In this document: positions 1 to 64,000 of the stretch, piece by piece
How the letters are laid out: each line of letters opens with the position of its first letter
How positions within the stretch are numbered: position 1 is the stretch's first letter
Assembly (NCBI GenBank): GCA_963797555.1
Contig: CAWCPV010000002.1
Coordinates: 64,001 to 128,000, forward strand
Reading direction: 5' to 3'
Source: an uncultured Gammaproteobacteria bacterium
GTDB taxonomy: Bacteria > Pseudomonadota > Gammaproteobacteria > CAWCPV01
DNA: 64,000 nucleotides
Notes under the pieces: generated by a model
Seen by the model: the letters and a program-made list of their open reading frames with translations, nothing else
Told to the model about the DNA's origin: nothing
The model's database searches: none
Made by a program: the position numbers and the translations under genes

Positions 1-2
1 AC

Positions 3-1211
3 TATCGGCTGCGCGACTGGGGCATCTCGCGTCAGCGGTACTGGGGCGCACCCATCCCCATCATCTATTGCGATTCCTGCGGCGCCGTGCCGGTGCCGGA
101 CGAAGACCTGCCGATAGTGCTGCCGGAGGACGTGGTCTTCGAGGGCGTGGCCTCTCCCCTCAGGAACATGTCCGGGTTCTTGCGCACCCGCTGCCCACAG
201 TGCGCCGGCACCGCGGAGCGGGAGACCGATACGTTCGACACTTTCGTGGAGTCCTCCTGGTACTACGCTCGCTACTGCTGCCCGGACCAGGACCGGGCCA
301 TGCTGGACCGGCGCGTAGACTACTGGCTGCCCGTCGACCAGTACATCGGGGGTATCGAGCACGCCGTCCTGCACTTGCTCTACGCCCGGTTCTTCCATAA
401 GGTGATGCGCGACATCGGGCTGGTGCCGGCAGACGAGCCCTTTGCTCGGCTCCTCACCCAGGGGATGGTGCTGAAGGACGGGGTGAAGATGTCGAAGTCC
501 CGGGGCAACACCGTGGACCCCGAGTCCCTGGTGCAGGAATACGGCGCCGACACGGTACGCCTGTTCACCATGTTCGCGGCCCCCCCGGATCAGTCTTTAG
601 AATGGTCCGAAGCCGGAGTCGAGGGCTCCTACCGCTTTCTGCGGCGCCTTTGGCAGTTGGTCGTCGAGCACGCTGCGGGGGGGTCTGCTCCCCGCCTGCA
701 CGCGGAGACGCTCGATGCGGATCAGCGGGCGCTGCGGCGCAAGCTGCATGAGACCATCGGCAAGGTGAGCGACGACTTCGAGCGCCGCTTCACCTTCAAC
801 ACGGCCATCGCGGCCGTCATGGAGCTAGTCAATGCGGCGAGCCGCAGCGACGACCGATCGGATCAGGGCAGGGCGTTGCGCCACGAGATCCTCGAGGCGA
901 TGGTGCTCATGCTCTCACCCATCGTCCCGCATCTCTGCCATGCACTTTGGCGAGAGCTGGGACATGATGGTCCGGTGGTCGACGTGGGCTGGCCTCGTCC
1001 GGACCCTGCGGCCCTGGAACGGGATGTCATGGATCTGGTCGTGCAGGTGAACGGCAAGCTGCGGGCGCACATCACGCTGCCCGTCGACGCCGACCAAGCG
1101 GCGATCGAGGCGACCGCCCTGGCCGATGAGAACGTTCGGCGATTCACCGGGGGCCGCGCCATCCGGCGGGTCATCCACGTACCCCGCAAGCTGGTGAACA
1201 TCGTCCTATGA
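3..1211 (+). CDS. leuS: Leucine--tRNA ligase, C-terminal part (begins before window)
   Basis: Open frame from nt 3 ([15 protein letters not shown]), [23 protein letters not shown] motif, VQVNGKLR. Confidence 0.98.
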
Positions 1212-1705
1212 TGTGCCGCCGCGCCCACTGCGTGGGAGTGGTCCTCCTGCTGGTCGCGCTCGGCGGCTGCGGCTTCCAGCTACGCGGCAGCGCGGGAAAA
1301 CTGGCCCCGGATCTGTCGCCGGTTTACCTCCAAGGACCGGATCTTTACGGCCCCTTCATGTCTCAGGTACGTAGCGGCCTGCGCGCCGCCAGTGCCGTGC
1401 TGGCAGACCAGGCGCAGCAGGCTCGGACCATACTGCAGGTGTTCAGCGCAGACTACCGTCGGCGTCAGCTCTCGGTCAGCGGCACCGGAAGCGTCCGGGA
1501 AGACCAGCTCACATTCATCGTGGAGTTCGAGGTGCGCACGCCGAAAGGGACGGTGGTACGCCCGCGGCAACGTATCATGGTCCAGCGTGACTACACCTAC
1601 AGCGTGACCGCGGCTTTGAGCCTGTCGGACGAGGAGAGCTTGCTGCAACGGGACATGTATCGGGACGCCGCGCAACAGTTGCTGTGGCGTCTGGAGCTGG
1701 GGTGA
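1208..1705 (+). CDS. lptE: LPS assembly lipoprotein LptE
   Basis: Lipobox LGGC followed by GFQLRG; conserved position between leuS and holA. Confidence 0.93.
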
Positions 1706-1706
1706 C

Positions 1707-2735
1707 GTGCGACTGCCCGCGGAGCGCCTGGCGGACCACCTGGCTCGCGGCCTGGCCCCGGCGTACCTGGTGTTTGGTGAGGAGCCCCTGTTGATCGCCG
1801 AGGCCGGTGATGCAATCCGGGCTAGCGCCCGTGAACGCGGCTACGACGAACGCCTGGTGTTCGTCGCGGACACGGGATTCGACTGGAACACGCTGAAGGT
1901 GGAGGCGTTCAGCCCGTCCCTGTTCTCGGCCAGACGACTGCTGGAGCTTCGCCTGGAAACCGCCCCCGGAGAGGCAGGGAGCCCATTTATCACCCACTAT
2001 GCCGCCCAGCCGCCCGCAGACTGCCTGCTGCTGGTGACCGCGGGCAAGCTCGACAGCCGGGCGCAGAAGACGCGGTGGTTCCAGGCATTGGAACAGGTAG
2101 CGTTGCTGGTACCCGTCCGCCCTGTGCCCGCAGCGCGGCTCCCAGACTGGATCAAGCAGCGATTGCAGGCCAAGGGTTTCCAGTCCACCCCCGAGGCCGC
2201 CTCCTTGCTCGCGGAACGGGTGGAAGGTAACCTATTGGCGGCGGCCCAGGAACTGGAGAAGCTCCGTCTGCTACACCGCAGCAACCAATTGGATGTGGAA
2301 GACGTCCTGGACGCGGTCGGTGACAGTGCCCGATACACTGTCTACGACTTGGCCGACGCGGCGCTGGATCGCGACCCGACCCGAGTCGTGCGCATTCTCC
2401 GGGGCGTGCGGGCGGAGGGGCTGGAGCCGCCACTGGTGCTATGGGCGCTGGCGCGTGAGCTGCGCGTTCTTCTGGGGCTTAGCCATGACCTGGAGTCGGG
2501 CCGCCGCTTGGAGCAAAGCCTGACGCAACGGGGCGTGCGGGAACTTCAGAAGCCCCGGGTGCGCGCGGCGTTGGCCGGACGCACCTGGTCTCACTTCCGG
2601 CGGCTGTTACAGCGCGCAGCGCGCTGCGACCGTGTCATCAAGGGGGTCGAGCCCGGCGATCCGTGGGACGAGCTGTTGGCGCTGGCCGTCGGCCTGGCGG
2701 GGCCCGAGCTACCCTCGGCGGCGGCCGTCGGCTAA
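1707..2735 (+). CDS. holA: DNA polymerase III delta subunit
   Basis: YLVFGEEPLL, SLFSARRLLEL, EGNLLAAAQELEKL; synteny. Confidence 0.96.
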   Translation: MRLPAERLADHLARGLAPAYLVFGEEPLLIAEAGDAIRASARERGYDERLVFVADTGFDWNTLKVEAFSPSLFSARRLLELRLETAPGEAGSPFITHYAAQPPADCLLLVTAGKLDSRAQKTRWFQALEQVALLVPVRPVPAARLPDWIKQRLQAKGFQSTPEAASLLAERVEGNLLAAAQELEKLRLLHRSNQLDVEDVLDAVGDSARYTVYDLADAALDRDPTRVVRILRGVRAEGLEPPLVLWALARELRVLLGLSHDLESGRRLEQSLTQRGVRELQKPRVRAALAGRTWSHFRRLLQRAARCDRVIKGVEPGDPWDELLALAVGLAGPELPSAAAVG

Positions 2736-2813
2736 GACGGTGCCGCCCCGGACGAGGGTCCCAAGCGCATATCGCAAGCGGGACCACGCGGCCCACGAAG
2801 AGGCGAGTTGAGG

Positions 2814-4094
2814 ATGCAGGTGCTGACGGAAGAGCCCACTGACATCGGACAGTACATGCACCGCATCGGGCGCCGCGCGCGTGCCGCGGCGCAGGTCCTT
2901 GCGCGCACCCCCACGGGCAGCAAGGACGCCGCACTTCTGGCTGTGGCCGAAGCTGTGGAGCGCGAGTCCGACAGCCTGATCGAGGCCAACCGCCGGGATC
3001 TCACCGCCGCCGAGAGTGCGGGCCTGGATCCTCCCGCGCTGGACCGCCTGGCGCTGACCGCGGAGCGCATCGGAGCCATGGCCGATGGACTGCGCCAGAT
3101 TGCCGCGCTTCCCGATCCGGTCGGAGAAGTGACGGACCTCAAGTATCGGCCCTCGGGCATCCAGGTGGGCCGCATGCGCGTGCCGCTCGGGGTCATCGGG
3201 ATCATCTATGAGTCGCGTCCTAATGTCACAGCCGACGCTGCGGGTCTGTGCCTCAAATCCGGAAACGCCACTATCCTACGCGGGGGCACCGAGGCCATCC
3301 ACTCCAACCAGGCCGTCGCCGCCTGCATCCACCTGGGACTTTCCAGCGCCGGTCTTCCGGAGGATGCCGTACAGGTGGTCGAAACCACGGACCGGGCCGC
3401 GGTCCGTGAGCTGGTGCGCATGCAGGAGTACGTGGACGTGATCGTTCCCCGCGGCGGCAAGGGGCTCATCGAGCACATCAGCCGCGAAGCCCTGGTCCCG
3501 GTCATCAAGCACCTGCACGGGATCTGCCATGTATACATCGATGACCGCGCCGCCCTCGACAAGGCCGTGGCCATCGCGTACAACGCCAAGACCCAACGCT
3601 ACGGAACCTGCAACACCATGGAGACCCTGTTGGTGGCGGAGGGTGTCGCGGAAACGGTTCTGCCCAGGCTCGCGCGCATGTACCGCGAGGCGGGAGTGGA
3701 GCTGCGGGGCTGCCCGCTGACTCAGGCCATCCTGCCCGATGTCGCGGCTGCCACCGACGAGGACTGGGACACCGAGTACCTGGCCCCCATCCTGTCCATC
3801 CGGGTAGTCGAGGATCTGGACGAGGCCATCCAGCACATCCGTAATCACGGGTCCCAGCACACTGACGCCATCGTCACCGAGGACTACGGGCGCGCGTGGC
3901 GCTTTCTGCGGGAGGTGGACTCCAGCTCGGTCATGGTCAACGCATCCACCCGCTTCGCCGACGGCTTCGAGTACGGTCTGGGAGCAGAGATTGGCATCTC
4001 CACCGACAAGCTCCACGCCCGCGGCCCGGTCGGGCTGGAGGGGCTGACATCCCAGAAATTCATCGTCCTGGGCGACGGCCACATCCGGAGATAA
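2814..4094 (+). CDS. proA: Gamma-glutamyl phosphate reductase
   Basis: [48 protein letters not shown]. Confidence 0.97.
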
Positions 4095-4778
4095 GTGCAG
4101 CCGATAGGCGTTCTCGGCGGCACCTTCGACCCCGTCCACTTCGGGCACCTGCGTTCGGCCCTCGAGGTAAGGGAGGCGCTCGGTCTCGCGCAGTTGCGCC
4201 TGATTCCCTGCCGCCTGCCGCCCCACCGTGACCCGCCCGTGGCAAGCGCCGCACAGCGGCTCGCGATGCTGGAGGCGGCCATCGCCGGAGAGCCAGGGCT
4301 GCACGTCGACCGCCGCGAGCTGGATCGCCCCCCTCCCTCCTATACGGTGGACACCCTGCGCTCGCTGCGTACCGAGTTCGGCGCCCAGGCACCGCTGTGC
4401 CTGCTCTTGGGACAGGACGCGTTCCGAGGTGTGCCGGCCTGGCACCGTTGGGAGTTGCTCATCGAGCTCGCTCATTTCATCGTTCTGGAACGGCCCCAAC
4501 CACCCGAACGTTGGCCGCCAGAGGTCGAGGCGCTGCTGGAAGGTCGCCGGGCGGCAGACCCGAAGCGGCTGGCGGAGTGCCCTGCCGGGCTCGTGCTGTG
4601 CCACCGTGTCACCCAGCTCGACATCTCCGCCACCCGCATCCGGGATCTGGTCGCCTCCGGCAGCAGTCCACGCTATCTACTCCCTGACGCCGTGTGGGCC
4701 ATGATTCTGGAGCATGGCCTGTATGCCCACAGGAGCAGCCCCGCTTTCCGAACGGCACTCCGGGGGGAGACAGGATGA
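4095..4778 (+). CDS. nadD: Nicotinate-nucleotide adenylyltransferase
   Basis: [25 protein letters not shown]. Confidence 0.96.
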
Positions 4779-5131
4779 CAACGGAGCAGCTGGAGGCGTT
4801 AGTCGTCGCGGCCCTCGAGGATCTGAAGGGGATCGACATCCGCGTGCTGGACGTACGTGGGCTCACTAGCATCACCGATGTCATGGTGATCGCCGGCGGC
4901 ACCTCTAGCCGTCACGTCAAGTCACTGGCGCAACACCTGGTCGAGAAGGCAGCGGAGCGGGACATCCGCCCCCTGGGAGTCGAAGGGGAACTGTACGGCG
5001 AGTGGATCCTGGTGGATCTGGGGGATGTCGTGGCACACCTCATGCTGCCCCAGATCAGGGACTTCTATAACCTGGAAAAGCTCTGGGCCGACCCCAAGGC
5101 TGCCGCACACCCCGCACCGGCCGCCCACTGA
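4775..5131 (+). CDS. rsfS: Ribosome silencing factor (Iojap family)
   Basis: [31 protein letters not shown]; ATG overlaps nadD stop. Confidence 0.95.
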
Positions 5132-5142
5132 CCGGCCGGGCA

Positions 5143-6429
5143 TCAGACTAGAAGCGGTGTCAGCACGCCCATCACGGAGTCCAGTGCGCCGCGGTTTCGG
5201 TCCACCAGCGTCCGCGCCCGCTCGCCCGCGCTGTGGCGCAGGTCGGCATCCCCCAGGTAGCGTGAAACGGCAGCCGCCAAGGTTTGGCTGTCCTCTACCA
5301 AGACCCCTGCGCCAGCCTCTAGCACCATGGCGCAGATAGACTCGAAGTTGAAAGTGTGGGGGCCGAACAGCACCGGTACTCCGAGCGCAGCGGGTTCCAC
5401 CACGTTGTGCCCTCCAACCGGGACCAGGCTCCCGCCCACGAACGCCACATCACTCGCTGCATAGAAGAGCGGCAGCTCTCCCATGCTGTCTCCCAGGAAT
5501 ATCGCCGTGCTCGGCCCGCAGGGCCGCCGCTCGCTGCGCAGGACGATAGGGTAGCCGCTGCGGCGGCAGAGGGTCCCCACACGAGAGAATCGCTCCGGGT
5601 GTCGCGGCACCAGGACCAGCAGACAGTCGGGGAACGTCTTCCTTAGCCGAGCGAAGGCATCCAGCGCCTGCTCCTCCTCGCCCTCGTGGGTACTGGCGGC
5701 CACCCACACGGGTCGGCTCACTCCCCAGTCTCTGCGCAGGACCGCCGCCTGCTCGTGCAGGCTCGCAGATAGCTTGATTTCGAACTTCACGTTCCCCGTC
5801 ACCTGGGTGACCGCCGGGTCGGCGCCCAGCCGGATGAATCGCCTCGCATCGGGCTCGGCCTGACAGGCCACAGCAGTGAGGTCGGTCAGCATTGCCCGCA
5901 CCAGGGAGCCTCCCCAGCGGTACCTTGCCGCCGATCGGGCGGAGAGTCTCGCATTGACGAGCACGACGGGGGTGTCCTGGTGCGCCGTGAAGTGGATGAG
6001 ATTCGGCCACAGCTCCGTCTCTACCAGGATAAGCAAACGCGGCCGCACCCGCCCCAGGAACCGCCGTACCGCCCCCGGTACGTCATACGGCACGTAGGAG
6101 TGCTCGACCAGACCCGACAGAGCCTGGCTCACGCGCTCCGAACCGGTTGGCGTCATGGTCGTCACCACCACCGGAAGAGCCGGAAAGCACTCCCGCAGGC
6201 GGCGGATGAGAGGGACGGCTGCCTGCACCTCCCCCACGGAAACCGCGTGCACCCAAACCGGCCGTGGACCGATGGTGCGCTGCACGCGGCCGAAACGCTC
6301 CGTCCAGCGTTGTCGGTAACCCGGGAGGCGCCGCCCCCGCCACAGCAGACGCAGCAAGGCTACGGGAAGGAGCGCATACCATACGGCCGAGTAGAGCTGG
6401 CGCAAGGGACGGGAGAGGGCAGCAGGCAT
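5143..6429 (-). CDS. waaA: Kdo transferase
   Basis: WVHAVSVGE, ETELWPN, AASTHEGEE, PRHPERF, GGSLVPVGGHN. Confidence 0.96.
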   Translation of the reverse strand: MPAALSRPLRQLYSAVWYALLPVALLRLLWRGRRLPGYRQRWTERFGRVQRTIGPRPVWVHAVSVGEVQAAVPLIRRLRECFPALPVVVTTMTPTGSERVSQALSGLVEHSYVPYDVPGAVRRFLGRVRPRLLILVETELWPNLIHFTAHQDTPVVLVNARLSARSAARYRWGGSLVRAMLTDLTAVACQAEPDARRFIRLGADPAVTQVTGNVKFEIKLSASLHEQAAVLRRDWGVSRPVWVAASTHEGEEEQALDAFARLRKTFPDCLLVLVPRHPERFSRVGTLCRRSGYPIVLRSERRPCGPSTAIFLGDSMGELPLFYAASDVAFVGGSLVPVGGHNVVEPAALGVPVLFGPHTFNFESICAMVLEAGAGVLVEDSQTLAAAVSRYLGDADLRHSAGERARTLVDRNRGALDSVMGVLTPLLV

Positions 6430-6562
6430 TCACTGGGCGAGGGCATGCTATGCCGAATGGCGCCCCCCTGTCCAGGCGCGCCTGGCCGGAGGCCGGTTTT
6501 CTGCTCCAGAGCGGCGGCTGTTAGACTAGGCTACGATTTACGGCTAAGCGGCGACGCGCCGA

Positions 6563-6985
6563 ATGAGCTTATTGCAAGTGCGCCAAATCATCGAGCTCAG
6601 CACCCAGCATCGCGAAGAGCTGGTGGATATTACCGATCAAGTGCGCGGTGCGGTAGAACGGAGCGGACTTCGCGACGGCCTGGTCAGTCTCTACGCCCAG
6701 GGCGCCACGTCTGCCATCATGATTCAGGAGAACTGGGACGCCAGCGTTCCGACCAACGTCATTCAATGCCTGCGAACGCTCGTGCCGCATGGAGTATGGT
6801 TGCACGACAGGCAAGACGACAACGGGGACGCCCACATCAAGGCGGGGTTGGTGGGTCCATCGGAGTGCATCCCGCTCATCCACGGCCGCTTAGGCATCTC
6901 CCGCTGGCAGGGCATTTTCTTCTGCGAGTTCGATGGGCCACGCTCCCGCCGGAATGTCGTATGCACCATACTTGCTGACGACTGA
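6563..6985 (+). CDS. yjbQ: UPF0047/YjbQ family protein
   Basis: QEN.D, HD...DNGDAHIK, WQGIFFCEFDGPR.R. Confidence 0.9.
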   Translation: MSLLQVRQIIELSTQHREELVDITDQVRGAVERSGLRDGLVSLYAQGATSAIMIQENWDASVPTNVIQCLRTLVPHGVWLHDRQDDNGDAHIKAGLVGPSECIPLIHGRLGISRWQGIFFCEFDGPRSRRNVVCTILADD

Positions 6986-7095
6986 TTGCTCTGCTCCTCG
7001 ACGCGCGCATCCAACACCCTTTACCGTGCGCCATTTGGTCTTGCCCGTCGTCTAACCAATGGGGCAGCCCGTCCGGCTACCTACAGGAGGCCGTC

Positions 7096-8424
<1,329 letters not shown>

Positions 8425-8524
8425 CACCACAGCCCTAGCGCCACAACATGCGCCGGAGACGGACTCGGTCACCACGCCGGTGCTGGCCGCAGAGATCGAT
8501 TCAGCCACCCTGTGGAGGCAAGCG

Positions 8525-11311
8525 ATGCAGTCACACCATGATGATCCCTTCCAGGCATTGAGTGGTCTGGACGTCTCCGGGAAACGGGTCGCCTACTACA
8601 GATTGCAGGCCCTGGAAGACGCCGGCCTGGGGGAGGTCTCACGCCTTCCGTTCAGCATCAGGGTGCTGTTGGAGGCGGCCGTCCGTCGCTTGGACGGCTT
8701 CGCGGTCACCGAAAACCACGTGCGTGCCCTGGCGGCATGGCAGCCCAAGGGCGACAGCCGGGCGGAGATACCGTTCGTGCCGGCCCGCGTCTTGCTGCAG
8801 GACTTTACCGGCGTCCCCTCCGTGGTGGATATGGCGGCCATGCGCAGCGCCATCCAGCGACTAGGGGGCGACCCGCAACGCATCAACCCTGAAGTGCCGG
8901 CGGATCTGGTCATCGACCACTCGGTACAGGTCGACGCCTTCGGCTCGGCGAACGCGATCCTGCTAAACACCCGGCGCGAATTCGAACGCAACCAGGAGCG
9001 CTACGCGTTCCTGCGCTGGGGTCAGCGGGCCCTGCACAATTTCCGGGTGGTCCCGCCGGCCAGCGGAATCGTGCACCAAGTCAACCTCGAGTATCTCGCC
9101 GCCGTCGTCCGCTTGCAGGAAATCGACGGGGGAGACCTCGCCTGCCCGGACTCGCTGGTAGGCACCGACTCCCACACCACGATGATCAACGCACTGGGCG
9201 TCCTAGGCTGGGGTGTGGGGGGCATCGAGGCAGAGGCGGTGATGTTGGGTCAGCCGCTGTACATGACCCTGCCCCAGGTCGTGGGCTTCACGCTGCATGG
9301 CCAGTTGCCGGCCGGCGCCACAGCGACGGACCTGGTACTCACCATCACGCAGCAGTTGCGAGCTCACGGCGTCGTGGGAAAGTTCGTGGAATTCTTCGGC
9401 GAGGGACTGGACCACCTCGCGCTCCCCGACCGTGCCACCATCGCGAACATGGCCCCAGAGTACGGGGCCACCACCGGGTTCTTCCCGGTGGACGAGGAGA
9501 CGCTGCGTTATCTGCGCAGCACCGGCCGCAGCGCGGCGCAGATCGAGCTGGTGGAGCGCTATTGCAAGATCCAGGGCCTGTTCCGCAACGGCGGTGAGGC
9601 GCCGCGCTACAGCGAGACCCTGGAGCTGGACATGGGAGCGGTGGAACCTTCCCTTGCGGGGCCACGGCGCCCGCAGGACCGCGTACCGCTGCGCGCTGCA
9701 AAACAAGCTTTCCTGGACGCGCTCGGTGCCGTCTACCGCAAGGCCGTTGCCCCCGAGGGCGATGCCAATCCCGTCTACACCCGTTGGCAGAACGAGGGGG
9801 GCAATGCCGAAGAGCCGGCGGACCTTCATCCGGAGCGCCACGACCTCTACCATCACCTGCGGACCCCGGTGGATCTCGATGGCTCCCCGGAAGCGCATCT
9901 CTCCCACGGGTCGGTAGTGATCGCGGCGATCACGTCCTGCACCAACACCTCTAACCCGTCGGTCATGCTGGGCGCCGGGATCGTGGCGAAAAAGGCCCGC
10001 GAGCGGGGGCTCACCGTACCCCCCTGGGTGAAGACCAGCCTCGCCCCGGGATCGCGCGTCGTGACGCGCTACTTGCAGACGTCGGGGCTATTGGGAGCCT
10101 TGGAGGCATTGGGTTTTTACGTCGTGGGCTATGGATGCACGACGTGCATCGGAAACAGCGGGCCGCTGCCGGATCCTGTCGCCCGTGCCGTGAGGGAAAA
10201 CGACCTGATCGTGGTCTCTGTCCTCTCGGGCAATCGCAACTTCGAAGGGCGCATCAACCCGCTCGTCAAGGCCAATTACTTGGCGAGCCCGCCGCTGGTC
10301 GTGGCCTACGCCCTGGCCGGCACCATGGACATCGACCTCGACCGTGAGCCGCTGGGCAAAGATGCGCAGGGGCGCCCCGTATACTTGCGCGAGCTCTGGC
10401 CGACGCTGTCAGAGATTCGGGAAGCGCTGTCCTGCGTGGACCCGGCGATGTTCACCGAGGAGTACCGGCACGTGTTCGAAGGGAGCGAGGAGTGGAATCG
10501 CATCCCGACCCTCGACGGCGCCCTGTACCCTTGGGATGCTCAGTCGACCTACATCCGCGAGCCCCCGTTCTTCGCAGACTTGGGCCCCGAAGTCCCGCCC
10601 ATCCAACCTATCCGGGGCGCACGCGCGCTCGCCCTGCTGGGCGACTCGGTCACAACCGACCACATCTCGCCGGCAGGCAACATCGCCAAAGACTCCCCCG
10701 CCGGGCGTTACCTGATGGAGCACGGGGTGCAGCCCATGGAGTTCAACTCTTACGGGGCACGCCGGGGCAACCACGAGGTCATGCTGCGTGGAACATTCGC
10801 CAACATCCGCCTGCGTAACGCCCTGGCTCCGGAAACGGAGGGAGGCTTCACCACCTACCTGCCCGAGGGTCCGGTCATGAGCATCTTCGATGCGGCGATG
10901 CGCTATCAAGCGGCAGGCACCCCACTGGTCGTATTGGCGGGCAAGGAGTACGGCACGGGCTCCAGTCGCGACTGGGCGGCGAAGGGTACTTATCTGCTGG
11001 GTGTGCGTGCTGTGATCGCGGAGAGCTTCGAGCGCATCCACCGTGCGAACTTGGTGGGGATGGGGGTGTTGCCGCTGCAGTTCGAGGTCGGCCACGGCTG
11101 GCGCGACCTCGGCCTGAGCGGTCATGAAATCTACGACATCGACCTGCCCAAAACCCTGTCAGCCCGACAGCGGGTCAGCGTGAGCGCCACCGCCCCGGGA
11201 GGCGAGGTGCGCCGCTTTCAGACCGAGGCGAGACTGGACAGCCCGGTGGAGGTACGCTATTACGAGAACGGCGGCATCCTCCATACGGTGCTGCGCGACA
11301 TGCTGCGCTGA
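8525..11311 (+). CDS. acnA: Aconitate hydratase A
   Basis: [52 protein letters not shown]; ATG at 8525 after GGAGG. Confidence 0.96.
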
Positions 11312-11324
11312 GAATCGCCTCTTG

Positions 11325-11465
11325 GAGCGCACGAAGAAATCGTCGCATCTGGGACGAGAGCAAGGCGCACGGAGCGCAGCGAGGAGACCTATCCAGCAGA
11401 TGGGTGAGGAGCGAGCACCGCGCCGCTATCGGGACGTACGGTAGATTTATCTATTGACAAGCTCT
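11325..11465 (+). repeat. MITE-like intergenic repeat, copy 1
   Basis: Shares GAAGAAATCGTCGC...GAGAGCAAGGCGCACGGAGCGCAGCGA...GAGGAGCGAGCACCGCG...CGCTATCGGGACG with 31938-32056 and, inverted, 52201-52344. Confidence 0.8.
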
Positions 11466-11492
11466 CAGAGTCGGCACCCCCGGGAGGACCCC

Positions 11493-12260
11493 ATGGATTC
11501 CGTGTCGGCGCCAGTTCCGCTGCTCTTGGCCGCGGCCGGCCCGACGGCGCTTGCCTTCGTCGCCGCGCTGCTGGGCTGGTCGGTCGGAGCCACGGAGGAG
11601 GATTATCAGGTCATGCGGGCACGCATGGTGCGAGAGATCTCCGAAGAGGTGGCCGAAACCGTGACCTGGACCGGCCAAGGGAAACTGGCGGAGCCGGTGC
11701 TCCAAGCCCTACGCTCGGTGCCGCGCCATGCGTTCGTGGACGAAGACGACAGGGAAGCCGCCTATGACAACCGCCCACTGCCCATCGGGTTCGGGCAGAC
11801 GATCTCGCAGCCTTTCATCGTGGCACTGATGACGGACCTGCTCAAGCCGCATCAGGGGCAGGTAGTGCTCGAGGTAGGTACCGGCTCCGGCTACCAGGCC
11901 GCCGTCCTCGCCCAGCTCGTCAAACAGGTGTACACGATCGAGGTCATCGAAGCGCTCGGACGACAGGCCAAGGAGCGACTGAGCCGGCTGGGGTACAAGA
12001 ACGTCGAGGTCCGGATTGGTGACGGCTATTACGGCTGGGAGGAGCATGCCCCGTTCGACGGCATCATCGTCACGGCCGCCGCCACCCACGTCCCCCCACC
12101 GCTCGTCCAGCAGCTCAAGCCCGGCGGCAAGATGGTCATCCCGGTGGGTGGGCCGTTCGCCACCCAGGAGCTGATGCTGGTACAGAAAGATACGCACGGG
12201 GAGATCACGACGCGCCAACTGCTGCCTGTCGCCTTCGTCCCTCTGACCGGCTCCCACTGA
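11493..12260 (+). CDS. pcm: Protein-L-isoaspartate O-methyltransferase with hydrophobic N-terminal extension
   Basis: VPRHAFV, GQTISQP, VLEVGTGSGYQAA, APFDGIIVTAA, QLKPGG. Confidence 0.92.
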   Translation: MDSVSAPVPLLLAAAGPTALAFVAALLGWSVGATEEDYQVMRARMVREISEEVAETVTWTGQGKLAEPVLQALRSVPRHAFVDEDDREAAYDNRPLPIGFGQTISQPFIVALMTDLLKPHQGQVVLEVGTGSGYQAAVLAQLVKQVYTIEVIEALGRQAKERLSRLGYKNVEVRIGDGYYGWEEHAPFDGIIVTAAATHVPPPLVQQLKPGGKMVIPVGGPFATQELMLVQKDTHGEITTRQLLPVAFVPLTGSH

Positions 12261-12293
12261 GCGCGCCAAAGCGCGTTCGTAACCAAGACTGGC

Positions 12294-14751
12294 ATGAGCC
12301 CGGGCGACAGCCTTCCCCGCCCGGCGGGCCGGGACAAGCCCTTTCCGGCGCGGGTCGCCGTCGCGGTGGCACTGGTGTCCGCGGCCGTTCTCGCGTACGA
12401 GGTACTGCTCACCCGTCTGTTCACCATCATCCAGTGGCACCACTTCGCATACATGATCATCAGCCTGGCACTGCTCGGCTTCGGTGCCAGCGGGACTTTT
12501 CTCTCCTATGCCCAGGGAGCGCTGCTGCAGCGCTTCCGAGCCGCGTTCGCCACCAACGCCGCCTGCTTCGGACTGGGGAGCGTAACGGCCTTCGCGCTCG
12601 CCGAGCGCATCCCGTTCAATCCGCTCGAGCTGTTCTGGGACCTACGCCAGCCTCTCTACCTGCTCGGCGTCTTCGGCTTGCTGAGTGTCCCGTTCTTTTG
12701 CGCCGCCAATGCCATCGGGCTGGCCCTCGCCCGCCTGCGAGGACACATTCCCGCAGTCTATTGTGCGGACTTGGCGGGGGCAGGCGCTGGCGCCATCGGC
12801 AGCCTGACCTTGCTGTTCTGGCTGGCTCCCGACCGTGCGCTGCTCGTGGTCGGGAGTCTCGGGCTGCTCGCCGGGGCACTCGGCGCGCCGGGGCGCCGGG
12901 CGCCAGCCGCGCTGGTGACTGCAGCCCTTTGCCTCCCGGTGGGCTGGCCCGACGCCTGGCTCGGGGTGACCCCGTCCCCCTACAAGCCGCTGAGCGTCGC
13001 ACTCCACGTCAAGGGCGCTCGGGTACTACAGGAACTATCCAGCCCGCTGGGGGTGCTCACCGTGGTGGAGAACGCCGTGGTTCCTCCGCGCCATGCGCCG
13101 GGCCTCAGCCTTCGTAGCCAGGCCGTGCCCCCGGCTCAACTGGAGATATACACCGACGCCGATGCCCCCACGGCCATCAGTCATTTCGACGGGCGCGCGG
13201 AGAGCGTCGCCTATCTCGATGAGCTGACCTCCGCCCTGCCGTACCACCTCGTGCACCGGCCCAAAGTGCTGGTGCTGGGGGCCGGCGGCGGCAGTGACGT
13301 CCTCCAGGCCATCGCGGCCGGTGCGCGGGCGGTCACTGCCGTCGAGATCAACCCCCAAATGGTGCGCTTGGTGCGCAAGGATTACGGCGCCTTCGCCGGC
13401 CACTTGTATGACCGTGACGACGTGCGCGTGGTGGTGAGCGAGGCCCGCACCTTCGTCGAGGGCAGTCGGGAGCGCTTCGATCTGATCCAGCTAGCGCTGG
13501 TGGACTCGTCCGGCGCCGCGGGAGCCGGCCTGTATGCTTTGAACGAGAGCTACATCTACACGGTGGATGCGTTGCGGACCTATGTGGCACATCTGCGGCC
13601 CGGCGGGCTGCTTGCAATCACCCGCTGGCTGAATCTACCGCCGCGCGACTGCGTCAAGCTGTTCGCAACGGCGGCGGAGGCGCTGGGCGGCTCCAGCCCT
13701 GCGCCGGCCGCGGGTCGCCTCGCCCTAGTGCGAAGCTGGCGGACCTGCACGCTGCTGGTCAAGAACGGTCTGCTGCGTGCCGCCGACACCCTCGCGATCC
13801 GGGACTTCTGCCGCACCAGGGGTTTCGACGTCGCGTACTATCCCGGCATCCGCCCGCAGGAGGTCAACCACTATAACCTGCTCCCACAGCCCTACCTCTA
13901 CCAGGCAGCGGTGTCCCTGCTCGGGTCTCGGCGAGACCAGTTCCTCGCGGGGTACAAGTTCGAACGTCAGACCCGCTACCGATAACCGTCCGTATTTCTT
14001 CCACTTCTTCCGCTGGAGCGCATTGCCGGAGCTGATTGAGCTTCCAGCCCGCGGCGGCCTAGCGCTCATGGAGTGGGGCTACGTGGTCCTGGTCGCCACC
14101 CTGGCGCAGGCCCTCCTCCTCGGTGTGGCGCTGATCCTGCTGCCCCTGTGGAGCCGTCGAGTCAGCGCTGCAGGGCATATGCGCTTGGGAGTCGCCAGTT
14201 ACTTCACTACGCTCGGTCTGGCTTTCCTGTTCATGGAGATCAGTTTCATTCAGAGGTTCGTCTTATACCTCGGGGCACCCCTCTACGCGGTCTCCGTCGT
14301 CGTCGCCGGTTTCCTGCTCTTCGCCAGCCTCGGAAGCCTCGGCTCCGTGCACCTCCAAGCGCGTCTGGGGCGCATCTCGGCCATCACCGCCGCCGTTGCC
14401 GCTATCGCCCTGCTGTGCCCCGGCTACCTCGTCCTTTCGCCGGCACTGCTGCACGTGTTGCCGGCGCTCCCGGAGCCGCTCAGGATCGCCGCCGCGCTCG
14501 CGCTCCTCGCGCCGCTCGCCTTCTTCATGGGCATGCCCTTCCCCTTGGGGCTCCAGCGGGTGGCGTGTGCAGCCCCTCCCCTGATCCCGTGGGCTTGGGC
14601 CATCAACGGCTGCGCCTCGGTCGTGGGCGCGGTCGGTGCAACCTGGCTGAGTGTCCACTTCGGATTCGCGGCAGTCGTGCTGCTGGCCGCAGCCCTGTAT
14701 GCCGTAGCAGCGGCCTCCCAGGGGCTGCTGCAACCCGTCCCCGGCGGATAA
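12294..14751 (+). CDS. Multi-TM spermidine-synthase-like SAM-binding membrane protein, split by +1 frameshift near 13963
   Basis: TM bundles flank VLVLGAGGGSD / AVEINP; removing one base from TTCGAACGTC joins ...GYKF to xVRPATDNRPYFF. Confidence 0.8.
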
Positions 14752-14821
14752 CGCTGCTTCGCGAATCGTTCTGGGAACGGGCACACGCGACGCTCGGGCG
14801 GGCACGTCCCGCAGGCGACCG

Positions 14822-15487
14822 CTACAGGGTGTCCCAGCCGGATCTCCGACGCCAGTGCAAGTGTGGCACAAGGACGCCGATCAACGTCCCGAGCAGCAGC
14901 ACCCCGGCCCCCACCAGGAACCAGTCCCGGGCCGTGCGGTCGCGCAGCTTGGCATTCTCCTGTTGCACTGACTGCAGATCCCGTTCCGTGTTGAGCACCT
15001 GCTCCTTCAACGCGCGGTTCTCAGCCTCGATGGTCAGGGCGTTGGCAGCGGTCTCACGGATGCTGGTCAGTCTTTGACTCGCGCGCCGGGTCTCCTCCAC
15101 GGCGTGCTGACGCTGTTTGTCGAGGTCGTTCTTCTGCTGTGTCAGCAGGCTAATCTGCGCTTTCAGTTGATGGTTCTCGATCTGGAGCGCCGCCACCCGC
15201 TGCTCCGCCTGCGCGATGCGCTCAGTGGCGCTCGGCGTGCTCGACAGGAAGCGTGTCAGCAGCCAACCCTCGACCCCGCTCGCCGTGCGGACCCTCGAGT
15301 AACCGTCCGGATCCGTCTCCAGGACCGCCACACGCGTGCCGCTGGGCAACATACGCAGGATATTGTGCTTGATGCTCTTGCCCGAACGGAGCGTGATCTC
15401 CAACTTGTCGCTCACGTAGCGCACGGTGTCCGGGAACCCGAGGCTCGGCCAAAGGAGCAGCAGCAACAGGAAGCCAGAAGTCCTCAC
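14822..15487 (-). CDS. SH3-domain coiled-coil membrane protein (TIGR04211/YgiM-like)
   Basis: Signal peptide, YVSD.L.ITLRSG, EGW, coiled coil, C-terminal WF..GAGV TM. Confidence 0.88.
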   Translation of the reverse strand: MRTSGFLLLLLLWPSLGFPDTVRYVSDKLEITLRSGKSIKHNILRMLPSGTRVAVLETDPDGYSRVRTASGVEGWLLTRFLSSTPSATERIAQAEQRVAALQIENHQLKAQISLLTQQKNDLDKQRQHAVEETRRASQRLTSIRETAANALTIEAENRALKEQVLNTERDLQSVQQENAKLRDRTARDWFLVGAGVLLLGTLIGVLVPHLHWRRRSGWDTL

Positions 15488-15613
15488 TCGTTTGTGCGCG
15501 CCGAAGAGATGTTGGAGTGCAGTAGCCTATTCTATCCACAGCTCTCGGCTGCCATCCATCCTTTATGCGGCAAGAGACGGCATCGCGCAGCCCGACGACC
15601 GGCGCACAGGCAG

Positions 15614-15646
15614 AAAAAGGCCCCGCCGGTCGAGACCGGCGGGGCC
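15614..15646 (-). terminator. Rho-independent terminator of the porin gene
   Basis: GC-rich hairpin GGCCCCGCCGGTC...GACCGGCGGGGCC followed by TTTTT on minus strand. Confidence 0.85.
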
Positions 15647-15681
15647 GAGAGGCAGGTGTTCAGCCCTTTGCGGGTTCTTGT

Positions 15682-16851
15682 CTAAAACGTGTGATCGATG
15701 CCCATCGTCCAGCGACTCTCGTCCTTGCCAAACGGGCCATTCGGTGAGCTTGCCTGCGTGTTGTTGAGGTTGTATGCGGTGTAACCGGCGTAGAGGTCGG
15801 TCCGCTTGCTCAGCCACTGCCTGACACCGAACACCCAGCCCTTGGTGCTGTTCAAAGTGAACGGCTCGCCGGTCGCCACGATCCGGCCCGTCGAGTCGCC
15901 GACCTGGCCGTACTCCAGGACCAGCATCGTGTTGCCGAACTTGTAGCTGCCGCCCACCTCCCAGGTATTGCCGCCGTTGCCGCTGACCACCGGGACAGTC
16001 GGGCTGCCCCCGGCGGGGAAGCGCGCCTCAAACTTGTCGGCGTACCTGGCCTGCGTGATGAGCCCGGCGTCCCACTCGTACTGACCGAACAGAGCGAACT
16101 GCGCGTAGTCGAACTTGCCGCCGATCTTGTACGCGTTCCCCTTGACGCCCTGGAACGCGCCGGTGGAAAGGTTCTCGGCCTGGGGCAGATTGCCGTTGAT
16201 GTAGTCGAAGAAGCCGAGCAGGGGGCCGTTGCTGTAGTGCAGACCGAGGCCGTAGGCGGCGTCGTTCGCAGAGGTCTGATCCAGGCCCCCATAACCGACC
16301 AGCTTCAGGCCCATGAAGTCGGGACTCTCGTAGTTGATGGCTTGGGTCTCGCGACCGCCGAACTTGGTGGCGCCGCGCTGCAGCTCCGACTGGATGCCCG
16401 GGAATTCACGGGCCTGCAGCGAGGTCTCGTACAGCGGGTCGATCGCTTTGCCGCTCGCCTTGTAGCCGGTCGAGAGGGTGCCAAACACCAGCCGTCCGAA
16501 GTTACCCGCCAACCCGACCCACTGGTCCTGGTCGACCAGGGTGTTGGTCTGGCCGGGATACTGCGTGATGGTGGGGTTGATTTCCCACGCGAAGTTGAAG
16601 ATGGCCTTCAGACCATTCCCCAGGTCCTCGCTGCCCTTGAAGCCGAACTTGGACTGATTGCTGGCCATGTAAGTGTTCTGCTGACCGAGGTCGATGGGCG
16701 CATTGTTGTCCCCGTTGATGCTGAGACGCGCCTCACCGAACAGCGTTACATCCGCCTGGGCGGCGCCGGCCCCGAACAGGGCCGCAGCAACTCCGAGCCC
16801 AATCGCGCCGCGCCGGACTGCTACATAGCGATTGTCACTTTGATTTGTCAT
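15682..16851 (-). CDS. Gram-negative general porin (Porin_4 type)
   Basis: Signal peptide AQA-DVTLFG, SKFGFKGSEDLGNGLKAIF, LSKRTDLYA, C-terminal Phe. Confidence 0.92.
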   Translation of the reverse strand: MTNQSDNRYVAVRRGAIGLGVAAALFGAGAAQADVTLFGEARLSINGDNNAPIDLGQQNTYMASNQSKFGFKGSEDLGNGLKAIFNFAWEINPTITQYPGQTNTLVDQDQWVGLAGNFGRLVFGTLSTGYKASGKAIDPLYETSLQAREFPGIQSELQRGATKFGGRETQAINYESPDFMGLKLVGYGGLDQTSANDAAYGLGLHYSNGPLLGFFDYINGNLPQAENLSTGAFQGVKGNAYKIGGKFDYAQFALFGQYEWDAGLITQARYADKFEARFPAGGSPTVPVVSGNGGNTWEVGGSYKFGNTMLVLEYGQVGDSTGRIVATGEPFTLNSTKGWVFGVRQWLSKRTDLYAGYTAYNLNNTQASSPNGPFGKDESRWTMGIDHTF

Positions 16852-17072
16852 GGCTTTGCTCCAGACTGAAGGGTGCCTAAGTTCTAGACGAGAAGTCTAT
16901 TCGTTGCGTGTTTGACACAGACAAGCATAGCGGTGGCCCCTGTTGTTCGCAACAATACAACGCTCGAAGTCAATCACCTGGCTCTTTAGTCCACCAGCGC
17001 ATGGCGCTTGTCATCAGTGTTGCGTTGAATCCACTGCTGCGTTGTATGATGTCCCAGGAATCTTTCAGTATG

Positions 17073-17165
17073 ATGACGAGCGCGTGACAAGCCGCTGACA
17101 ACCGACAGACTGACCGCACACGTTGTCTGGCCGCCGCTGCACACATACCTTCATGGAACTGTCAC
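17073..17165. promoter_or_regulatory. In-phase 11-bp Pho-box-like repeats between porin and DUF5132 gene
   Basis: Minus strand GTCAG-N6-GTCAC-N6-GTCAT (17099-17073); plus strand TTCAT-GGAACT-GTCAC (17150-17165); all positions congruent mod 11. Confidence 0.55.
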
Positions 17166-17215
17166 ACGGATGTGGTTTCATGCTCGCTTGTTCTGCCGAC
17201 CAGCTCAGGCGCGCC

Positions 17216-17506
17216 ATGCCATCGGTCGAAAGCCTCACCAAAGACAGCGGGTTGACTGGCCTCGCCCTGGGTATCGGCACCGCTCTTGCCGTCGCCTGGG
17301 TGCTGCCCGCAATCGGGGCGGTCGCCCGACCGGTCGCAAAGGCGGCCATCAAGTCCGTCCTCTCGACCTATGCCAAGGTACTGGAAGGCGCGGCCGAGCT
17401 GGGTGAGTCCCTCGATGACTTGGTGGCAGAAGCGCGCGCCGAGATGGCGTCGGGATCGAATCCGCCGGCCTCGGCGCACGGACCGTCCGCACGTGCGCAA
17501 TCCTAG
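17216..17506 (+). CDS. DUF5132-like small membrane protein (FezA-like)
   Basis: GLALGIG hydrophobic GxxxG segment, RPVAKAAIK, E.LDDLVAEARAE. Confidence 0.8.
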   Translation: MPSVESLTKDSGLTGLALGIGTALAVAWVLPAIGAVARPVAKAAIKSVLSTYAKVLEGAAELGESLDDLVAEARAEMASGSNPPASAHGPSARAQS

Positions 17507-19032
17507 CAGCCTGTCGGACTTGAGCTTCCCAAGACCATCCCAAACCGTTTCAGTGTTGCTTTGGCACCAAAATGGGCGATTTAGGGCCGGAATTTGGCCA
17601 TTTTTCCGCCAACTTCCCGGTTACAGACGCAATGCGGCCATGCGTTTTAGATTCCAGGCGAGACACACCAGCGTCCATTCGGCTTGGACGTTTTGCAGGC
17701 CACGCAGCAGGAATTGGCGAAATCCCATCACCGACTTGATGATACCGAAGACCGGCTCCACGGTTTGCTTGCGTAGGGCATAGTCCGCTTTGCCTTGGCG
17801 TGTCTTGAGCCTGTGCTTCATCGTCTCCAGCGGCCCCGCCTTTTCCGGCAGTGGCGGCGGCTCGCTGAAGCGTTCCGTCCAATGGGGATGATGCCCCTCC
17901 CGGCCTACCGCGATGAGCGGTTGGATCTCAGCCTGCTGGCAAGCGGCAACGTTGTGCTCGCTGAAGTAACCGGCGTCGGCCAGAAGCTTCTCGGGCTGAT
18001 TCAGCCCCTCGGGCAGGGCTTGGAGTTTTCCGACCATCGGCTCGACCTGCTCTTTGTCGTTGGCCGCTTGGGTGACGTGGGCGAGAACCACCAGCATCGT
18101 CTCGCTGTCCACCAGCGCTTGGGCGTTGTAGCTCTGCTCGAAGCCGCCGCCCGCCACGGGCATGATGCGGGATTCTTGGTCGGTCAGGTTGATCTGGTCT
18201 TCGGCACGTGGCCCGGGCTGGGGCGGCTTCGGCTCCTTGCCAGCGGGTTTCTTGCCGCTTGCCGCGGCCTTGGCCGCACGGGCGGCCACCTTGGCTTCAT
18301 AGTCGGCCTGCTCGCGCGCGAAACGTTCCTGGGCGCGTGCCTCGATCTTGGCCTTGGCCTCGGCGATGGCCGCAAGACGGTCCTGCCGGCGCTGCAGTTC
18401 TTCCGGAAGGCTCATCCCGTCCGCCACCGCCGTTTGGTCAGCTTGTTCGGCCAGTGCGAGCAGCTCTTGGACCTCGGCCTTGAGTTGGGCCTCGATCTGC
18501 TCGGCGTGGCCGTAAGACAAGGCACTGTGCCGGCTGGCGTTGGCGTGCAGCTTGGTGCCGTCCAGGCTGACCGTGCCGAAGCGGCTGATCTGGTTCTCTC
18601 GTGCCACTTGCAGGACCTGCACAAAGGCCGCTTCGAATTGCTTGCCAAAGCGCCGCCGAAAACTCGCCAGGGTGTCGTGGTCGGGATGCTGGTTACAGGC
18701 GATGAACCGAAAGGCCAGCGAATCGTAGGTCGCCCGCTCGATCTTGCGGCTGGAGAAGCTGCCCGTGGCATAACCGTATATCAGCAGCGACAGCAGCAGC
18801 GCCGGGTGGTAGGCCGCGCTTCCGTTGCCGGCATAGGCGCGCTCCAGCTCGCCAAGGGCCAGTCCTTCGACCACCTCCACTACGTAGCGCGCCAGGTGGG
18901 CCTCGGGCAGCCAGTCCTGCACCGACGGCGGCAACAGAAAGTCCGTGTCACGGTCAATCGGGCGAAAGCGGCTCATCTCAAAACTCCTCGGGGCAGTGGC
19001 CGCTATTGTACAGGGCTAAGTCCGACAGGCTG
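17507..19032 (-). mobile_element. IS1182-family element A
   Basis: IRs CAGCCTGTCGGACTT / AAGTCCGACAGGCTG, CTAG direct repeats at 17503-17506 and 19033-19036. Confidence 0.92.
17621..18976 (-). CDS. IS1182-family transposase
   Basis: SSRKIE, PDHDTL, LDGTK..ANAS, ADAGY, RKQTVEPVFG..K. Confidence 0.93.
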   Translation of the reverse strand: MSRFRPIDRDTDFLLPPSVQDWLPEAHLARYVVEVVEGLALGELERAYAGNGSAAYHPALLLSLLIYGYATGSFSSRKIERATYDSLAFRFIACNQHPDHDTLASFRRRFGKQFEAAFVQVLQVARENQISRFGTVSLDGTKLHANASRHSALSYGHAEQIEAQLKAEVQELLALAEQADQTAVADGMSLPEELQRRQDRLAAIAEAKAKIEARAQERFAREQADYEAKVAARAAKAAASGKKPAGKEPKPPQPGPRAEDQINLTDQESRIMPVAGGGFEQSYNAQALVDSETMLVVLAHVTQAANDKEQVEPMVGKLQALPEGLNQPEKLLADAGYFSEHNVAACQQAEIQPLIAVGREGHHPHWTERFSEPPPLPEKAGPLETMKHRLKTRQGKADYALRKQTVEPVFGIIKSVMGFRQFLLRGLQNVQAEWTLVCLAWNLKRMAALRL

Positions 19033-19194
19033 CTAGGACGCCAAAGCCCGAGCGTTGCGGTGCGGCGTGCCCGTGGGGCGCCGGCTGACGCCGATGTCAG
19101 ATAGCAGCCACCGAGGGCAACCATGACCGATCCAGAGCATTTCGCCGCCGCTGGGAAGCGCACCGGTTCAACCAAGAAGACGAGGAGACCAGGA

Positions 19195-19842
19195 ATGGGT
19201 ACGGACTCTACGAAGAGTGAAGAGCTCACGAGGCCGTCACCGGCCGAAGCGATCCAGCCCGTCAGCAAGGCAGGCACTACCGTCAAGGAAGGGATCGTGG
19301 GAAGTCTGAAGGGCATCGACGAGATCGAGGCGCAGATCGTCAGCTTGGTGAGGAACACGGTTTCGTATGCCGTACGGGCCACCGGCGGGATCGCATCCGA
19401 AACGCTGAGCATTACCAAGGACGTGGTGGTCGGTGCGCTGTCCGCCACCGAGGAGGTAGGTGCCGGCCTTACCCTCAGCACCAAGAGCGTCGCCAAGGGC
19501 ATCGTGATGGGGGTAAGCAACGTCGGTGGGGACGTCATCGCCGTGGCCGCCGAGATTGTGAAGGCGGCGGTCAGAGGCGCTTCGGAAGTCGGCGCGGACG
19601 TGGGCATGGTCGCCAAACGGGCGGTCGACGGCGTGGTGGAGGCCGTCACCGAAACCGGCGGGAACGTCGCCGATGTGGCGACGGCGGCAGCGAGCGGCGC
19701 GGTGGAGGCAGCCGCCGCCATCGGTAACACCGCCGTCCGTGCGGTCAGAGACATGACCCTCGGGATCGCAGAGGGCATCAAGGAGGTGGCTGGCGCCATC
19801 CTGCCCAAACCCCGGCAGGGGCCGCCCAATCAATCGGGCTGA
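19195..19842 (+). CDS. Hypothetical Ala/Val/Gly-rich protein with 22-residue repeats
   Basis: Codon usage like neighbours, AGGAG upstream; clear 22-aa periodicity. Confidence 0.75.
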   Translation: MGTDSTKSEELTRPSPAEAIQPVSKAGTTVKEGIVGSLKGIDEIEAQIVSLVRNTVSYAVRATGGIASETLSITKDVVVGALSATEEVGAGLTLSTKSVAKGIVMGVSNVGGDVIAVAAEIVKAAVRGASEVGADVGMVAKRAVDGVVEAVTETGGNVADVATAAASGAVEAAAAIGNTAVRAVRDMTLGIAEGIKEVAGAILPKPRQGPPNQSG

Positions 19843-20026
19843 GGCGCCGTCAGCCGCGACTTCCCATGTCCGCCAAGGGTCGCATCCAGTGCGGGCGCCC
19901 CACGCTCTTGGGCTCTTGCGGTAAACCGGTCCCCGGCGCTCGGTGTCCCGCCGCCCCACTCGGGGGCGCGGCGGCGCTTCGTGACGCGGTTGCCCGAGGG
20001 TTCGCCTGGGGAACTTTTTCAAAGTT

Positions 20027-20042
20027 TTCACGAAACTGAAAC
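20027..20042 (+). promoter_or_regulatory. Pho-box-like repeat upstream of HMA2 gene
   Basis: TTCAC-GAAACT-GAAAC, 11-bp period, in an AT-rich patch. Confidence 0.4.
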
Positions 20043-20099
20043 ACTGTGTTGATTTAATACCCAAGGTCGACAGCCAGCACATCACGGAGAGAAGACTCC

Positions 20100-20483
20100 A
20101 TGACAGCCTACATCCATCATGTTCCCGGCAGGCTGCGGGTGCGCTCTGCACAGATCAAGGGTAATCCGCATCGTGCGGCCGCCGTGCAGCGCACACTGCT
20201 GCAGACCGCCGGGCTGTTGTCCGCGGAGGTGAGCACGACCACCGGCAGCGTGGTCATCCATTACGACCCGCAGCGGGTCGATTCCGACACTCTTCTGGGC
20301 CCTTTCAAGGATGCGGGATGCGTGTCCCCCGACGCCAGCCTAAACACCTCCACCGGGCGTATCGAGTCGGCAGCGGCGAACGAACCCTACGCCTGGGGCC
20401 TGATCGGCAAGGCCGTCGCCGGCGTCGTCCTGGAGAAGCTGGTCGAGCATTCCGCCACTGCGCTGATCGGGGCCATCATCTAG
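20100..20483 (+). CDS. HMA2-domain protein (FezC/fez accessory-like)
   Basis: YIHHVPGRLRVR, TTGSVVIHYDP, C-terminal hydrophobic GKAVAG...LIGAII. Confidence 0.82.
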   Translation: MTAYIHHVPGRLRVRSAQIKGNPHRAAAVQRTLLQTAGLLSAEVSTTTGSVVIHYDPQRVDSDTLLGPFKDAGCVSPDASLNTSTGRIESAAANEPYAWGLIGKAVAGVVLEKLVEHSATALIGAII

Positions 20484-20966
20484 TGTAGTGCTTCATTCTG
20501 TTTAGAACTTAAACGTGCGTTGGCGCGGATGACCTTCTGCAGGATGTCCTTAGCCTTGGCGGTCCAGATGAAGGGTTTGGGATTGGCGTTGTGGGCATCG
20601 ACATAGCGGTTGATGGCAGGGATCAACTCGGGGACGCTTCGAAACACGCCACGGCGCAACCGATCCACAGTCAGGTCGCGGAAGAATCGCTCGACCATGT
20701 TCAACCAGGATGCTGAGGTGGGCGTGAAATGGATGTGGAAACGCGGGTGTTTTCCCAGCCATTTCTGAACGTTGGGATGTTTGTGGGTGGCGTAGTTGTC
20801 GCAGACCAAGTGCAGTTCCTTGTCCTTGGGCGTCTCGCGGTCGATTTGGCGCAGGAAGGTGAGCCACTCCGTGTGGCGATGGTGCGGCTCGCAGCGGGCA
20901 ATCACGGAACCCTCCAAGGTGTTCAGGGCAGCAAACAGTGTTGTGGTGCCATGGCGCTTGTAGTCA
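20483..20966 (-). mobile_element. Truncated IS630 (3' third of the element at 33297-34457)
   Basis: Near-identical to 33297-33780, same end TAGTGTAGTGCTT; breaks off at TAGTCA 20966. Confidence 0.92.
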
Positions 20967-21067
20967 ACACAGATGCATCCCACCCACCGGCGCTGACTCC
21001 GCCCCTTGAGCGGCGAAGGCCTCGCTCCTCGCCGATTTCCCCAAGGGTTGCGAGCCCTTTCGGCGCC

Positions 21068-22255
21068 TCAGCCGAGCCTTCCTACCCTATCGGTCATTTC
21101 CCAGGGCAGACCGATGTCCATTCGTCCCATATGTCCGTACGTCGCGAGCCTGCTGTAGAAACGCCCCTTGAAAGCTGCGGGCAGCCTGCGCAAATTGAAG
21201 GTCCGGACGATCCCGGCGGGCCGCAGGTCGAAGTTCCGCTCGACCAGGGCACCGATCTCGCCGTCCGGAACGCGACCGGTGCCGAAGGTCTCCACCTGGA
21301 TGCTCACTGGCCGGGACAGGCCGACCGTGTAGCTGAGCTGCAGCTCGCACTCCTGTGCGAGCCCCGCCGCCACGATATTCTTGGCCGCATGGCGCGCGGC
21401 ATAGGCGCCCACCCGGTCGATGCGCGTGGGGTCCTTCCCGCTCAGAGCCGCCCCGCTATGCCGGGAGTACTCGCCGTAAGTGTCGATGGCGTTCTTGCGC
21501 CCGGTCAGCCCCGAATGCACCGTCGGACCACCCACGAGCAGCGGACCCCCGGGGTTTACGAATAGGCGCGTGCTGACATCCGGGCGTAACTCTTCGTCGA
21601 CGAAAGCGGGCTTCACCACCAACTCGATCAGGTCGTCCCGGAGCCTGGTCGGCGAGGGGGTGTCCGCGCCGTACTGGCTGGCCACGAGGGTGATGCTGTG
21701 GATGCGCGAGGGCCTGCGCCCGCGGAACTCCACGCCCACCTGAGTCTTGCCGTCCGGCGCCAAGTACTCCAGGAGACCCTTGAGACGCACGGCCGCGAGC
21801 TGCCTGGCGAGCTTGTGGGCCAGCCAGATCGGCAGGGGTACGAGGGCGCTGGTCTGGGTGCAGGCGAAGCCGAACACGGTAACCTGATTACGGGCCGGTA
21901 CCGCTTCAATTTCGTCCTCGGACAGCTCGGACTCATGTCCCCGCAGCTTTGGCCCGGCCGGCATCTCGTTGAAGCTCGTCATGATGCTGCAGGTCCCGGG
22001 GTTGAAGTCCTCACGGTCGTAGCCCACCTGGCGGATGACTTGGCGGGCGACCTCCGGAATGTCGACGCTCGCCCCCGAGTTGAAACGCGCCGCGATGAAC
22101 AGGATGCCCGTCGAGACGGCACACTCCACGCGGATCAACGAGAACGGGTCCTGCTCCAGAAAGCGGTCGACCACTGCGTCGCTCACTTGGTCGCACAGCT
22201 TGTCCGGGTGACCCTCGGTCACCGATTCCGAGGTGAACATGAAGTCGTCTCTCAT
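21068..22255 (-). CDS. metK: Divergent methionine adenosyltransferase (MetK) paralogue
   Basis: FTSESVTEGHPDK, DGK, GLTGRK, SGKD, YGHMG; several substrate-pocket residues non-canonical; ATG overlaps ATPase stop. Confidence 0.85.
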   Translation of the reverse strand: MRDDFMFTSESVTEGHPDKLCDQVSDAVVDRFLEQDPFSLIRVECAVSTGILFIAARFNSGASVDIPEVARQVIRQVGYDREDFNPGTCSIMTSFNEMPAGPKLRGHESELSEDEIEAVPARNQVTVFGFACTQTSALVPLPIWLAHKLARQLAAVRLKGLLEYLAPDGKTQVGVEFRGRRPSRIHSITLVASQYGADTPSPTRLRDDLIELVVKPAFVDEELRPDVSTRLFVNPGGPLLVGGPTVHSGLTGRKNAIDTYGEYSRHSGAALSGKDPTRIDRVGAYAARHAAKNIVAAGLAQECELQLSYTVGLSRPVSIQVETFGTGRVPDGEIGALVERNFDLRPAGIVRTFNLRRLPAAFKGRFYSRLATYGHMGRMDIGLPWEMTDRVGRLG

Positions 22256-25200
22256 GGGCTTTCCTCCCGATGTGCAGCCGTCTCCAAACTCACGCGCGGT
22301 GCAGCCCGCGACGCTGTACCTGCAGGCCACGCCTTGGTGGTTTCGTTGATCAGCAGAGGCGCGAGTGCCGTGCCCGCAACGACCAGGCCGTCCAAGAGCC
22401 CAATGGGCGCACTCCCCAGGAATTGCCTCAAGCCGGGTAACACCGCCGACAGGAACTGTAGTCCGAGGGATCCTGCCATCGCCCCCTTCAGATAAGGGTT
22501 CGCGGGAAGCGGCCGCGGATCGAACAAGCTATGCGTCTCGGAACGGCAGCTGATGGCATGCAGGAGTTGCGCCGTGGTCAGGCTCATGAACGCCATCGTA
22601 TTGGCCCTAGCCCCCAGACCATAGCGGTAGACCCCGTAGCCGTATGCAGCGAGCGCGCCCGCGGTGAGCGTGGAGGACTCGAACCCGATGCGCCCGAAAT
22701 CGCCCCAGCCCACGATGGGCTGCCTCGGATCGCGCGGTGGACGGCGCAGCACGTCCGGCTCCGGCGCCTCCATGGCCAGGGCGAGCCCAGGAAAAATGTC
22801 CGTGACCAGATTGATCCACAACAACTGCATCGGTGTAAGGGGTTGGCCCGCCCCTGCAGCGATGGCACCCAGCATGACCATGATCTCGCTCAGGTTGGTG
22901 GCCAGAAGGAAGTGGATGGACTTGCGGATGTTCCCATAGATGGTGCGACCGCGACTCACCGCCGTCACCATGGTGGCGAGATCGTCTTCCTCCAGCACCA
23001 CGTCGGCCACGGTGCGCGCGACATCGGTCCCGGCCCCTCCCATAGCGATTCCGATGTCGGCGGCCTTGAGGGCTGGCCCATCATTGATGCCATCTCCGGT
23101 CATGGCCACCACCTGGCCCGTCCGCTGCAGCGCCTGAACGATCTGGAGCTTGTGCGCGGGGCTCACGCGGGCAAATACGTGGACCCGCTCGGCAATGGCC
23201 GCCAGAACCTCCGAGTCGATGCGCTCTAGGTGGGTGGAGTCCAGGATTTCCAACTGGCCGCCAGCGCTGAGGTCCAGGGCTTTGCCGATCGCATAGGCCG
23301 TGGGGCTCTGATCTCCGGTGATCATCACTGTATCGATCCCGGCGTCGTGGAAGAGCCCGATCAAGTCCCGGACACCGGGCCGGATAGGGTCAGCCATCCC
23401 GACCAATCCTACCCACGTGAGCCCCTGGGACAGCTCGCCCCCCTCTGGAAGATCACTATAGGCCATCCCGAGAACGCGCAGGGCATCGCCCGCCATGCGG
23501 TCATTTTCGATACGGATGGTCGACCTCAGCTCCTCGCTCAGCGGATGCCGCTCCCCATCCCGAAAGATCCAGTCGCAGAGGCCCAGCACCTCCGACGGAC
23601 TGCCCTTGACCGCAACCCGCACCTGCCCGTCTGGCAGGGCATGGTGGCTCGCCATGTAGTTACGATTCTCGGCGCGCTGCTCCAGTCTGAGCACGGGAAA
23701 GCGGCGTCTGAGCGGGGGCACGTCGACCCCGGCATCCATCGCCATGCGCAGCAAGGCCGCCTCCGTCGGCGAGCCTTTGAAGGGATCGCCCGCGCCCGGT
23801 GCGTTCGGCACCGCCTCGTTGCACAGCACGGATACCTCCGCGAGACGCATCAGGTCTGGATGCTCCGACGGCGGGACGGCTGTTCCGTCGGCATCCCAGA
23901 AACATCCCTGCGACACCCCCAAGCGCACACCGTCGGTAGCCACCCGGACCACGGCCATGCGGTTCAGAGTCAGTGTGCCCGTCTTGTCCAGACACAACAC
24001 CTGCACCGCACCCAAGGTCTCGACGGCATCGAGCTGGCGGATCAGGACCTTGTGCCGTCGCATGTCCCGGATGCCGATGGCCAGAGTGGTGGTAGCGACG
24101 GTCGGCAGCCCCTCAGGCACCGCCGCCACCGCCAAGGAGATGGCGGTCTTGAGCATCTGCAGCAGGCCATAGCCGCGCAACAGTCCGAGGACGAATACGA
24201 CGCCGCAGACCGCCCCGCTCAGCACAATGACCCGCGTGCCCAATTGGCTGAGCTGCCGTTGCATCGGAGTCTCAGGGGACCTCGCTTCGCCCACGAGGGT
24301 CTGAATCGTACCGAGCTCCGTAAAACCGCCGGTGCCGACGACGACGGCGAGCCCACTCCCCCCGGTAACGGTCGTCCCCATGTACACCATATTCACCCGG
24401 TCACCAAGGGGTAGCTCGTCCACGCTCAGTGCCGCGGTGCTCTTGCTGACCGGCATGCTCTCACCGGTGAGCGGGGACTCGTCGAGCGTGAGCCAGCGTG
24501 CCTCGACGAGCCGGGCATCCGCTGCCACGTAGCTGCCTGGCGATAGGCTCAAGATGTCACCGACCACCACGTTCTCACTGCCGATCTCTCGTAGGCGGTT
24601 CTCCCGCAAGACATGGACCGAGGGTTGCACCACGCTGGCCAGGGCATCGATAGTGCGTTCCGCCTGCCGCTCCGTGATAAAGCCGATGGTAGCGTTGATG
24701 ATCACGACCCCCATGATGACCACCGCATCCGCGAAGCCACCCGTCGCTGCTGAGATGACGGCGGAGGCGCTGAGCAGCGCCACCGGCAGGCTGTTGAGCT
24801 GGCCGAGCAACATGCTCAGCGCCGAACGTCCGGCGGGCTGGGGCAATACGTTCGGGCCATAGGCAGCGAGCCGGTTGGCCACGGCCCCATTGGAGAGGCC
24901 CGGGTGTCCTGGGCTATCGACGACCGCCAGGACCTCCGGGGTGTCGAGACGGTGCCATAATCTTTGCGCCTGAGTCTGGTAACCCCCGAGCAAGCGCCGG
25001 GCGTGGTGCGAGTGGACATTGCTGCCCCCGCGTTGCGCGGCGCTGCGACGGCTCGGCGAGGTGCCGTCGCCGGCCCTTTGGAGCTGCTGCAGGGCCGTGC
25101 GCGAAGGGAGAAGCCGTTCGATGGCGAGGACGATGGTCGGCAGGTCCGTCGCCTCGCCGAAGGTAACGAGCACGTTCCCGGTCAGCGTGCTGGCCCAGAC

Positions 25201-25323
25201 CCCGGTAACGCCCGAAAGCCGGCGCACCGCGGATTCCAGGAGGGCCCGCACATGCGCGCCGCGGTGAAGCCCATGGACGCGCAAACGCGCCCGCCCGGGG
25301 ACCGCGGTATGGATCGGACGCAC
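22252..25323 (-). CDS. P2A-type cation-transporting P-type ATPase with N-terminal HMA2 domain (start uncertain; ORF open to 25527)
   Basis: HTAVPGRARLRV...TGNVLV N-terminus; TGES, AAVPEGLP, DKTGTLT, TGDGINDGPAL, QLLWINLVTD. Confidence 0.9.
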   Translation of the reverse strand: MRPIHTAVPGRARLRVHGLHRGAHVRALLESAVRRLSGVTGVWASTLTGNVLVTFGEATDLPTIVLAIERLLPSRTALQQLQRAGDGTSPSRRSAAQRGGSNVHSHHARRLLGGYQTQAQRLWHRLDTPEVLAVVDSPGHPGLSNGAVANRLAAYGPNVLPQPAGRSALSMLLGQLNSLPVALLSASAVISAATGGFADAVVIMGVVIINATIGFITERQAERTIDALASVVQPSVHVLRENRLREIGSENVVVGDILSLSPGSYVAADARLVEARWLTLDESPLTGESMPVSKSTAALSVDELPLGDRVNMVYMGTTVTGGSGLAVVVGTGGFTELGTIQTLVGEARSPETPMQRQLSQLGTRVIVLSGAVCGVVFVLGLLRGYGLLQMLKTAISLAVAAVPEGLPTVATTTLAIGIRDMRRHKVLIRQLDAVETLGAVQVLCLDKTGTLTLNRMAVVRVATDGVRLGVSQGCFWDADGTAVPPSEHPDLMRLAEVSVLCNEAVPNAPGAGDPFKGSPTEAALLRMAMDAGVDVPPLRRRFPVLRLEQRAENRNYMASHHALPDGQVRVAVKGSPSEVLGLCDWIFRDGERHPLSEELRSTIRIENDRMAGDALRVLGMAYSDLPEGGELSQGLTWVGLVGMADPIRPGVRDLIGLFHDAGIDTVMITGDQSPTAYAIGKALDLSAGGQLEILDSTHLERIDSEVLAAIAERVHVFARVSPAHKLQIVQALQRTGQVVAMTGDGINDGPALKAADIGIAMGGAGTDVARTVADVVLEEDDLATMVTAVSRGRTIYGNIRKSIHFLLATNLSEIMVMLGAIAAGAGQPLTPMQLLWINLVTDIFPGLALAMEAPEPDVLRRPPRDPRQPIVGWGDFGRIGFESSTLTAGALAAYGYGVYRYGLGARANTMAFMSLTTAQLLHAISCRSETHSLFDPRPLPANPYLKGAMAGSLGLQFLSAVLPGLRQFLGSAPIGLLDGLVVAGTALAPLLINETTKAWPAGTASRAAPRVSLETAAHREESP

Positions 25324-25482
25324 GGCGGCACCCTCTTCTGCGGCAGACGACAATGCCCGGGCCCTTCCAGCGGGTGCAGACCTATTCAGTCCTAGCTCAG
25401 TTACCTCGATGGTCGCAGGCGCGACGCGCGCAAACCAACCGCACGCATCTAATGCGAGCCCGTCGAGGAAACCGTGCATGAT

Positions 25483-25509
25483 GTGGCGCAGATGTTTCAT
25501 AATGATGAC
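25483..25509 (-). promoter_or_regulatory. Triple Pho-box-like repeat facing ATPase-metK operon
   Basis: Minus strand GTCAT-CATTAT-GAAAC-ATCTGC-GCCAC, 11-bp period. Confidence 0.5.
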
Positions 25510-25542
25510 TGGCCAAAATCCAGTCAAATTTAGAGGTGGAAC

Positions 25543-25827
25543 ATGGCACTGTTCGACGATGCATTGAAGAGCTGGGGGGTGCCCACCCTGTTGGGCGTCG
25601 GTGTGGTGATCGCCATCCCCGTTGTGCTGCCGCTGGTCGGCGCTGCACTGCGGCCCGTTGCCAAGGCAGCGATAAAGGGCTATCTCGCCTTCAGCGACGC
25701 GGCCAGCGAATACGTGGCGGGTGCGGCCGAGGAGTTGAGCGATCTAGTCGCCGAGGTCAAAGCCGAGCGAGCGGGCGTCGTTGCCGCCCCGTCTGCGGCA
25801 TCTGGGGCCGGGGCATCCGGGGAGTGA
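25543..25827 (+). CDS. DUF5132-like small membrane protein, second paralogue
   Basis: LLGVGVVI, RPVAKAAIKG, EELSDLVAEVKAE; GAGGT RBS. Confidence 0.85.
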   Translation: MALFDDALKSWGVPTLLGVGVVIAIPVVLPLVGAALRPVAKAAIKGYLAFSDAASEYVAGAAEELSDLVAEVKAERAGVVAAPSAASGAGASGE

Positions 25828-25877
25828 CCGGCCGAACTCCCTCCTGCGGGAGCGTCGCACCTTCGGGCAACTCTTCC

Positions 25878-27743
25878 ATGAGACTTCCGGCCTTGCGCGT
25901 GGCCCACGCTCTACCGGGGCGAGTGCGCCTCAAGGTTCCCGCCCTCAAGGGTAACGGGGATCTCGTGCAGGCCGTGTGCGAACAACTGGAGACTGTCGAC
26001 GCCGTCCTGGAAGTGCGCGCGAGCCCGCTCACCGGAAGCCTGCTGGTCCGCTACGACACCTCGCGAATTCCGTCTCTAGGAGTCTGTCGGACTTAAGGTA
26101 GAAACGCGGGTGTTGCAACGCCCCAAGGGGGGAATCTTGACCATGTGGCTCAGGTATGGGTGAGAAGCTATCTTTTTTGCGTGGCAAGACCCTTCACGTG
26201 CCTTCTTTTCACCCGTTCAGGGCATGCATCCGCTTCAGATTCCACCCAAGGCATACTAAAGCCCATTCACTTCGGACTGCGTCTAAGCCGCGAAGCAGAA
26301 ATTGCCTGAACCCTTGCACGTGTTTGAGGATACCGAAGACGGTTTCCACGGAAGATTTGCGCTTGGCGTAAAGTGCCTTACCTTCCTTGGTTTGCAGGCG
26401 GTGGTGCATCGCCTGTACGGGTGTGGGATTGCGAGGGGGTTTAGGGTCTTCGGCGAAGCGCGTCTGTAAGGGAACATTGTGCTTCTCGCGTTTTTCCGGG
26501 ATGAGCGGCGCGATGCGAGCGTTTTTGCACCGCTGAACGTTGGCCTCGCTGAAGTAGCCGGTGTCGGCGAGGAGGGATTCGCCCTGACCCAGCGCCTCGG
26601 GCAACTGGGCAATGTTCTCTAACGCCGGCGCAATCTCCTGTTTGTCATTGGGGTGCTGGGTGACGTGGTGCTCCACGATGAGATGCGTCTCGACATCCAC
26701 CCCGGCCTGCACGTTGTAGGCCTGTTCGAACCCTCCACTGGAGGTGGGCATGATGCGTGATTCTTCATCCGTCAGATTGACTTGGTCCTTGGCCTGCGGG
26801 CCAGGTGTCGGAGGACTCGGCGCCTTGCCCCGAGCCTTCTTGCCGGTGTGTTTCTCATAGACCTCGCGCTTGGCCTGCTTCTGTTCGAACTCCGCCTGCT
26901 CGCGCTCAAAACGCGCCTGCGCCCGGGTCCGGATCTCCTCTTTCGCCTGGGCAATCGCCGCCAGTCGCTCTTCGCGACGCTTGAGTCGGCGGGAATATCC
27001 ATCTCCTCCGCCAGTGAGCTCCGGTCGGCCTGCTCGGCAAAGCGCATCAGGGCTTGCACTTCCTCCTGAAGCTGCGCCTCGAGCCGGTTCGCGTACTCCC
27101 AACTCAGCGCCTTATGCTTGCTGGCGTTTGCTTTGACCTTGCTCCCATCCAGCGCAATCGTGCCCAGCTTCACCAGCCCCATCTCTGCCGCCACCAGCAG
27201 AATCTCGACAAACAGCCCCTCCAGCTCCTTCAGAAACCGCCTGCGGAATTGCGCGATGGTGTCATGGTCCGGGTGCGTGTTGGCACAGATATACCGAAAC
27301 GCGATCGAATCATGGGTCGCCTTCTCCAGCTTGCGACTGGAAAACACCCCCGTGGCATAGCCGTAGAACAGCAACGCCACTAACATCGCCGGGTGGTAGG
27401 GCTTCGACCCCTTACCCCCGTACACCGCCGACAGATGCCTCAGCTCCAACTGCTCCACAATCTCCACCACAAATCGAGCCAAGTGCCCTTCCGGGAGATA
27501 GTCCTGCACGCAAGGCGGGAAAATATACGGGGTATCGCGGTCTATCGGGATGAATTCAACAGCCATCTTGCTCCCCAGGCGGTGGCCCGCTACAGTGCGC
27601 CTATTCTACCCCCGAGTCGGCTCCAAGTCCGACAGCCTCTAGGCGCCTTTCATAAGCTGCTCGAGCCCATCCACGGGCTGTTTCCGGGTGCCCAGGATCT
27701 GGGCGCTGCCGCCGCGCAACAGGCGGACTCCACGTCCCGCTGA
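25878..27743 (+). pseudogene. HMA2-domain gene interrupted by IS1182-B
   Basis: VAHALPGRVRLKV...TGSLLVRYD; removing the IS rejoins IPSL-GAFHKLLEP...SR* in frame. Confidence 0.8.
26080..27639 (-). mobile_element. IS1182-family element B; transposase 26209-27566 frameshifted near 26985
   Basis: IRs GAGTCTGTCGGACTT / AAGTCCGACAGCCTC at a (C)TAG target; SSRKLE, PDHDTI, LDGSK, ADTGY motifs in two frames. Confidence 0.9.
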
Positions 27744-28121
27744 TCCCCGGCGTTGCGCGACGGAATTCTATCCTCGCTGGGCGCGCTCGATAACCGCTAT
27801 CGGACGCGCCGCTGCGGGGCACGGACTTGCGTCTGCTGATTCCGGTCCCGCTGTTATTTCTCGGCTTGCGGTCGCTCATCGTTGCCGAATAACTACTCGT
27901 TCCCGTCTGACATGACTACTTCTCGTTCACCTTCGTCACCTTTGCGATGCTGAACCGCCCGCGCCACGGCGCGGACGCCCCCTCCTGGTCCTCGTAGGGC
28001 GTCGTCAAGATCTCGGCTGACCTTGCCGAGGCGGCCTGACGGTTGGCGTGCGGTGGCCTGGCCGTCCGACCGTGATGGAGGCGACCCCACCGGCACGTCT
28101 CCGAGACGGACCGTGGCGTGT

Positions 28122-28170
28122 GTCACAGGAACGCAACGTTTCCGATCCGCTAATGTCACGACGGCGTGAC
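28122..28170 (+). promoter_or_regulatory. Pho-box-like array upstream of PlcP-like gene
   Basis: GTCAC(28122), GCAAC(28133), GTCAC(28155), GTGAC(28166): all on an 11-bp grid. Confidence 0.6.
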
Positions 28171-28217
28171 ATAGTGCGCAGCGTCCCGAGGACAGAGCGG
28201 CGCGGGCGATTCTTACG

Positions 28218-29027
28218 ATGAAACCGTTAGAGCTTCGGTCTGTGTGGATATCGGATGTGCATCTCGGTCTACGAGCATGCAAGGCCGAGTTTCTCCTGGA
28301 CTTCTTGCACAACGTGAGGTCCGAGTATCTGTACCTCGTGGGGGACATCATCGACTTCTGGACCCTGCGCAGCGGCTGGTACTGGCCCCAAATGCACAGC
28401 GACGTGTTGCGGGCGGTCCTGCACCGGGCCCAGAACGGTACGCATGTGGTCTACGTGCCCGGCAATCATGATGAGCTTTTCCGAGAATATGCCGGGACGA
28501 TCTTCGGGGGCGTCCAGGTGCGGTCCGAGGCGGTCCACGAGACGGCCGACGGCCGTAAGTTTCTAATCATTCACGGCGACGAGTTCGACTACGTCGTCAA
28601 GCACAACCGCACCGTGGCCCTGATCGGCAGCGGCGCATACGAGCTTCTGCTGAGCGCCAACCGTTGGGTGAACGCGGCGCGGCGCAGGCTCGGGCTGCCT
28701 TACTGGTCGCTTGCCGCTTACCTCAAGCACAAGGTGAAAAACGCGGTCAACTACATCAGTAATTTTGAGCATGCTCTGGTGCACGAGGCACGCAAGCGCA
28801 GGCTCGACGGCGTCATCTGTGGGCATATCCACAAGGCCGCCATCCAGCAGATCAACGGTGTCCTCTACTGCGACGGCGATTGGGTGGAAAGCTGTACGGC
28901 CCTGGTCGAGCACCAGAACGGACGCCTGGAGGTGATCCACTGGGCCGATGAAAGCGTGTTCCTGCTGGCGGAGGGCGAGGAACAACGGTCAGCGTCTATC
29001 CCCGTACACGTGGCTCGCGTCTCTTGA
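28218..29027 (+). CDS. PlcP-like metallophosphoesterase (LpxH-like family; phospholipase C)
   Basis: WISDVHLG, LVGDIID, WYWPQ.H.DV, PGNHDE, HGD.FD, GHIH, GDWVES. Confidence 0.82.
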   Translation: MKPLELRSVWISDVHLGLRACKAEFLLDFLHNVRSEYLYLVGDIIDFWTLRSGWYWPQMHSDVLRAVLHRAQNGTHVVYVPGNHDELFREYAGTIFGGVQVRSEAVHETADGRKFLIIHGDEFDYVVKHNRTVALIGSGAYELLLSANRWVNAARRRLGLPYWSLAAYLKHKVKNAVNYISNFEHALVHEARKRRLDGVICGHIHKAAIQQINGVLYCDGDWVESCTALVEHQNGRLEVIHWADESVFLLAEGEEQRSASIPVHVARVS

Positions 29028-29121
29028 GAGCGCCTGCCCCGCCTCATGCTTGTTCGTGGGTGCTGCGACGCTTACCGGCCACTGCTCACTCGATGATCCG
29101 AAAGCCATAGGAGATAACGGA

Positions 29122-29850
29122 GTGACGAAGCCTATGAGAATGCTCCGAGAGCCAGTGCAGGCTGCCTTCAGTCTGAGCCCGGCCCTGCTGAGCGACGTTC
29201 TGTACCATGCGAAGCCCTTGGGCCACAATGAGCAGCCCGACAATCTAAACCTCGGGTTCGGCTTTCTGTATTACGGCTTGGTCCGCGCCCTGCGCCCGGC
29301 ACATGTCCTGGTGATAGGCTCGGGCTTCGGATTCAGCGTCGTGTGCCTTGCCCTGGGCCTGAAGGACAATGCAAAAGGATGCCTGAGCTTCGTAGATCCC
29401 TCCTATTCGGTGTTCAAGAATGGACCGCTCCACACCATGGGCGGAAGGGGGCAGTGGGACGATCCTCCGCGGGTACGTGATCACTTCGCGCGTTTCGGAG
29501 TAGACGACCGGGTTGTCCATTACAAGCTGAGGAGTGACGAGTTCTTCCCGCAGTATGAAGCGCTGGACTTGGCCGCCATCGACATCGCCTTCATCGACGG
29601 CAATCATGCCTACGCCAACGTCAAGTACGACTTCCTTCAGGTGCTGCATCGCGCCCACAAGAACAGCTACGTCTTGCTTCACGACAGCAACATCTACATC
29701 CGCGAGATGGTGCACCACGCCGGCGTGAAACGCTGGCTCAAGTTTCTGAAGCGCGACAGGGACTGCTTCGAGGTGCTGGATTTCCCGTTCGCTTCCGGGG
29801 TGGCCGTCGTGCGTATCTTGCAGGACGGGGTATGGACCCCGCCGCAATAG
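29122..29850 (+). CDS. Class I SAM-dependent methyltransferase (Methyltransf_24-like)
   Basis: VLVIGSGFGFS, FVDP, IDIAFIDGNH.Y, LLHDS. Confidence 0.8.
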   Translation: MTKPMRMLREPVQAAFSLSPALLSDVLYHAKPLGHNEQPDNLNLGFGFLYYGLVRALRPAHVLVIGSGFGFSVVCLALGLKDNAKGCLSFVDPSYSVFKNGPLHTMGGRGQWDDPPRVRDHFARFGVDDRVVHYKLRSDEFFPQYEALDLAAIDIAFIDGNHAYANVKYDFLQVLHRAHKNSYVLLHDSNIYIREMVHHAGVKRWLKFLKRDRDCFEVLDFPFASGVAVVRILQDGVWTPPQ

Positions 29851-30526
29851 CCCCCCTTTGGGGGTGGCCGCGGCCTCTGCCGCCGCGCTCTATTGGCGGT
29901 ATGTCTGGTTCTTCCGCAATCCGGCCCGGACACCGCCACGGGAGGACGGCGTCCTGAGCCCCGCCGATGGGACCGTGGTCTATGTCAAGCACATCGCTTC
30001 CAACGAGGCCGTGATCTGCATCAAGAAGGGGATGCACATCGCCGTCAGCGATATCGTGAGGAGCGAGATGCCCCTGCCGAAGCTGCTCGTCGGTGTCTTC
30101 ATGAGCCCGTTCAACGTGCACTACAACCGGGCGCCCATCTCGGGTCGCGTGGCGCTAATCCGGCACCATCCGGCCCACGGCCACAACGTCCACATGGGCC
30201 CCATGCATCTGCGGGTCATCCTGGGGCGGCTCCCCCTGTACACGAACAGCCGGCACCTGCTGCAGAACGAGCGGACCGTCACCCGGATCGACGGCATCTA
30301 CAGGGGTCACCCGATGCCCTGCTATGTGGTGCAGATCGCCGCGAAGACGGTCCGCGGCATCGACAGCTACGTAGGGGAAGGACAGGTCATCGAGAGGGGA
30401 CAGACCTTCGGGATGATCCGCATTGGCTCTCAAGTCGACCTGATACTACCGTGGACGGAAGACTTGGAGGTGGCGATCCGCCCCGGCGACAAGGTCCGCG
30501 CCGGCGAAACCATTCTGGTCCGCTGA
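29832..30526 (+). CDS. Phosphatidylserine decarboxylase-like pyruvoyl enzyme (short type); probable 1-nt deletion just after ATG 29832
   Basis: FFRNP.R, SPADG.V, FMSPFNVHYNRAP, NER, GMIRIGSQVDL (G-S autocleavage site). Confidence 0.82.
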
Positions 30527-30705
30527 GTGCCCCCGAGCCAGGGGGGACGGCGCCCTCGCTACACCTCGGACTGCGGCTATAAGTTGGAGACAGCGCTTCT
30601 GCAAGCGCCGGCGGCTATCTACCGTCCTGTCCAGCTCTTGGAGGCACACCTGCGGCTGCCGGAGGACGCGGCCCCGCCGACGCCGCACCAGATTGAGAGT
30701 GTACC

Positions 30706-30872
30706 TTCCGGGGCACCTCGAAAAATTTGGCACTGGCTGGCGCCAGTGGTCCCCGACGAGGAACGAAGCGACGCCCCAGCCCGGATTCTCCGACCTCGAC
30801 GAGCCCCCCTCGTGCACGTCCGCCAGGTGGTCGACTGGGATGCCTTTCGCCCCCGGCTTGGGCGTCTGCACC
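30706..30872 (+). mobile_element. IS5-family relic
   Basis: GGGGCACCTCGAAAAA end-like sequence followed by QPGFSDLDE / PLVHVRQVVDWDAFRPRL fragments in different frames. Confidence 0.45.
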
Positions 30873-31034
30873 ACGGGAGCGACGAGCAGATCGAGGTTGT
30901 ATCAACTGGAGCGAAGGGGATAGCGCCTCTTCGGGAATCGCGTATGGAAAGACCGCGCGGGTCCACCGACACATCCGGCAGCGCACACCACTGGAGCCCA
31001 CTCAGTCATTGCTGCCCTCCTGCGCCGATGGGCG

Positions 31035-31748
31035 TCACCACGGGATCGGCTGGCGGTCGCGGAAGAATCCGCCGCTGGGTCCCTCATCAGGGAGGGTGGC
31101 GAGCCACACGATGGTGTCCGCCCCTTCGGCGGGGGTGCGCAGCGCGTTGGGCCCACCCATCCGGGTGCGTACCCAGCCGGGGCATACCGAGTTGACCTTG
31201 ATGTTGGTGCCGGCGAGCTCATCGGCCAGGATCCGAGTGACCCCGTTCAAGGCGAGCTTGGACAAGCGGTACGCCGGATAGCCCCCATTCATGTCCGAGA
31301 GCTGCCCCATGCCGGATGAGACGTTCACGATGCGCCCGTAACCGCGCGCCTTCATCAGCGGAACGAGCGCCTGGGCCAGAGACAAGGCTGCGTAGGCATT
31401 GGTCTCCATCGCCGCGCGAATTCGGTCGAGATCAGCCGCGAAGATGCTGCTGGCCGCGTGCGCATCGGGCAGGATGCCGGCGTTGTTGACCAGGATGTCG
31501 AGCCCCCCGATGTCGGCGCGTAGGAAGTCCGCAAGCCCATGGATGCCTTCGACATCCGTGACCGACAGGGCTCGGAACAGGATGTCGAGGCCTTCGCCCC
31601 GCAACGTCTCCGCTGCCGCCTTGCCGTTGTCGGGGTCGCGGGCGGTGAGGACCACCCGGATCCCCCGCCTGGCGAGCTGGCGGCAGGTCTCGAAGCCAAG
31701 CCCGCGGTTGGCTCCAGTGACTACGGCGACCTTCGACTCCTCAGACAT
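31035..31748 (-). CDS. SDR family oxidoreductase (carbonyl-reductase-like)
   Basis: TGANRGLG, NNAG, YRLSK, CPGWVRT.MGG. Confidence 0.92.
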   Translation of the reverse strand: MSEESKVAVVTGANRGLGFETCRQLARRGIRVVLTARDPDNGKAAAETLRGEGLDILFRALSVTDVEGIHGLADFLRADIGGLDILVNNAGILPDAHAASSIFAADLDRIRAAMETNAYAALSLAQALVPLMKARGYGRIVNVSSGMGQLSDMNGGYPAYRLSKLALNGVTRILADELAGTNIKVNSVCPGWVRTRMGGPNALRTPAEGADTIVWLATLPDEGPSGGFFRDRQPIPW

Positions 31749-31937
31749 GGCAGTCCCCCGGGGAAATCAAGCTGCGCTCGGGACGCCGTACAGTTTACAC
31801 GCCGGCCTGGCTGTTTCTCCCAAGCGCTAAGGGCGCCGCCGCCCTTCGCGCCTGATCACCGCACACCCCATCGCACTGTCATCCTCGGAAGTTCAAGAAC
31901 ACCCTCACCGGGGAGCGCGCTCGTCGGGGGGGAACTC

Positions 31938-32056
31938 AGAGCTTGTGAAGAAATCGTCGCGAGCGGTCCGAGAGCAAGGCGCACGGAGCGCAGCGACGAG
32001 ACATATCAAGTAGATAGGCGAGGAGCGAGCACCGCGCAACGCCGCTATCGGGACGC
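31938..32056 (+). repeat. MITE-like repeat, copy 2 (3' truncated)
   Basis: Starts AGAGCTTGTGAAGAAATC; first 9 nt are the reverse complement of the end of copy 1 (ACAAGCTCT). Confidence 0.8.
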
Positions 32057-32611
32057 TCAGTGCCCTACGGCAACTCGCAGGACGTGGAACGTAACTGAAG
32101 AGGTGGTCGCGACTGGCTGGCCACCAGCATCTACCACGGAGGCCGACACCGTGTGGGTGCCGCGGTCCATGTTGACCAGCGTCACACTGACGGACGTGCC
32201 GCTCTGGGGCAAGGGCCGGCCGTCGACCGTCAACTGGATCCGATGGCCCCGCGCGAGCGCCGGCTCGAGCGCCAACGAGACGGTCACGTTCCCGTCGTTC
32301 GCTCTCACTCCCTCATCGTCCTTCGGGTTGGTGATCGCGAAGCGCGTATAGGCGGGAGCCTGCACCGCCGGCGCCTGGTCGGCCAACCCGGACCCGCCGC
32401 CAGGCTGCGAGACCTCTCCGCTCCCCGGAGGCATCCCGCCCGCTGAGGGCGGGGGCAGCGGCTTTACGTCGACGGACTTCGCCCCGGGAACGGGCCGGTC
32501 GGAGAAGGTCACGCTGCCGTCGGGACCCACCGACCGATAAACCTGAGCTTGCGCCGACGAGGCCACCACGAGCACCAACAGCAACGCCACCATTTGCATA
32601 CTCCACAGCAT
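32057..32611 (-). CDS. DUF4124 exported protein with Ig-like C-terminal domain
   Basis: Signal peptide, VYRSVGPDGSVTFSDRP, DRGTHT. Confidence 0.85.
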   Translation of the reverse strand: MLWSMQMVALLLVLVVASSAQAQVYRSVGPDGSVTFSDRPVPGAKSVDVKPLPPPSAGGMPPGSGEVSQPGGGSGLADQAPAVQAPAYTRFAITNPKDDEGVRANDGNVTVSLALEPALARGHRIQLTVDGRPLPQSGTSVSVTLVNMDRGTHTVSASVVDAGGQPVATTSSVTFHVLRVAVGH

Positions 32612-32763
32612 AGCGGCCTCCCGTACCGGCAGCAAGGAGCAGGGATCGCAGCGGTAGGGAATCAGGGGGCGAGCGCGATAAGGGACAGAGACTTTCACCC
32701 TGCAAGAGACGGCGAGTGCGCAGTGCCGGGCGCTGATGCCCTTGTCAGGCCGGTCTCTGACAC

Positions 32764-34565
32764 CTACCTCAGCAGCTTGAAAGCGTGAACCCAGTCGTTA
32801 TGCAGAAAGCCGGGAATACACCAGAGCATGCACAGGGGTTCGATGGCCCGCGCTGCCGCGGCCTTGCCCATATCCGCCGTCTCCCAACCGAATTGATCGA
32901 GAATTTCGCGAACCTTCTTCTTCGCCGCCTCGTCGTTGCCGCAGATGAACATTGTCGGCTTGCCGTCCTTGAACTGCGGATTCACCATGCACGCGTTTCC
33001 GACGGAATTGAAAGCTTTGACGAAGCGCACACTGCCGAACTCGCGCTGAAGACGCTCCATCAGGGACTCATCGAGATTGGTGAAGAATTTCAATATGCCG
33101 TCAACCGGAGGGCCGTCGGCAATGGGATTCGTCGCGTCGATGACAGGTTTACCCGCCAGGTTTGCCTCGCCCGCTGCGCGCAGCGCGTCCGCTGCAGCGG
33201 AGCCCTTGACGGCGAGGACCGCCAGCTCGGCAAATTTGGCGGCATCGGGAAAGCTACTGAGACGGCCCTTGGGGTTCTGCTTCACCCAGTCCGCTAGTGT
33301 AGTGCTTCATTCTGTTTAGAACTTAAACGTGCGTTGGCGCGGATGACCTTCTGCAGGATGTCCTTAGCCTTGGCGGTCCAGATGAAGGGTTTGGGATTGG
33401 CGTTGTGGGCATCGACATAGCGGTTGATGGCAGGGATCAACTCGGGGACGCTTCGAAACACGCCACGGCGCAACCGATCCACAGTCAGGTCGCGGAAGAA
33501 TCGCTCGACCATGTTCAACCAGGATGCTGAGGTGGGCGTGAAATGGATGTGGAAACGCGGGTGTTTTCCCAGCCATTTCTGAACGTTGGGATGTTTGTGG
33601 GTGGCGTAGTTGTCGCAGACCAAGTGCAGTTCCTTGTCCTTGGGCGTCTCGCGGTCGATTTGGCGCAGGAAGGTGAGCCACTCCGTGTGGCGATGGTGCG
33701 GCTCGCAGCGGGCAATCACGGAACCCTCCAAGGTGTTCAGGGCAGCAAACAGTGTCGTGGTGCCATGGCGCTTGTAGTCATGGGTCATGGTCGCAGCCCG
33801 CCCCTTCTTCAGCGGCAGGCCAGGTTGGGTACGATCCAGCGCCTGAACCTGACTCTTCTCGTCGCAGCACAACACCAAAGCATGCTCCGGGGGGGACAGA
33901 TACAGCCCGACGATGTCCTCCAACTTCTCGGTGAATTTCGGGTCGCGCGATACCTTGAAGGATTCGACACGATGCGGCTTCAGCCCATGGGCATGCCACA
34001 CGCGCAGCACCGTGGTGTCGCTCACTCCCATTTCCTTAGCCAGGGTCCGCGTACTCCACTGTGTCGCTGCTAAGGGCTGGGTCTGAGTCGTGCGTCGCAC
34101 GATCTCGGCGGCATCCACCTTGGGCTGACGACCTCCGCGCGGCAGGTCACACTCGATGGCCGCCAGCCCGCCTTGCGCATAGCGCTCCCGCCAACGCCCA
34201 ACCTGCACACGCCCAATCTTGAGTTCCGCCGCGATGGCCTTGTTCTCCATGCCCACCGCCGCCAACAGCACAATGCGCGCTCGGCGGGCCAGCCTCACAC
34301 TCGTGGTGTTCGAACGCGACACACGCCTCAGGCTCCGCTGTTCTTCCGCGCTCAGTCGGACCATCGGGGCTACTCGCATCAGTGCTCTCCTGTCTTGGCT
34401 TCATAGCCCTGGACAGCGATAGATCATATATGTTCCGTTAATTACCAAGCACTACACTAGCTTGTCAGGGCTGCGCGTGCCAAGCATTACATCGTGGCCA
34501 TATCTGAGAAAGCCGCCGGCCAGCGCTTTCGCCACATCGCCCGATCCTAGGATTCCGATCTTCAT
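32764..34565 (-). pseudogene. NADPH-dependent F420-reductase-like oxidoreductase interrupted by IS630
   Basis: MKIGILGSGDVA N-terminus at 34565; removing the IS and one TA rejoins PDKL-ADWVKQN in frame; IDATNP, VKAFN. Confidence 0.9.
33297..34457 (-). mobile_element. IS630-family element, complete; transposase 33294-34379
   Basis: IRs GTGTAGTGCTT / AAGCACTACAC, TA duplication, DEKSQ...DNY...WLNMVERFF. Confidence 0.95.
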
Positions 34566-34676
34566 GCTGTTCTCCCTTATGCAGGTGCTCCAGTGCCTGT
34601 GCCAGTGTCGCGCGAACGCTAACCTCTGGCTGGCCGTGCCGGCCCCAGCGAGTCGTTGCGACGCGAATAACATCGG

Positions 34677-35243
34677 CTAGATTCCATCGATCCACCCTTC
34701 GAGGTCGGTAACCTCACGCTGTAAGATGTCCGCATCCTCATAAACATGAGAGATGACGCTAATGCCTTGGACGCGGCCGAGCAGGTGCAGGGCCGTAAGT
34801 CTTGCCTCCTTGCCATATCCTAAGGCTTCGAACTGGCATGTCAGCCACTTGCTGAACAAATCCATTAGCGCCCGCGCCGGGTTTCCCGCTTCTTGTCTTG
34901 CCTTTCCCAGTTCGGCATTCAGGGTACCCACCGGGCAGCCATATTGCACGAGATCGTCCCCCCGCTCGACCAGCATGCGGGCAAAGCGCTTCAGTCTCTG
35001 CACCGGATCGAGGTAGTCACTGTCCCACCTTTCCAGCGTGGCTGTGTACTCGGCCAGGCGTCGTTCGATGATGGCAGCAAGCAGCTCATCCTTGGTTCTG
35101 AAGTAGTGATAGATATTGCCGCGCAGCACGCCAGCACCTTCCACGATATCGCTGAAGGAGGTGTGGTGGTAGCCCTTGCGGTAGAACAAGTCTTTCGCGG
35201 CATCCACGATCTCGGTGCGGGTTTTCTCGCCCTTGGCAGACAT
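34677..35243 (-). CDS. TetR/AcrR family regulator
   Basis: KGY..TS..DI...G..RGNIYHYF.TKDEL, GCPVG. Confidence 0.92.
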   Translation of the reverse strand: MSAKGEKTRTEIVDAAKDLFYRKGYHHTSFSDIVEGAGVLRGNIYHYFRTKDELLAAIIERRLAEYTATLERWDSDYLDPVQRLKRFARMLVERGDDLVQYGCPVGTLNAELGKARQEAGNPARALMDLFSKWLTCQFEALGYGKEARLTALHLLGRVQGISVISHVYEDADILQREVTDLEGWIDGI

Positions 35244-35390
35244 GATGGCAGCCTGTCGAATCAATCTGGAAGGGGTAGTAAACGATTTTCCCGCAAGCAG
35301 TGGGGTGTTGCCGGAGGACATTCCTTCTGTTCGCGGCAAAACGCGGTAAATAGGACTCCGAGAGATTCGAAGCGGTTCATCCGGACTGCC

Positions 35391-36400
35391 TCACACGATG
35401 CGCTGGTACATCTTCATGGGCGTGGTCTGCCGCACCTGCATTTCGGTAACCTGTTTGCGAATGGCCTCCTTCCAGTGGTGACGCGCCCGGTAGCCCAACA
35501 ATCGTTCCGCCTTCCCGTTATCCGCGCCGGTTTCCTCCAGCAGATGCACGATGCTGCGCGTGACCAGCGGCTCCCACGGGACGAGGGGATCGATCGTTTC
35601 CATGAGCCACGCGAAGGGGTACGCACTCCAGAACGGCACACTGAAATGCGGTCTGGGGTAGTCGAACTCCGCGTGCAGGAAGTCAATGACTTCGCGCACG
35701 GTGGGTACCTCGGGCCCCACGATGTTGAAACCTTCATAGGCCGACAAACCCTCGGCCGACGCCGCGAGGGCAAAGGCCTCCCCGATGTCTTCGCCGTCGA
35801 TCAGCGGCAGACCAGTGCTGCCGCCGGCCACCCAGGGTACGAATGTGTTTTCAGGCGCGGCAGCAGGATGGGCAGCACCCCTAAGGCATAACGGCGCCCG
35901 ACGAAGATGCCTAGGCGCAGGTTGACGATCTGGAACGCCGGGCTAGCCAATTGCCTGAGACGGTTCTCAATGCCGACGACGTTGCATAGATGCGGCCAGA
36001 AAGAGCGCGGGATGCCGCTGCTTTGTGGGTCGGCCGATGCCACGGGCGCAGCGGCGGAGGTGGTGCTGGCGTTGATGACGCGCCTCACCCCGGCCTGATG
36101 GGCGGCCTCGATGAGCCCGAGCACCGGCTCCAAGTACAGCCGCCGCGAGTCCTCCTCGTGATTCCACAACGAACTCCAAGCCGCGCAGATGCACAGCGTA
36201 TCGACACGCGCAACCACCTCCCGCGTGTAGTTGGGGTCACGAAAGTCACCGGCCCGCACCTCCCCCTTGAAGCCAGGCGGCAACCGCAGCGTATCGCGGC
36301 ACGCGGCAACCAGCGCGATATCTGCTTGCGCTTGCAACGATTCCAGCGCATGGCTGCCAGCGAAGCCGGTGGCGCCGGCGACCAGTACCGTACCCTTCAT
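35391..36400 (-). CDS. NAD-dependent epimerase/dehydratase, frameshifted near 35843
   Basis: VLVAGATGFAG; two overlapping ORFs join as RLKTHxVPWVAGG with one base restored. Confidence 0.8.
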
Positions 36401-36727
36401 ATAGCCCTCGAAAGTCGGATGATCGTCCAATAATAGTAGGACGCCCATCCAATAATGACAAGAGCGATGAATGGCTGCAATGGCACTTTTGGGCAGGACC
36501 AGATGCCGCGTCTGCGGCAGATCGTAACGCCGACCGGGCTCAGCAGACCGACCGCCAACGCGACCCAGTACCCCGCCGGCGGAAGCCGGCCGACTCAGAC
36601 CGCCGTCGCGAACACGGCGACCCACAGATCGAAGAATGAAAAACGGCTCGGCTCGAGCGGATGGATTTCGCCGGCGCCGCCCTCTCCGTTTCTACCTTAC
36701 CGCCCCGCGCTCTTACACATCGGTCGA

Positions 36728-39700
36728 CTAAGCCAAGTGCCGGATCTCACGGTTGTCGCGGCGAAGCCTGTCCGACAGATACGCGGCCAGGTTGGTCAAC
36801 AGCTTGGTGCGTAGCGGGTCGTCCAGGTCCTCGAAGGACAGCTCGTAGCACGTCGCGTCAGACGCCGCGACCACGTCCGCCGAGCGCCTGCGCTCGTTCA
36901 ACATGGCCACTTCCCCGAAGGCCATGCCGGGCGTCAGCGTCGCCAGTCTGCGTTCCTGACCGGCGTCGGTCCGGAGCACGACGTCCACCTCGCCGTCGAC
37001 GAGGAAAAACAGCGAGCTGGCATCGTCGCCCGCGCGGAATACGGTCTCCCCGCTCTTGAAAGTCACCGTCCGCACCATTTCTTGCAGGTGGCCGACCTGC
37101 GCCGCCGTCATGCCCCGGCACAGGTAGTGGTCGCCCAGATCCGGGACGGCTGGGCGGGCCAGTGCGTCCGGGCTCTCGCGCTCGATTAGCCGATCCTCGC
37201 ACCACTCCAAGGCGCGGTCCGTGTCCGGAAAGCGGAACAACGGTTCTCCCTGCAGTCCGTCGGCCCGGCTAATGAGGCCCTTGCGGAAGGCGTAGTGGGC
37301 GCCGGTTTCGGTGAAGAGGAGTTGCCTCCCGAGCCGGTACAGCGTCTGCGCGAAGGCTGCCAGCATCTCCGTGGACGCGTGGTCCACCTCGAACGCTCGC
37401 CGCATGTCGAGGATGACGAAATCCACACCGTCCAGGTCCCCCTCGATATGCTGCAGGACCGACTCCGTGGCCCCGAAACGCAGTTCGCCCTGCAACTCGT
37501 AGATGCGGATCCTGTTCCCCTCGCGGTCGAGGATCTCGCCCTCGGGGGCCGTGCGCGCGCGGCGCGACCGCACCGTTCGGGAGTCGTGCTGAAGACGGAG
37601 CACCGAGGAGGAGGTCGACCTCACCACGTCGAACAGATGCAGCTTGAAATCAGCGGTGAGCCGGTTACAGGTCGCGATACCGCGCACGCTGTTGCCCTTC
37701 TCGTCGAGCGGCGGGGAGAACACGCCGAGGCCGAACTGGCCAGGCAGTACGGCCATGATCCCGCCGCCCACGCCGCTTTTGGCGGGCATCCCCACGTTGT
37801 AGAGCCATGACCCGGAGTAGTCGTACATGCCGCAGGAGCCCATCACGCTGAGCACCTTGGGGACGTACCGGGACTGCAGCGCCACCACCCCGGTGACGGG
37901 GTTGACCCCGCCGTTGGCGAGGCAGGCGGCGATGCCCGCCAAGTCTCGTGCGGTCACGAGAACGGAGCACTGTTTGAAGTAGAGATCCAGCACGTCCTCC
38001 GGAGCGCGCTCCAGGATGCCGTGTCCGTACAGCAGGTGCGCGATGGCGCGGTTGCGGTGTCCGGTCGCCTTCTCGGACGCGTAAACCTTCTCGTCGATGG
38101 CATGCGGGTGGCCCGAGTAGCGGGAGAAACCGTCCAGGATGCGCTCCAGCCGGTTTCCCGCGCCTTCCTTGATGAGCCCCGTCGTCGCGATGGCGCCGGC
38201 GTTGATCATGGGGTTCCGTGGCCGCCCGGTGCCGGGCTCGAGGCTGATGGAGTTGAAGGCTTCGCCGGAAGGCTCCACTCCCACTTTGCCGAGCACCTGA
38301 TCGAGCCCGTGGTCCTCCAGGGCGAGCCCGTACGTGATGGCCTTGGAGATGGACTGGACGGTGAACGCCTGCCGGCTGTCCCCGACCTGGTAGACGTGGC
38401 CGTCGACGGTGGCGAGGGCGATGCCGAACCAATCCGGATTTGCGTACGACAGCTCCGGGATGTAGCTCGCCACCTGCCCGTCTCGCAGATCGGCCAGGTC
38501 GTTCCACAGAGCTTCGAGGTACTGCTGGACTGGTGACGCACTAGCCCGACTTCGCGGATTCGCGGGGTAGGGATAGCGTAAGTGGTTGAAATTGCGAGAG
38601 GGCGCCTGGCAAGGTCTGCACTACATCGCGGCGGCTGAGGCAGTGTGGGCGGTGCTGATTTTCGGAGCTGGTGGTGCGGGCAGTTCGAGCTTCAACTGCG
38701 CGAGGAGCAGTTGCAGTTCTGGCTCAGGTTGGGTGTAGCGGGTGAACGTCAATTCGCGCCCATCGGTGGTCGGCACCTGTGCGTCGACCATCTGCACGGC
38801 GGCGAATTTCTCCAGCACGCTGCGCGTGGTTAATCCAGGCGCGAGCGCATGCAAACGTCGCCCGAGCGTGACATGCAGACAATAGGCAAGAAAGGCAATG
38901 AAGATATGGGCTTCGATACGCTCGATGTGTTGATGAAAGATTGGCCGAATGGCCAAATCCCCCTTGAGATTCTTGAATGCTTCTTCCACCGCCACCAGTT
39001 GCAGGTAAACCCCCATAGCTTGGCGGGATCGGTGTCGGTGAGATTGGTGCGCAGCAGATACCGTCCTTCGCGCCGGCGCACTTCACGCAGCTTATCGCGG
39101 CGCAGGCGGTAGCTAAACGTGGCGTCCTTGGGGTCGACCTCCAGTTGAACCAAGCGCCATACCGCCGGGCCGTGTTGGCGCGCCGCACCGAGCTTCATCA
39201 GCAGTTGCTCGCGGGTGAGCTGCATGGTCGCGAGTTTCTTCAACCGCGCCCATAACCACTTCAGCTTGCGCCGTCGTATCGCACGCTCCTTCGCCACGCG
39301 CTGTTCACTTTGCGCGTACACATACAGCTCCCCATCCTGCGCCAACAGTTTCACGGCTACGCCGGGGCGCGCTTCCCGCCACGGCTTGAGCAGCAGCGCG
39401 CTCTCCAATTTGCTGAGCCGCCCCTTGGGCGTGCCCACCAGGTCAGTGCACTGGCGGGCGACTTGCGCGCATCTCTTCCAGCACCGCTTCGGTCGGAATG
39501 CCGCGGTCCATCACCCAAATCCGCTGCGCTCTTCCGTACTGACGCTCAATGCGCGCGAGGAACTCCTTCAACGTCGTCTTGTCGGCCGTATTGCCCGCCA
39601 ACACTTCATAGGCCAAGGGCAAGCCTTCCGGGGTCACCACCCAGGCGATCACCACCTGCACACAGTCCCTGCGCTTATCGCGCGAGTGGCCGAATCGTCG

Positions 39701-40574
39701 TTTGTCCTGCTCCGACTGCGGGGGCTCACACTCAAAGTAGGTGCTCGTGAGGTCGTAGAGCAGCACCTCGAAGGTGGCATTGAACAGATCCCGCCACCGC
39801 CGCACCAGATGGTCAAAGACCGCCGCCTTGTGCTCCAGCAAGCGGTCGTGACAGACATACAGCCGGTGGCTGTCGGAGAGCGCCGCATCCGCTCCGAGCA
39901 AATCCGTCAAGGCCGTACGGCCAAACCACTCCCGGTGCAACCGCCACTCGCTGCCCGGTGCCAGCAACCGATAGGCCACGAGCACGAATAACACCTGATC
40001 CCACCGAGTGCCCTTGCGACTCGGCGTTAACCGTTCCCACCAGAAGCGATCTAACTGCAATTCCTCCCACAGTTGCAGCGCCAGCCAACACGCACCCCAC
40101 TGCCGCGGTCGGCACAGCCGCAATTCTTTCAGCCGCAAACGTACCACCGAAGCATCCCTCGACAGCTCTTCAGATCGCTCCTCGGGAAACAACGACATCG
40201 TGCGCGGTGTCAGCGCCCCGTCTTCGAACACCTCAATGGATTTGCGCCACGCCAACTCCTGCGAGGAGTTGATCTCACCCAAATACAGCACATGCCGTTG
40301 CAGCACGCGCCCACCGCTCAGGCGCCTATTCTCGACAATACTCCAGTAACGGTGCTCCTTGCCGTCTTTCTTCCGCGTCGTGGCCCGTAGAAACATGATG
40401 GAACATCATTATCCGCAGATTTTTCCCCTTGAAAACAAGCAAGGTCTTCACTACAGCGCATTTCGACCCTTTTTGGCCCACCACGGCACCAACAAACAAT
40501 CACTTACCCCTGGCCAGCGGGCCAATCGCCGTGCGAATCCGCGAAGTCGGGCTAGGCGCCAGCGACGACGGCAT
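36728..40574 (-). pseudogene. glsA: Glutaminase A fused to STAS and cNMP-binding domains, interrupted near codon 6 by IS1634
   Basis: ASYIPEL, QSISK, EPSG.AFN, NPMINAGAI, GMYD.SG, PAKSGVGGG, FGEVA; MPSSLA lies beyond the IS (40574-40557) and continues SPVQQYL. Confidence 0.82.
38541..40555 (-). mobile_element. IS1634-family element; transposase 38621-40396 with two frameshifts
   Basis: 23-bp IRs CTAGCCCGACTTCGCGGATTCGC; YDLTSTYFE, GHSRDKR.D, VMDRG, VEEAF..LK..L.IRPIFH. Confidence 0.92.
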
Positions 40575-40611
40575 AGCGAGCCTTCAGAGCTTGTGTATAG
40601 AGGGCTACCTG

Positions 40612-40627
40612 TGCAATGACCGTTCCA
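40612..40627 (-). promoter_or_regulatory. Sigma-54 promoter of glsA
   Basis: TGGAACGGTCATTGCA (GG-N10-GC) about 40 nt upstream of the reconstructed ATG. Confidence 0.65.
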
Positions 40628-40674
40628 CATCGGTGCAGCGAGCCGCGGGGTCGGTTCGGTCGCCTCCGCTGCGT

Positions 40675-41130
40675 AATTGCCATGCCGCGGGTGTGTCCCC
40701 TACCCACACATGTCGCAGGGCGCCCCATCTCGGTGCGATGACAGGGTGAGCGGCGTCAGGCATGTATTCCCGGAACGTCGGGAACGGAGGAAAGGCACCA
40801 GGCTCCTGTGCCCAGGCAACCATGAGTCTGCCCGCAAACGCAAATCGGGACGCTCCCACAAGGCCAATCGCTATGTGCGTCGCCTGCTGTGCGAGTTCGC
40901 CCACTCCGCCAGGCTCTGGTCCTGCGCCGGGGATGCAAACGAGCCATCATCGGCCTGGCTCACAAGATGTTGCGCATCACCTTTTGCATGCTTTCGCGTG
41001 GTCAACACTACCGGAATTCGGCTACCGACTACGGAGGAGCCCTGCACCCTATGGCTTCCTGCGAGCCGCCGCCTGAACGCTTCTTCCCTATCCTATGGCC
41101 TTCATCGGTCAGGCGCCTTCACGTCAATTC
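40675..41130 (+). mobile_element. Internally deleted IS110-family remnant
   Basis: CPGNHESA.KRKSG...NRYVRRLLCEFAHSA and KRAIIGLAHKMLR fragments in two frames; boundaries approximate. Confidence 0.7.
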
Positions 41131-41424
41131 CGCACCGCCACTCAACATCCCCCCCGGCGGGACTTGACGGGGCCCCTCCGCATCAGGTGCGGCGGGCCGT
41201 GCTAGAATTCGCGGTTGCACTTCGCGCAGCGGACTTGGCGACACAATCTTGACTGTAAGCACCCAGAGGCCGAGGCGATGAAGGTCATGGATTGTCGCGG
41301 ACTCCCGGCGGGCACGCGTTGGGTCCGGGCATCGTCGGGCAGTCACGCCGCGCTGCGGGCGTCGGCGCCCGTGCCTGTCACGCTGGGGCGGCTGCGTTGC
41401 ACCCAAACCAGGAGACTGACCGCC

Positions 41425-42600
41425 ATGCGCTGGTACCTCGTCGCTCTCGTGTTATCCCTCCCGCTTGCCGCCTGCAACAAGGAAGAGGCGAAGCCCCAGG
41501 CGCGCCCGCCCGCCGAGGTGTCGGTGATCCAGGTCACGCCCGCCGACACGCCGGTCACCTTCGAATACGTGGGCCAGACCGAGAGCTCGCACCAGGTCGA
41601 GATCCGGGCGCGCGTGAGCGGTTTCCTCGACAAGCGTGTGTACGACGAAGGCAGTGTGGTCACGGCGGGTCAGGTGATGTTCAGGCAGGACCCCAAGCCC
41701 TTCCAGGCGCAGCTCGCTGTCGCCAAGGGAGCGCTCGCCGAGCAGCAAGCCCGACTGCAGACCGCTCGCGATAACCTCGCCCGGGTCAGGCCGCTCGCCG
41801 CTCAGAACGCGCTGAGCCAGAAGGATCTGTCCGACGCGATCGGCGCCGAGCAAGCTGCTGCAGCGGCGGTGGAGGCAGCCAAGGCCAACGTGCAGGAAGC
41901 ACAGCTCAACCTCGGCTACACGACCATCATGACACCCGTGACCGGGATGTCCAGTTATGCGCGCGTGCAGGAAGGCGCGTACGTCAATCCGCAGAACAGC
42001 CTGCTGACGACCGTCGAACAGGTCCACCCGATCTGGGTCGACTTCAGCCTGTCCGAGAACGAGGCCCTCAGGTTTCGCGGCGAGCGGGTGAGCGGCCAGC
42101 TCCGCCTACCCAAGATCGACAGCTACGAAGTCGAGATCGTGCTCGGCGACGGCTCTGTCTTCCCGCACAGAGGCCGCATCACGTTTGCGAACGCCAGCTA
42201 CAACCAGCAGACCGGGACGTTCCTGGTGCGAGCCACGCTGCCCAACCCGGAGGCTGAGCTGCGCCCGGGGCAGTTCGTGCGCGTGCGCGTCCTGGGGGCC
42301 GTCCGGCCGAACGCGATTCTCGTCCCCCAGCAGGCGGTGCTTAACGGTGCGCAGGGGCACTTCGTGTGGGTCGTCGGGAAGCAGGGCAAGGCCGAGATCC
42401 GCAACGTGGAGGTCGGCCCTTGGCATGGCGAACAGTGGTTTATCACGAGTGGGCTCGCGCCGGGCGAAACCGTGGTCGTGGAAGGCGTGATGAGGCTCGC
42501 GCCCGGCGCCGCGGTGAAGGTCGTCCAGTCCGCGGCGAAGGCGGCCGGCGCGCAGCGCGAGTCTGCCCCGTCCAGCGCGCCAGGACAGGCCCGGAAATAG
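41425..42600 (+). CDS. RND efflux periplasmic adaptor (MFP), lipoprotein
   Basis: LAAC lipobox, EIRARVSG, LGYT.I.TPV.G, LRPGQFVRV. Confidence 0.93.
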   Translation: MRWYLVALVLSLPLAACNKEEAKPQARPPAEVSVIQVTPADTPVTFEYVGQTESSHQVEIRARVSGFLDKRVYDEGSVVTAGQVMFRQDPKPFQAQLAVAKGALAEQQARLQTARDNLARVRPLAAQNALSQKDLSDAIGAEQAAAAAVEAAKANVQEAQLNLGYTTIMTPVTGMSSYARVQEGAYVNPQNSLLTTVEQVHPIWVDFSLSENEALRFRGERVSGQLRLPKIDSYEVEIVLGDGSVFPHRGRITFANASYNQQTGTFLVRATLPNPEAELRPGQFVRVRVLGAVRPNAILVPQQAVLNGAQGHFVWVVGKQGKAEIRNVEVGPWHGEQWFITSGLAPGETVVVEGVMRLAPGAAVKVVQSAAKAAGAQRESAPSSAPGQARK

Positions 42601-42615
42601 TCCGGGCCCCGCGCG

Positions 42616-45600
42616 ATGATCTCGCACTTTTTTATCGACCGCCCCATCTTCTCGGCGGTCATCTCCATCGTCATCGCGATCGCCGGCCTCGTGGCGATGG
42701 TGCAACTGCCGATCGCCCAGTACCCCCAGATCACCCCGGTCCAGATCCAGGTGAGCGCGACCTATCCGGGCGCCAACGCCGACCTGGTAGCGCAGAACGT
42801 GGGTGCGCCCATCGAGGGGCAGGTGAACGGCGCCAACAACATGATCTACATGTCGTCCACCAGCGCCTCGACGGGCAACTACACTCTGACGGTCTACTTC
42901 ACGATCGGCACCGACCCGTCGCTGGCCCAGGTGGACGTGCAGAACCGGGTGAGCCAGGCGATGCCGCAGCTACCGCAGGCGGTGCAGACGCAGGGCGTCA
43001 ACGTCCAGCAGAGGACCCAGACCTTTCTCATGATCCTGGCGCTCTACTCGCCGGACGGGCGCTACAACGCGGACTACGTCGCGAACTACACGAATGTCTT
43101 CGTCCTTGATGCGATCAAGCGCATCCAGGGCGCGAACCAGACATCGATCTTCGGCGTCCCCGACTACGCCATGCGCATCTGGCTCAAGCCGGACCGGATG
43201 GCCCAGCTCGGCCTCACCACGAGCGACATTGCGAACGCGGTGTCCAAGCAGAACCAGCAATTCGCCGTCGGCCGCATCGGCGACTCGCCCACGCCCTACC
43301 CGGTAAAGCAGACCTTTCCGGTAACGACCAGCGGGGCCTTCACCGAGCCGTCGCAGTTCGAGAACATCATCCTGCGCGCCGAGAACCAGGCGGCCTCCAT
43401 CGTGCGGCTGAAGGATGTCGGGCACGCGGACCTCGGTCGCAAGAGCTACGCGCTGCGCACCGATTACCAGGGCAAGCCGGCGACGCTGATCGCGGTCTAC
43501 CAGCAGCCGGGCGCCAATGCCATCGAGGTCTCCAAGCAGGTGCGCGCCACCCTGGCGGAGCTGTCGAAAAGCTTCCCGGAGGGCCTCAAATACGACATCG
43601 CCCTCGACACTACCCGCTTCGTACAGGCTTCGATAACCGAGGTGATCCACACCTTCTTCGAGGCGGTCGTGCTAGTGGTGCTGGTGGTGTTCATATTCCT
43701 GCACAGCCTGCGGCTCACCATCATCCCGACCCTCGCGGTACCGGTGTCGATCCTCGGCGCCCTCGTCGGAATGCTGGCCTTCGGCTTCTCCATCAACATG
43801 CTGACCTTGTTCGGAATGATCCTCGCCATCGGCATCGTGGTGGATGACGCGATCGTGGTGGTCGAAAACACCGAGCGCAACATGGTCCAGTACGGTCTGT
43901 CGCCCGCGGACGCCGCCAAGCGCGCCATGGACGAGGTGACCGGGCCGGTCATCGCCATCGTGCTGGTGCTGAATGCCGTGTTCATTCCGGTGGCTTTCCT
44001 GGGCGGCATCACCGGCCAGCTCTACAAGCAGTTCGCCGTCACCATCGCCATCTCGGTGGTGTTTTCGGGCTTGGTCGCGCTCACCCTGTCGCCTGCGCTG
44101 GCGGCGCTGCTCATCCAGGCCAAGCACGGCGGGAAGAAGGGCTTCTTCAAGTGGTTCGACGACACCTTCGAACGCCTGACCAACGGTTACGTAAGGGGCG
44201 TGAAAGGGCTCATGAAGCGGTGGGGGCTGGGCCTGGTCGCTTTCGCCCTGGTCATCGCCGGTGCCGTTTGGCTGTTCAAGATCTGGCCCACCGCGTTCGT
44301 CCCGCAGGAGGACCAGGGTTACCTGTTAGTACCCTATTTCTTGCCCGACGCGGCGAGCCTGGACCGCACCGCCACCGTGGGACACCAGGCGGCCGCCTTC
44401 ATGAATAGCAGCCCCGCGGTGGCGAACGTAACCGAGGTCGACGGCTACAGCTTGATCGATTCCCAGAACAAGACCAACAACGGCGTGCTGTTCGTTTCGC
44501 TAAAGGACTACGGGCAGCGCAAGTCGGTGGCGTTGCAGGCGCCGGCGGTGATCGAGGAGGCGAGGAAGGCTTACGCCAACATCCAGGAGGGATTGGTCTT
44601 CCCGGTCAACCCGCCCGCGATCCCGGGACTCGGCGTCACCGCCGGCTTCCAGATGTGGATCCAGCAAAAGGGCGGCGGCAACTATGCGCAGCTTGCCAAT
44701 GTGGCGCGCGAAATCGTCGAGAAAGCGCGGGCGCGCCCCGAGTTGGCCGGCGTGAACACCACCATCAGCGCCACCAACCAGCAACTCCTCGCGGACGTGG
44801 ACCGCGAGAAGGCGGAGGTGCTCGGCGTCCCCGTGCAGGAGGTCTATAACACGCTGCAGACCATGTTCGGCTCGCTGTATGTGAGCCAGTTCCCCAAGGA
44901 CTCGCGCCTGTGGCAGGTCATCCTGCAGGCGGAGCCGCAATATCGGATGACTCCCGAAGACATCGGCCGCTTCTACGTCAAGAACCGCGAAGGCAAGATG
45001 GTACCGCTGTCCGCAGTGGTGACGACCCGCTACGTCAGCGGCCCGGACCTAGTGACGCGCTTCAACAACTACCCGGCGGTGCAGATCACCGGTGCCGCCA
45101 GCCCCGGCGTCAGCTCCGGCCAGTCGCTCGCAGCGATTCGGCAGGTCGCCGAAGAAGTGATGCCCGAGAACTACGGCTTCGAGTGGGCGGGAGAGGCGCG
45201 CGAGGAGGTGGCTTCGGGCTCGACTTCCGCCATCGCCTTCGTGTTCGGCTTGATTTTCGTGTTCCTGATTCTCGCCGCCCAGTACGAGAGCTGGTCGCTA
45301 CCGGTCGGCGTGATGATGGCGGTGCCCTTCGCCCTGCTCGGGGCCCTGGTCGCCATCGTGCTGCGGGGCATTCCCAACGACCTTTACTTCCAGATCGGCC
45401 TGCTCACGCTCATCGGGCTCGCGGCGAAGAACGCGATCCTGATCGTCGAGTTCGCCGTGGAGATGCATCGCAGGGAGGGAATGTCGTTCTTCGACGCTGC
45501 GGCGGAGGCAGCACGCCTGCGCCTGCGGCCCATCATCATGACTTCCTTCGCCTTCGTGCTGGGCACCGTGCCGCTCGCCATCGCGACAGGCGCCTCCGCC

Positions 45601-45813
45601 AACAGCCGGCATTCGATCGGCACGGGCGTCATCGGCGGCACTCTGGCGGCCACGCTCATCGCGATCTTCTTCATCCCGATGTTTTACTGGCTGCTGGAAA
45701 CCATGAGCGCAAAGCTCTTCGGCGCTGAAAAGGCAGCGCCGCCCGCCGCTCCGGCGCCGGGAGGCGGTGCGGCTGCAGCCACTGCCCCGCACGCGCCGCG
45801 AGAGGGCAACTGA
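42616..45813 (+). CDS. RND efflux permease (HAE1, AcrB/BepE-like)
   Basis: FFIDRPIF, GIVVDDAIVVVEN, KNAILIVEFA, RLRPIIMTS. Confidence 0.96.
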   Translation: MISHFFIDRPIFSAVISIVIAIAGLVAMVQLPIAQYPQITPVQIQVSATYPGANADLVAQNVGAPIEGQVNGANNMIYMSSTSASTGNYTLTVYFTIGTDPSLAQVDVQNRVSQAMPQLPQAVQTQGVNVQQRTQTFLMILALYSPDGRYNADYVANYTNVFVLDAIKRIQGANQTSIFGVPDYAMRIWLKPDRMAQLGLTTSDIANAVSKQNQQFAVGRIGDSPTPYPVKQTFPVTTSGAFTEPSQFENIILRAENQAASIVRLKDVGHADLGRKSYALRTDYQGKPATLIAVYQQPGANAIEVSKQVRATLAELSKSFPEGLKYDIALDTTRFVQASITEVIHTFFEAVVLVVLVVFIFLHSLRLTIIPTLAVPVSILGALVGMLAFGFSINMLTLFGMILAIGIVVDDAIVVVENTERNMVQYGLSPADAAKRAMDEVTGPVIAIVLVLNAVFIPVAFLGGITGQLYKQFAVTIAISVVFSGLVALTLSPALAALLIQAKHGGKKGFFKWFDDTFERLTNGYVRGVKGLMKRWGLGLVAFALVIAGAVWLFKIWPTAFVPQEDQGYLLVPYFLPDAASLDRTATVGHQAAAFMNSSPAVANVTEVDGYSLIDSQNKTNNGVLFVSLKDYGQRKSVALQAPAVIEEARKAYANIQEGLVFPVNPPAIPGLGVTAGFQMWIQQKGGGNYAQLANVAREIVEKARARPELAGVNTTISATNQQLLADVDREKAEVLGVPVQEVYNTLQTMFGSLYVSQFPKDSRLWQVILQAEPQYRMTPEDIGRFYVKNREGKMVPLSAVVTTRYVSGPDLVTRFNNYPAVQITGAASPGVSSGQSLAAIRQVAEEVMPENYGFEWAGEAREEVASGSTSAIAFVFGLIFVFLILAAQYESWSLPVGVMMAVPFALLGALVAIVLRGIPNDLYFQIGLLTLIGLAAKNAILIVEFAVEMHRREGMSFFDAAAEAARLRLRPIIMTSFAFVLGTVPLAIATGASANSRHSIGTGVIGGTLAATLIAIFFIPMFYWLLETMSAKLFGAEKAAPPAAPAPGGGAAAATAPHAPREGN

Positions 45814-45814
45814 C

Positions 45815-47497
45815 ATGCGCCGTTCGGTAGTGGCGGCGATCGTCTGCGCTCTACTGGCAGGCTGCATGGTCGGTCCGGACTACCGCCGCCCGAAGGTCGA
45901 CGTGCCGGCGTCCTTCCGCTTCGAGCCGAGCACGGTGGCAAACACGGTCAACGCCGAATGGTGGAAGCAGTTCGGTGACCCGGTGCTCGACCAGCTCATC
46001 GCCGGGGCGCTGGCCAACAACTGGAACGTCAAGATCGCCGCCGCGAACGTCGAAGCAGCCGCCGGCGTGCTGACCCAAACGCGGGCACCGCTGTTCCCGC
46101 AGCTCGGCTACAGCGGCCAAGGCGCTCGCCAGCGCCTGTCCGAGAGCACCGCCACACCGGTACCGGCGGGCGCAGCCAATCCGCAGAACACGTTCCAGGC
46201 GCTCGCCGGAGCGAGCTGGGAGATCGACCTGTGGGGACGCATCCGCCGGCTGTCCGAGGCGGCGCAGGCCAATCTGCTCGCCACGGAGGAAGCCCGGCGC
46301 GGGGTGATCCTGTCGCTGGTCGCCTCGGTGGCGGCCGACTACCTGCAGCTTCGCGGTCTCGACGAGCAACTGGCGATCTCGAAGCAGACGTTGGCCACCT
46401 ATGGCGCGTCGCTGGACCTGTTCGAGCTGCAGTTCAAGTACGGTCAGGTCTCGGAGATGACCGTCGCACAGGCCAAGTCGCAGTACGAGACCGCCGCCGC
46501 CCAGATCCCCGCGATCGAGCAGCAGATAGCTCAACTGGAGAATGCGCTATCGATCCTGCTCGGCCGCAACCCGGGAGCGATCCCGCGCGGCAAGACCATC
46601 TTGGCGCTCTCCCTGCCGGTCGTCCCGGCCGGCCTTCCGTCACAACTGCTGGAGCAGCGCCCCGACTTACTGCAGGCCGAGCAGCAGCTCATTGCCGCCA
46701 ACGCCCAGATCGGGGCTGCCAAGGCACTGTACTTCCCGACCATCTCGCTGACCGGCGCCTCCGGCAGCGTCAGCGCCTCCCTCTCGAAACTGTTTACGGG
46801 CCCGGCCAACGTCTGGAGCTTTGCCGGGTCTTTCACCGGCCCGATCTTCACCGCCGGGGCGATCAGCGGACAGGTGGCGCAGGCCGAGGCCGGGCAGAAG
46901 GCGGCGCTCTACAACTACCAGCAGTCGATCCAAAGCGCCTTTGCCGATGTATCGGACGCGCTGATCGCCCGGCAGAAGCTCGGCGAGCAAAGCAAGGCCC
47001 AGGAACAACTCGTACTGGCGCTACGTAATTACTCGCGCCTGGCGCGGATGCAGTACGACGGCGGCTATGCGCCGTATTTTGCGGTGCTGCAGGCCGAGCA
47101 GCAGCTCTTTCCGGCCGAGTTGAGCTGGGCGGCCACCCGTGCCTCGACCTTCGCGTCCCTGGTCCGTATCTATCAGGCGCTGGGTGGAGGATGGATCGAC
47201 GAGGCCGCGAAGCTTGATCGATTCCCAGAACAAGAGGCTGCCGACCTTCTTGCTTTTTCTGGGCCTGCTCGGGGGACTCGCGGTCTACGGGTTCCTGCGC
47301 ATCTTGATCGGTCCATTGATCGTCACGGTACTGGCAGCCTTCCTGGAGATCTGCCAGACGGAATACGCCGGACCGCCGCTGGGCAAGGACGCCGACCCGA
47401 CGGGCGGTCCCCATTGAAGGCTGAGCTTTACTTCCCCTCGCGCACCGCCGAGCCCAGCAGCACCGCCTGCGGTCCGAGCCCTGGGCGACTTGTCTAA
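45815..47497 (+). CDS. NodT/TolC-family outer-membrane factor with non-native C-terminal extension after 47214
   Basis: LAGC lipobox, WEIDLWG, RPDL..AE, YQALGGGW; sequence after AAKL is foreign. Confidence 0.9.
   Translation: MRRSVVAAIVCALLAGCMVGPDYRRPKVDVPASFRFEPSTVANTVNAEWWKQFGDPVLDQLIAGALANNWNVKIAAANVEAAAGVLTQTRAPLFPQLGYSGQGARQRLSESTATPVPAGAANPQNTFQALAGASWEIDLWGRIRRLSEAAQANLLATEEARRGVILSLVASVAADYLQLRGLDEQLAISKQTLATYGASLDLFELQFKYGQVSEMTVAQAKSQYETAAAQIPAIEQQIAQLENALSILLGRNPGAIPRGKTILALSLPVVPAGLPSQLLEQRPDLLQAEQQLIAANAQIGAAKALYFPTISLTGASGSVSASLSKLFTGPANVWSFAGSFTGPIFTAGAISGQVAQAEAGQKAALYNYQQSIQSAFADVSDALIARQKLGEQSKAQEQLVLALRNYSRLARMQYDGGYAPYFAVLQAEQQLFPAELSWAATRASTFASLVRIYQALGGGWIDEAAKLDRFPEQEAADLLAFSGPARGTRGLRVPAHLDRSIDRHGTGSLPGDLPDGIRRTAAGQGRRPDGRSPLKAELYFPSRTAEPSSTACGPSPGRLV
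46734..47214 (+). repeat. 481-bp direct repeat, copy 1 (3' part of OMF gene)
   Basis: Matches 49408-49888 with about 6 substitutions seen by eye. Confidence 0.93.
47236..47417 (+). pseudogene. C-terminal fragment of an AI-2E family transporter
   Basis: RLPTFLLFLGLLGGLAVYGFLRILIGPLIVTVLAAFLEI. Confidence 0.6.
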
Positions 47498-47636
47498 CCG
47501 GGAGCCCCGGCATTTCGGTGCCTCACCCGTTATTTCGTGGGCGTGGGGTAGCGCGGGTAGCGGCAGGCTGCTCCGTTTCGGCCCAGGGTCTTCGACCCAA
47601 ACGGCTCGGGTACCGGAGCGGCGTACCGACGAAGGA

Positions 47637-47652
47637 TGGCATAGGGTATGCT
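47637..47652 (+). promoter_or_regulatory. Sigma-54 promoter candidate upstream of DUF3302-HlyD pair
   Basis: TGGCATAGGGTATGCT (GG-N10-GC). Confidence 0.5.
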
Positions 47653-47819
47653 CTTCCACCCGCCGTGAGCGCGCCATGCGACACTCTTCGCATGGGACCC
47701 GAGCGGGTGCGCCCTGCGGCTAAACCCCCTCGCCAGGCAGCGCACGTAAATGGCCCACGAAAATAGCCCGCGGCCAGGTAAACGCGGGAATTCGACCCTT
47801 TCGGTAACGGAGCAGCCCA

Positions 47820-48158
47820 ATGGTATTGGACTATGTTGCACTGGGAATCCTGATCTTCGTCGTCATAGTGCTGTTCTATGGGATCATCGCGGTCCACGAC
47901 ATCCCTTACGAGATGGCGAAGCACCGCAACCATCCGCATCAGGACGCCATTCACGTGGCCGGATGGATTAGCCTGTTCACCCTCCACGTCATCTGGCCGT
48001 TCCTCTGGATCTGGGCCACCCTGTACCGCCCCGACCGCGGGTACGGCTTCAACCCGCAGGTCGACCACGCCGAGCTGCAACGTATGCGGGACGCCAATCA
48101 GGCCCTGGCGGCCCGCGTTGCGGCACTGGAGGGGCGAACGCACGAGGAGGGGGTGTAA
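47820..48158 (+). CDS. DUF3302 (YibI/YiaW-like) membrane protein
   Basis: HDIPYE.AK.RNHPHQDAIHVAGW.SLFTLHVIWPFLWIWA. Confidence 0.92.
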   Translation: MVLDYVALGILIFVVIVLFYGIIAVHDIPYEMAKHRNHPHQDAIHVAGWISLFTLHVIWPFLWIWATLYRPDRGYGFNPQVDHAELQRMRDANQALAARVAALEGRTHEEGV

Positions 48159-49303
48159 TGGACCTGCTGCTTATCCTGACCTACGCGGCGCTCTGTTACG
48201 CCGCCTTCAAGGTCTTCAATATCCCCGTCAATAAGTGGACCGTGCCGACCGCCGTGCTGGGGGGCGTGGTTATCATCGCGACCATCCTGCTGTTCATGAG
48301 CTACAACCACCCGTTCACCCCGATGGCACGGTTCTACTTCATCACGGTACCTATAATTCCGGAGGTCGCGGGGCAGGTGACGGAGGTGCCAATCAGAGCG
48401 AACCTGCAGTTGAAGAAAGGGGACGTGCTGTTCAAGATCGACCCCGCGCCTTACCAGTACACGGTGGACCAAAAGCGGGCCGCGCTGGCTGAGGCCGAGC
48501 AGGAAGTCCCCCAACTCAAGGCCGCCGTCGACTCGGCCAACGCCAAGGTACAAGAGGTCACCGCCGAGCGCGACCGGGCGCGGTCGCAGTACAACCGTTA
48601 CGCGGAGGCCAACCGCCGCGCGGGCGTGAACAAACCGTTCTCCGAGCAACAGGTCGAGAACCAGCGCCAGCTCTACCTCGCCAAGGAAGGGGAGCTGGCG
48701 AGTGTCACGGCGAACGCGGAGCAGGCGAGGCTGGCCTCTGTATCGCAGATCGGCGGCGTGAACACCACCGTCGCCCAGCTTCAGGCCCAGCTTAGGGATG
48801 CGGAGCGCGACCTCGCCTATACGGTCGTGCGCGCGCCGACCGACGGGACCGTGCCCCTCGTCGGGCTGCGCCCGGGCATGCGGGTCGTCCCATTGCCACT
48901 ACGGCCGGTGCTGGCGTTCGTACCCACAGGGAACACCGTGTTCGCCGCCGCCTTCGTGCAGAACGCCATGCAGCGCGTGAAGACCGGCTACGATGCGGAG
49001 ATCGCTTTCGACGCCGTGCCGGGACGGGTGTTCCGGGGCAAGGTCGGCCGCATCATCGATGCGATGGTTCAGGGGGAGATCCAGGCCGGCGGCACCTTGA
49101 TAGACCCGGCGGCGCGGCCGTTGCCAGGAAGGGTGCTCGTCGAGATCCTCATCGAGGACGACCTTTCTCCCTATCAGCTTCCGCCGGGCAGCAGCGCACA
49201 GGTGGCGGTCTACAGCGAGCATGCGCATATGTTCGCAATCATTCGCAAGATCCTGCTGCGCATGAAGAGCTGGCAGAACTACGTGTTCATAGAGGGACAC
49301 TGA
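48158..49303 (+). CDS. HlyD-family protein (YibH/YiaV-like)
   Basis: MDLLLILTY, NKWTVPTAVLGG, YNHPFT, RKILLRMKSWQNY. Confidence 0.92.
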   Translation: MDLLLILTYAALCYAAFKVFNIPVNKWTVPTAVLGGVVIIATILLFMSYNHPFTPMARFYFITVPIIPEVAGQVTEVPIRANLQLKKGDVLFKIDPAPYQYTVDQKRAALAEAEQEVPQLKAAVDSANAKVQEVTAERDRARSQYNRYAEANRRAGVNKPFSEQQVENQRQLYLAKEGELASVTANAEQARLASVSQIGGVNTTVAQLQAQLRDAERDLAYTVVRAPTDGTVPLVGLRPGMRVVPLPLRPVLAFVPTGNTVFAAAFVQNAMQRVKTGYDAEIAFDAVPGRVFRGKVGRIIDAMVQGEIQAGGTLIDPAARPLPGRVLVEILIEDDLSPYQLPPGSSAQVAVYSEHAHMFAIIRKILLRMKSWQNYVFIEGH

Positions 49304-49407
49304 CGTGGCGCTCGCTGGAACCGATGCTGGACGGGGGACAGCGGCTGGGAGGGTCAGCGGGCTCGTAGAGATGGGGTCGCCAACCGATGTCCTCGCGGGC
49401 GGCCCCC

Positions 49408-49925
49408 TCCCGACCATCTCGCTGACCGGCGCCTCTGGCAGCGTCAGCGCCTCCCTCTCGAAACTGTTTACGGGCCCGGCCAACGTCTGGAGCTTTGCCG
49501 GGTCTTTCACCGGCCCGATCTTCACCGCCGGGGCGATCAGCGGACAGGTGGCGCAGGCCGAGGCCGGGCAGAAGGCGGCGCTCTACAACTACCAGCAGTC
49601 GATCCAGAGCGCCTTTGCCGATGTATCGGACGCGCTGATCGCCCGGCAGAAGCTCGGCGAGCAAAGCAAGGCCCAGGAAGAACTCGTACTGGCGCTGCAT
49701 AATTACTCGCGCCTGGCGCGGATGCAGTACGACGGCGGCTATGCGCCGTATTTTGCGGTGCTGCAGGCCGAGCAGCAGCTCTTTCCGGCCGAGTTGAGCT
49801 GGGCGGCCACCCGTGCCTCGACCTTCGCGTCCCTGGTCCGTATCTACCAGGCGCTGGGTGGAGGATGGATCGACGAGGCCGCGAAGCTGACCGAGGCGCA
49901 GATTGCACCGGCCGCCTCGCGGTAG
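49408..49925 (+). pseudogene. Duplicated 3' end of the OMF gene carrying the probable native C-terminus (repeat copy 2: 49408-49888)
   Basis: Ends GGGWIDEAAKLTEAQIAPAASR* followed by hairpin CCTCGCG...CGCGGGG-TTTT. Confidence 0.85.
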
Positions 49926-50108
49926 ACACGCGGGGTTTTCTGCTTGCCGTGATGGTGCGATCGGCCAGCATCCCGGATGGCGTGAAGCGCGCGGTGCCGA
50001 CATAGGGCCGGCGGCGGGATCGGTCAATCGGACGCGAGTCAATTGCTATCGGAGCCGGCTGCGAGTAACATCGCAGCCTTGTTCAGGCCACTAACCGTTG
50101 GAGAAAAC

Positions 50109-50573
50109 ATGATGAAGCGAGTGAGCTATACGTTGCTGGCGGGCCTTTTGGTACTGCCCTTGCTGGGAGTGAACGGGAGCGCGCGGGCACAAGAAACGCC
50201 GCCATCTGCCACCTTCTCTTGCGAGACCACCTCTGTCGTAATCGGGATCGGGTTCTCTTGGGGCAAGTGCAAGATGGAGTACCAGGGCCATGAGTGTCTC
50301 TTCAAGATGGACGGGATGAGCCTGGTCGGCCTCGGCATCAGCAAGGCGGCATTGACCGGGAAAGTCTACAACATGAAGAATCTGGTCGACTTTGCAGGCG
50401 GATACAAGGCCGGCGGAGTAGGCCTGACCGTCATTGCCGGAGCCGGTGCCGCGAAGCTCAAGAATGACTCGGGCGTGGAGATCGATATCGCGACTCAGAC
50501 AGTGGGTGCAAAGTTCGAGGTCGGCGGCGGCGGCGTGACCGTCGCTCTGGATCCTTCGTGCTTCCAGGGCTAG
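50109..50573 (+). CDS. Exported beta-rich hypothetical protein (DUF1134-like)
   Basis: Signal peptide ARA-QE, GIGFSWG, GKVYNMKNL.DFAG.Y. Confidence 0.7.
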   Translation: MMKRVSYTLLAGLLVLPLLGVNGSARAQETPPSATFSCETTSVVIGIGFSWGKCKMEYQGHECLFKMDGMSLVGLGISKAALTGKVYNMKNLVDFAGGYKAGGVGLTVIAGAGAAKLKNDSGVEIDIATQTVGAKFEVGGGGVTVALDPSCFQG

Positions 50574-51096
50574 TCTCCGGCGCCCGCTCCATCGCTTCCA
50601 CAGCGGACCTGTCGGGAGCGTGAGTCCGTTCTTGGCGCCTGGGCGGCGATGGCTGCCCAGGCGTCTTCGTATCTGAACCCGGGACTCGCGCGACGAATGG
50701 GGTAAGCCTGCACCGTCTGGGCAAAGGCATCACCGGGATGATCGGTGGATCTCTCTTTTGCCAGGTCGCGGAACTTCGTAGCGCTCCACGTGCGGGCGGT
50801 CCCAGTGGATCCATCTGCGGGCCTGAGACCGCGCTACCATGGGGCTCCACGGTCAAGAGTCGAGCGGCGTCGCTATCGGGCCACGGCAGATTTGTTCACA
50901 AGCCGTGTATCAGGGGCACCGAATGGCAGGCGGTGCTTCCCGGTGTCGGCATCGACGCGGTCCCACTCGCCCCCCGTTCAGCCCTTCAACCACCTCCACC
51001 ACGTAGCCGAGCTCGCGGTGCTTCGGGCAGCTTGTCTTGGACCGAAGTCCGCAACCGACAGTCGGTATGCCGGTCAAGCGGGCGAAAGCGGCTCAT

Positions 51097-52095
51097 TTAG
51101 AGGACCTGCTCCAGAGCACGCACCGCCTCTGGGCGGCCCGCGGCCACAAGCTCGTCGGCCGCTTCGAGCTGGGTAGCGCCAGGGGGGCGGAAGAGCATCT
51201 GTTCGCCCCGCTTGATGGCCAGAATGATCATGCCCTCTGCGGCTTCCATCAACTCCCGGAGGGGCTTCCCAATCCACTGGGAAGCAGGTGGAATGGTGAT
51301 GTCCTCAAGCAGCAACTCGGTGCTGCCGACGGAGAGCACCGTGTCGACGAACTCGACGGCGGTCGGCCGCATGGCGAGGTTGGCCATGCGCCTTCCGCCG
51401 ATCGTGTACGGAGAGATGATCCGGTTCGCGCCCGCCAGCCGGAGCTTCGGCTCTGCATCTTCACCGTTAGCGCGCGCAACGATGAACAACGTCGGCCTGA
51501 GCACCCGCGCCGACAGCGTTACAAATATGTTGTGCGCGTCGCTGTCGACGGCCGTCACCAGACCGCGTGCGCGTTCGATACCAGCCTCCTTGAGCACGTC
51601 GACGTTCGCGGCATCACCAGTGACCACCGCGTAGCCGGCCTTGCCAGCCAGATCCAAAGACTGCTGGTTGATGTCGATGACGACGAAACGGACTTTCTCG
51701 CCGGTGAACTCGCGGGCGATTTCCCGACCCACCCGCCCGAACCCGCACAGGATAAAATGGTTATCCAATCTGCTCACCCTCCGTCGCATCCGGCGGCCCC
51801 CGAAAGCGGCTGCGAGCTGCCCTTCGACAGCAAATTCCACAAAGCCGAGGAGCGCATAGAACACCACTCCTACCCCGAGGGCAATCAGTCCAATGGTGAA
51901 CGCGCGGCCCGCGGTACGGAGCGGATGCGCCTCCCCACCCCCCACCGTCGTGAGGGTGGTGACGGTCATGTAAAGGGCTTCGAACCAGTTCCAACCCTCG
52001 ATGAGCATGTAGCCGGCCACGCCCGTGGCGACCAGCGCCAGGACCAAACCGGCTGCTTTGAAGATACGCCAGGGTAGGAACGACCGGTCGCCCAT
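51097..52095 (-). CDS. Potassium channel with TrkA-N/TrkA-C (RCK) domains
   Basis: TLTTVGGGE filter-like motif, CGFGRVG, GDAA, AGANRIISPY. Confidence 0.9.
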   Translation of the reverse strand: MGDRSFLPWRIFKAAGLVLALVATGVAGYMLIEGWNWFEALYMTVTTLTTVGGGEAHPLRTAGRAFTIGLIALGVGVVFYALLGFVEFAVEGQLAAAFGGRRMRRRVSRLDNHFILCGFGRVGREIAREFTGEKVRFVVIDINQQSLDLAGKAGYAVVTGDAANVDVLKEAGIERARGLVTAVDSDAHNIFVTLSARVLRPTLFIVARANGEDAEPKLRLAGANRIISPYTIGGRRMANLAMRPTAVEFVDTVLSVGSTELLLEDITIPPASQWIGKPLRELMEAAEGMIILAIKRGEQMLFRPPGATQLEAADELVAAGRPEAVRALEQVL

Positions 52096-52200
52096 CCGCT
52101 CACGCCGAGAACACTGGCGTGAAGGCTAGCACGGCGCGTCTCGCACCCTCAAGATCGTTACCGCGTCGCGCTGGCGCCAAGCCCGCTGTACACGCGCGGG

Positions 52201-52344
52201 CTCTCGTGCATAAATCTGCTGCGCGTCCCGAGGGCGACATTGCCTGGTGCTCGCTCCGCGCCTATATTCTTGATACGTCTCGCCGCCGCGCTGGTGCTGC
52301 GCCTTGCTCTCGCACCGCTCGCGACGAGATCTTCACAAGCGCTC
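52201..52344 (-). repeat. MITE-like repeat, copy 3 (inverted)
   Basis: Reverse complement reads GCTTGTGAAGATCTCGTCGCGAGCGGTGCGAGAGCAAGGCGCA...GGAGCGAGCACC...CGGGACGCGCAGCAGATTTAT. Confidence 0.8.
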
Positions 52345-52448
52345 ATTACAACTGCGTTTGCCGACGAGGCCACGCCCGTCTTCGGACGGGTCAACGAACG
52401 GGTGATAGCTGCGTCCCCACACTCAAGCGTAACCGAACGAAGCCCACA

Positions 52449-53279
52449 ATGCCCCCAGACATCTATGCCGTGCTGGGCAATCCCATTGCCCACAGCAAGT
52501 CGCCCCACATCCACGCGCTGTTCGCGCGTCAGACGGGCCAGGACATGGTCTATTCGGCCATCCTGGTCGAACGGGACGGCCTCGCCGACGCGCTCGACGC
52601 CTTCCATGCAGAAGGCGGCAAGGGCCTCAACATTACCCTGCCGTTCAAGAAAGAGGCATGGAAGCTGGTGGACGAGCGCAGCGCCCGCGCCGAGCAGGCC
52701 CGCGCGGTCAATACGGTGTCGTTTCGCGAAGACGGCCGTCGCCTGGGAGACAACACGGACGGCATCGGTCTGGTGAGGGATTTGAGGAACAACCTCGGCA
52801 CCGTCCTTCGGGGCAAGCGACTGCTCGTCCTGGGGGCCGGCGGGGCGGTGCGGGGCGTGCTGGGCCCCCTGCTCGAGGAAGAGCCGTTTCAAATCACCAT
52901 CGCCAACCGCACCCCCTGGAGGGCCGTGGATCTCGCCGGCGAATACGGCAAGTTAGGCCCAGTCATGGGCTGTGGGTATGATGCGCTCACCGACCAGCGC
53001 TTCGACATCCTCGTCAACGGCACTTCGGCCAGCCTGAGCGGTGAGGTTCCCCCCCTTCCCGATACCGTGATTGCTCCCGGCGGCTGCTGCTACGACATGA
53101 TGTACGGCAAGGACCCGACGGCCTTCCTGCGCTGGGCCATGGCCCGGGGCGCGTCGGTGGCCGCGGACGGCCTCGGGATGCTGGTGGAGCAGGCAGCCGA
53201 ATCGTTCTTCCTGTGGCGCGGGGTGCGGACGGACACCGCACCGGTCATTCGGGCCCTGCGGGACGGCATGGGAGCCTGA
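52449..53279 (+). CDS. aroE: Shikimate dehydrogenase
   Basis: GNPIAHSKSP.IH, N.TLPFK, AVNT, NTDG.G, GAGGA, DGLGMLVEQAA. Confidence 0.96.
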   Translation: MPPDIYAVLGNPIAHSKSPHIHALFARQTGQDMVYSAILVERDGLADALDAFHAEGGKGLNITLPFKKEAWKLVDERSARAEQARAVNTVSFREDGRRLGDNTDGIGLVRDLRNNLGTVLRGKRLLVLGAGGAVRGVLGPLLEEEPFQITIANRTPWRAVDLAGEYGKLGPVMGCGYDALTDQRFDILVNGTSASLSGEVPPLPDTVIAPGGCCYDMMYGKDPTAFLRWAMARGASVAADGLGMLVEQAAESFFLWRGVRTDTAPVIRALRDGMGA

Positions 53280-53594
53280 ACTCACGGCTTGGGCGGCTTG
53301 AACAACTCAGCCTATTGCGCTCCCGCGCTGATCGCCGTAGGAGGACGTGAACCCCGTTGAAGAGAGGGTTCCGGGGTGATCACGCCGTCGAGTCCGTCGC
53401 TAGTTACGCGGCTAAGGACCTGAAGGGGAGAAGCCCAGCGTGTGGGTCCACGGATGGCAGGTGGGATAACGGCGGACCACCGCGGGGCGAAGGGCCGCAA
53501 TTCCGCGATCCCAGCAGAAGGCGACGTAGCGGGGAAGGCGGGCCATGGCGGTTCACGTCGTGAAGTGACTGCACGAAGGATGGCCCACCAAATA

Positions 53595-53624
53595 CCGTGT
53601 CTGACCCTGTGTCTGACCCCATTT
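53595..53624 (+). repeat. Tandem GTGTCTGACCC REP-like motif (left)
   Basis: CCGTGTCTGACCC-TGTGTCTGACCCCATTT; 15-bp perfect inverse at 57824-57838. Confidence 0.75.
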
Positions 53625-53713
53625 CACCGTCGCTGCGGCGCGCTCCGCTCCGCCGAGCTGGCTGGCGGCAGGCATAGAGCCGCGTCCGAGGGCGCTTGCG
53701 CCGCGGTGCCAGT

Positions 53714-53897
53714 CGCCATCGCCGTCACCTGCGCCCGCCAGGGGACGTTCGGCGCCAGCACCCCGTATTAGCGATGGCGGTGAACCCGCGGCGGTGGGAT
53801 GAGGGCCGCCAGCCGGTCCAGGAGCTCGAGCGCCGTGAGGCGGAGCTGCGTTTTCCCATCGGGCAGGGCTTTGGGCAAGCGGTAGACCAGGGCCTGT
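53714..53897 (-). pseudogene. IS91-family (Y2 rolling-circle) transposase fragment
   Basis: Hand translation LVYRLPKALPDGKTQLRLTALELLDRLAALIPPPRVHRHR*YGVLAPNVPWRAQV. Confidence 0.8.
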
Positions 53898-54302
53898 CGC
53901 TACTTCTTCTGATTTCTTAGAACGAATACTCCAAACCGGCAGTGACTCCGTGGAAAAACACACTGGAGCCGCTATTGACGCCAAGCGCGGTCACAGTAGA
54001 TGGAGCAGTCGTATAAGTTTCCTGGATTTGTCCGGCCGCCAAAGCAACGCCATCGAGCCAGAGCGCTTCGTAACCGACCTTTAGCGCAAGGCTCTTGAGA
54101 ACTTGATATTTGCACTGCAAGCCGGCTTCGCCAACGAAGGCGGCGTGGCCTGTCGAGGCGTTCGATGGTCTGACGACCTTAAAGATGCTGACCCCGGTTG
54201 ACTCTTCGGCATTGTTGTAATACCCCCCGACCTTTACCAGTCCGCCAAGCGAAAAGCGGCCACGCTTGTCTAACGTCAATTACTCTGTCCGGTTGACGAC
54301 AA

Positions 54303-55106
54303 CTAGAATGGCCGCTCTGTAGTGTAGGCGGTAGTTGTCGTCAGCTCTTGTTCGATACCTCCTGGTTGCGGGTTGCTTGGCGCTTTCGGTAGCTCTGCCC
54401 GTTGAGGCTCGATGATGTGGGCATGGTGGACGAGCCGGTCGATGGCGGCGACGGCCATCATGTTGTCGGGGAAGATCGCATCCCACTCGCTGAAGGGGTG
54501 GTTGCTGGTGATCAGGAGACTGCCGCTCTCGTAGCGGTGGGCGATGAGCTCGAAGAGCACGGAGCTTTCCATCTCGGTGCGCTTGACGTAGCCGATGTCA
54601 TCGAGGACGAGCAGCGGGTACTTGTCGAGCTTGGCGAGCGCATCGCTGAGCCTGAGGGCCTGTTTGGCGGTTTGAAGCTCCTGGACGAGGCTGGTTGCCG
54701 AGGCGAAACGCACCCGCACCCCTTGGCTGATGAGCCCGTGCCCAATGGCTGCGGCGAGATGGGTTTTGCCGACGCCGGAGGGCCCGAAGAGCAGGAGGTT
54801 GTCGGTGCGCTCGACCCAGGTGGCATCCTCGGCGAGCTGCACGATCTGCTGGCGGTTCAGCCCGGCGCTGGCCGTGAAGTCGAAGTGCTGGAGCGTCTTG
54901 CCCGCGGGCAGGCGGGCATCGTTGAGGTGGCGCTCCAGGCGCCGCCGCTCGCGTTCGGCGAGCTCGTGCTCGCAGAGCGCGGCGAGATAGTCGGCGAGGC
55001 TCCAGTGGTGCTCGAGGGCCCGGGTTTGCAGCGGTTGATACAGCCGTGCCATGGTCGGCAGGCGCAGCTCCCTGAGCAGCAGGGGCAAGGTGGCGGCGTT
55101 AGCCAT
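54303..55106 (-). CDS. istB: IS21 helper ATPase IstB (extra base near C-terminus)
   Basis: GPSGVGKTHLA, LVLDDIGY, TSN, AIDRLVHH. Confidence 0.92.
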   Translation of the reverse strand: MANAATLPLLLRELRLPTMARLYQPLQTRALEHHWSLADYLAALCEHELAERERRRLERHLNDARLPAGKTLQHFDFTASAGLNRQQIVQLAEDATWVERTDNLLLFGPSGVGKTHLAAAIGHGLISQGVRVRFASATSLVQELQTAKQALRLSDALAKLDKYPLLVLDDIGYVKRTEMESSVLFELIAHRYESGSLLITSNHPFSEWDAIFPDNMMAVAAIDRLVHHAHIIEPQRAELPKAPSNPQPGGIEQELTTTTAYTTERPF

Positions 55107-56627
55107 GGCACACCTCCTCGGCGGCACTGCGGTGGGTGGCGGGCAGGAGCGCGTCATAGTCGGCCAGCGGGTGCTGAGCAGTGGCGCCGAGAGGGAGCGT
55201 CGCGGGGGCTGGCGGTGCGAAGCGTTGTTGCAGGGCGCTGAGCGTGGGCGATAGGCCTCGCTCCAGGGCGGCCAGCCAGTGGGTCCCCAGGGCCTCCTGG
55301 CACTCGTGCTCGGCGGCGAGCTTGAGTGCGCCGACCATGCGCTTGCAGGCGTCGGCGGGCGCAAGGGTAGCGTCCAGATGCTGCCAGATACGCTGATAGG
55401 TGGCATCCGGAAGCAGGGCGTCGCGGTACTGGAGCCGATAGAAGGCGCGGGGCTTCTTCACCAGCCATCCCACGAGATGGCGATAGTCGATGCGGCTCGC
55501 CCGGCGCTTGCCCGGGGCCGGGTAGACCCGCGGGAGGATGAGCAGGGCCTCGGTGCCGAGGAACAGCTCCAGGCGGGCGTCATAGAGGTGCACCCGCAGG
55601 CGCTCGCCGATGAGCCGCGCGGGGACCGAGTAGACCACCAAGCGCACGGTGATGGTGCTGGCGGTGGTGACCTTCACCCACAGCTCGGTGTAGTCGGCCG
55701 CGAAGGTCACCGGCAGGGGCCGCAGATGGGGGCGCTCGGCCTCGATGGCGGTGGCGTTACGCCGGTTGACGGCGGCGGTGACGGTGTCGAGAAAGTCCTG
55801 GTAGGACGCCACCGAGGGGAACTCGGCACTGCCCCGGGCCAGAAGGCGCTGCACGATACGGCGCTTCAAATGCCCGTGGGGTGACTCGATGCTGCCGTTC
55901 TCGTGGCAGGCCCCGGGGTTGTTGCGCGTCGGCCTCATCCCATAATGGGCGCAGAGCGCCGCGTAGCGCGCCGCAAGGTCGTGCTGGGCCTCAGCCGAGA
56001 GGTTCTTGAACGCCGCCGAGAGGCTGTCAGTGCGGTGCTCGGCCGGTGCACCGCCCAGGCGCAGCAGCGCCTGGCTGAGCCCCTCGGCGAGCGCCGTGAA
56101 GCTCTCCCCGCCCAGCACCACCCGCACCGTGCACCAGCCGCTGTAGGCCAGGCGGAAATGGTAGAGGCGGTGGGCGAGCGGCTCGCCGGCGATGGTGACG
56201 GTGACGTCCTTGAGCACGGTGAAATCCGACAAACCCCGCAGTCCCGGGACCTGCTGCTGTGGGAACATCACCTCCTTCTCGGGTCCATGCGCCGCCCGCC
56301 AGGCCTTCACCCGGCGCTGCAAGGTGCGCAATAGCTTGTCCGGGTACTGGCCCGGATGGCGCTCCTGGAGCCCTTCCAAGAGCGTCAGCGCGTGCAGTGC
56401 CGGGGTGTGCTCAAGCAGTGGGACCAGCTCGCTGTCCCACACGGTGTCAAAGGGGTCGCGGCGCGTTCGATACCGCCGCGCGCCCCGCGGTGCTCGACGC
56501 TCGTCCCGCTCGTCAAGACGGCGCGCCGTGCGCTCCGAGAAACCCGCCTTGGCGGCGGCGGTTACTTGGTTCTTACCTGCGGTTCTCTGTGACATATAGA
56601 CCTTGACCTTTGCGGTGTGACGGCCAT
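55099..56627 (-). CDS. istA: IS21 transposase IstA (possible 1-nt deletion near start)
   Basis: RTLQRR, SDFT, HRTDSLSAA, HENGSIES, YSVP.RLIG. Confidence 0.92.
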
Positions 56628-57741
56628 CCCTCCCCCCGAAGCATCGGATGTCAGAACGCCGCCAGTGTGGCCGATCAACCGGACAAAGTAGTTGTCGCCA
56701 ACCGGTCAACGTAATTGTCGCTCTATACACGCTCGAATATCTTCCCATCCACACCGATCTGGAGACCGTAAAGATTGTTCGTCGTACTTGCATTCCAGAA
56801 GGGGGGGAATGCTCCCGTGGCTGGTATACCCTGATTTTCAATCTGTGCGACCTGAAGAAGATTGAGACTTGGAGTAAGCTTCCATGAAGGCTGAAAGCGA
56901 TCTGGGGGTGGCAATGTACCCTGAAGATTTTCAGTCAGTCGGAACCAGCGGAATCCGGCGAGGATGGATATCCGGTCAGAGAGATGCCGCCGCACGTTGA
57001 ACTCGGCGTTATAGATCTCCGTTTCGTAGTCCCATGCCATTGACTGGTATGAAAAATCTTGAGTTTGATAAAAGCTGCCGGGAGCCCTCATCACTAGCCA
57101 GTTGGGTGGATTGTCGAGCCCAATGGCTTTGGTGGCGTCCCAGTTGATATGAAAAAACGATAATTCAAAATCGTAGCCGCAATCGCCATGGTACGTTAAG
57201 CCTACTTTCGGCCCGGCGGAAAAGTCTTGAAAATCGTTGCTGTTGAGAGCTGGAGTGCCGGGGGTGGTTGGCACGTTGGAAAATGACACGGCACCCGGCA
57301 CACGTTCGACGAGCGTTCGACTTACGCCGCCGACTCGCTCCAGGATGATCGACTCGGCCGAGATCGTCCATCGCGGAGGACGACTCGGCTGAGAGGAATC
57401 GGCATCGTTGCGGCCGGCGTCCCGCGACCGGCTAACCGGCGTCCAGGAAAACGACGGAAGCGAATTTTCACTGTTGGCGTTGGCGACCAGGTGATTGGGT
57501 GTCGTGATTCCCGTCGAGTCATAGCGGAAATACCCGCCATCCGGTGTGCTGTCGCCGGACCCGATGAGCTGATTGGATTGTGCCGCCCCGGCTATGCCTG
57601 GTGCGGACAGGGCTATAATCACGAGCAATGCGGCCAGAGTGAGTTGTTTCATTCTTCTTATTGTAAAGACCCCCCGCGAGATGACCTGGAAGGGTTTAAG
57701 TCCCTTCTTCCTGGAAACTGCAACTATCAGTGGTTTTGCCT

Positions 57742-57762
57742 AAGGATAGGAAATCCAATGGC
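57742..57762 (-). mobile_element. IS91/ISCR oriIS-like end
   Basis: Minus strand GCCATTGGATTTCCTATCCTT resembles the IS91-family oriIS terminus ...TTGAA(A/T)TTCCTAT.C. Confidence 0.55.
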
Positions 57763-57823
57763 TCTAGACAGTGAGGAGTGTGGGGTCGGGGCGCGCAGCG
57801 GTCAAGGCGCGGGGCGAGAGGAC

Positions 57824-57861
57824 AATGGGGTCAGACACGGGTCTGACCCTGGGTCTGACCC
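57824..57861. repeat. GGGTCAGAC/GTCTGACCC REP-like hairpin and tandem copy (right)
   Basis: GGGTCAGAC-ACGG-GTCTGACCC 9-bp hairpin plus extra GGGTCTGACCC. Confidence 0.75.
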
Positions 57862-57934
57862 GATTCCACTTCGCGCCAAGGGCCGCGATGCAAGGCTGGG
57901 TGTCGCGTGCAGGGCGCGGAACGAACGCCCACGA

Positions 57935-58752
57935 TTAAAGGGGCCAGGCTCGAATATCCTGCTGCACAAAGTGGATTCATACCGCCAGCTCTCTCTGGCC
58001 TGGGTCATGCGCGGCGGAGTCGTCTCGCCTGGCACGCGGCCTGCCTCGCGGCTTCGGTTCCCGCCGATGGCCGGTCGCTGCCTCAATGTTGGCATAAAAC
58101 CGTGCATTGCCCAAAGGCTGATTCTGATTGAGCGCCAGCCGTAGGTCGTTGACCGCTTCTTGGTCCAGTTGCGCCCGGAACAGACCCCGGTAGGCAGCCT
58201 GCCTTTCCTTCGCCTCCCTGCCCAGCGACAGATACAGAGGATGGGGGGTAAGGCAAGGGTTGACCTGCCCCAGGGCGTTGTGACGGTAGCTCGTCCAGCG
58301 GTATTGCGCAGGATCATCCACCATGGCCGCCCGTACGGGGTTGAGCTCAATGTATCGCTGGCAGGCAAGCAAGTAGGTTTCGGCTTGGATCAGCGAGGAT
58401 TTGTAACGGCTATCCCACAAGGTGCCGGTCCGGCGGTAGGTGGTGTTGTATACTGCACGTGGCGCCGCCCCAAGGCAATGATTAGCCGGGGAACCGCTTG
58501 GGCATGTTCCGGCGTCAGAAGCAGGTGGACGTGGTTGGTCATCAACGCGTAGGCGTGAAGCGCGCATTGCTCTTTCTTCAACGCTTCGCCCAACCAGTGG
58601 AGGTATGCCTGATAATCTTCTTCGCCAAAGAAGCACGGTTGGCGGTTGTGCCCGCGTTGCACGATGTGCAGCGGTACACCATCAAGATGCATGCGGGGCG
58701 GCGGGGCATTGGAACTATCATAGCAAATATAATTCGACCCTGGCCCCTTTAA
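57935..58752 (-). mobile_element. TIR-flanked RAYT (REP-associated HUH Y1 tyrosine transposase) element; gene 57977-58709 with two 1-nt deletions
   Basis: HIVQRGHNR, YALMTNHVHLL, GTLWDSRY.S, YIELNPVRA, Y.WTSY; 22-bp IRs TTAAAGGGGCCAGG(C/G)TCGAAT. Confidence 0.88.
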
Positions 58753-58805
58753 CTGGGGGTTAAACACCCCCGGCTACCCGATTAGTCTGCTCAGACTTCG
58801 GTCTC

Positions 58806-59174
58806 TTACTCGCACAAGGAGCGTTCGATCTGCGAAGGAACGGAGACGATGATCTCCGCCTTGCCTCTATAGATCGCGATTGCTCCCGTTACACAGATCC
58901 GCGTTCCCTGAAGCGACTCGGGCGGATACGAGAAAGCTGTTCGAGAGGTGCCCCAGATGACCGTCGTAAAGACCTCGTTCGGATACGGTGTCCCCAGATT
59001 CAAGAAGGTCGGTTCGCCACGAGCCCGAGCCGCGTACTTCGTGCTCGCGACGAGACCGCAGACCCGGGCCTGCTCGCCGACATGATCGAGCGCCTCACCT
59101 GGGGAAAAAGCATCGGCGGCGAACGCCGTCGCCGTGAGAACGACCCCGAGAATAAGAACGGCGATGTGATCCAA
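58806..59174 (-). CDS. Cassette gene: exported OB-fold protein
   Basis: Signal peptide, HVGEQARVCG.V, PTFLNLG.PYPN, G.RICVTG.I. Confidence 0.75.
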   Translation of the reverse strand: MDHIAVLILGVVLTATAFAADAFSPGEALDHVGEQARVCGLVASTKYAARARGEPTFLNLGTPYPNEVFTTVIWGTSRTAFSYPPESLQGTRICVTGAIAIYRGKAEIIVSVPSQIERSLCE

Positions 59175-59194
59175 CTTGCGCTGATCCTCGGTCC

Positions 59195-59282
59195 GCCTAC
59201 CCTTAAGTTAACCGGCGCTACGAGAGGAAACTCATGATGAGCGCGGCGCTTCATGGGGTCCTGGTTCAACGAGATGTTAGCC
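59195..59282 (-). other. Integron attC site (88 bp)
   Basis: GGCTAAC (contains upstream stop)...TTGAACCAGGAC...GCGCCGGTTAA...GGTAGGC. Confidence 0.78.
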
Positions 59283-59582
59283 AAGCGCCTTGGGCTTTGC
59301 AGCCAGATTGCGTGGACTGTAGCCTCCGCCTCGAACGTTGTCCCATCCATAGATTTTCATCAGTTCCAATGTGACTTGGGTTTCAATTTCCAGCGCAGCT
59401 CGCCAACTAAATGCATTAGTCTTTATTATTTTAATAACCTCAATCGGAGGGTATCTTCTTGTCCACTCCGACCCCTTGCCATTGAAGTGTTCTTTGATGC
59501 GCTCCTCAGGGTACATTGACTGCCCAACATAGAACTTCCCTGCTTCCAGACGAAGCACATAGACAGATATAGGCTTCTTCAT
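59277..59582 (-). CDS. Cassette gene: small GIY-YIG nuclease-family protein
   Basis: VYVLRL...FYVG.S...RIKEH, GS.WT..Y.P, E...T...M..YG..NVRGG; AT-rich. Confidence 0.85.
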   Translation of the reverse strand: MKKPISVYVLRLEAGKFYVGQSMYPEERIKEHFNGKGSEWTRRYPPIEVIKIIKTNAFSWRAALEIETQVTLELMKIYGWDNVRGGGYSPRNLAAKPKALG

Positions 59583-60388
59583 ATGATATACGATCGCGTT
59601 CGTGCTGGTTGGGCGCCCTTCGACACGTAATATGTTCGTCCTTCATCAGAAAACTGAAAGGAAACTGCCTTTGTTCTAAAGATAGAACACGTCCAGAGTT
59701 CCGCTGAGTCTAGATCGAACAACGCCACATTAAATCCGTCGCCCAGCTTGCTCTTGTAAACTACGCCGTCCAAGCCTTCGCGACGGAACCTTTCTGAAAT
59801 AATTTGGGTTGGAACGTACTCGGACGTGCTGGGGTCGTCCGTCACAGGCTCAGAAAAGCTCCTGTCCACTTGTGCCCATATTTCTTTGTCAACTTCATCG
59901 TCGTTTAACTCTCCGAAAAACACGGCGATTTTGGGATCAGCGTTGCCTCCAGCAGAAAAGTCGACTACCTGCAGCTCTTTTGTGGTTCCGAAGTGGCCAA
60001 GCGACAACTGCGCCCCCATCCAGGGACGTACCTCAGCCATCGCGGTTTCTCTGTCTGTTGCAAGATATAGAAAGGGAATGCCTTTGGGATTGGCGCGCCC
60101 TTCGTGCGCGGCGTAAGGGCGCGGCTTCATTCTTACTGGCGAGTATGGAACCTCCTCCTCAAGGACGATAGATGAGTCTGTCTCATCTATCTGGCGCTCT
60201 TCATAATCAGTTCCAAGTTGAGCCCTGTAGAGTGGAAAGCCCGCTGGAATAGTCCTGACCCGGTCGGCACTTGTTTTTGCCAAGACGCGGAGAAACTCTT
60301 CTGCTTCCGGCGCATGCCCGAATCGAAACTTTGTCCTCACTGACTCGCGGAACCTCATGTATGCAAAGCCGGACTCAAACTCACTCAT
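59579..60388 (-). CDS. Cassette gene: RES-domain protein
   Basis: LYRAQ, GRANP.GIP.LYLA, A.AEVRP, YVPTQ..SE, DGVVYKS, N.ALF. Confidence 0.88.
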   Translation of the reverse strand: MSEFESGFAYMRFRESVRTKFRFGHAPEAEEFLRVLAKTSADRVRTIPAGFPLYRAQLGTDYEERQIDETDSSIVLEEEVPYSPVRMKPRPYAAHEGRANPKGIPFLYLATDRETAMAEVRPWMGAQLSLGHFGTTKELQVVDFSAGGNADPKIAVFFGELNDDEVDKEIWAQVDRSFSEPVTDDPSTSEYVPTQIISERFRREGLDGVVYKSKLGDGFNVALFDLDSAELWTCSIFRTKAVSFQFSDEGRTYYVSKGAQPARTRSYII

Positions 60389-60406
60389 GTGCGATTGTCC
60401 ATCTGC

Positions 60407-60438
60407 GCCTAACAGTTAGTGGACTTTAAAGTGGCGAG
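60407..60438 (-). other. attI-like site (core GTTAGGC with no attC stem) abutting RAYT TIR
   Basis: Minus strand TIR-CTCGCCACTTTAAAGTCCACTAACT-GTTAGGC directly before the RES cassette. Confidence 0.5.
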
Positions 60439-60827
60439 TTAAAGGGGCCAGGCTCGAATATCCTGCTGCACAAAGTGGATTCATACCGCCAGTTCTCCCT
60501 GGCCTGGGTCATGCGAGGCGGAGTCGTCTCGCCTGGCACGTGGCCTGCCTCGCGGCTTCGGCTCCCGCCGTTGGCCCATCGCTGCCTCAATCTTGGTATA
60601 AAACCGTGCATTGCCCAAAGGTTGATTCTGTGGTCCACTTGCGCCGGGAACAGACCCCGGTAGACGACCTGCCTTTCCTTCGCATCCCTGCCCAGCGACA
60701 GATATAGAGGATGGGGTGTGAGGCATGCGGTTGTGCCCGCGTTGGACGATGTGCAGCAATACGCCATCAAGAGGGATGCGGGGCGGCGGGGCATGGAAGC
60801 AAAATAATTCGACCCTGGCCTCTTTAA
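60439..60827 (-). mobile_element. Internally deleted (non-autonomous) copy of the TIR-RAYT element
   Basis: Same TIRs and both gene ends as 57935-58752; HUH core deleted. Confidence 0.88.
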
Positions 60828-60918
60828 CCCGTTGTATCGAGGATCCTTCCAATGCTCGGCGTAGAACTTCATGGCGACGAAGGACAATGGGGCGAGCGGG
60901 TGGCATGCTGTTCAAGAG

Positions 60919-60978
60919 GCCTACCGCCTGAATTAAGCGGCGCGCGGGACGCGCGTCCGCTTGGATGAGTAGTTAGGC
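60919..60978 (-). other. Integron attC site (60 bp)
   Basis: GCCTAAC-TACTCATCCAAGCGGACGCGCG-TCC-CGCGCGCCGCTTAATTCAGGC-GGTAGGC. Confidence 0.88.
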
Positions 60979-60995
60979 AGCATACCGTACCCGCC

Positions 60996-61481
60996 TCAGC
61001 TAACCGCTTTCTTCACGAGCGTGCCGATCCTTGCCTCTTCGGCGGCGGTCAACTCCTTCAGCGCGAAGGCGGTCGGCCACATGGCGCCTTCATCGAGGTT
61101 CGCCTTGTCGCTGAAGCCGAACGTTGCGTATCTCGATTTGAATTTCTGCGCGCTTTGGAAGAAGCAGACGACATTCCCGTGCTTGGCATACGCGGGCATC
61201 CCGTACCAGGTTCTCGGCGAGAGGGCTGGCGCGCTGGCTTTGATGATGGCATGTAGCCGCTCGGCCATGGCGCGATCCGGTTCCGGCATCTCGGCGATCT
61301 TCGCGAGCACGTCGCTTTCCCCGTCCGTCTTGCCCGCGCGCGGGCCGCGGCGCGCGGCCGCGTTCAGCTCTTGGGCGCGCTCCCTCATCGCGGCTCGTTC
61401 CTCGTCCGTGAATCCCTTGAGCTTCTTGTTGATCGCAGTGGTGCTCTTGACGGATTTTTGCGTGTCCTTCTTTGGACTCAT
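60996..61481 (-). CDS. Cassette gene: DUF1801 (YdhG-like) protein
   Basis: [39 protein letters not shown]. Confidence 0.88.
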
Positions 61482-61571
61482 AGAAATCACCTCACACTGA
61501 CCTGAGTTGGACGCCTCGCCGCAATTCGAGCTGCTGACCCGCGCTATTCCACCATACGCCGCCTAAACATA

Positions 61572-62673
61572 CTAAGTCCATTTTAAGTAAAGCCATATGT
61601 TGGTACAATGGGGGCATGAAATGCAAGCGCGAATCGGACGGGCGCAAGCTCGATCATAGGAGCCTGCAGGTGCTGCGCCAGCAAGCCGTGAAAGCGGTGC
61701 GTCACGGACAGACGGTACAGAGCGTAGCGCAGGCCTTCGGGTTGAACATTCGCACCGTGTTTCGCTGGCTCTCGGCATTTGCCTCGGGGGGACAGAACGC
61801 GCTGTTGGCCAAGCCGATCCCGGGCCGCCCGCCGCTGCTTGGCGCCGAGGAGATGCGCTGGCTGGCGGGGGCGGTGCGCGAGCACACGCCGCAGCAGTTC
61901 CGATTCGAGTTTGCGCTGTGGACCCTGCCGCTCATCGGCAGGTTGATCGAGCGGCGGTTCAACAAGCGCCTTTCGGACTCCGCCGTCAGGCGGGTGATGC
62001 GGGTGCTGGGATTCACTGCCCAGAAGCCGCTCTACCGTGCCTGGCAGCGCGATCCGGTGCTGGTCGAGCGCTGGCAGAAAGAGCAATTTCCCGCCATCCA
62101 GGCCGAGGCCAAGCGCGTGGGGGCGACCATCTACTTTGGGGATGAGTCGGGGATGCGCTCCGACTACCACGCCGGCACCACTTGGGCGCCGATGGGCAAG
62201 ACCCCGGTGGTCGCGGTGACCGGGGCGCGGTTCTCGCTCGCCATGCTCTCGGCGGTGAGCGCCCGCGGGGGCTTGCGCTTCATGGTGCACGAGGGGACGG
62301 TGACCGCCGCGGTGTTCAAGGAATTCCTCAAGCGCCTGCTGGTGGGCGCCACCCGGCCGGTCTTCCTCATCGTCGATGGCCATCCCATCCACAAGGCACG
62401 ATTGATCCAGGACTTCATCGGCGAACAGAACGGGCGCCTTAAGCTGTTCTTCCTCCCCCCGTACTCGCCCCAACTCAATCCCGACGAACAGGTTTGGGGG
62501 CATGTGAAAGCCCGCGTCGCCAAGCGCCGGGTGGAAAGCAAAGAGGATCTCAAGAGCAAACTCCTCGGTGCTTTGCGCCGGCTCCAGAAGCTGCCAGAAA
62601 TCGTCAAAGGCTTTTTCATGCATCCGCATTGCTGCTACGCTGTCTGATATGGCCTTACTTAAGAAAGGATTAG
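61572..62673 (+). mobile_element. IS630-family element (second type); transposase 61616-62647
   Basis: IRs CTAAGTCCATTTTAAGTAAAGCCATAT / ATATGGCCTTACTTAAGAAAGGATTAG, TA duplication, DESG...VDGH...PPYSPQLNPDE. Confidence 0.94.
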
Positions 62674-62694
62674 TATATGCGCGACTATCGTGTT

Positions 62695-62750
62695 CATTGA
62701 CCCCATTGACCCCATTGACCCCTTCTGGCCCCTTTAGCCCCTTTAGCCCT
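62695..62750. repeat. Tandem 9-mers (CATTGACCC)x3 and (GCCCCTTTA)x2.5
   Basis: Directly visible; CTGGCCCCTTTA equals the RAYT TIR end. Confidence 0.85.
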
Positions 62751-62960
62751 TCGGCGTTCACCTGGTGGACTGCCACTCCCGCAGGAACTGCAGACCGCGC
62801 ATCTCGCGGATGACCTGATCCAGGGCAGTCTCCATGAGGGATTTGTGTGTATATCAGGGGCATCAACTGTTCCCAGGTGAGAACGCCGGTTGTTATCGAA
62901 GGGTCGACCGGGAACTGATCGCGCAGGCAGGCGAGGGCACGTTCGGCCACCTGGCCCGGC

Positions 62961-64000
62961 GTAACCGTTCACCCCCCTGGAATATTTTGACCCGGAGGGC
63001 TGGACAAAACGGTTCCAGCGTGAGACAGTTGGGTGCCCTTGGCAGGATGTTCCTCGACCTCACTGTCACACACAATCATGGTGCTCAAGGAGCACGACCT
63101 TCGTCAGCTCAGCGAGGAGCGCATTCTGGAGCTGAGGCAGAAGGATCCCGATGCGCTGGCAGCGCTGAGCATCCGCCTGCTGCAGGATCTCAAGGAAGCG
63201 TGGGAGCGGCTCAATCAGAGTCCCTCCAATAGCTCTCGTCCGCCGAGCAGTCAAGACCCCTGGCTGCGTGCGCGGGAGGACGAAGAGGCCGACGCCGGTC
63301 CTGAGGACGAGGAGGCCAAGAGCCGTTCTGAGGAGGATGGCCTCCCCGGGGCTGGCGGCCAGAAGGGCGCAAAGGACACGAGTGGCAAGACCTCAGGGAC
63401 GCAGCGCCGAGCGGGCCGGCAGCCTGGCTCCCAGGGATTCGGGCGCGCCCAGAAGCTGACAGTCACCGATTGGGACCATCATCGGCCGGGAAGTTGTGCG
63501 CTGTGTGGTGGGGCGCTCAATCCTGAGCAGGCGAAGCCCTACACCGCCTTTGATAGGCTGGACTTGGTCTTTGGCGATGAGCAGGCGCCGGGGCTGCGCC
63601 TGACCTGCACGCGGCAGGTATACTACCAGAGCCGTTGCGACTGTGGTCATGAGACCCGGCAGGCGCCGCACCGCGCGCCCGAGCACTTGGGATGCTGGCG
63701 AGGGGTGGAGCTTGGCGAGTGGCGCCTGGTGGGGCCGGGATTGTGCGCCTTCATCGTCTGGCTGCGGTTTCGGATGCGCCTGTCCATCCGCCTGGTCCGG
63801 GAGTTCCTGCACGAGGTGTTTGGGCTGGCGCTCGGCATCGGCACCCTCCACCAATGCGTGATGGAGACCGCCCGTGCCTGCGAGCCGGTCGAGGATGAGC
63901 TGGTGACCCAGTTGCTGGAAGCGGCCCTCATGCATGCCGATGAGACACCGCACAAGCAATGGGGAGAGCCCTTGTGGTTATGGGTGTTCATCTCGGCCTC
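62961..64000 (+). mobile_element. IS66-family element (single-ORF type), transposase from 63078 runs off window
   Basis: End GTAACCGTTCAC; RLNQSPSNSSRPPSS, G.QPG..G, C..CG zinc finger, HADET. Confidence 0.88.

Follow-up and report, generated by a model that had tools for sequence, protein, structure and literature searches.

Do genes for a cation pump, small membrane proteins and lipid-modifying enzymes, lying together among insertion sequences (IS) in an uncultured gammaproteobacterium, form one system or several? The question is raised by positions 15682-30526 of the window, that is, of the whole 64,000-nucleotide stretch of DNA that was analysed. A sequence-only reading had proposed that a ferrosome-like scaffold is coupled there to a calcium-type pump and a lipid pathway under phosphate control. 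The gene content that it named is real, as checked by Pfam and NCBIfam profile searches and by the translations. The island consists of two conserved, uncharacterised gene modules, riddled with IS. Module A comprises two DUF5132 genes, two CoBaHMA (HMA_2) genes and the gene of a protein with 22-residue repeats, together with a paralogue of MetK (MetK2) and a P2A-type ATPase whose N-terminus carries a CoBaHMA domain. The enzymes of module B are a phosphoesterase resembling LpxH and PlcP, a methyltransferase of the COMT fold (MT24) and a paralogue of phosphatidylserine decarboxylase (PSDl).

Genes of the island and their integrity

The P2A-type ATPase (22252-25527, minus strand) carries the Cation_ATPase_N, E1-E2_ATPase, Hydrolase and Cation_ATPase_C domains, and its true start is probably near 25479-25500. 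Its N-terminal HMA_2 match is weak (22 bits, below the cut-off of 30). The best NCBIfam match, to the PMR1-type calcium pumps, reaches 584.6 bits, under the cut-off of 798.3, and the protein stays below every equivalog cut-off. SPCA1 and LMCA1 are the best solved relatives, with the PEGLP, N..E and N..TD motifs aligned. The ion was read from these motifs, whose roles we take to be those known from work on SERCA; it would most likely be Ca2+ and possibly Mn2+. Domains and motifs are those of a P2A pump of the SPCA/SERCA/LMCA1 kind. The island is not a ferrosome (fez) cluster, since the pump is P2A rather than P1B-6 and iron genes are absent from the cluster. Directly downstream of the ATPase, MetK2 (21068-22255, minus strand) scores 365.8 bits with TIGR01034, versus 624.5 for the housekeeping MetK on another contig. 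Its methionine-pocket motifs are changed when compared with five housekeeping MetKs and one solved MetK. Because the canonical residues of this pocket are lost, MetK2 is an improbable source of SAM for the methyltransferase.

The first DUF5132 protein (17216-17506, plus strand; 96 residues, intact; Pfam 37.9 bits) has a hydrophobic N-terminal segment followed by a helix. The second (25543-25827, plus strand; 94 residues, intact) is 51% identical to it over 61 residues (BLASTP 3e-14) and scored 23.6 bits, below the cut-off, against the DUF5132 profile in a scan of its own genome. CoBaHMA no. 1 (20100-20483, plus strand; 127 residues, intact; HMA_2 40.2 bits for a cut-off of 30) has a hydrophobic C-terminus and full-length matches in loci L043 and L031. 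The repeat protein (19123-19842, plus strand; 239 residues) is made, between residues 46 and 221, of about eight amphipathic repeats of 22 (2 x 11) residues, rich in Ala, Val and Gly. The 22-residue period already proposed is confirmed by self-similarity scores of 0.84 at lag 22 and 1.03 at lag 44, against -0.42 +/- 0.17 for 500 shuffles (z about 7). The hydrophobic moment peaks at 98.2 degrees (1.22; at 90 and 100 degrees it does not exceed 0.25). A Pfam search with this protein gave nothing above threshold, and only Apolipoprotein and Phasin_2 below it.

Module B starts with the phosphoesterase (28218-29027, plus strand; Metallophos 40.3 bits), which LpxH models match far below their cut-offs and whose best solved relatives are LpxH enzymes. 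Forty-six bp 5′ of its gene, a 20-bp palindrome (28153-28172; 7-bp arms, 6-bp spacer) is a possible operator. MT24 (29134-29850, plus strand; Methyltransf_24, 65.5 bits) is predicted by AlphaFold2 (pLDDT 74.3) to have the COMT-like fold of cation-dependent O-methyltransferases; its top Foldseek matches are Rv0187, SafC, COMT, TomG and MeT1 (TM 0.55-0.63). PSDl (29858-30526, plus strand; PS_Dcarbxylase 141.5 bits) is of the short type, with two clade-specific insertions. It lies below all NCBIfam PSD cut-offs and keeps the family motifs, including the Gly-Ser cleavage site; a long-type housekeeping PSD is encoded elsewhere in the same genome.

The island contains three IS elements or remnants, and more are found to its right. 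The first IS5-like element (17501-19038, minus strand; DDE_Tnp_1, DDE_Tnp_1_6, DUF772) has 21-nt perfect inverted repeats and an intact transposase (451 residues, 17621-18976). It sits at the stop codon of the first DUF5132 gene, which its CTAG target contains. An IS630-like transposase remnant (20480-20983, minus strand) retains just a C-terminal portion of Pfam DDE_3 (profile positions 31-145 of 146). In contigs about 95% identical, from three runs of marsh metagenomes, 17505 connects to 19078 with no IS5-like element in between, and 20483 to 20984 with 10 letters in place of the remnant. These marsh relatives keep the same genes without the two elements. The deletion that had been suspected between CoBaHMA no. 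1 and MetK2 is therefore unsupported, no gene being missing there. CoBaHMA no. 2 (25878-27958, plus strand) exists as announced, with an N-terminal part at 25878-26075 (HMA_2 53.8 bits) followed by a second IS5-like element (26076-27643) whose transposase is frameshifted. It is, however, more than a gene interrupted by an IS: tblastn with six membrane-anchored orthologues, and translation, show that its C-terminal remnant (27818-27958) lies in a different frame and contains two in-frame stops, which makes the gene a pseudogene. The remaining genes are intact and full length. A glycosyltransferase gene, present in 47 of 52 related loci, was not found near the island. Because this gene is missing and the membrane-anchored CoBaHMA gene is dead, the island may be partly non-functional.

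Conservation and linkage of the two modules

In the class of the window, orthologues of the ATPase occur in 13 of 400 genomes, with 47-61% identity and the N-terminal extension covered, whereas generic P2 pumps do not exceed 43% identity and align only from near residue 185. MetK2 adjoins the ATPase in 12 of these 13 loci, DUF5132 relatives adjoin it in eight, and HMA_2 proteins are found near it in eight. Without G295, an unpublished genome, the counts become 12/12 for MetK2, 7/12 for HMA_2 and 7/12 for DUF5132.

On the side of module B, 51 of 52 orthologous loci have MT24 immediately 5′ of PSDl, and in 44 a full-length PHP-like/GT4 protein follows the pair. The companions of the pair are three non-homologous phosphoesterases: the Metallophos type in the window and in L057, L060 and L074, the PHP-like type in 44 loci, and an alkaline-phosphatase-type Phosphodiest in genome G147. 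Around the phosphoesterase orthologues of L057, L060 and L074 (51-58% identical), genes for GT4 glycosyltransferases, DgkA, an OlsB-like protein, PhoR and PhoX are observed. PMC4796936 places PlcP beside genes for phosphorus-free lipids and Pho boxes.

No more than 10 kb separates PSDl from module A genes in 15 of the 52 loci, and in 10 of the 22 that have at least 9 kb on both flanks; in 8 of the 12 full-flank loci without module A nearby, the pump is encoded elsewhere in the genome. Repeat-protein orthologues (51-56% identical) occur in seven of the 52 loci, six of them with the pump adjacent. Among 83 genomes of the Thermodesulfobacteriota class to which G404 belongs, 42 have both modules, 4 module A only, 8 module B only and 29 neither. 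In 24 of these 42 genomes a single contig bears both modules, no more than 11 kb from each other, and in six loci they diverge around a PadR gene. Since related genomes are not independent samples, shared descent rather than function may explain part of this co-occurrence.

In the class of the window, module B is absent from 12 of the 13 genomes bearing module A; only G147 has both, on separate contigs. Conversely, no pump orthologue (E <= 1e-180) was found in 9 of the 17 module B-bearing genomes tested, among them the isolate Desulfoferrobacter suflitae DRH4 and all seven that come from proteobacteria. The porin gene next to the island (Porin_4; 15682-16851, minus strand; 116.1 bits), which diverges from the first DUF5132 gene, is unmatched throughout the related loci L031-L044, L050-L053 and L054-L133, and lies outside the conserved cluster. 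A strong terminator-like hairpin is located at 15646-15619.

Hence, many sulfate-reducer-type bacteria have modules A and B as neighbours, and the island is not a mosaic made by IS, as a lack of co-occurrence elsewhere would have indicated. The coupling claimed between the pump and scaffold set and the lipid pathway survives as frequent neighbourhood; because the modules are separable, a single integrated system of an organelle plus its own lipid is not supported.

Signs of phosphate control

Two Pho-box-like arrays (17073-17176, both strands), each of three 7-bp half-sites with 11-bp spacing, lie between the porin and the first DUF5132 gene. One (17073-17101, minus strand) points towards the porin and the other (17148-17176, plus strand) is 40-68 bp upstream of DUF5132 no. 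1; each scores 15 of 21. Only 27 triple arrays scoring at least 15 are found in the whole 5.35-Mb genome, and two of them are here, 75 bp apart. Four promoter regions had been said to carry such repeats. This one stands above chance, but the best sites of the others reach 11-13 of 21, the chance level. The half-site consensus is one that we assume; scored with it, the pstS site of this genome would reach only about 13 of 21. The region upstream of pstS carries an E. coli-type Pho box, and the genome encodes PhoB (352.7 bits). Across 1.05 Mb of related loci, 27 Pho-like arrays were found; seven of them, in 6 of 65 loci, precede a module gene by no more than 130 bp. Beside related loci are found genes for PhoR, PhoX, PhoH-PIN (9/52), a PstS-like protein, OlsF-like proteins (8/52), an OlsB-like protein and glycosyltransferases. 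Taken with the arrays at the porin/DUF5132 promoter, these observations uphold the link to phosphate starvation and suggest that the whole island may be under phosphate control.

Possible functions of the island

The island is probably a horizontally mobile, IS-damaged copy of two phosphate-starvation membrane-response modules that are often neighbours and can each stand alone. In module A, the SERCA/SPCA-like pump would move a cation, most likely Ca2+ (possibly Mn2+). Its CoBaHMA domain, together with the free CoBaHMA and DUF5132 membrane proteins, would act as membrane-bound regulators or scaffolds, and the amphipathic repeat protein would rest on a lipid surface. In the Microcystis ccyA locus, CoBaHMA and DUF5132 genes likewise neighbour a Ca2+/H+ exchanger (bioRxiv 10.1101/2024.07.07.602159). 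MetK2 still appears capable of binding ATP, its methionine pocket being gone. Module B would renovate membrane lipids. The PlcP-like phosphoesterase would strip phospholipid head groups; the metal-dependent O-methyltransferase and the pyruvoyl decarboxylase of the PSD family would then alter a head group. The operon is completed, in most other genomes, by a PHP-like phosphoesterase fused to a GT4 glycosyltransferase. The two modules may be tied if the cell adapts its cation handling as anionic phospholipids are lost, with the basic CoBaHMA domains as sensors of this loss.

Another model, which we consider rather unlikely, makes module A a plasma-membrane Ca2+/Mn2+ exporter, scaffolded or chaperoned by small partners as mycobacterial P-ATPases are by PacL proteins, with module B a merely co-regulated neighbour. 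During phosphate starvation, such a platform would remove cation freed from polyphosphate and anionic lipids, or supply Ca2+ to periplasmic phosphatases such as PhoX. The closest solved relatives of the pump are indeed exporters or luminal loaders of Ca2+/Mn2+, the modules are separable, PhoX adjoins module B in L074, and in L038 and L037 the Pst/PhoU and Ppx genes sit beside module A. There is also a resemblance to the PacL/CtpC platform idea (bioRxiv 10.1101/2021.10.01.462712, PMC13043812) in the small single-pass partners and in the repeat protein, which is scaffold-like. However, this model explains neither the strict conservation of the MetK-like gene nor the adjacency of A and B that one class shows in 24 of 42 genomes.

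It is also doubtful that the modules form one integrated system, in which A would build a lipid-bounded cation-storage compartment and B would make or tailor its membrane lipid under phosphate starvation; the organelle itself is speculative. The architecture parallels that of fez clusters (preprint 10.1101/2020.01.10.902569), which bring together small hydrophobic proteins, HMA-like membrane proteins and a P-type ATPase bearing a basic motif at its N-terminus. A second parallel is the ccyA neighbourhood of Microcystis, where a Ca2+/H+ exchanger is co-expressed with CoBaHMA proteins and two DUF5132 genes (bioRxiv 10.1101/2024.07.07.602159). In its 11/22-mer amphipathic signature the repeat protein resembles those that coat lipid surfaces, PHA-granule-region genes adjoin module A in L035 and L039, and the short A-B distances and the divergence around PadR point the same way. 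Yet each module is found without the other, the pump type and the lack of iron genes depart from fez, no homology was found between DUF5132 and a small protein of a fez-like cluster, and the usual role of P2A pumps is export across the cell membrane.

Finally, a chance assemblage of horizontally acquired, IS-disrupted genes heading for loss, as the IS, the CoBaHMA pseudogene, the missing glycosyltransferase and the proteobacterial relatives with B alone might suggest, is very improbable given the intact genes, the marsh relatives and the adjacency recurring in many genomes of another phylum.

Our preferred explanation therefore remains that of two separable modules. Should they nevertheless form one integrated system, its compartment would be a calcium counterpart of the ferrosome, or of the carbonate inclusions of cyanobacteria.

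Organization of the island and its insertion elements

The stretch from 15.6 to 30.6 kb is bordered on the left by housekeeping genes (a LeuRS fragment, LptE, HolA, NadD, RsfS, KdtA, citrate synthase, aconitase and PCMT) and on the right by a region rich in IS. Family scans and translations bear out the gene identities named in a previous sequence-only reading and give the order of the island (15682-30526). A porin gene (minus strand) is followed by a first DUF5132 gene (plus), an IS5-like element with perfect 21-nt ends (17501-19038), the genes of a repeat protein of 239 aa and of a first CoBaHMA/HMA_2 protein of 127 aa (both plus), an IS630-like remnant (20480-20983), a MetK paralogue (MetK2, minus), the 1,091-codon ORF of a P2-type ATPase (minus), a second DUF5132 gene (plus) and a second HMA_2 gene, split by another IS5-like element (26076-27643). 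These genes, from the first DUF5132 onwards, form module A. Module B, entirely on the plus strand, comprises an LpxH-like metallophosphoesterase, a methyltransferase of the Methyltransf_24 family (MT24) and a phosphatidylserine decarboxylase (PSD) paralogue, PSDl. The genome (5.35 Mb, 84.6% complete, 20 contigs) has HMA_2 and DUF5132 in the island only. Because it carries housekeeping MetK and PSD genes elsewhere, the island copies are paralogues. The 40 relatives considered, one genome per species, are related to it at class level only.

In contigs about 95% identical to the island, from three marsh metagenome runs, position 17505 is joined to 19078 and position 20483 to 20984. Hence, there are relatives without the first IS5-like element and the IS630 remnant. 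A deletion had been postulated between the first HMA_2 gene and MetK2; it is rejected on the strength of the 20483-20984 junction, the marsh contigs having only 10 letters at this place. The second IS5-like element is bridged by none of the marsh contigs listed. Its transposase gene (26209-27566) is broken into two frames that overlap (297 and 264 aa). Divergence of this element from the first copy is strong, with 74% identity over the sole 43-nt stretch found. The second HMA_2 gene is dead: its N-terminal part (25878-26075) matches six membrane-anchored orthologues, and its C-terminal remnant (27818-27958) reads in a different frame and contains two stops.

An ORF located 3′ of PSDl (30527-31195) was considered as a fourth gene of module B and dropped, as it matches no family and is without relatives at any locus. 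A scan of sigma-70 promoters and terminators gave a result no better than shuffles. Right of the island, an intact IS630-like transposase gene (33294-34379) and a DDE_Tnp_1 fragment (39443-40396) are observed, so that the whole 15-40 kb region is rich in IS; a 581-aa fusion of a glutaminase with a cyclic-nucleotide-binding domain is encoded at 36728-38473. On the left side, the gap between the PCMT and SH3_3 genes contains two overlapping long ORFs (12294-14751; 563 and 324 aa) with high third-position G+C, neither of which has a Pfam match.

A conserved pump unit

The ATPase contains the Cation_ATPase_N and Cation_ATPase_C domains. Among NCBIfam models, P2A calcium types fit it best, and it aligns over its full length with its best solved relatives, SPCA1 and LMCA1, in keeping with its earlier designation as a Ca-type pump. 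It scores 584.6 bits with the PMR1-type model (cut-off 798.3) and 535.1 bits with the SERCA-type model (cut-off 703.4), every equivalog cut-off being missed. In the alignment with SPCA1, the PEGLP motif of TM4, Asn..Glu of TM5 and Asn..Thr-Asp of TM6 are all kept; we take these positions to be those of the two SERCA calcium sites. The ion moved would most likely be a divalent cation, with calcium as the likeliest candidate.

With the HMA_2 model (PF19991, the CoBaHMA domain; cut-off 30), the two small proteins reach 40.2 and 53.8 bits and the N-terminus of the pump 22 bits. Orthologous pumps also match the small HMA_2 protein through their N-termini in tblastn comparisons. CoBaHMA domains have been proposed to bind anionic lipids (Gaschignard et al. 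2024, as reported by papers citing it). Among the papers matched, PF19991 appears by accession in a Microcystis preprint alone. The first DUF5132 protein has a G-x3-G motif inside a hydrophobic segment. The repeat protein is made of about eight units of 22 residues and its hydrophobic moment peaks sharply at 98.2 degrees, a signature, as judged from the sequence, of 11-mer amphipathic helices lying on lipid surfaces.

MetK2 passes the cut-off of TIGR01034 (365.8 bits for 309.4) and keeps His-Pro-Asp-Lys at the N-terminus as well as the motifs on the triphosphate side. In all four MetK2 sequences compared, other residues take the place of four motifs that are invariant in five housekeeping MetKs and in a solved MetK. 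By reference to E. coli MetK, these positions are presumably those that bind methionine. The idea that MetK2 supplies SAM to MT24 was dropped on two grounds: the replaced motifs of this pocket, and the presence of MetK2 after the pump in genomes without MT24.

When the ATPase was searched against 400 genomes of the window's class, an orthologue with the N-terminal extension was found in 13 of them (47-61% identity); generic P2 pumps do not exceed 43% identity and their alignment begins at about residue 185. Within 20 kb stretches around the 13 orthologues, MetK2 is directly adjacent in 12 cases, and HMA_2 and DUF5132 are each present in eight. Leaving aside the unpublished genome G295, any result from which may be published only if its depositors permit it, the counts become 12/12, 7/12 and 7/12, respectively. 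Other repeated neighbours are EcsC (five loci), MgtE or CorA (three loci) and PHA-granule-region proteins (two loci). No phosphoesterase, MT24, PSDl, repeat protein or porin was found in these 13 stretches. Module A is a conserved unit.

The lipid genes and their phosphate setting

The phosphoesterase of the window scores 40.3 bits with Metallophos and 38.6-40.8 bits with the LpxH models, whose cut-offs are 134-190, and its best solved relatives are LpxH proteins. It therefore appears LpxH-like without being LpxH, and would be PlcP-like. For MT24, no solved sequence was retrieved under E 0.4. Its predicted fold, of moderate confidence (pLDDT 74.3), has as nearest solved folds cation-dependent COMT-like O-methyltransferases, one of them a sugar O-methyltransferase; the model argues for O-methylation over lipid N-methylation, without settling it. 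Compared with nine ordinary short PSDs, PSDl retains every short-type motif, the Gly-Ser site of self-cleavage among them, and bears two insertions specific to its clade. It scores 141.5 bits with PS_Dcarbxylase and lies under all 14 NCBIfam PSD cut-offs. In five other carriers too, it is an extra PSD copy.

A PSDl alignment, run against one genome per species, gave 52 orthologous loci (50-64% identity) and 28 ordinary PSDs (29-37%). The majority of the 52 loci belong to Thermodesulfobacteriota (Syntrophobacteraceae, Desulfomonilaceae, Desulfobaccales and the isolate Desulfoferrobacter suflitae), and some to Casimicrobiaceae, Methylobacillus, Alcaligenaceae, other Gammaproteobacteria, Anaerolineales and Planctomycetes. 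MT24 is directly 5′ of PSDl in 51 of them. Module B is thus a conserved unit, mostly found in another phylum. Among the 400 genomes of the window's class, a single PSDl orthologue was found (G147, 49% identity), where the adjacent MT24 and PSDl genes are preceded by an alkaline-phosphatase-type phosphodiesterase gene and faced by that of an OlsF-like ornithine-lipid acyltransferase.

In 44 of the 52 loci, PSDl is followed by the gene of a protein of about 800 aa (for example L085:10661-13054), the C-terminal half of which is a GT4 glycosyltransferase. The N-terminal half has the invariant Asp/His pattern of PHP phosphoesterases. Because the predicted fold of this domain is unusable (pLDDT 40.5), the PHP assignment is carried by weak signals: E-values of 0.03-0.04 with Pfam PHP and PHP_C and of 0.8 with a PHP-type phosphoesterase structure, and PHP_C in look-alike Atlas clusters. 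By analogy, the fusion seems to be a single-protein equivalent of the PlcP-plus-Agt pair. Only three of the 52 loci, all proteobacterial, have an orthologue of the phosphoesterase of the window (51-58% identity), together with separate GT4 genes, a diacylglycerol kinase, an OlsB-like gene, PhoR and PhoX. In a Casimicrobiaceae locus, a gene of S-adenosylmethionine decarboxylase (L057:4719-5192) is observed between the PlcP-like/GT4/DgkA operon and MT24-PSDl. Since the enzyme is of the Metallophos, PHP-like or phosphodiesterase type at different loci, three unrelated phosphoesterases accompany MT24-PSDl. This neighbourhood corresponds to the classical plcP-type setting of phosphorus-free lipid synthesis, as described in the available passages of PMC4796936. 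PhoH-PIN genes occur at 9 of the 52 PSDl loci and OlsF-like genes at 8.

The genome of the window encodes PhoB (352.7 bits) and has a pstS gene with an E. coli-type Pho box. Pho-like sites were scanned as three half-sites with 11 bp spacing, using a half-site consensus and a threshold of at least 15 of 21. Two of the 27 hits obtained genome-wide are located in the 364-bp spacer between the porin and first DUF5132 genes, 75 bp apart and one towards each gene. The other island regions scanned reach 8-13 of 21, as expected by chance; in particular, the best site upstream of the phosphoesterase (27745-28217) has 13 of 21, with about 0.14 such sites expected by chance. Hence, of the four promoter regions formerly credited with Pho boxes, the porin/DUF5132 spacer is retained and the others are not. 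In 65 related loci (1.05 Mb), 27 Pho-like hits were obtained, of which seven, spread over six loci, are within 130 bp upstream of module genes, either the pump or an HMA_2 gene (L032, L035, L037) or MT24 (L075, L080, L104). As intergenic DNA exceeds coding DNA in such motifs, these hits are supportive, not conclusive. Phosphate control of the whole island would be consistent with these observations.

Linkage of the two modules, related systems and interpretation

Module A genes are found within 10 kb of PSDl at 15 of the 52 loci, and at 10 of the 22 loci where both flanks are at least 9 kb long. In the genomes of the other 12 full-flank loci, the pump is present elsewhere in eight cases. Six loci keep the full order, with MetK2, the pump, the repeat protein, HMA_2 genes and DUF5132 on one strand and MT24 and PSDl on the other; a PadR gene was detected between the two sets in five of them. 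At L065:4194-7750, a patatin-like phospholipase gene and that of an 804-aa Prok-E2_A/ThiF/Prok-JAB protein are found between the modules; this pair looks like an inserted defence-type cassette. In the class of genome G404 (83 genomes), a pump orthologue occurs in 46 genomes and PSDl in 50; 42 genomes have both, 4 only A, 8 only B and 29 neither, and these counts provide no clean statistic because related genomes are not independent samples. In 24 of these 42 genomes, pump and PSDl share a contig and are separated by 11 kb at most. Of the 13 A-bearing genomes of the window's class, 12 lack a PSDl orthologue, and the one that has it carries it on a different contig from the pump. Conversely, no pump orthologue was found in 9 of 17 B-bearing genomes tested, including all seven proteobacterial ones and the cultured Desulfoferrobacter. 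Thus, the modules are separable units, often neighbours, and the co-occurrence of the island genes in other genomes, named as a check in the sequence-only reading, is observed in this form. The window repeats the A/B neighbourhood found elsewhere.

In kind, the modules resemble fez-type and ccyA-type cation clusters and PlcP-type lipid remodelling. According to the passages available on fez (bioRxiv 10.1101/2020.01.10.902569: FezB P1B-6 ATPase, FezA, FezC; Grant et al.), both fez and the island associate a P-type ATPase having a basic N-terminal HMA-like motif with free-standing HMA-like proteins carrying membrane segments and with small hydrophobic proteins. We infer that HMA_2 is the R-rich motif of this preprint. 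However, the island pump is P2A (Ca type) whereas that of fez is P1B-6, the island adds a repeat protein and a MetK-like protein, and its setting is phosphate rather than iron. No Feo, Fur, DtxR or ferritin-like domain was found among the window genes scanned. Of the ferrosome features, the island has the basic HMA-like motif on the pump and small proteins, but neither the P1B-6 pump nor the iron genes. A fez-like locus of the same class (L044, G021:C11:52000-66955) encodes FeoA-FeoA-FeoB and two small HMA_2-like proteins, besides a protein of 191 aa that matches no family and a P-type ATPase of 689 aa. It has the HMA_2 domain in common with the island; no similarity was detected between its 191-aa protein and DUF5132.

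The neighbourhood of ccyA (calcyanin) in Microcystis aeruginosa PCC 7806, a candidate locus for intracellular amorphous calcium carbonate, likewise has two DUF5132, CoBaHMA proteins, a calcium transporter and IS nearby, as reported in passages of bioRxiv 10.1101/2024.07.07.602159. There, the transporter is a Ca2+/H+ exchanger instead of a P-type pump, and these passages mention neither a MetK-like gene nor a repeat protein nor lipid genes, all present in the island. As to lipid genes, in the accessible text of PMC4796936, PlcP clusters resemble the island and its related loci by an LpxH-like metallophosphoesterase adjoining alternative head-group genes and by Pho-regulon neighbours; at L057 and L074, phosphoesterase orthologues followed by GT4 glycosyltransferases reproduce the plcP-agt arrangement. 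In contrast, the island has a COMT-fold methyltransferase and a PSD paralogue as partners in place of btaAB or agt, the phosphoesterase gene of the window has no above-chance Pho box upstream, and most PSDl loci have a different phosphoesterase, the PHP-like domain fused to GT4.

The best reading, which we hold to be rather probable, is that both modules are parts of a phosphate-starvation membrane response. Module B would strip phospholipid head groups and would then build or trim a replacement head group. Module A would handle a divalent cation, most likely calcium, and the basic CoBaHMA domains would couple the behaviour of the pump to the state of the membrane. The analysis shows the identity, conservation and linkage of the genes and one Pho-like promoter, and it leads by inference to the ion, the regulation of the island as a whole, the lipid chemistry and any compartment. 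An efflux platform of the plasma membrane is unlikely. It would recall the mycobacterial PacL/CtpC platforms, where a small membrane partner is also co-encoded with a P-type ATPase and where PacL is proposed to scaffold its pump (bioRxiv 10.1101/2021.10.01.462712 and PMC13043812); however, that pump is P1B with other partner families than in the island. Quite improbable, too, is a single-system "calcium ferrosome" with its own lipid supply, the island being a proteobacterial outpost of an undescribed phosphate-starvation programme. A PlcP-like or PHP-like phosphoesterase would strip phospholipids, and GT4, a metal-dependent O-methyltransferase and a PSD-like decarboxylase would provide new head-group chemistry. 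Together with a coat of the 22-mer amphipathic protein and a re-purposed MetK-like helper, a CoBaHMA-gated calcium pump would load the cation into a lipid-bounded store, or tune it as anionic lipid falls. The six loci with full order are in line with such a system, and genomes carrying one module without the other speak for separable units. Finally, an IS-made mosaic is rejected, given the recurrence of the A/B neighbourhood in other genomes and the marsh contigs, about 95% identical, without two of the IS elements.

No experimental study of module A or B was found in the literature searched, mostly outside subscription journals, nor any work joining at least three of PlcP, phosphatidylserine decarboxylase, an O-methyltransferase and a Pho box; DUF5132 is mentioned there by one paper and CoBaHMA by five. 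Because module B is a compact operon present in at least 52 species-level genomes, it makes a concrete candidate for a membrane lipid, modified or phosphorus-free, that would be new. As for the conserved MetK-like protein, its rebuilt pocket suggests an enzymatic activity not described so far. The toolkit of ferrosomes and calcium carbonate, made of CoBaHMA, small membrane proteins and a cation transporter, would be widened by module A to a calcium-type P-type pump, and the recurrent adjacency of this module to lipid-remodelling genes offers a testable handle on the published proposal, as relayed in the citing literature, that CoBaHMA domains bind anionic lipids.

Follow-up and report, generated by a model that had tools for sequence, protein, structure and literature searches.

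We have found that the gene at 21068..22255 on the minus strand of the window (the 64,000-nt stretch of contig CAWCPV010000002.1, from an uncultured gammaproteobacterium, that was analysed) belongs to a family, sister to the S-adenosylmethionine (SAM) synthetase MetK, that has a single origin and spans several phyla, and that it is co-inherited with a CoBaHMA-headed calcium-type P2 ATPase. Judged from aligned residues, the methionine pocket of the encoded protein has been rebuilt, from a net charge of −2 to +3, while the triphosphate, Mg2+ and K+ site is whole. The protein very probably makes no SAM and would have taken on a new role connected with the pump. Methionine adenosyltransferases (MATs) are among the most conserved enzymes of life and are treated as a one-function family; a clade that has lost the methionine half of the active site, holds the phosphate half fixed and has its gene coupled to an ion pump would be a clear neofunctionalisation of the MAT fold and would offer a handle on an uncharacterised pump module.

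The open reading frame spans 21068-22330 on the minus strand; with the likely start at ATG 22255 it yields a protein of 395 aa that begins MRDDFMFTSESVTEGHPDK. Pfam detects all three S-AdoMet_synt domains (E 1.7e-32, 5.2e-30 and 7.4e-55), and the AF2 model (pLDDT 88.1) has the three-domain MAT fold, with Foldseek TM values of 0.86-0.94 against solved MATs. Residues were numbered by alignment to the recorded E. coli K-12 MetK in the literature numbering, which omits Met1. The protein retains H14, D16, K17, E42, D163, K165, R244, K245, K265 and D271; every triphosphate and metal ligand that the earlier note had listed as kept is present in this alignment. The replacements that the note had described also hold in the alignment: G53-G54-E55 is A-A-R, D238 is H, K269 is R, R229-F230 is P-L, so that the aromatic residue that stacks adenine is gone, and the GAGDQG motif (G115-A-G-D118-Q-G120) has become P-A-R-N-Q-V, with D118N. 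In the gating loop the note was right that Q98-S-P-D-I102 is changed, but its reading EMPAG is one residue off from the M-P-A-G-P of our alignment, which is itself ambiguous here because the loop carries an insertion.

The five methionine ligand positions 55, 98, 102, 238 and 269 thus read R, M, P, H and R. According to passages of PMC1282579 and PMC3853416, E55 and D238 bind the amino group of methionine, Q98 and K269 bind its carboxylate and the adenine is stacked by F230, in agreement with the roles assigned in the earlier note. I102 is counted among the methionine ligands too; D238 makes a further contact, with the ribose hydroxyls, and H14 is given as the catalytic acid of SAM formation (PMC3853416). 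Summed over positions 55, 98, 117, 118, 238 and 269, the pocket charge is +3 in the MetK-like protein and −2 in E. coli MetK.

These substitutions are not peculiar to one genome. The near clade, defined as 119 relatives with 66-84% identity to the MetK-like protein, carries E55R and D238H in 119/119 members, D118N in 118 and K269R in 116; five further changes (T43C, G253E, M254Y, G258S and F262L) are each found in all 119. H14, D16, K17, E42, K245, K265 and D271 are kept in 119/119 members, R244 in 118 and K165 in 112. F230L, on the other hand, is a minority state, seen in 13 relatives while 104 keep F. Such sharing of substitutions is far beyond chance.

A wider comparison set 74 rows with H238 (variant) against 92 rows with D238 (canonical). 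Among the variant rows H238, H14, D16 and K17 are each found in 74/74, R244, K245, K265 and R269 each in 73, D163 in 71 and R, H or K at position 55 in 70. The canonical rows keep E55 in 88, Q98 in 89, I102 in 85 and both D238 and K269 in 92 of the 92, and 51 positions are invariant in both groups. The mean pocket charge over the same six positions is −1.93 for canonical and +2.38 for variant rows. The adenine platform seems to be relaxed across the variant family: position 230 is F in only 40/74 variant rows and F, W or Y in 92/92 canonical ones. K165, present in every canonical row, is found in 61 variant rows, and 12 have Q, T, S, V or E instead. The variant clade diverges to about 40% identity, yet the residues of phosphoanhydride chemistry are nearly unchanged (73-74 of 74 for most). 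Compared with bacterial MetK (EC 2.5.1.6; TIGR01034; PF00438, PF02772, PF02773; E. coli structures 1FUG and 1RG9), the family shares the three-domain fold at about 40-43% identity and has identical triphosphate, Mg2+ and K+ ligands; it differs in E55R, Q98M/L, a variable I102, D238H and K269R, in having P-A/V-K/R-N-Q-V for GAGDQG, in its relaxed adenine platform and in being always a second copy located downstream of a P2-type ATPase.

In a FastTree phylogeny of 172 rows, 73 of the 74 H238 rows fall into one branch set with support 99, and the query lies in nested sets of 48, 63 and 74 rows (H238 count 48, 63 and 73; supports 96, 95 and 99). The variant clade is large and spans at least eight phyla; among the cultured hosts with an orthologue are Rivularia sp. 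UHCC 0363, Plectonema cf. radiosum LEGE 06105 and Thermodesulfatator autotrophicus. The alignment and the tree together answer the question raised in the earlier note of whether E55R and D238H mark a conserved clade: they do, and private drift is refuted.

The genome has a canonical metK as well. The gene at G000:C3:439137-440267 encodes a protein that is 43% identical to the MetK-like protein and matches E. coli MetK at all 22 tabulated signature positions, so that the housekeeping copy which the note had advised looking for does exist. A second MetK match with 43-50% identity was found in this genome and in 5/5 other variant-bearing genomes (one of the matches is a contig-end fragment). The MetK-like gene is therefore an extra copy beside the housekeeping metK. 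The module described below is itself present once in the window's genome, with one MetK-like gene, one CoBaHMA pump and no second copy.

The gene directly upstream (22252..25527, minus strand) encodes a cation ATPase of the P2 type (SERCA/SPCA/LMCA1-like) that carries a CoBaHMA domain at its N-terminus. Pfam detects Cation_ATPase_N/C, E1-E2_ATPase and Hydrolase domains, with HMA_2 at residues 72-136. Relatives align from about residue 48-69, and translation probably begins downstream of position 25527. In NCBIfam and PDB the pump is closest to PMR1/SPCA, SERCA and LMCA1, the best solved relatives being SPCA1 (8iwp, E 2.7e-147) and Listeria LMCA1; the P1B-6 (FezB) signature is absent. Residues E472, N878, E881, N906 and D910 of the pump are invariant in 36 family members.

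The pump stop and the MetK-like start overlap by 4 nt (ATGA, 22252-22255). A pump sequence lies directly upstream of the variant gene in 60/61 genome loci, the sole exception having no upstream DNA, and in 34/35 H238 loci from metagenomes that have 600 nt or more of sequence upstream; the corresponding counts are 0/11 for canonical genome loci and 0/27 for metagenome D238 loci. The metagenome loci are those returned by one scan, which did not include loci of the most distant H238 clusters (P0137, P0138, P0142, P0150, P0220 and P0244). The 4-nt overlap recurs in 32 of 59 loci, and the gap is 30 nt or less in 48 of the 59. Pairwise identities of the two proteins co-vary (Mantel r 0.925, a value reached by 0 of 2000 permutations), with mean pairwise identities of 0.64 for the MetK-like protein and 0.54 for the pump. 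The two genes are thus co-inherited and, in most loci, translationally coupled. This conserved partner, the upstream P-type ATPase, had been missed in the earlier note. Joined pieces of pump and MetK occur in only three proteins (P0272, P0273 and P0327) among the 100 longer proteins listed; as each is a single member without parts of both genes (compare loci L061 and L054), they are probably deletion or frameshift products.

The pair sits in a module with DUF5132, small CoBaHMA and helical-repeat proteins. A small CoBaHMA protein of 127 aa with the motif HHVPGRLRV (20100..20483, plus strand; Pfam HMA_2, E 4.2e-10) is encoded convergently with the MetK-like gene, and 36/61 variant loci have a homologue, in many cases immediately downstream and on the other strand. 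Next to it (19123..19842, plus strand) is a gene for a Gly/Ala/Val-rich helical-repeat protein of 239 aa that matches no Pfam family; the protein is 50-65% identical to the product of a gene of ∼220-250 aa that in other loci immediately precedes the pump gene, and homologues occur in 35/61 loci. A DUF5132 protein (17123..17506, plus strand, with homology over 17243-17470) was identified by Pfam (E 1.9e-9) and tblastn matches, with homologues in 39/61 loci. On the other side, divergent from the pump gene, lie a second DUF5132 gene (25543..25827, plus strand, 94 aa; 49% identity to the DUF5132 protein of locus L005 by tblastn) and a CoBaHMA gene of only about 72 aa (25878..26096, plus strand; HMA_2, E 2.7e-14, matching residues 120-179 of the frame 25536-26096). 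Relatives of the latter have about 160 aa and cover the full 154-position profile; the gene ends just before an IS element (26209-27566) and is therefore probably truncated. Three IS elements have been inserted around the MetK-like locus in this genome, and a fragment of a DDE_3 transposase (20480..20983, minus strand; Pfam DDE_3, positions 31-145 of 146) between the MetK-like and the small CoBaHMA genes is outside the module and marks a rearrangement.

The earlier note had instead connected the MetK-like protein with a neighbouring transferase and decarboxylase. These genes, for a Methyltransf_24 protein (28948-29850, plus strand) and a PS-decarboxylase-like protein (29858-30526, plus strand), are separated from the MetK-like gene by the pump, the DUF5132 and CoBaHMA genes and the IS element; homologues of the pair are near the variant gene in only 3/61 loci, and the pair was rejected as a core partner.

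Two of the module's families have been met elsewhere. CoBaHMA (Pfam HMA_2, PF19991) and DUF5132 are flagged next to ccyA, the calcyanin gene, as in the neighbourhood of Microcystis aeruginosa PCC 7806, and the conserved basic patch of CoBaHMA is proposed to bind anionic partners (passages of bioRxiv 10.1101/2024.07.07.602159 and of Benzerara et al. 2022, PMC8890360). The passages searched mention no MetK homologue, and 'adenosyl' occurs 0 times in each of the three texts covered. No calcyanin/GlyZip gene was seen among the ORFs of the window, nor did a Pfam scan of 16 loci show one. The ferrosome system (fez: the P1B-6 ATPase FezB, FezC with HMA and two TM segments, and FezA) resembles the module in several ways (passages of bioRxiv 10.1101/2020.01.10.902569): in both, the N-terminus of a P-type ATPase is rich in Arg, small proteins combine HMA with membrane segments and carry an RxR motif, and small hydrophobic proteins are present. 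In our module the motif reads PGRxR and is shared by the pump head and the small CoBaHMA proteins. FezB, however, is of the iron type and the pump here of the P2 calcium type, and the ferrosome is an organelle system, whereas the present module is known here from its genes. The words adenosyl, MetK, calcium and phosphate are all absent from the fez text. None of the listed papers and passages covered by our literature search reports the MetK-like paralogue or its linkage to the pump; the paper in which CoBaHMA was defined (Gaschignard et al. 2024, doi 10.1002/prot.26668) may describe the pump architecture.

As to the function, we favour, of the two alternatives offered in the earlier note, the second one, a phosphate-releasing (poly)phosphatase. 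In the form that we put forward, tentatively and at somewhat less than even odds, the MetK-like protein would be a specialised partner of the pump that binds and hydrolyses tri- or short polyphosphate. It would keep and specialise the second half-reaction of MAT: the conserved site would hold a metal-bound triphosphate chain, additional phosphates or some other anionic group would be accommodated by the cationic pocket that has newly formed (R55, K/R117, H238 and R269), and the protein might, for example, handle the phosphate counter-ion of the divalent cation transported by the pump. Taylor and Markham (J Biol Chem 1999) reportedly found AdoMet synthesis to be lowered ∼1000-fold by either D118N or D238N, but tripolyphosphatase activity by less than 35-fold. 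Phosphate-related neighbours (PstS-like, PsiE, PhoX, Ppx with PPK1), found in 4/16 annotated loci, also speak for this reading. Several observations count against such a phosphate partner. Mutagenesis of MetK indicates that H14, K165 and F230 serve adenosyl transfer more than PPPi hydrolysis; with H14 kept throughout, and K165 and F230 in most near relatives, cleavage of the C5′-O5′ bond could persist. The polyphosphate enzymes Ppx and PPK1 adjoin the gene in only one of the 16 annotated loci.

A somewhat unlikely alternative to the phosphatase is that the MetK-like protein is a non-catalytic regulatory subunit, a sensor of ATP, PPPi, polyP or another anion that gates the pump or its CoBaHMA head. 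The stop/start overlaps (ATGA or GTGA) are typical of subunits made in a fixed ratio, and the strong co-divergence of the two genes, together with the higher conservation of the MetK-like protein, fits as well. Still, invariance of the residues for metal-assisted phosphoanhydride chemistry at ∼40% identity is more than binding alone usually requires, and the three hybrid ORFs mentioned above, each a single member and incomplete in both parts, are the only fusions seen among the longer proteins listed.

Also unlikely, in our estimate, is the main idea of the earlier note, that the protein is still an adenosyltransferase, with a substrate more anionic than methionine. Such a nucleophile (for example sulfide, sulfite, selenide or a deaminated thioether acid) would attack C5′ of ATP to give a SAM analogue or a 5′-substituted adenosine. 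The retention of H14 in all H238 rows and of D163 in 71 of the 74, as well as of K165 (112/119) and F230 (104/119) in the near clade, agrees with this idea; so does the change of the acidic ligands of the methionine amino group to R and H, as expected for a substrate with an anion there, and a methyltransferase with a PS-decarboxylase-like partner is near the gene in the window and in 3/61 loci. But D238, a ligand of the ribose hydroxyls too, is His in every member, the stacking aromatic is lost in many subclades (and is Leu in the query), K165 gives way to another of the five residues named above in 12 rows, and no enzyme that would consume the product is conserved alongside the gene, whose sole constant neighbour is an ion pump with intact cation-site residues.

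A long shot is a broader scheme, in which the MetK-like enzyme would act together with the calcium-type pump and with the CoBaHMA, DUF5132 and repeat proteins to build or service a membrane-bounded storage body of calcium-(poly)phosphate or calcium carbonate, a calcium counterpart of the ferrosome, the rebuilt MAT site performing chemistry not known for the fold. This chemistry might be release of intact triphosphate from ATP (ATP + H2O -> adenosine + PPPi), or the site might process short polyphosphate that serves the pumped cation as counter-ion.

It is hardly credible that the protein is an ordinary SAM synthetase isozyme, such as a stress-induced second MetK, as the NCBI and JGI annotations of clade members would have it. 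The score with the TIGR01034 equivalog model (366.1 bits, cut-off 309.4) explains why clade members are named 'methionine adenosyltransferase' or 'S-adenosylmethionine synthetase' in the sources and is not evidence of function; E55, Q98, D118, D238 and K269, fixed in 88 to 92 of the 92 canonical rows, are all replaced here, and the gene is never the only MetK in the six genomes checked. The statement in the earlier note that this is probably not a normal SAM synthetase is supported: the protein is very unlikely to be one. Given the model score and the public names, a false SAM synthetase may be counted in the metabolic reconstructions made for Nitrospirota, Methylomirabilota, Desulfobacterota, cyanobacteria and others. 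A decaying duplicate, for which the three IS elements around the locus might speak, has practically no chance against an intact 395-aa frame, E55R and D238H in all 119 relatives and a family more conserved than its pump partner.

Searches for E. coli-type Pho boxes (CTGTCATN4CTGTCAT, with up to three mismatches) gave 3 matches in the window versus 3.35 expected, none significant, and among 27 loci examined in the region that precedes the DUF5132 gene, the number reaching 11/14 matches to the box was one versus 0.85 expected; this absence of significant boxes also counts against the phosphate-partner reading. A different pattern, noticed post hoc, we do not call a Pho box because the site is palindromic and most of the loci come from closely related Nitrospirota: TGTNACN5TGTNAC is found in 11 of the 27 upstream regions versus 1.19 expected.

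The gene at 21068-22255 (-) occupies an ORF of 21068-22330 (-), for which the ATG at 22255 (MRDDFMFTSESVTEGHPDK...) is the most likely start, and encodes 395 aa. By fold and ancestry the product is a methionine adenosyltransferase (MAT). Pfam detects the N-terminal, central and C-terminal S-AdoMet_synt domains, the NCBIfam equivalog model for metK (TIGR01034) gives 366.1 bits (cut-off 309.4), and the closest solved structures are bacterial MATs (7r3b, E 6.6e-97; E. coli structures 1fug/1rg9, E 7.8e-90). The AlphaFold2 model, made from a 36-row alignment (mean pLDDT 88.1, pTM 0.89), matches solved MATs at TM 0.86-0.94 in Foldseek; its low-confidence parts are residues 255-268 (active-site loop) and ~101-110 (gating loop). 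By the residues that define the methionine site, the protein is not a MetK. A canonical metK is present elsewhere in the same genome (G000:C3:439137-440267): this second homologue, 43% identical to the MetK-like protein, has the E. coli residue at 22 of 22 tabulated signature positions. Five out of five other genomes bearing the variant also contain a second match of 44-50% identity, one of them only as a contig-end fragment.

We aligned the MetK-like protein with E. coli K-12 MetK from the genome record, with the second MetK homologue of this genome and with 119 close relatives (66-84% identity); numbering omits Met1. In E. coli MAT, according to the available parts of PMC3853416 and PMC1282579, H14 serves as catalytic acid in SAM formation, F230 stacks the adenine, whose amino group is bound by the R229 carbonyl, and D163 and D238 hold the ribose hydroxyls; the methionine amino group is held by D238 and E55, its carboxylate by Q98 and K269, and its side chain is touched by I102. 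The residue roles that the earlier note had called established are these same roles, and they therefore hold. Every residue it had listed as retained is kept, and all those listed as changed are altered as stated, with the gating-loop segment shifted by one residue in our alignment; this loop carries an insertion and can be aligned in more than one way.

The substitutions are fixed in the family: E55R and D238H are found in 119/119 close relatives, D118N in 118/119, K269R in 116/119 (H in the other three), G117K/R in 115/119, R229P in 112/119 and Q98L/M in 109/119, while T43C, G253E, M254Y, G258S and F262L each occur in all 119. H14, D16, K17, E42, K245, K265 and D271 are kept throughout, R244 and D163 in 118 (one gap at D163) and K165 in 112. 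Position 230 is F in 104 relatives, and 13 share the Leu of the query.

Searching 1.84 billion cluster representatives produced 18409 matches at E <= 0.001. Representatives of 350-460 aa among the matches listed were combined with MetK homologues from the compared loci (L004-L076 and L086-L089) and three references (E. coli MetK, the genome's canonical copy and the query) into an alignment of 180 rows; eight rows with gaps at signature positions were left out of the tree, which has 172 rows (D at position 238 in 92, H in 74, another residue in 6). The variant, defined by H238, is a clade and not drift, as 73 of the 74 H238 rows fall in one starred set of 74 rows that includes the query (support 99; the remaining row of the set has another residue, and one H238 row lies outside). 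Within it the query is nested in starred sets of 48 and 63 rows, all H238. Universal switches from canonical to variant are D238H (100% vs 100%), K269R, G258S and V270I; the constraint that canonical rows show at I102, G115, A116 and G117 is relaxed in variant rows. The 51 positions invariant in both groups include all phosphate and metal ligands. The mean summed charge at positions 55, 98, 117, 118, 238 and 269 (His = 0) is -1.93 in canonical versus +2.38 in variant rows (E. coli -2, query +3). H14, D16 and K17 are present in 74/74 variant rows, R244, K245 and K265 in 73/74, K165 in 61/74 and F230 in 40/74; contacts to the nucleoside are looser than those to phosphate.

The start of the MetK-like gene is overlapped by the stop of a pump ORF at 22252-25527 (-), 1091 aa. 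Pfam assigns Cation_ATPase_N, E1-E2_ATPase, Hydrolase and Cation_ATPase_C domains and an N-terminal HMA_2 match; the top NCBIfam models are PMR1-type and SERCA-type calcium ATPases, both under equivalog cut-offs, and among solved structures human SPCA1 (E 2.7e-147) and Listeria LMCA1 are closest. Alignment to solved relatives reveals the segments PEGLP (M4), ATNLSEI (M5) and WINLVTD (M6). Residues E472, N878, E881, N906 and D910, invariant in 36 family members, presumably correspond to E309, N768, E771, N796 and D800 of SERCA1a. HMA_2 is the CoBaHMA domain, described in the available parts of bioRxiv 10.1101/2024.07.07.602159 and PMC8890360 as an HMA-like fold whose conserved basic patch is thought to bind anionic partners. 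In one Myxococcota locus (L024:3352-7998 (+)) the pump ORF reaches 1548 aa, with ~500 extra N-terminal residues ahead of this domain.

The true partner of the MetK-like gene is this pump. Among 61 loci on genome contigs with a MetK-like gene at at least 51% identity, 60 have pump sequence immediately upstream in the same orientation, and the sole exception (L033) has just 97 nt of upstream DNA. Forty-four of the 61 have a complete pump ORF (at least 950 aa); in the rest it is broken by a contig end, a frameshift or a deletion (e.g. L054, L061, L066). None of 11 canonical genome loci has the pump. In 32 of 59 evaluable loci the stop and start share 4 nt, and in 48 the gap is at most 30 nt. An independent scan of metagenomes, started from distant H238 members, yielded 80 loci (40 H238, 31 D238, nine too short to classify): of the 35 H238 loci whose upstream DNA spans 600 nt or more, 34 have the pump directly upstream (exception L118), including L091 and L092 from a subclade just 47% identical to the query, as against 0/27 D238 loci. 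For pumps and MetK-like proteins taken from the same 36 loci, pairwise identities correlate with r 0.925, which none of 2000 permutations attained; mean identity is higher for the MetK-like protein (0.64) than for the pump (0.54). The two are made and inherited together. Going by record titles, the 61 loci come from Nitrospirota (21), Pseudomonadota (13), Thermodesulfobacteriota (9), Cyanobacteriota (5), Myxococcota (3), Methylomirabilota (2), Planctomycetota (1) and Gemmatimonadota (1), six being without assignment. Decayed versions, as pump/MetK-like hybrid ORFs or genes in pieces, are seen in cluster representatives P0272, P0273 and P0327 and in L054, L061 and L066.

Pfam annotation of 16 diverse loci gave a recurring order: DUF5132 (~95 aa), CoBaHMA (~160 aa), an unnamed Gly/Ala/Val-rich repeat protein (220-250 aa), pump, MetK-like gene and, on the opposite strand, a 123-aa CoBaHMA protein. 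The window has every part in rearranged order, interrupted by IS elements: two DUF5132 genes (17123-17506 (+), by Pfam and homology, and 25543-25827 (+), by homology), the repeat protein (19123-19842 (+), by homology), and HMA_2 matches in a small CoBaHMA gene (20100-20483 (+)) and in another at 25878-26096 (+). Transposase genes lie at 17621-18976, 20480-20983, 26209-27566, 33294-34379 and 39443-40396 (-), the first three inside or bordering the module; they include DDE_Tnp_1 with DUF772 and both a fragment and a full copy of DDE_3, and one element is split into overlapping ORFs (26209-27102 and 26772-27566). IS elements appear to have rearranged the module and truncated the CoBaHMA gene at 25878-26096. 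Homologues of the window's DUF5132, repeat protein and small CoBaHMA occur in 39, 35 and 36 of the 61 loci and in 0/11 canonical loci. No second pump or MetK-like gene was found in the window's genome; two further repeat-protein copies (contig C2, 44720-45268 (+) and 52403-53044 (-)), 50-58% identical to relatives found at other loci, precede the window by 11-20 kb. The region ~80-250 nt before the DUF5132 gene contains a conserved near-palindromic site, TGTTACAACTTTGTGAC (L005, L007, L008, L009, L011, L034, L035, L040, L063); sites of this type occur in 11/27 loci against 1.19 expected, for a pattern chosen post hoc and loci that are mostly related Nitrospirota. The window has a 9/10 match at 17084 (-), just 5' of the first DUF5132 gene.

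Lipid-head-group and Ca/Mg/Mn transporter genes are scattered around the 16 annotated modules, and phosphate-related neighbours (PstS-like, PsiE, PhoX, Ppx and PPK1) occur in four. The earlier note had tentatively tied the MetK-like protein to a neighbouring transferase and decarboxylase, namely a Methyltransf_24 protein (28948-29850 (+)) and a PS-decarboxylase-like protein (29858-30526 (+)). This link did not hold up: the pair is near the MetK-like gene in just 3/61 loci (L015, L022 and L053, 54-63% identity) and is at most an occasional accessory of the module. A homologue of the adjoining metallophosphoesterase (28218-29027 (+)) is near the MetK-like gene in 0/61 loci. The gene row 28218-30526 may be a lipid-head-group accessory.

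In the variant, the phosphate and metal half of the MAT site is frozen, a cationic pocket replaces the methionine half and nucleoside contacts are relaxed; together with the pump linkage, this argues strongly that the protein does not make SAM. Our favoured, still tentative reading is that it would keep and specialise the second half-reaction of MAT, tripolyphosphate hydrolysis, as a partner of the pump that binds and hydrolyses tri- or short polyphosphate, an activity possibly stretched to longer chains entering the new basic pocket. The laboratory mutants D118N and D238N, described by Taylor and Markham in 1999, each reportedly lost ~1000-fold in SAM synthesis and <35-fold in tripolyphosphatase; the natural D118N and D238H mirror them. 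Counting against tripolyphosphate hydrolysis, phosphate-starvation control of the module was not confirmed by Pho-box-type patterns in the window and 27 upstream regions. A non-catalytic sensor subunit seems rather unlikely. We regard as unlikely too an adenosyltransferase for an anionic nucleophile, of which the universal H14 and the largely kept K165 and F230 of the near clade would be expected; these residues speak against a tripolyphosphatase. An ordinary SAM synthetase isozyme is highly improbable, and drift can practically be dismissed.

Among known systems, the Microcystis ccyA neighbourhood likewise has CoBaHMA and DUF5132 (available part of bioRxiv 10.1101/2024.07.07.602159). Ferrosome clusters, in the available part of bioRxiv 10.1101/2020.01.10.902569, are alike in architecture, with a P-type ATPase whose head is rich in Arg, proteins that combine HMA with membrane segments, and small hydrophobic proteins. 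The pump class differs from that of the ferrosome clusters. A MetK homologue is mentioned in neither of these partial texts, and the literature searched, supplementary material and the CoBaHMA-defining paper aside, contained nothing on the paralogue.

Elsewhere in the window, 36728-38473 (-) encodes a 581-aa protein with glutaminase, STAS and cyclic-nucleotide-binding domains. The 563-aa product of 12294-13985 (+) resembles a spermidine-synthase/methyltransferase core only weakly, at residues 320-415 and below curated cut-offs; the next two ORFs (14073-15077 and 15074-15685) match no family.
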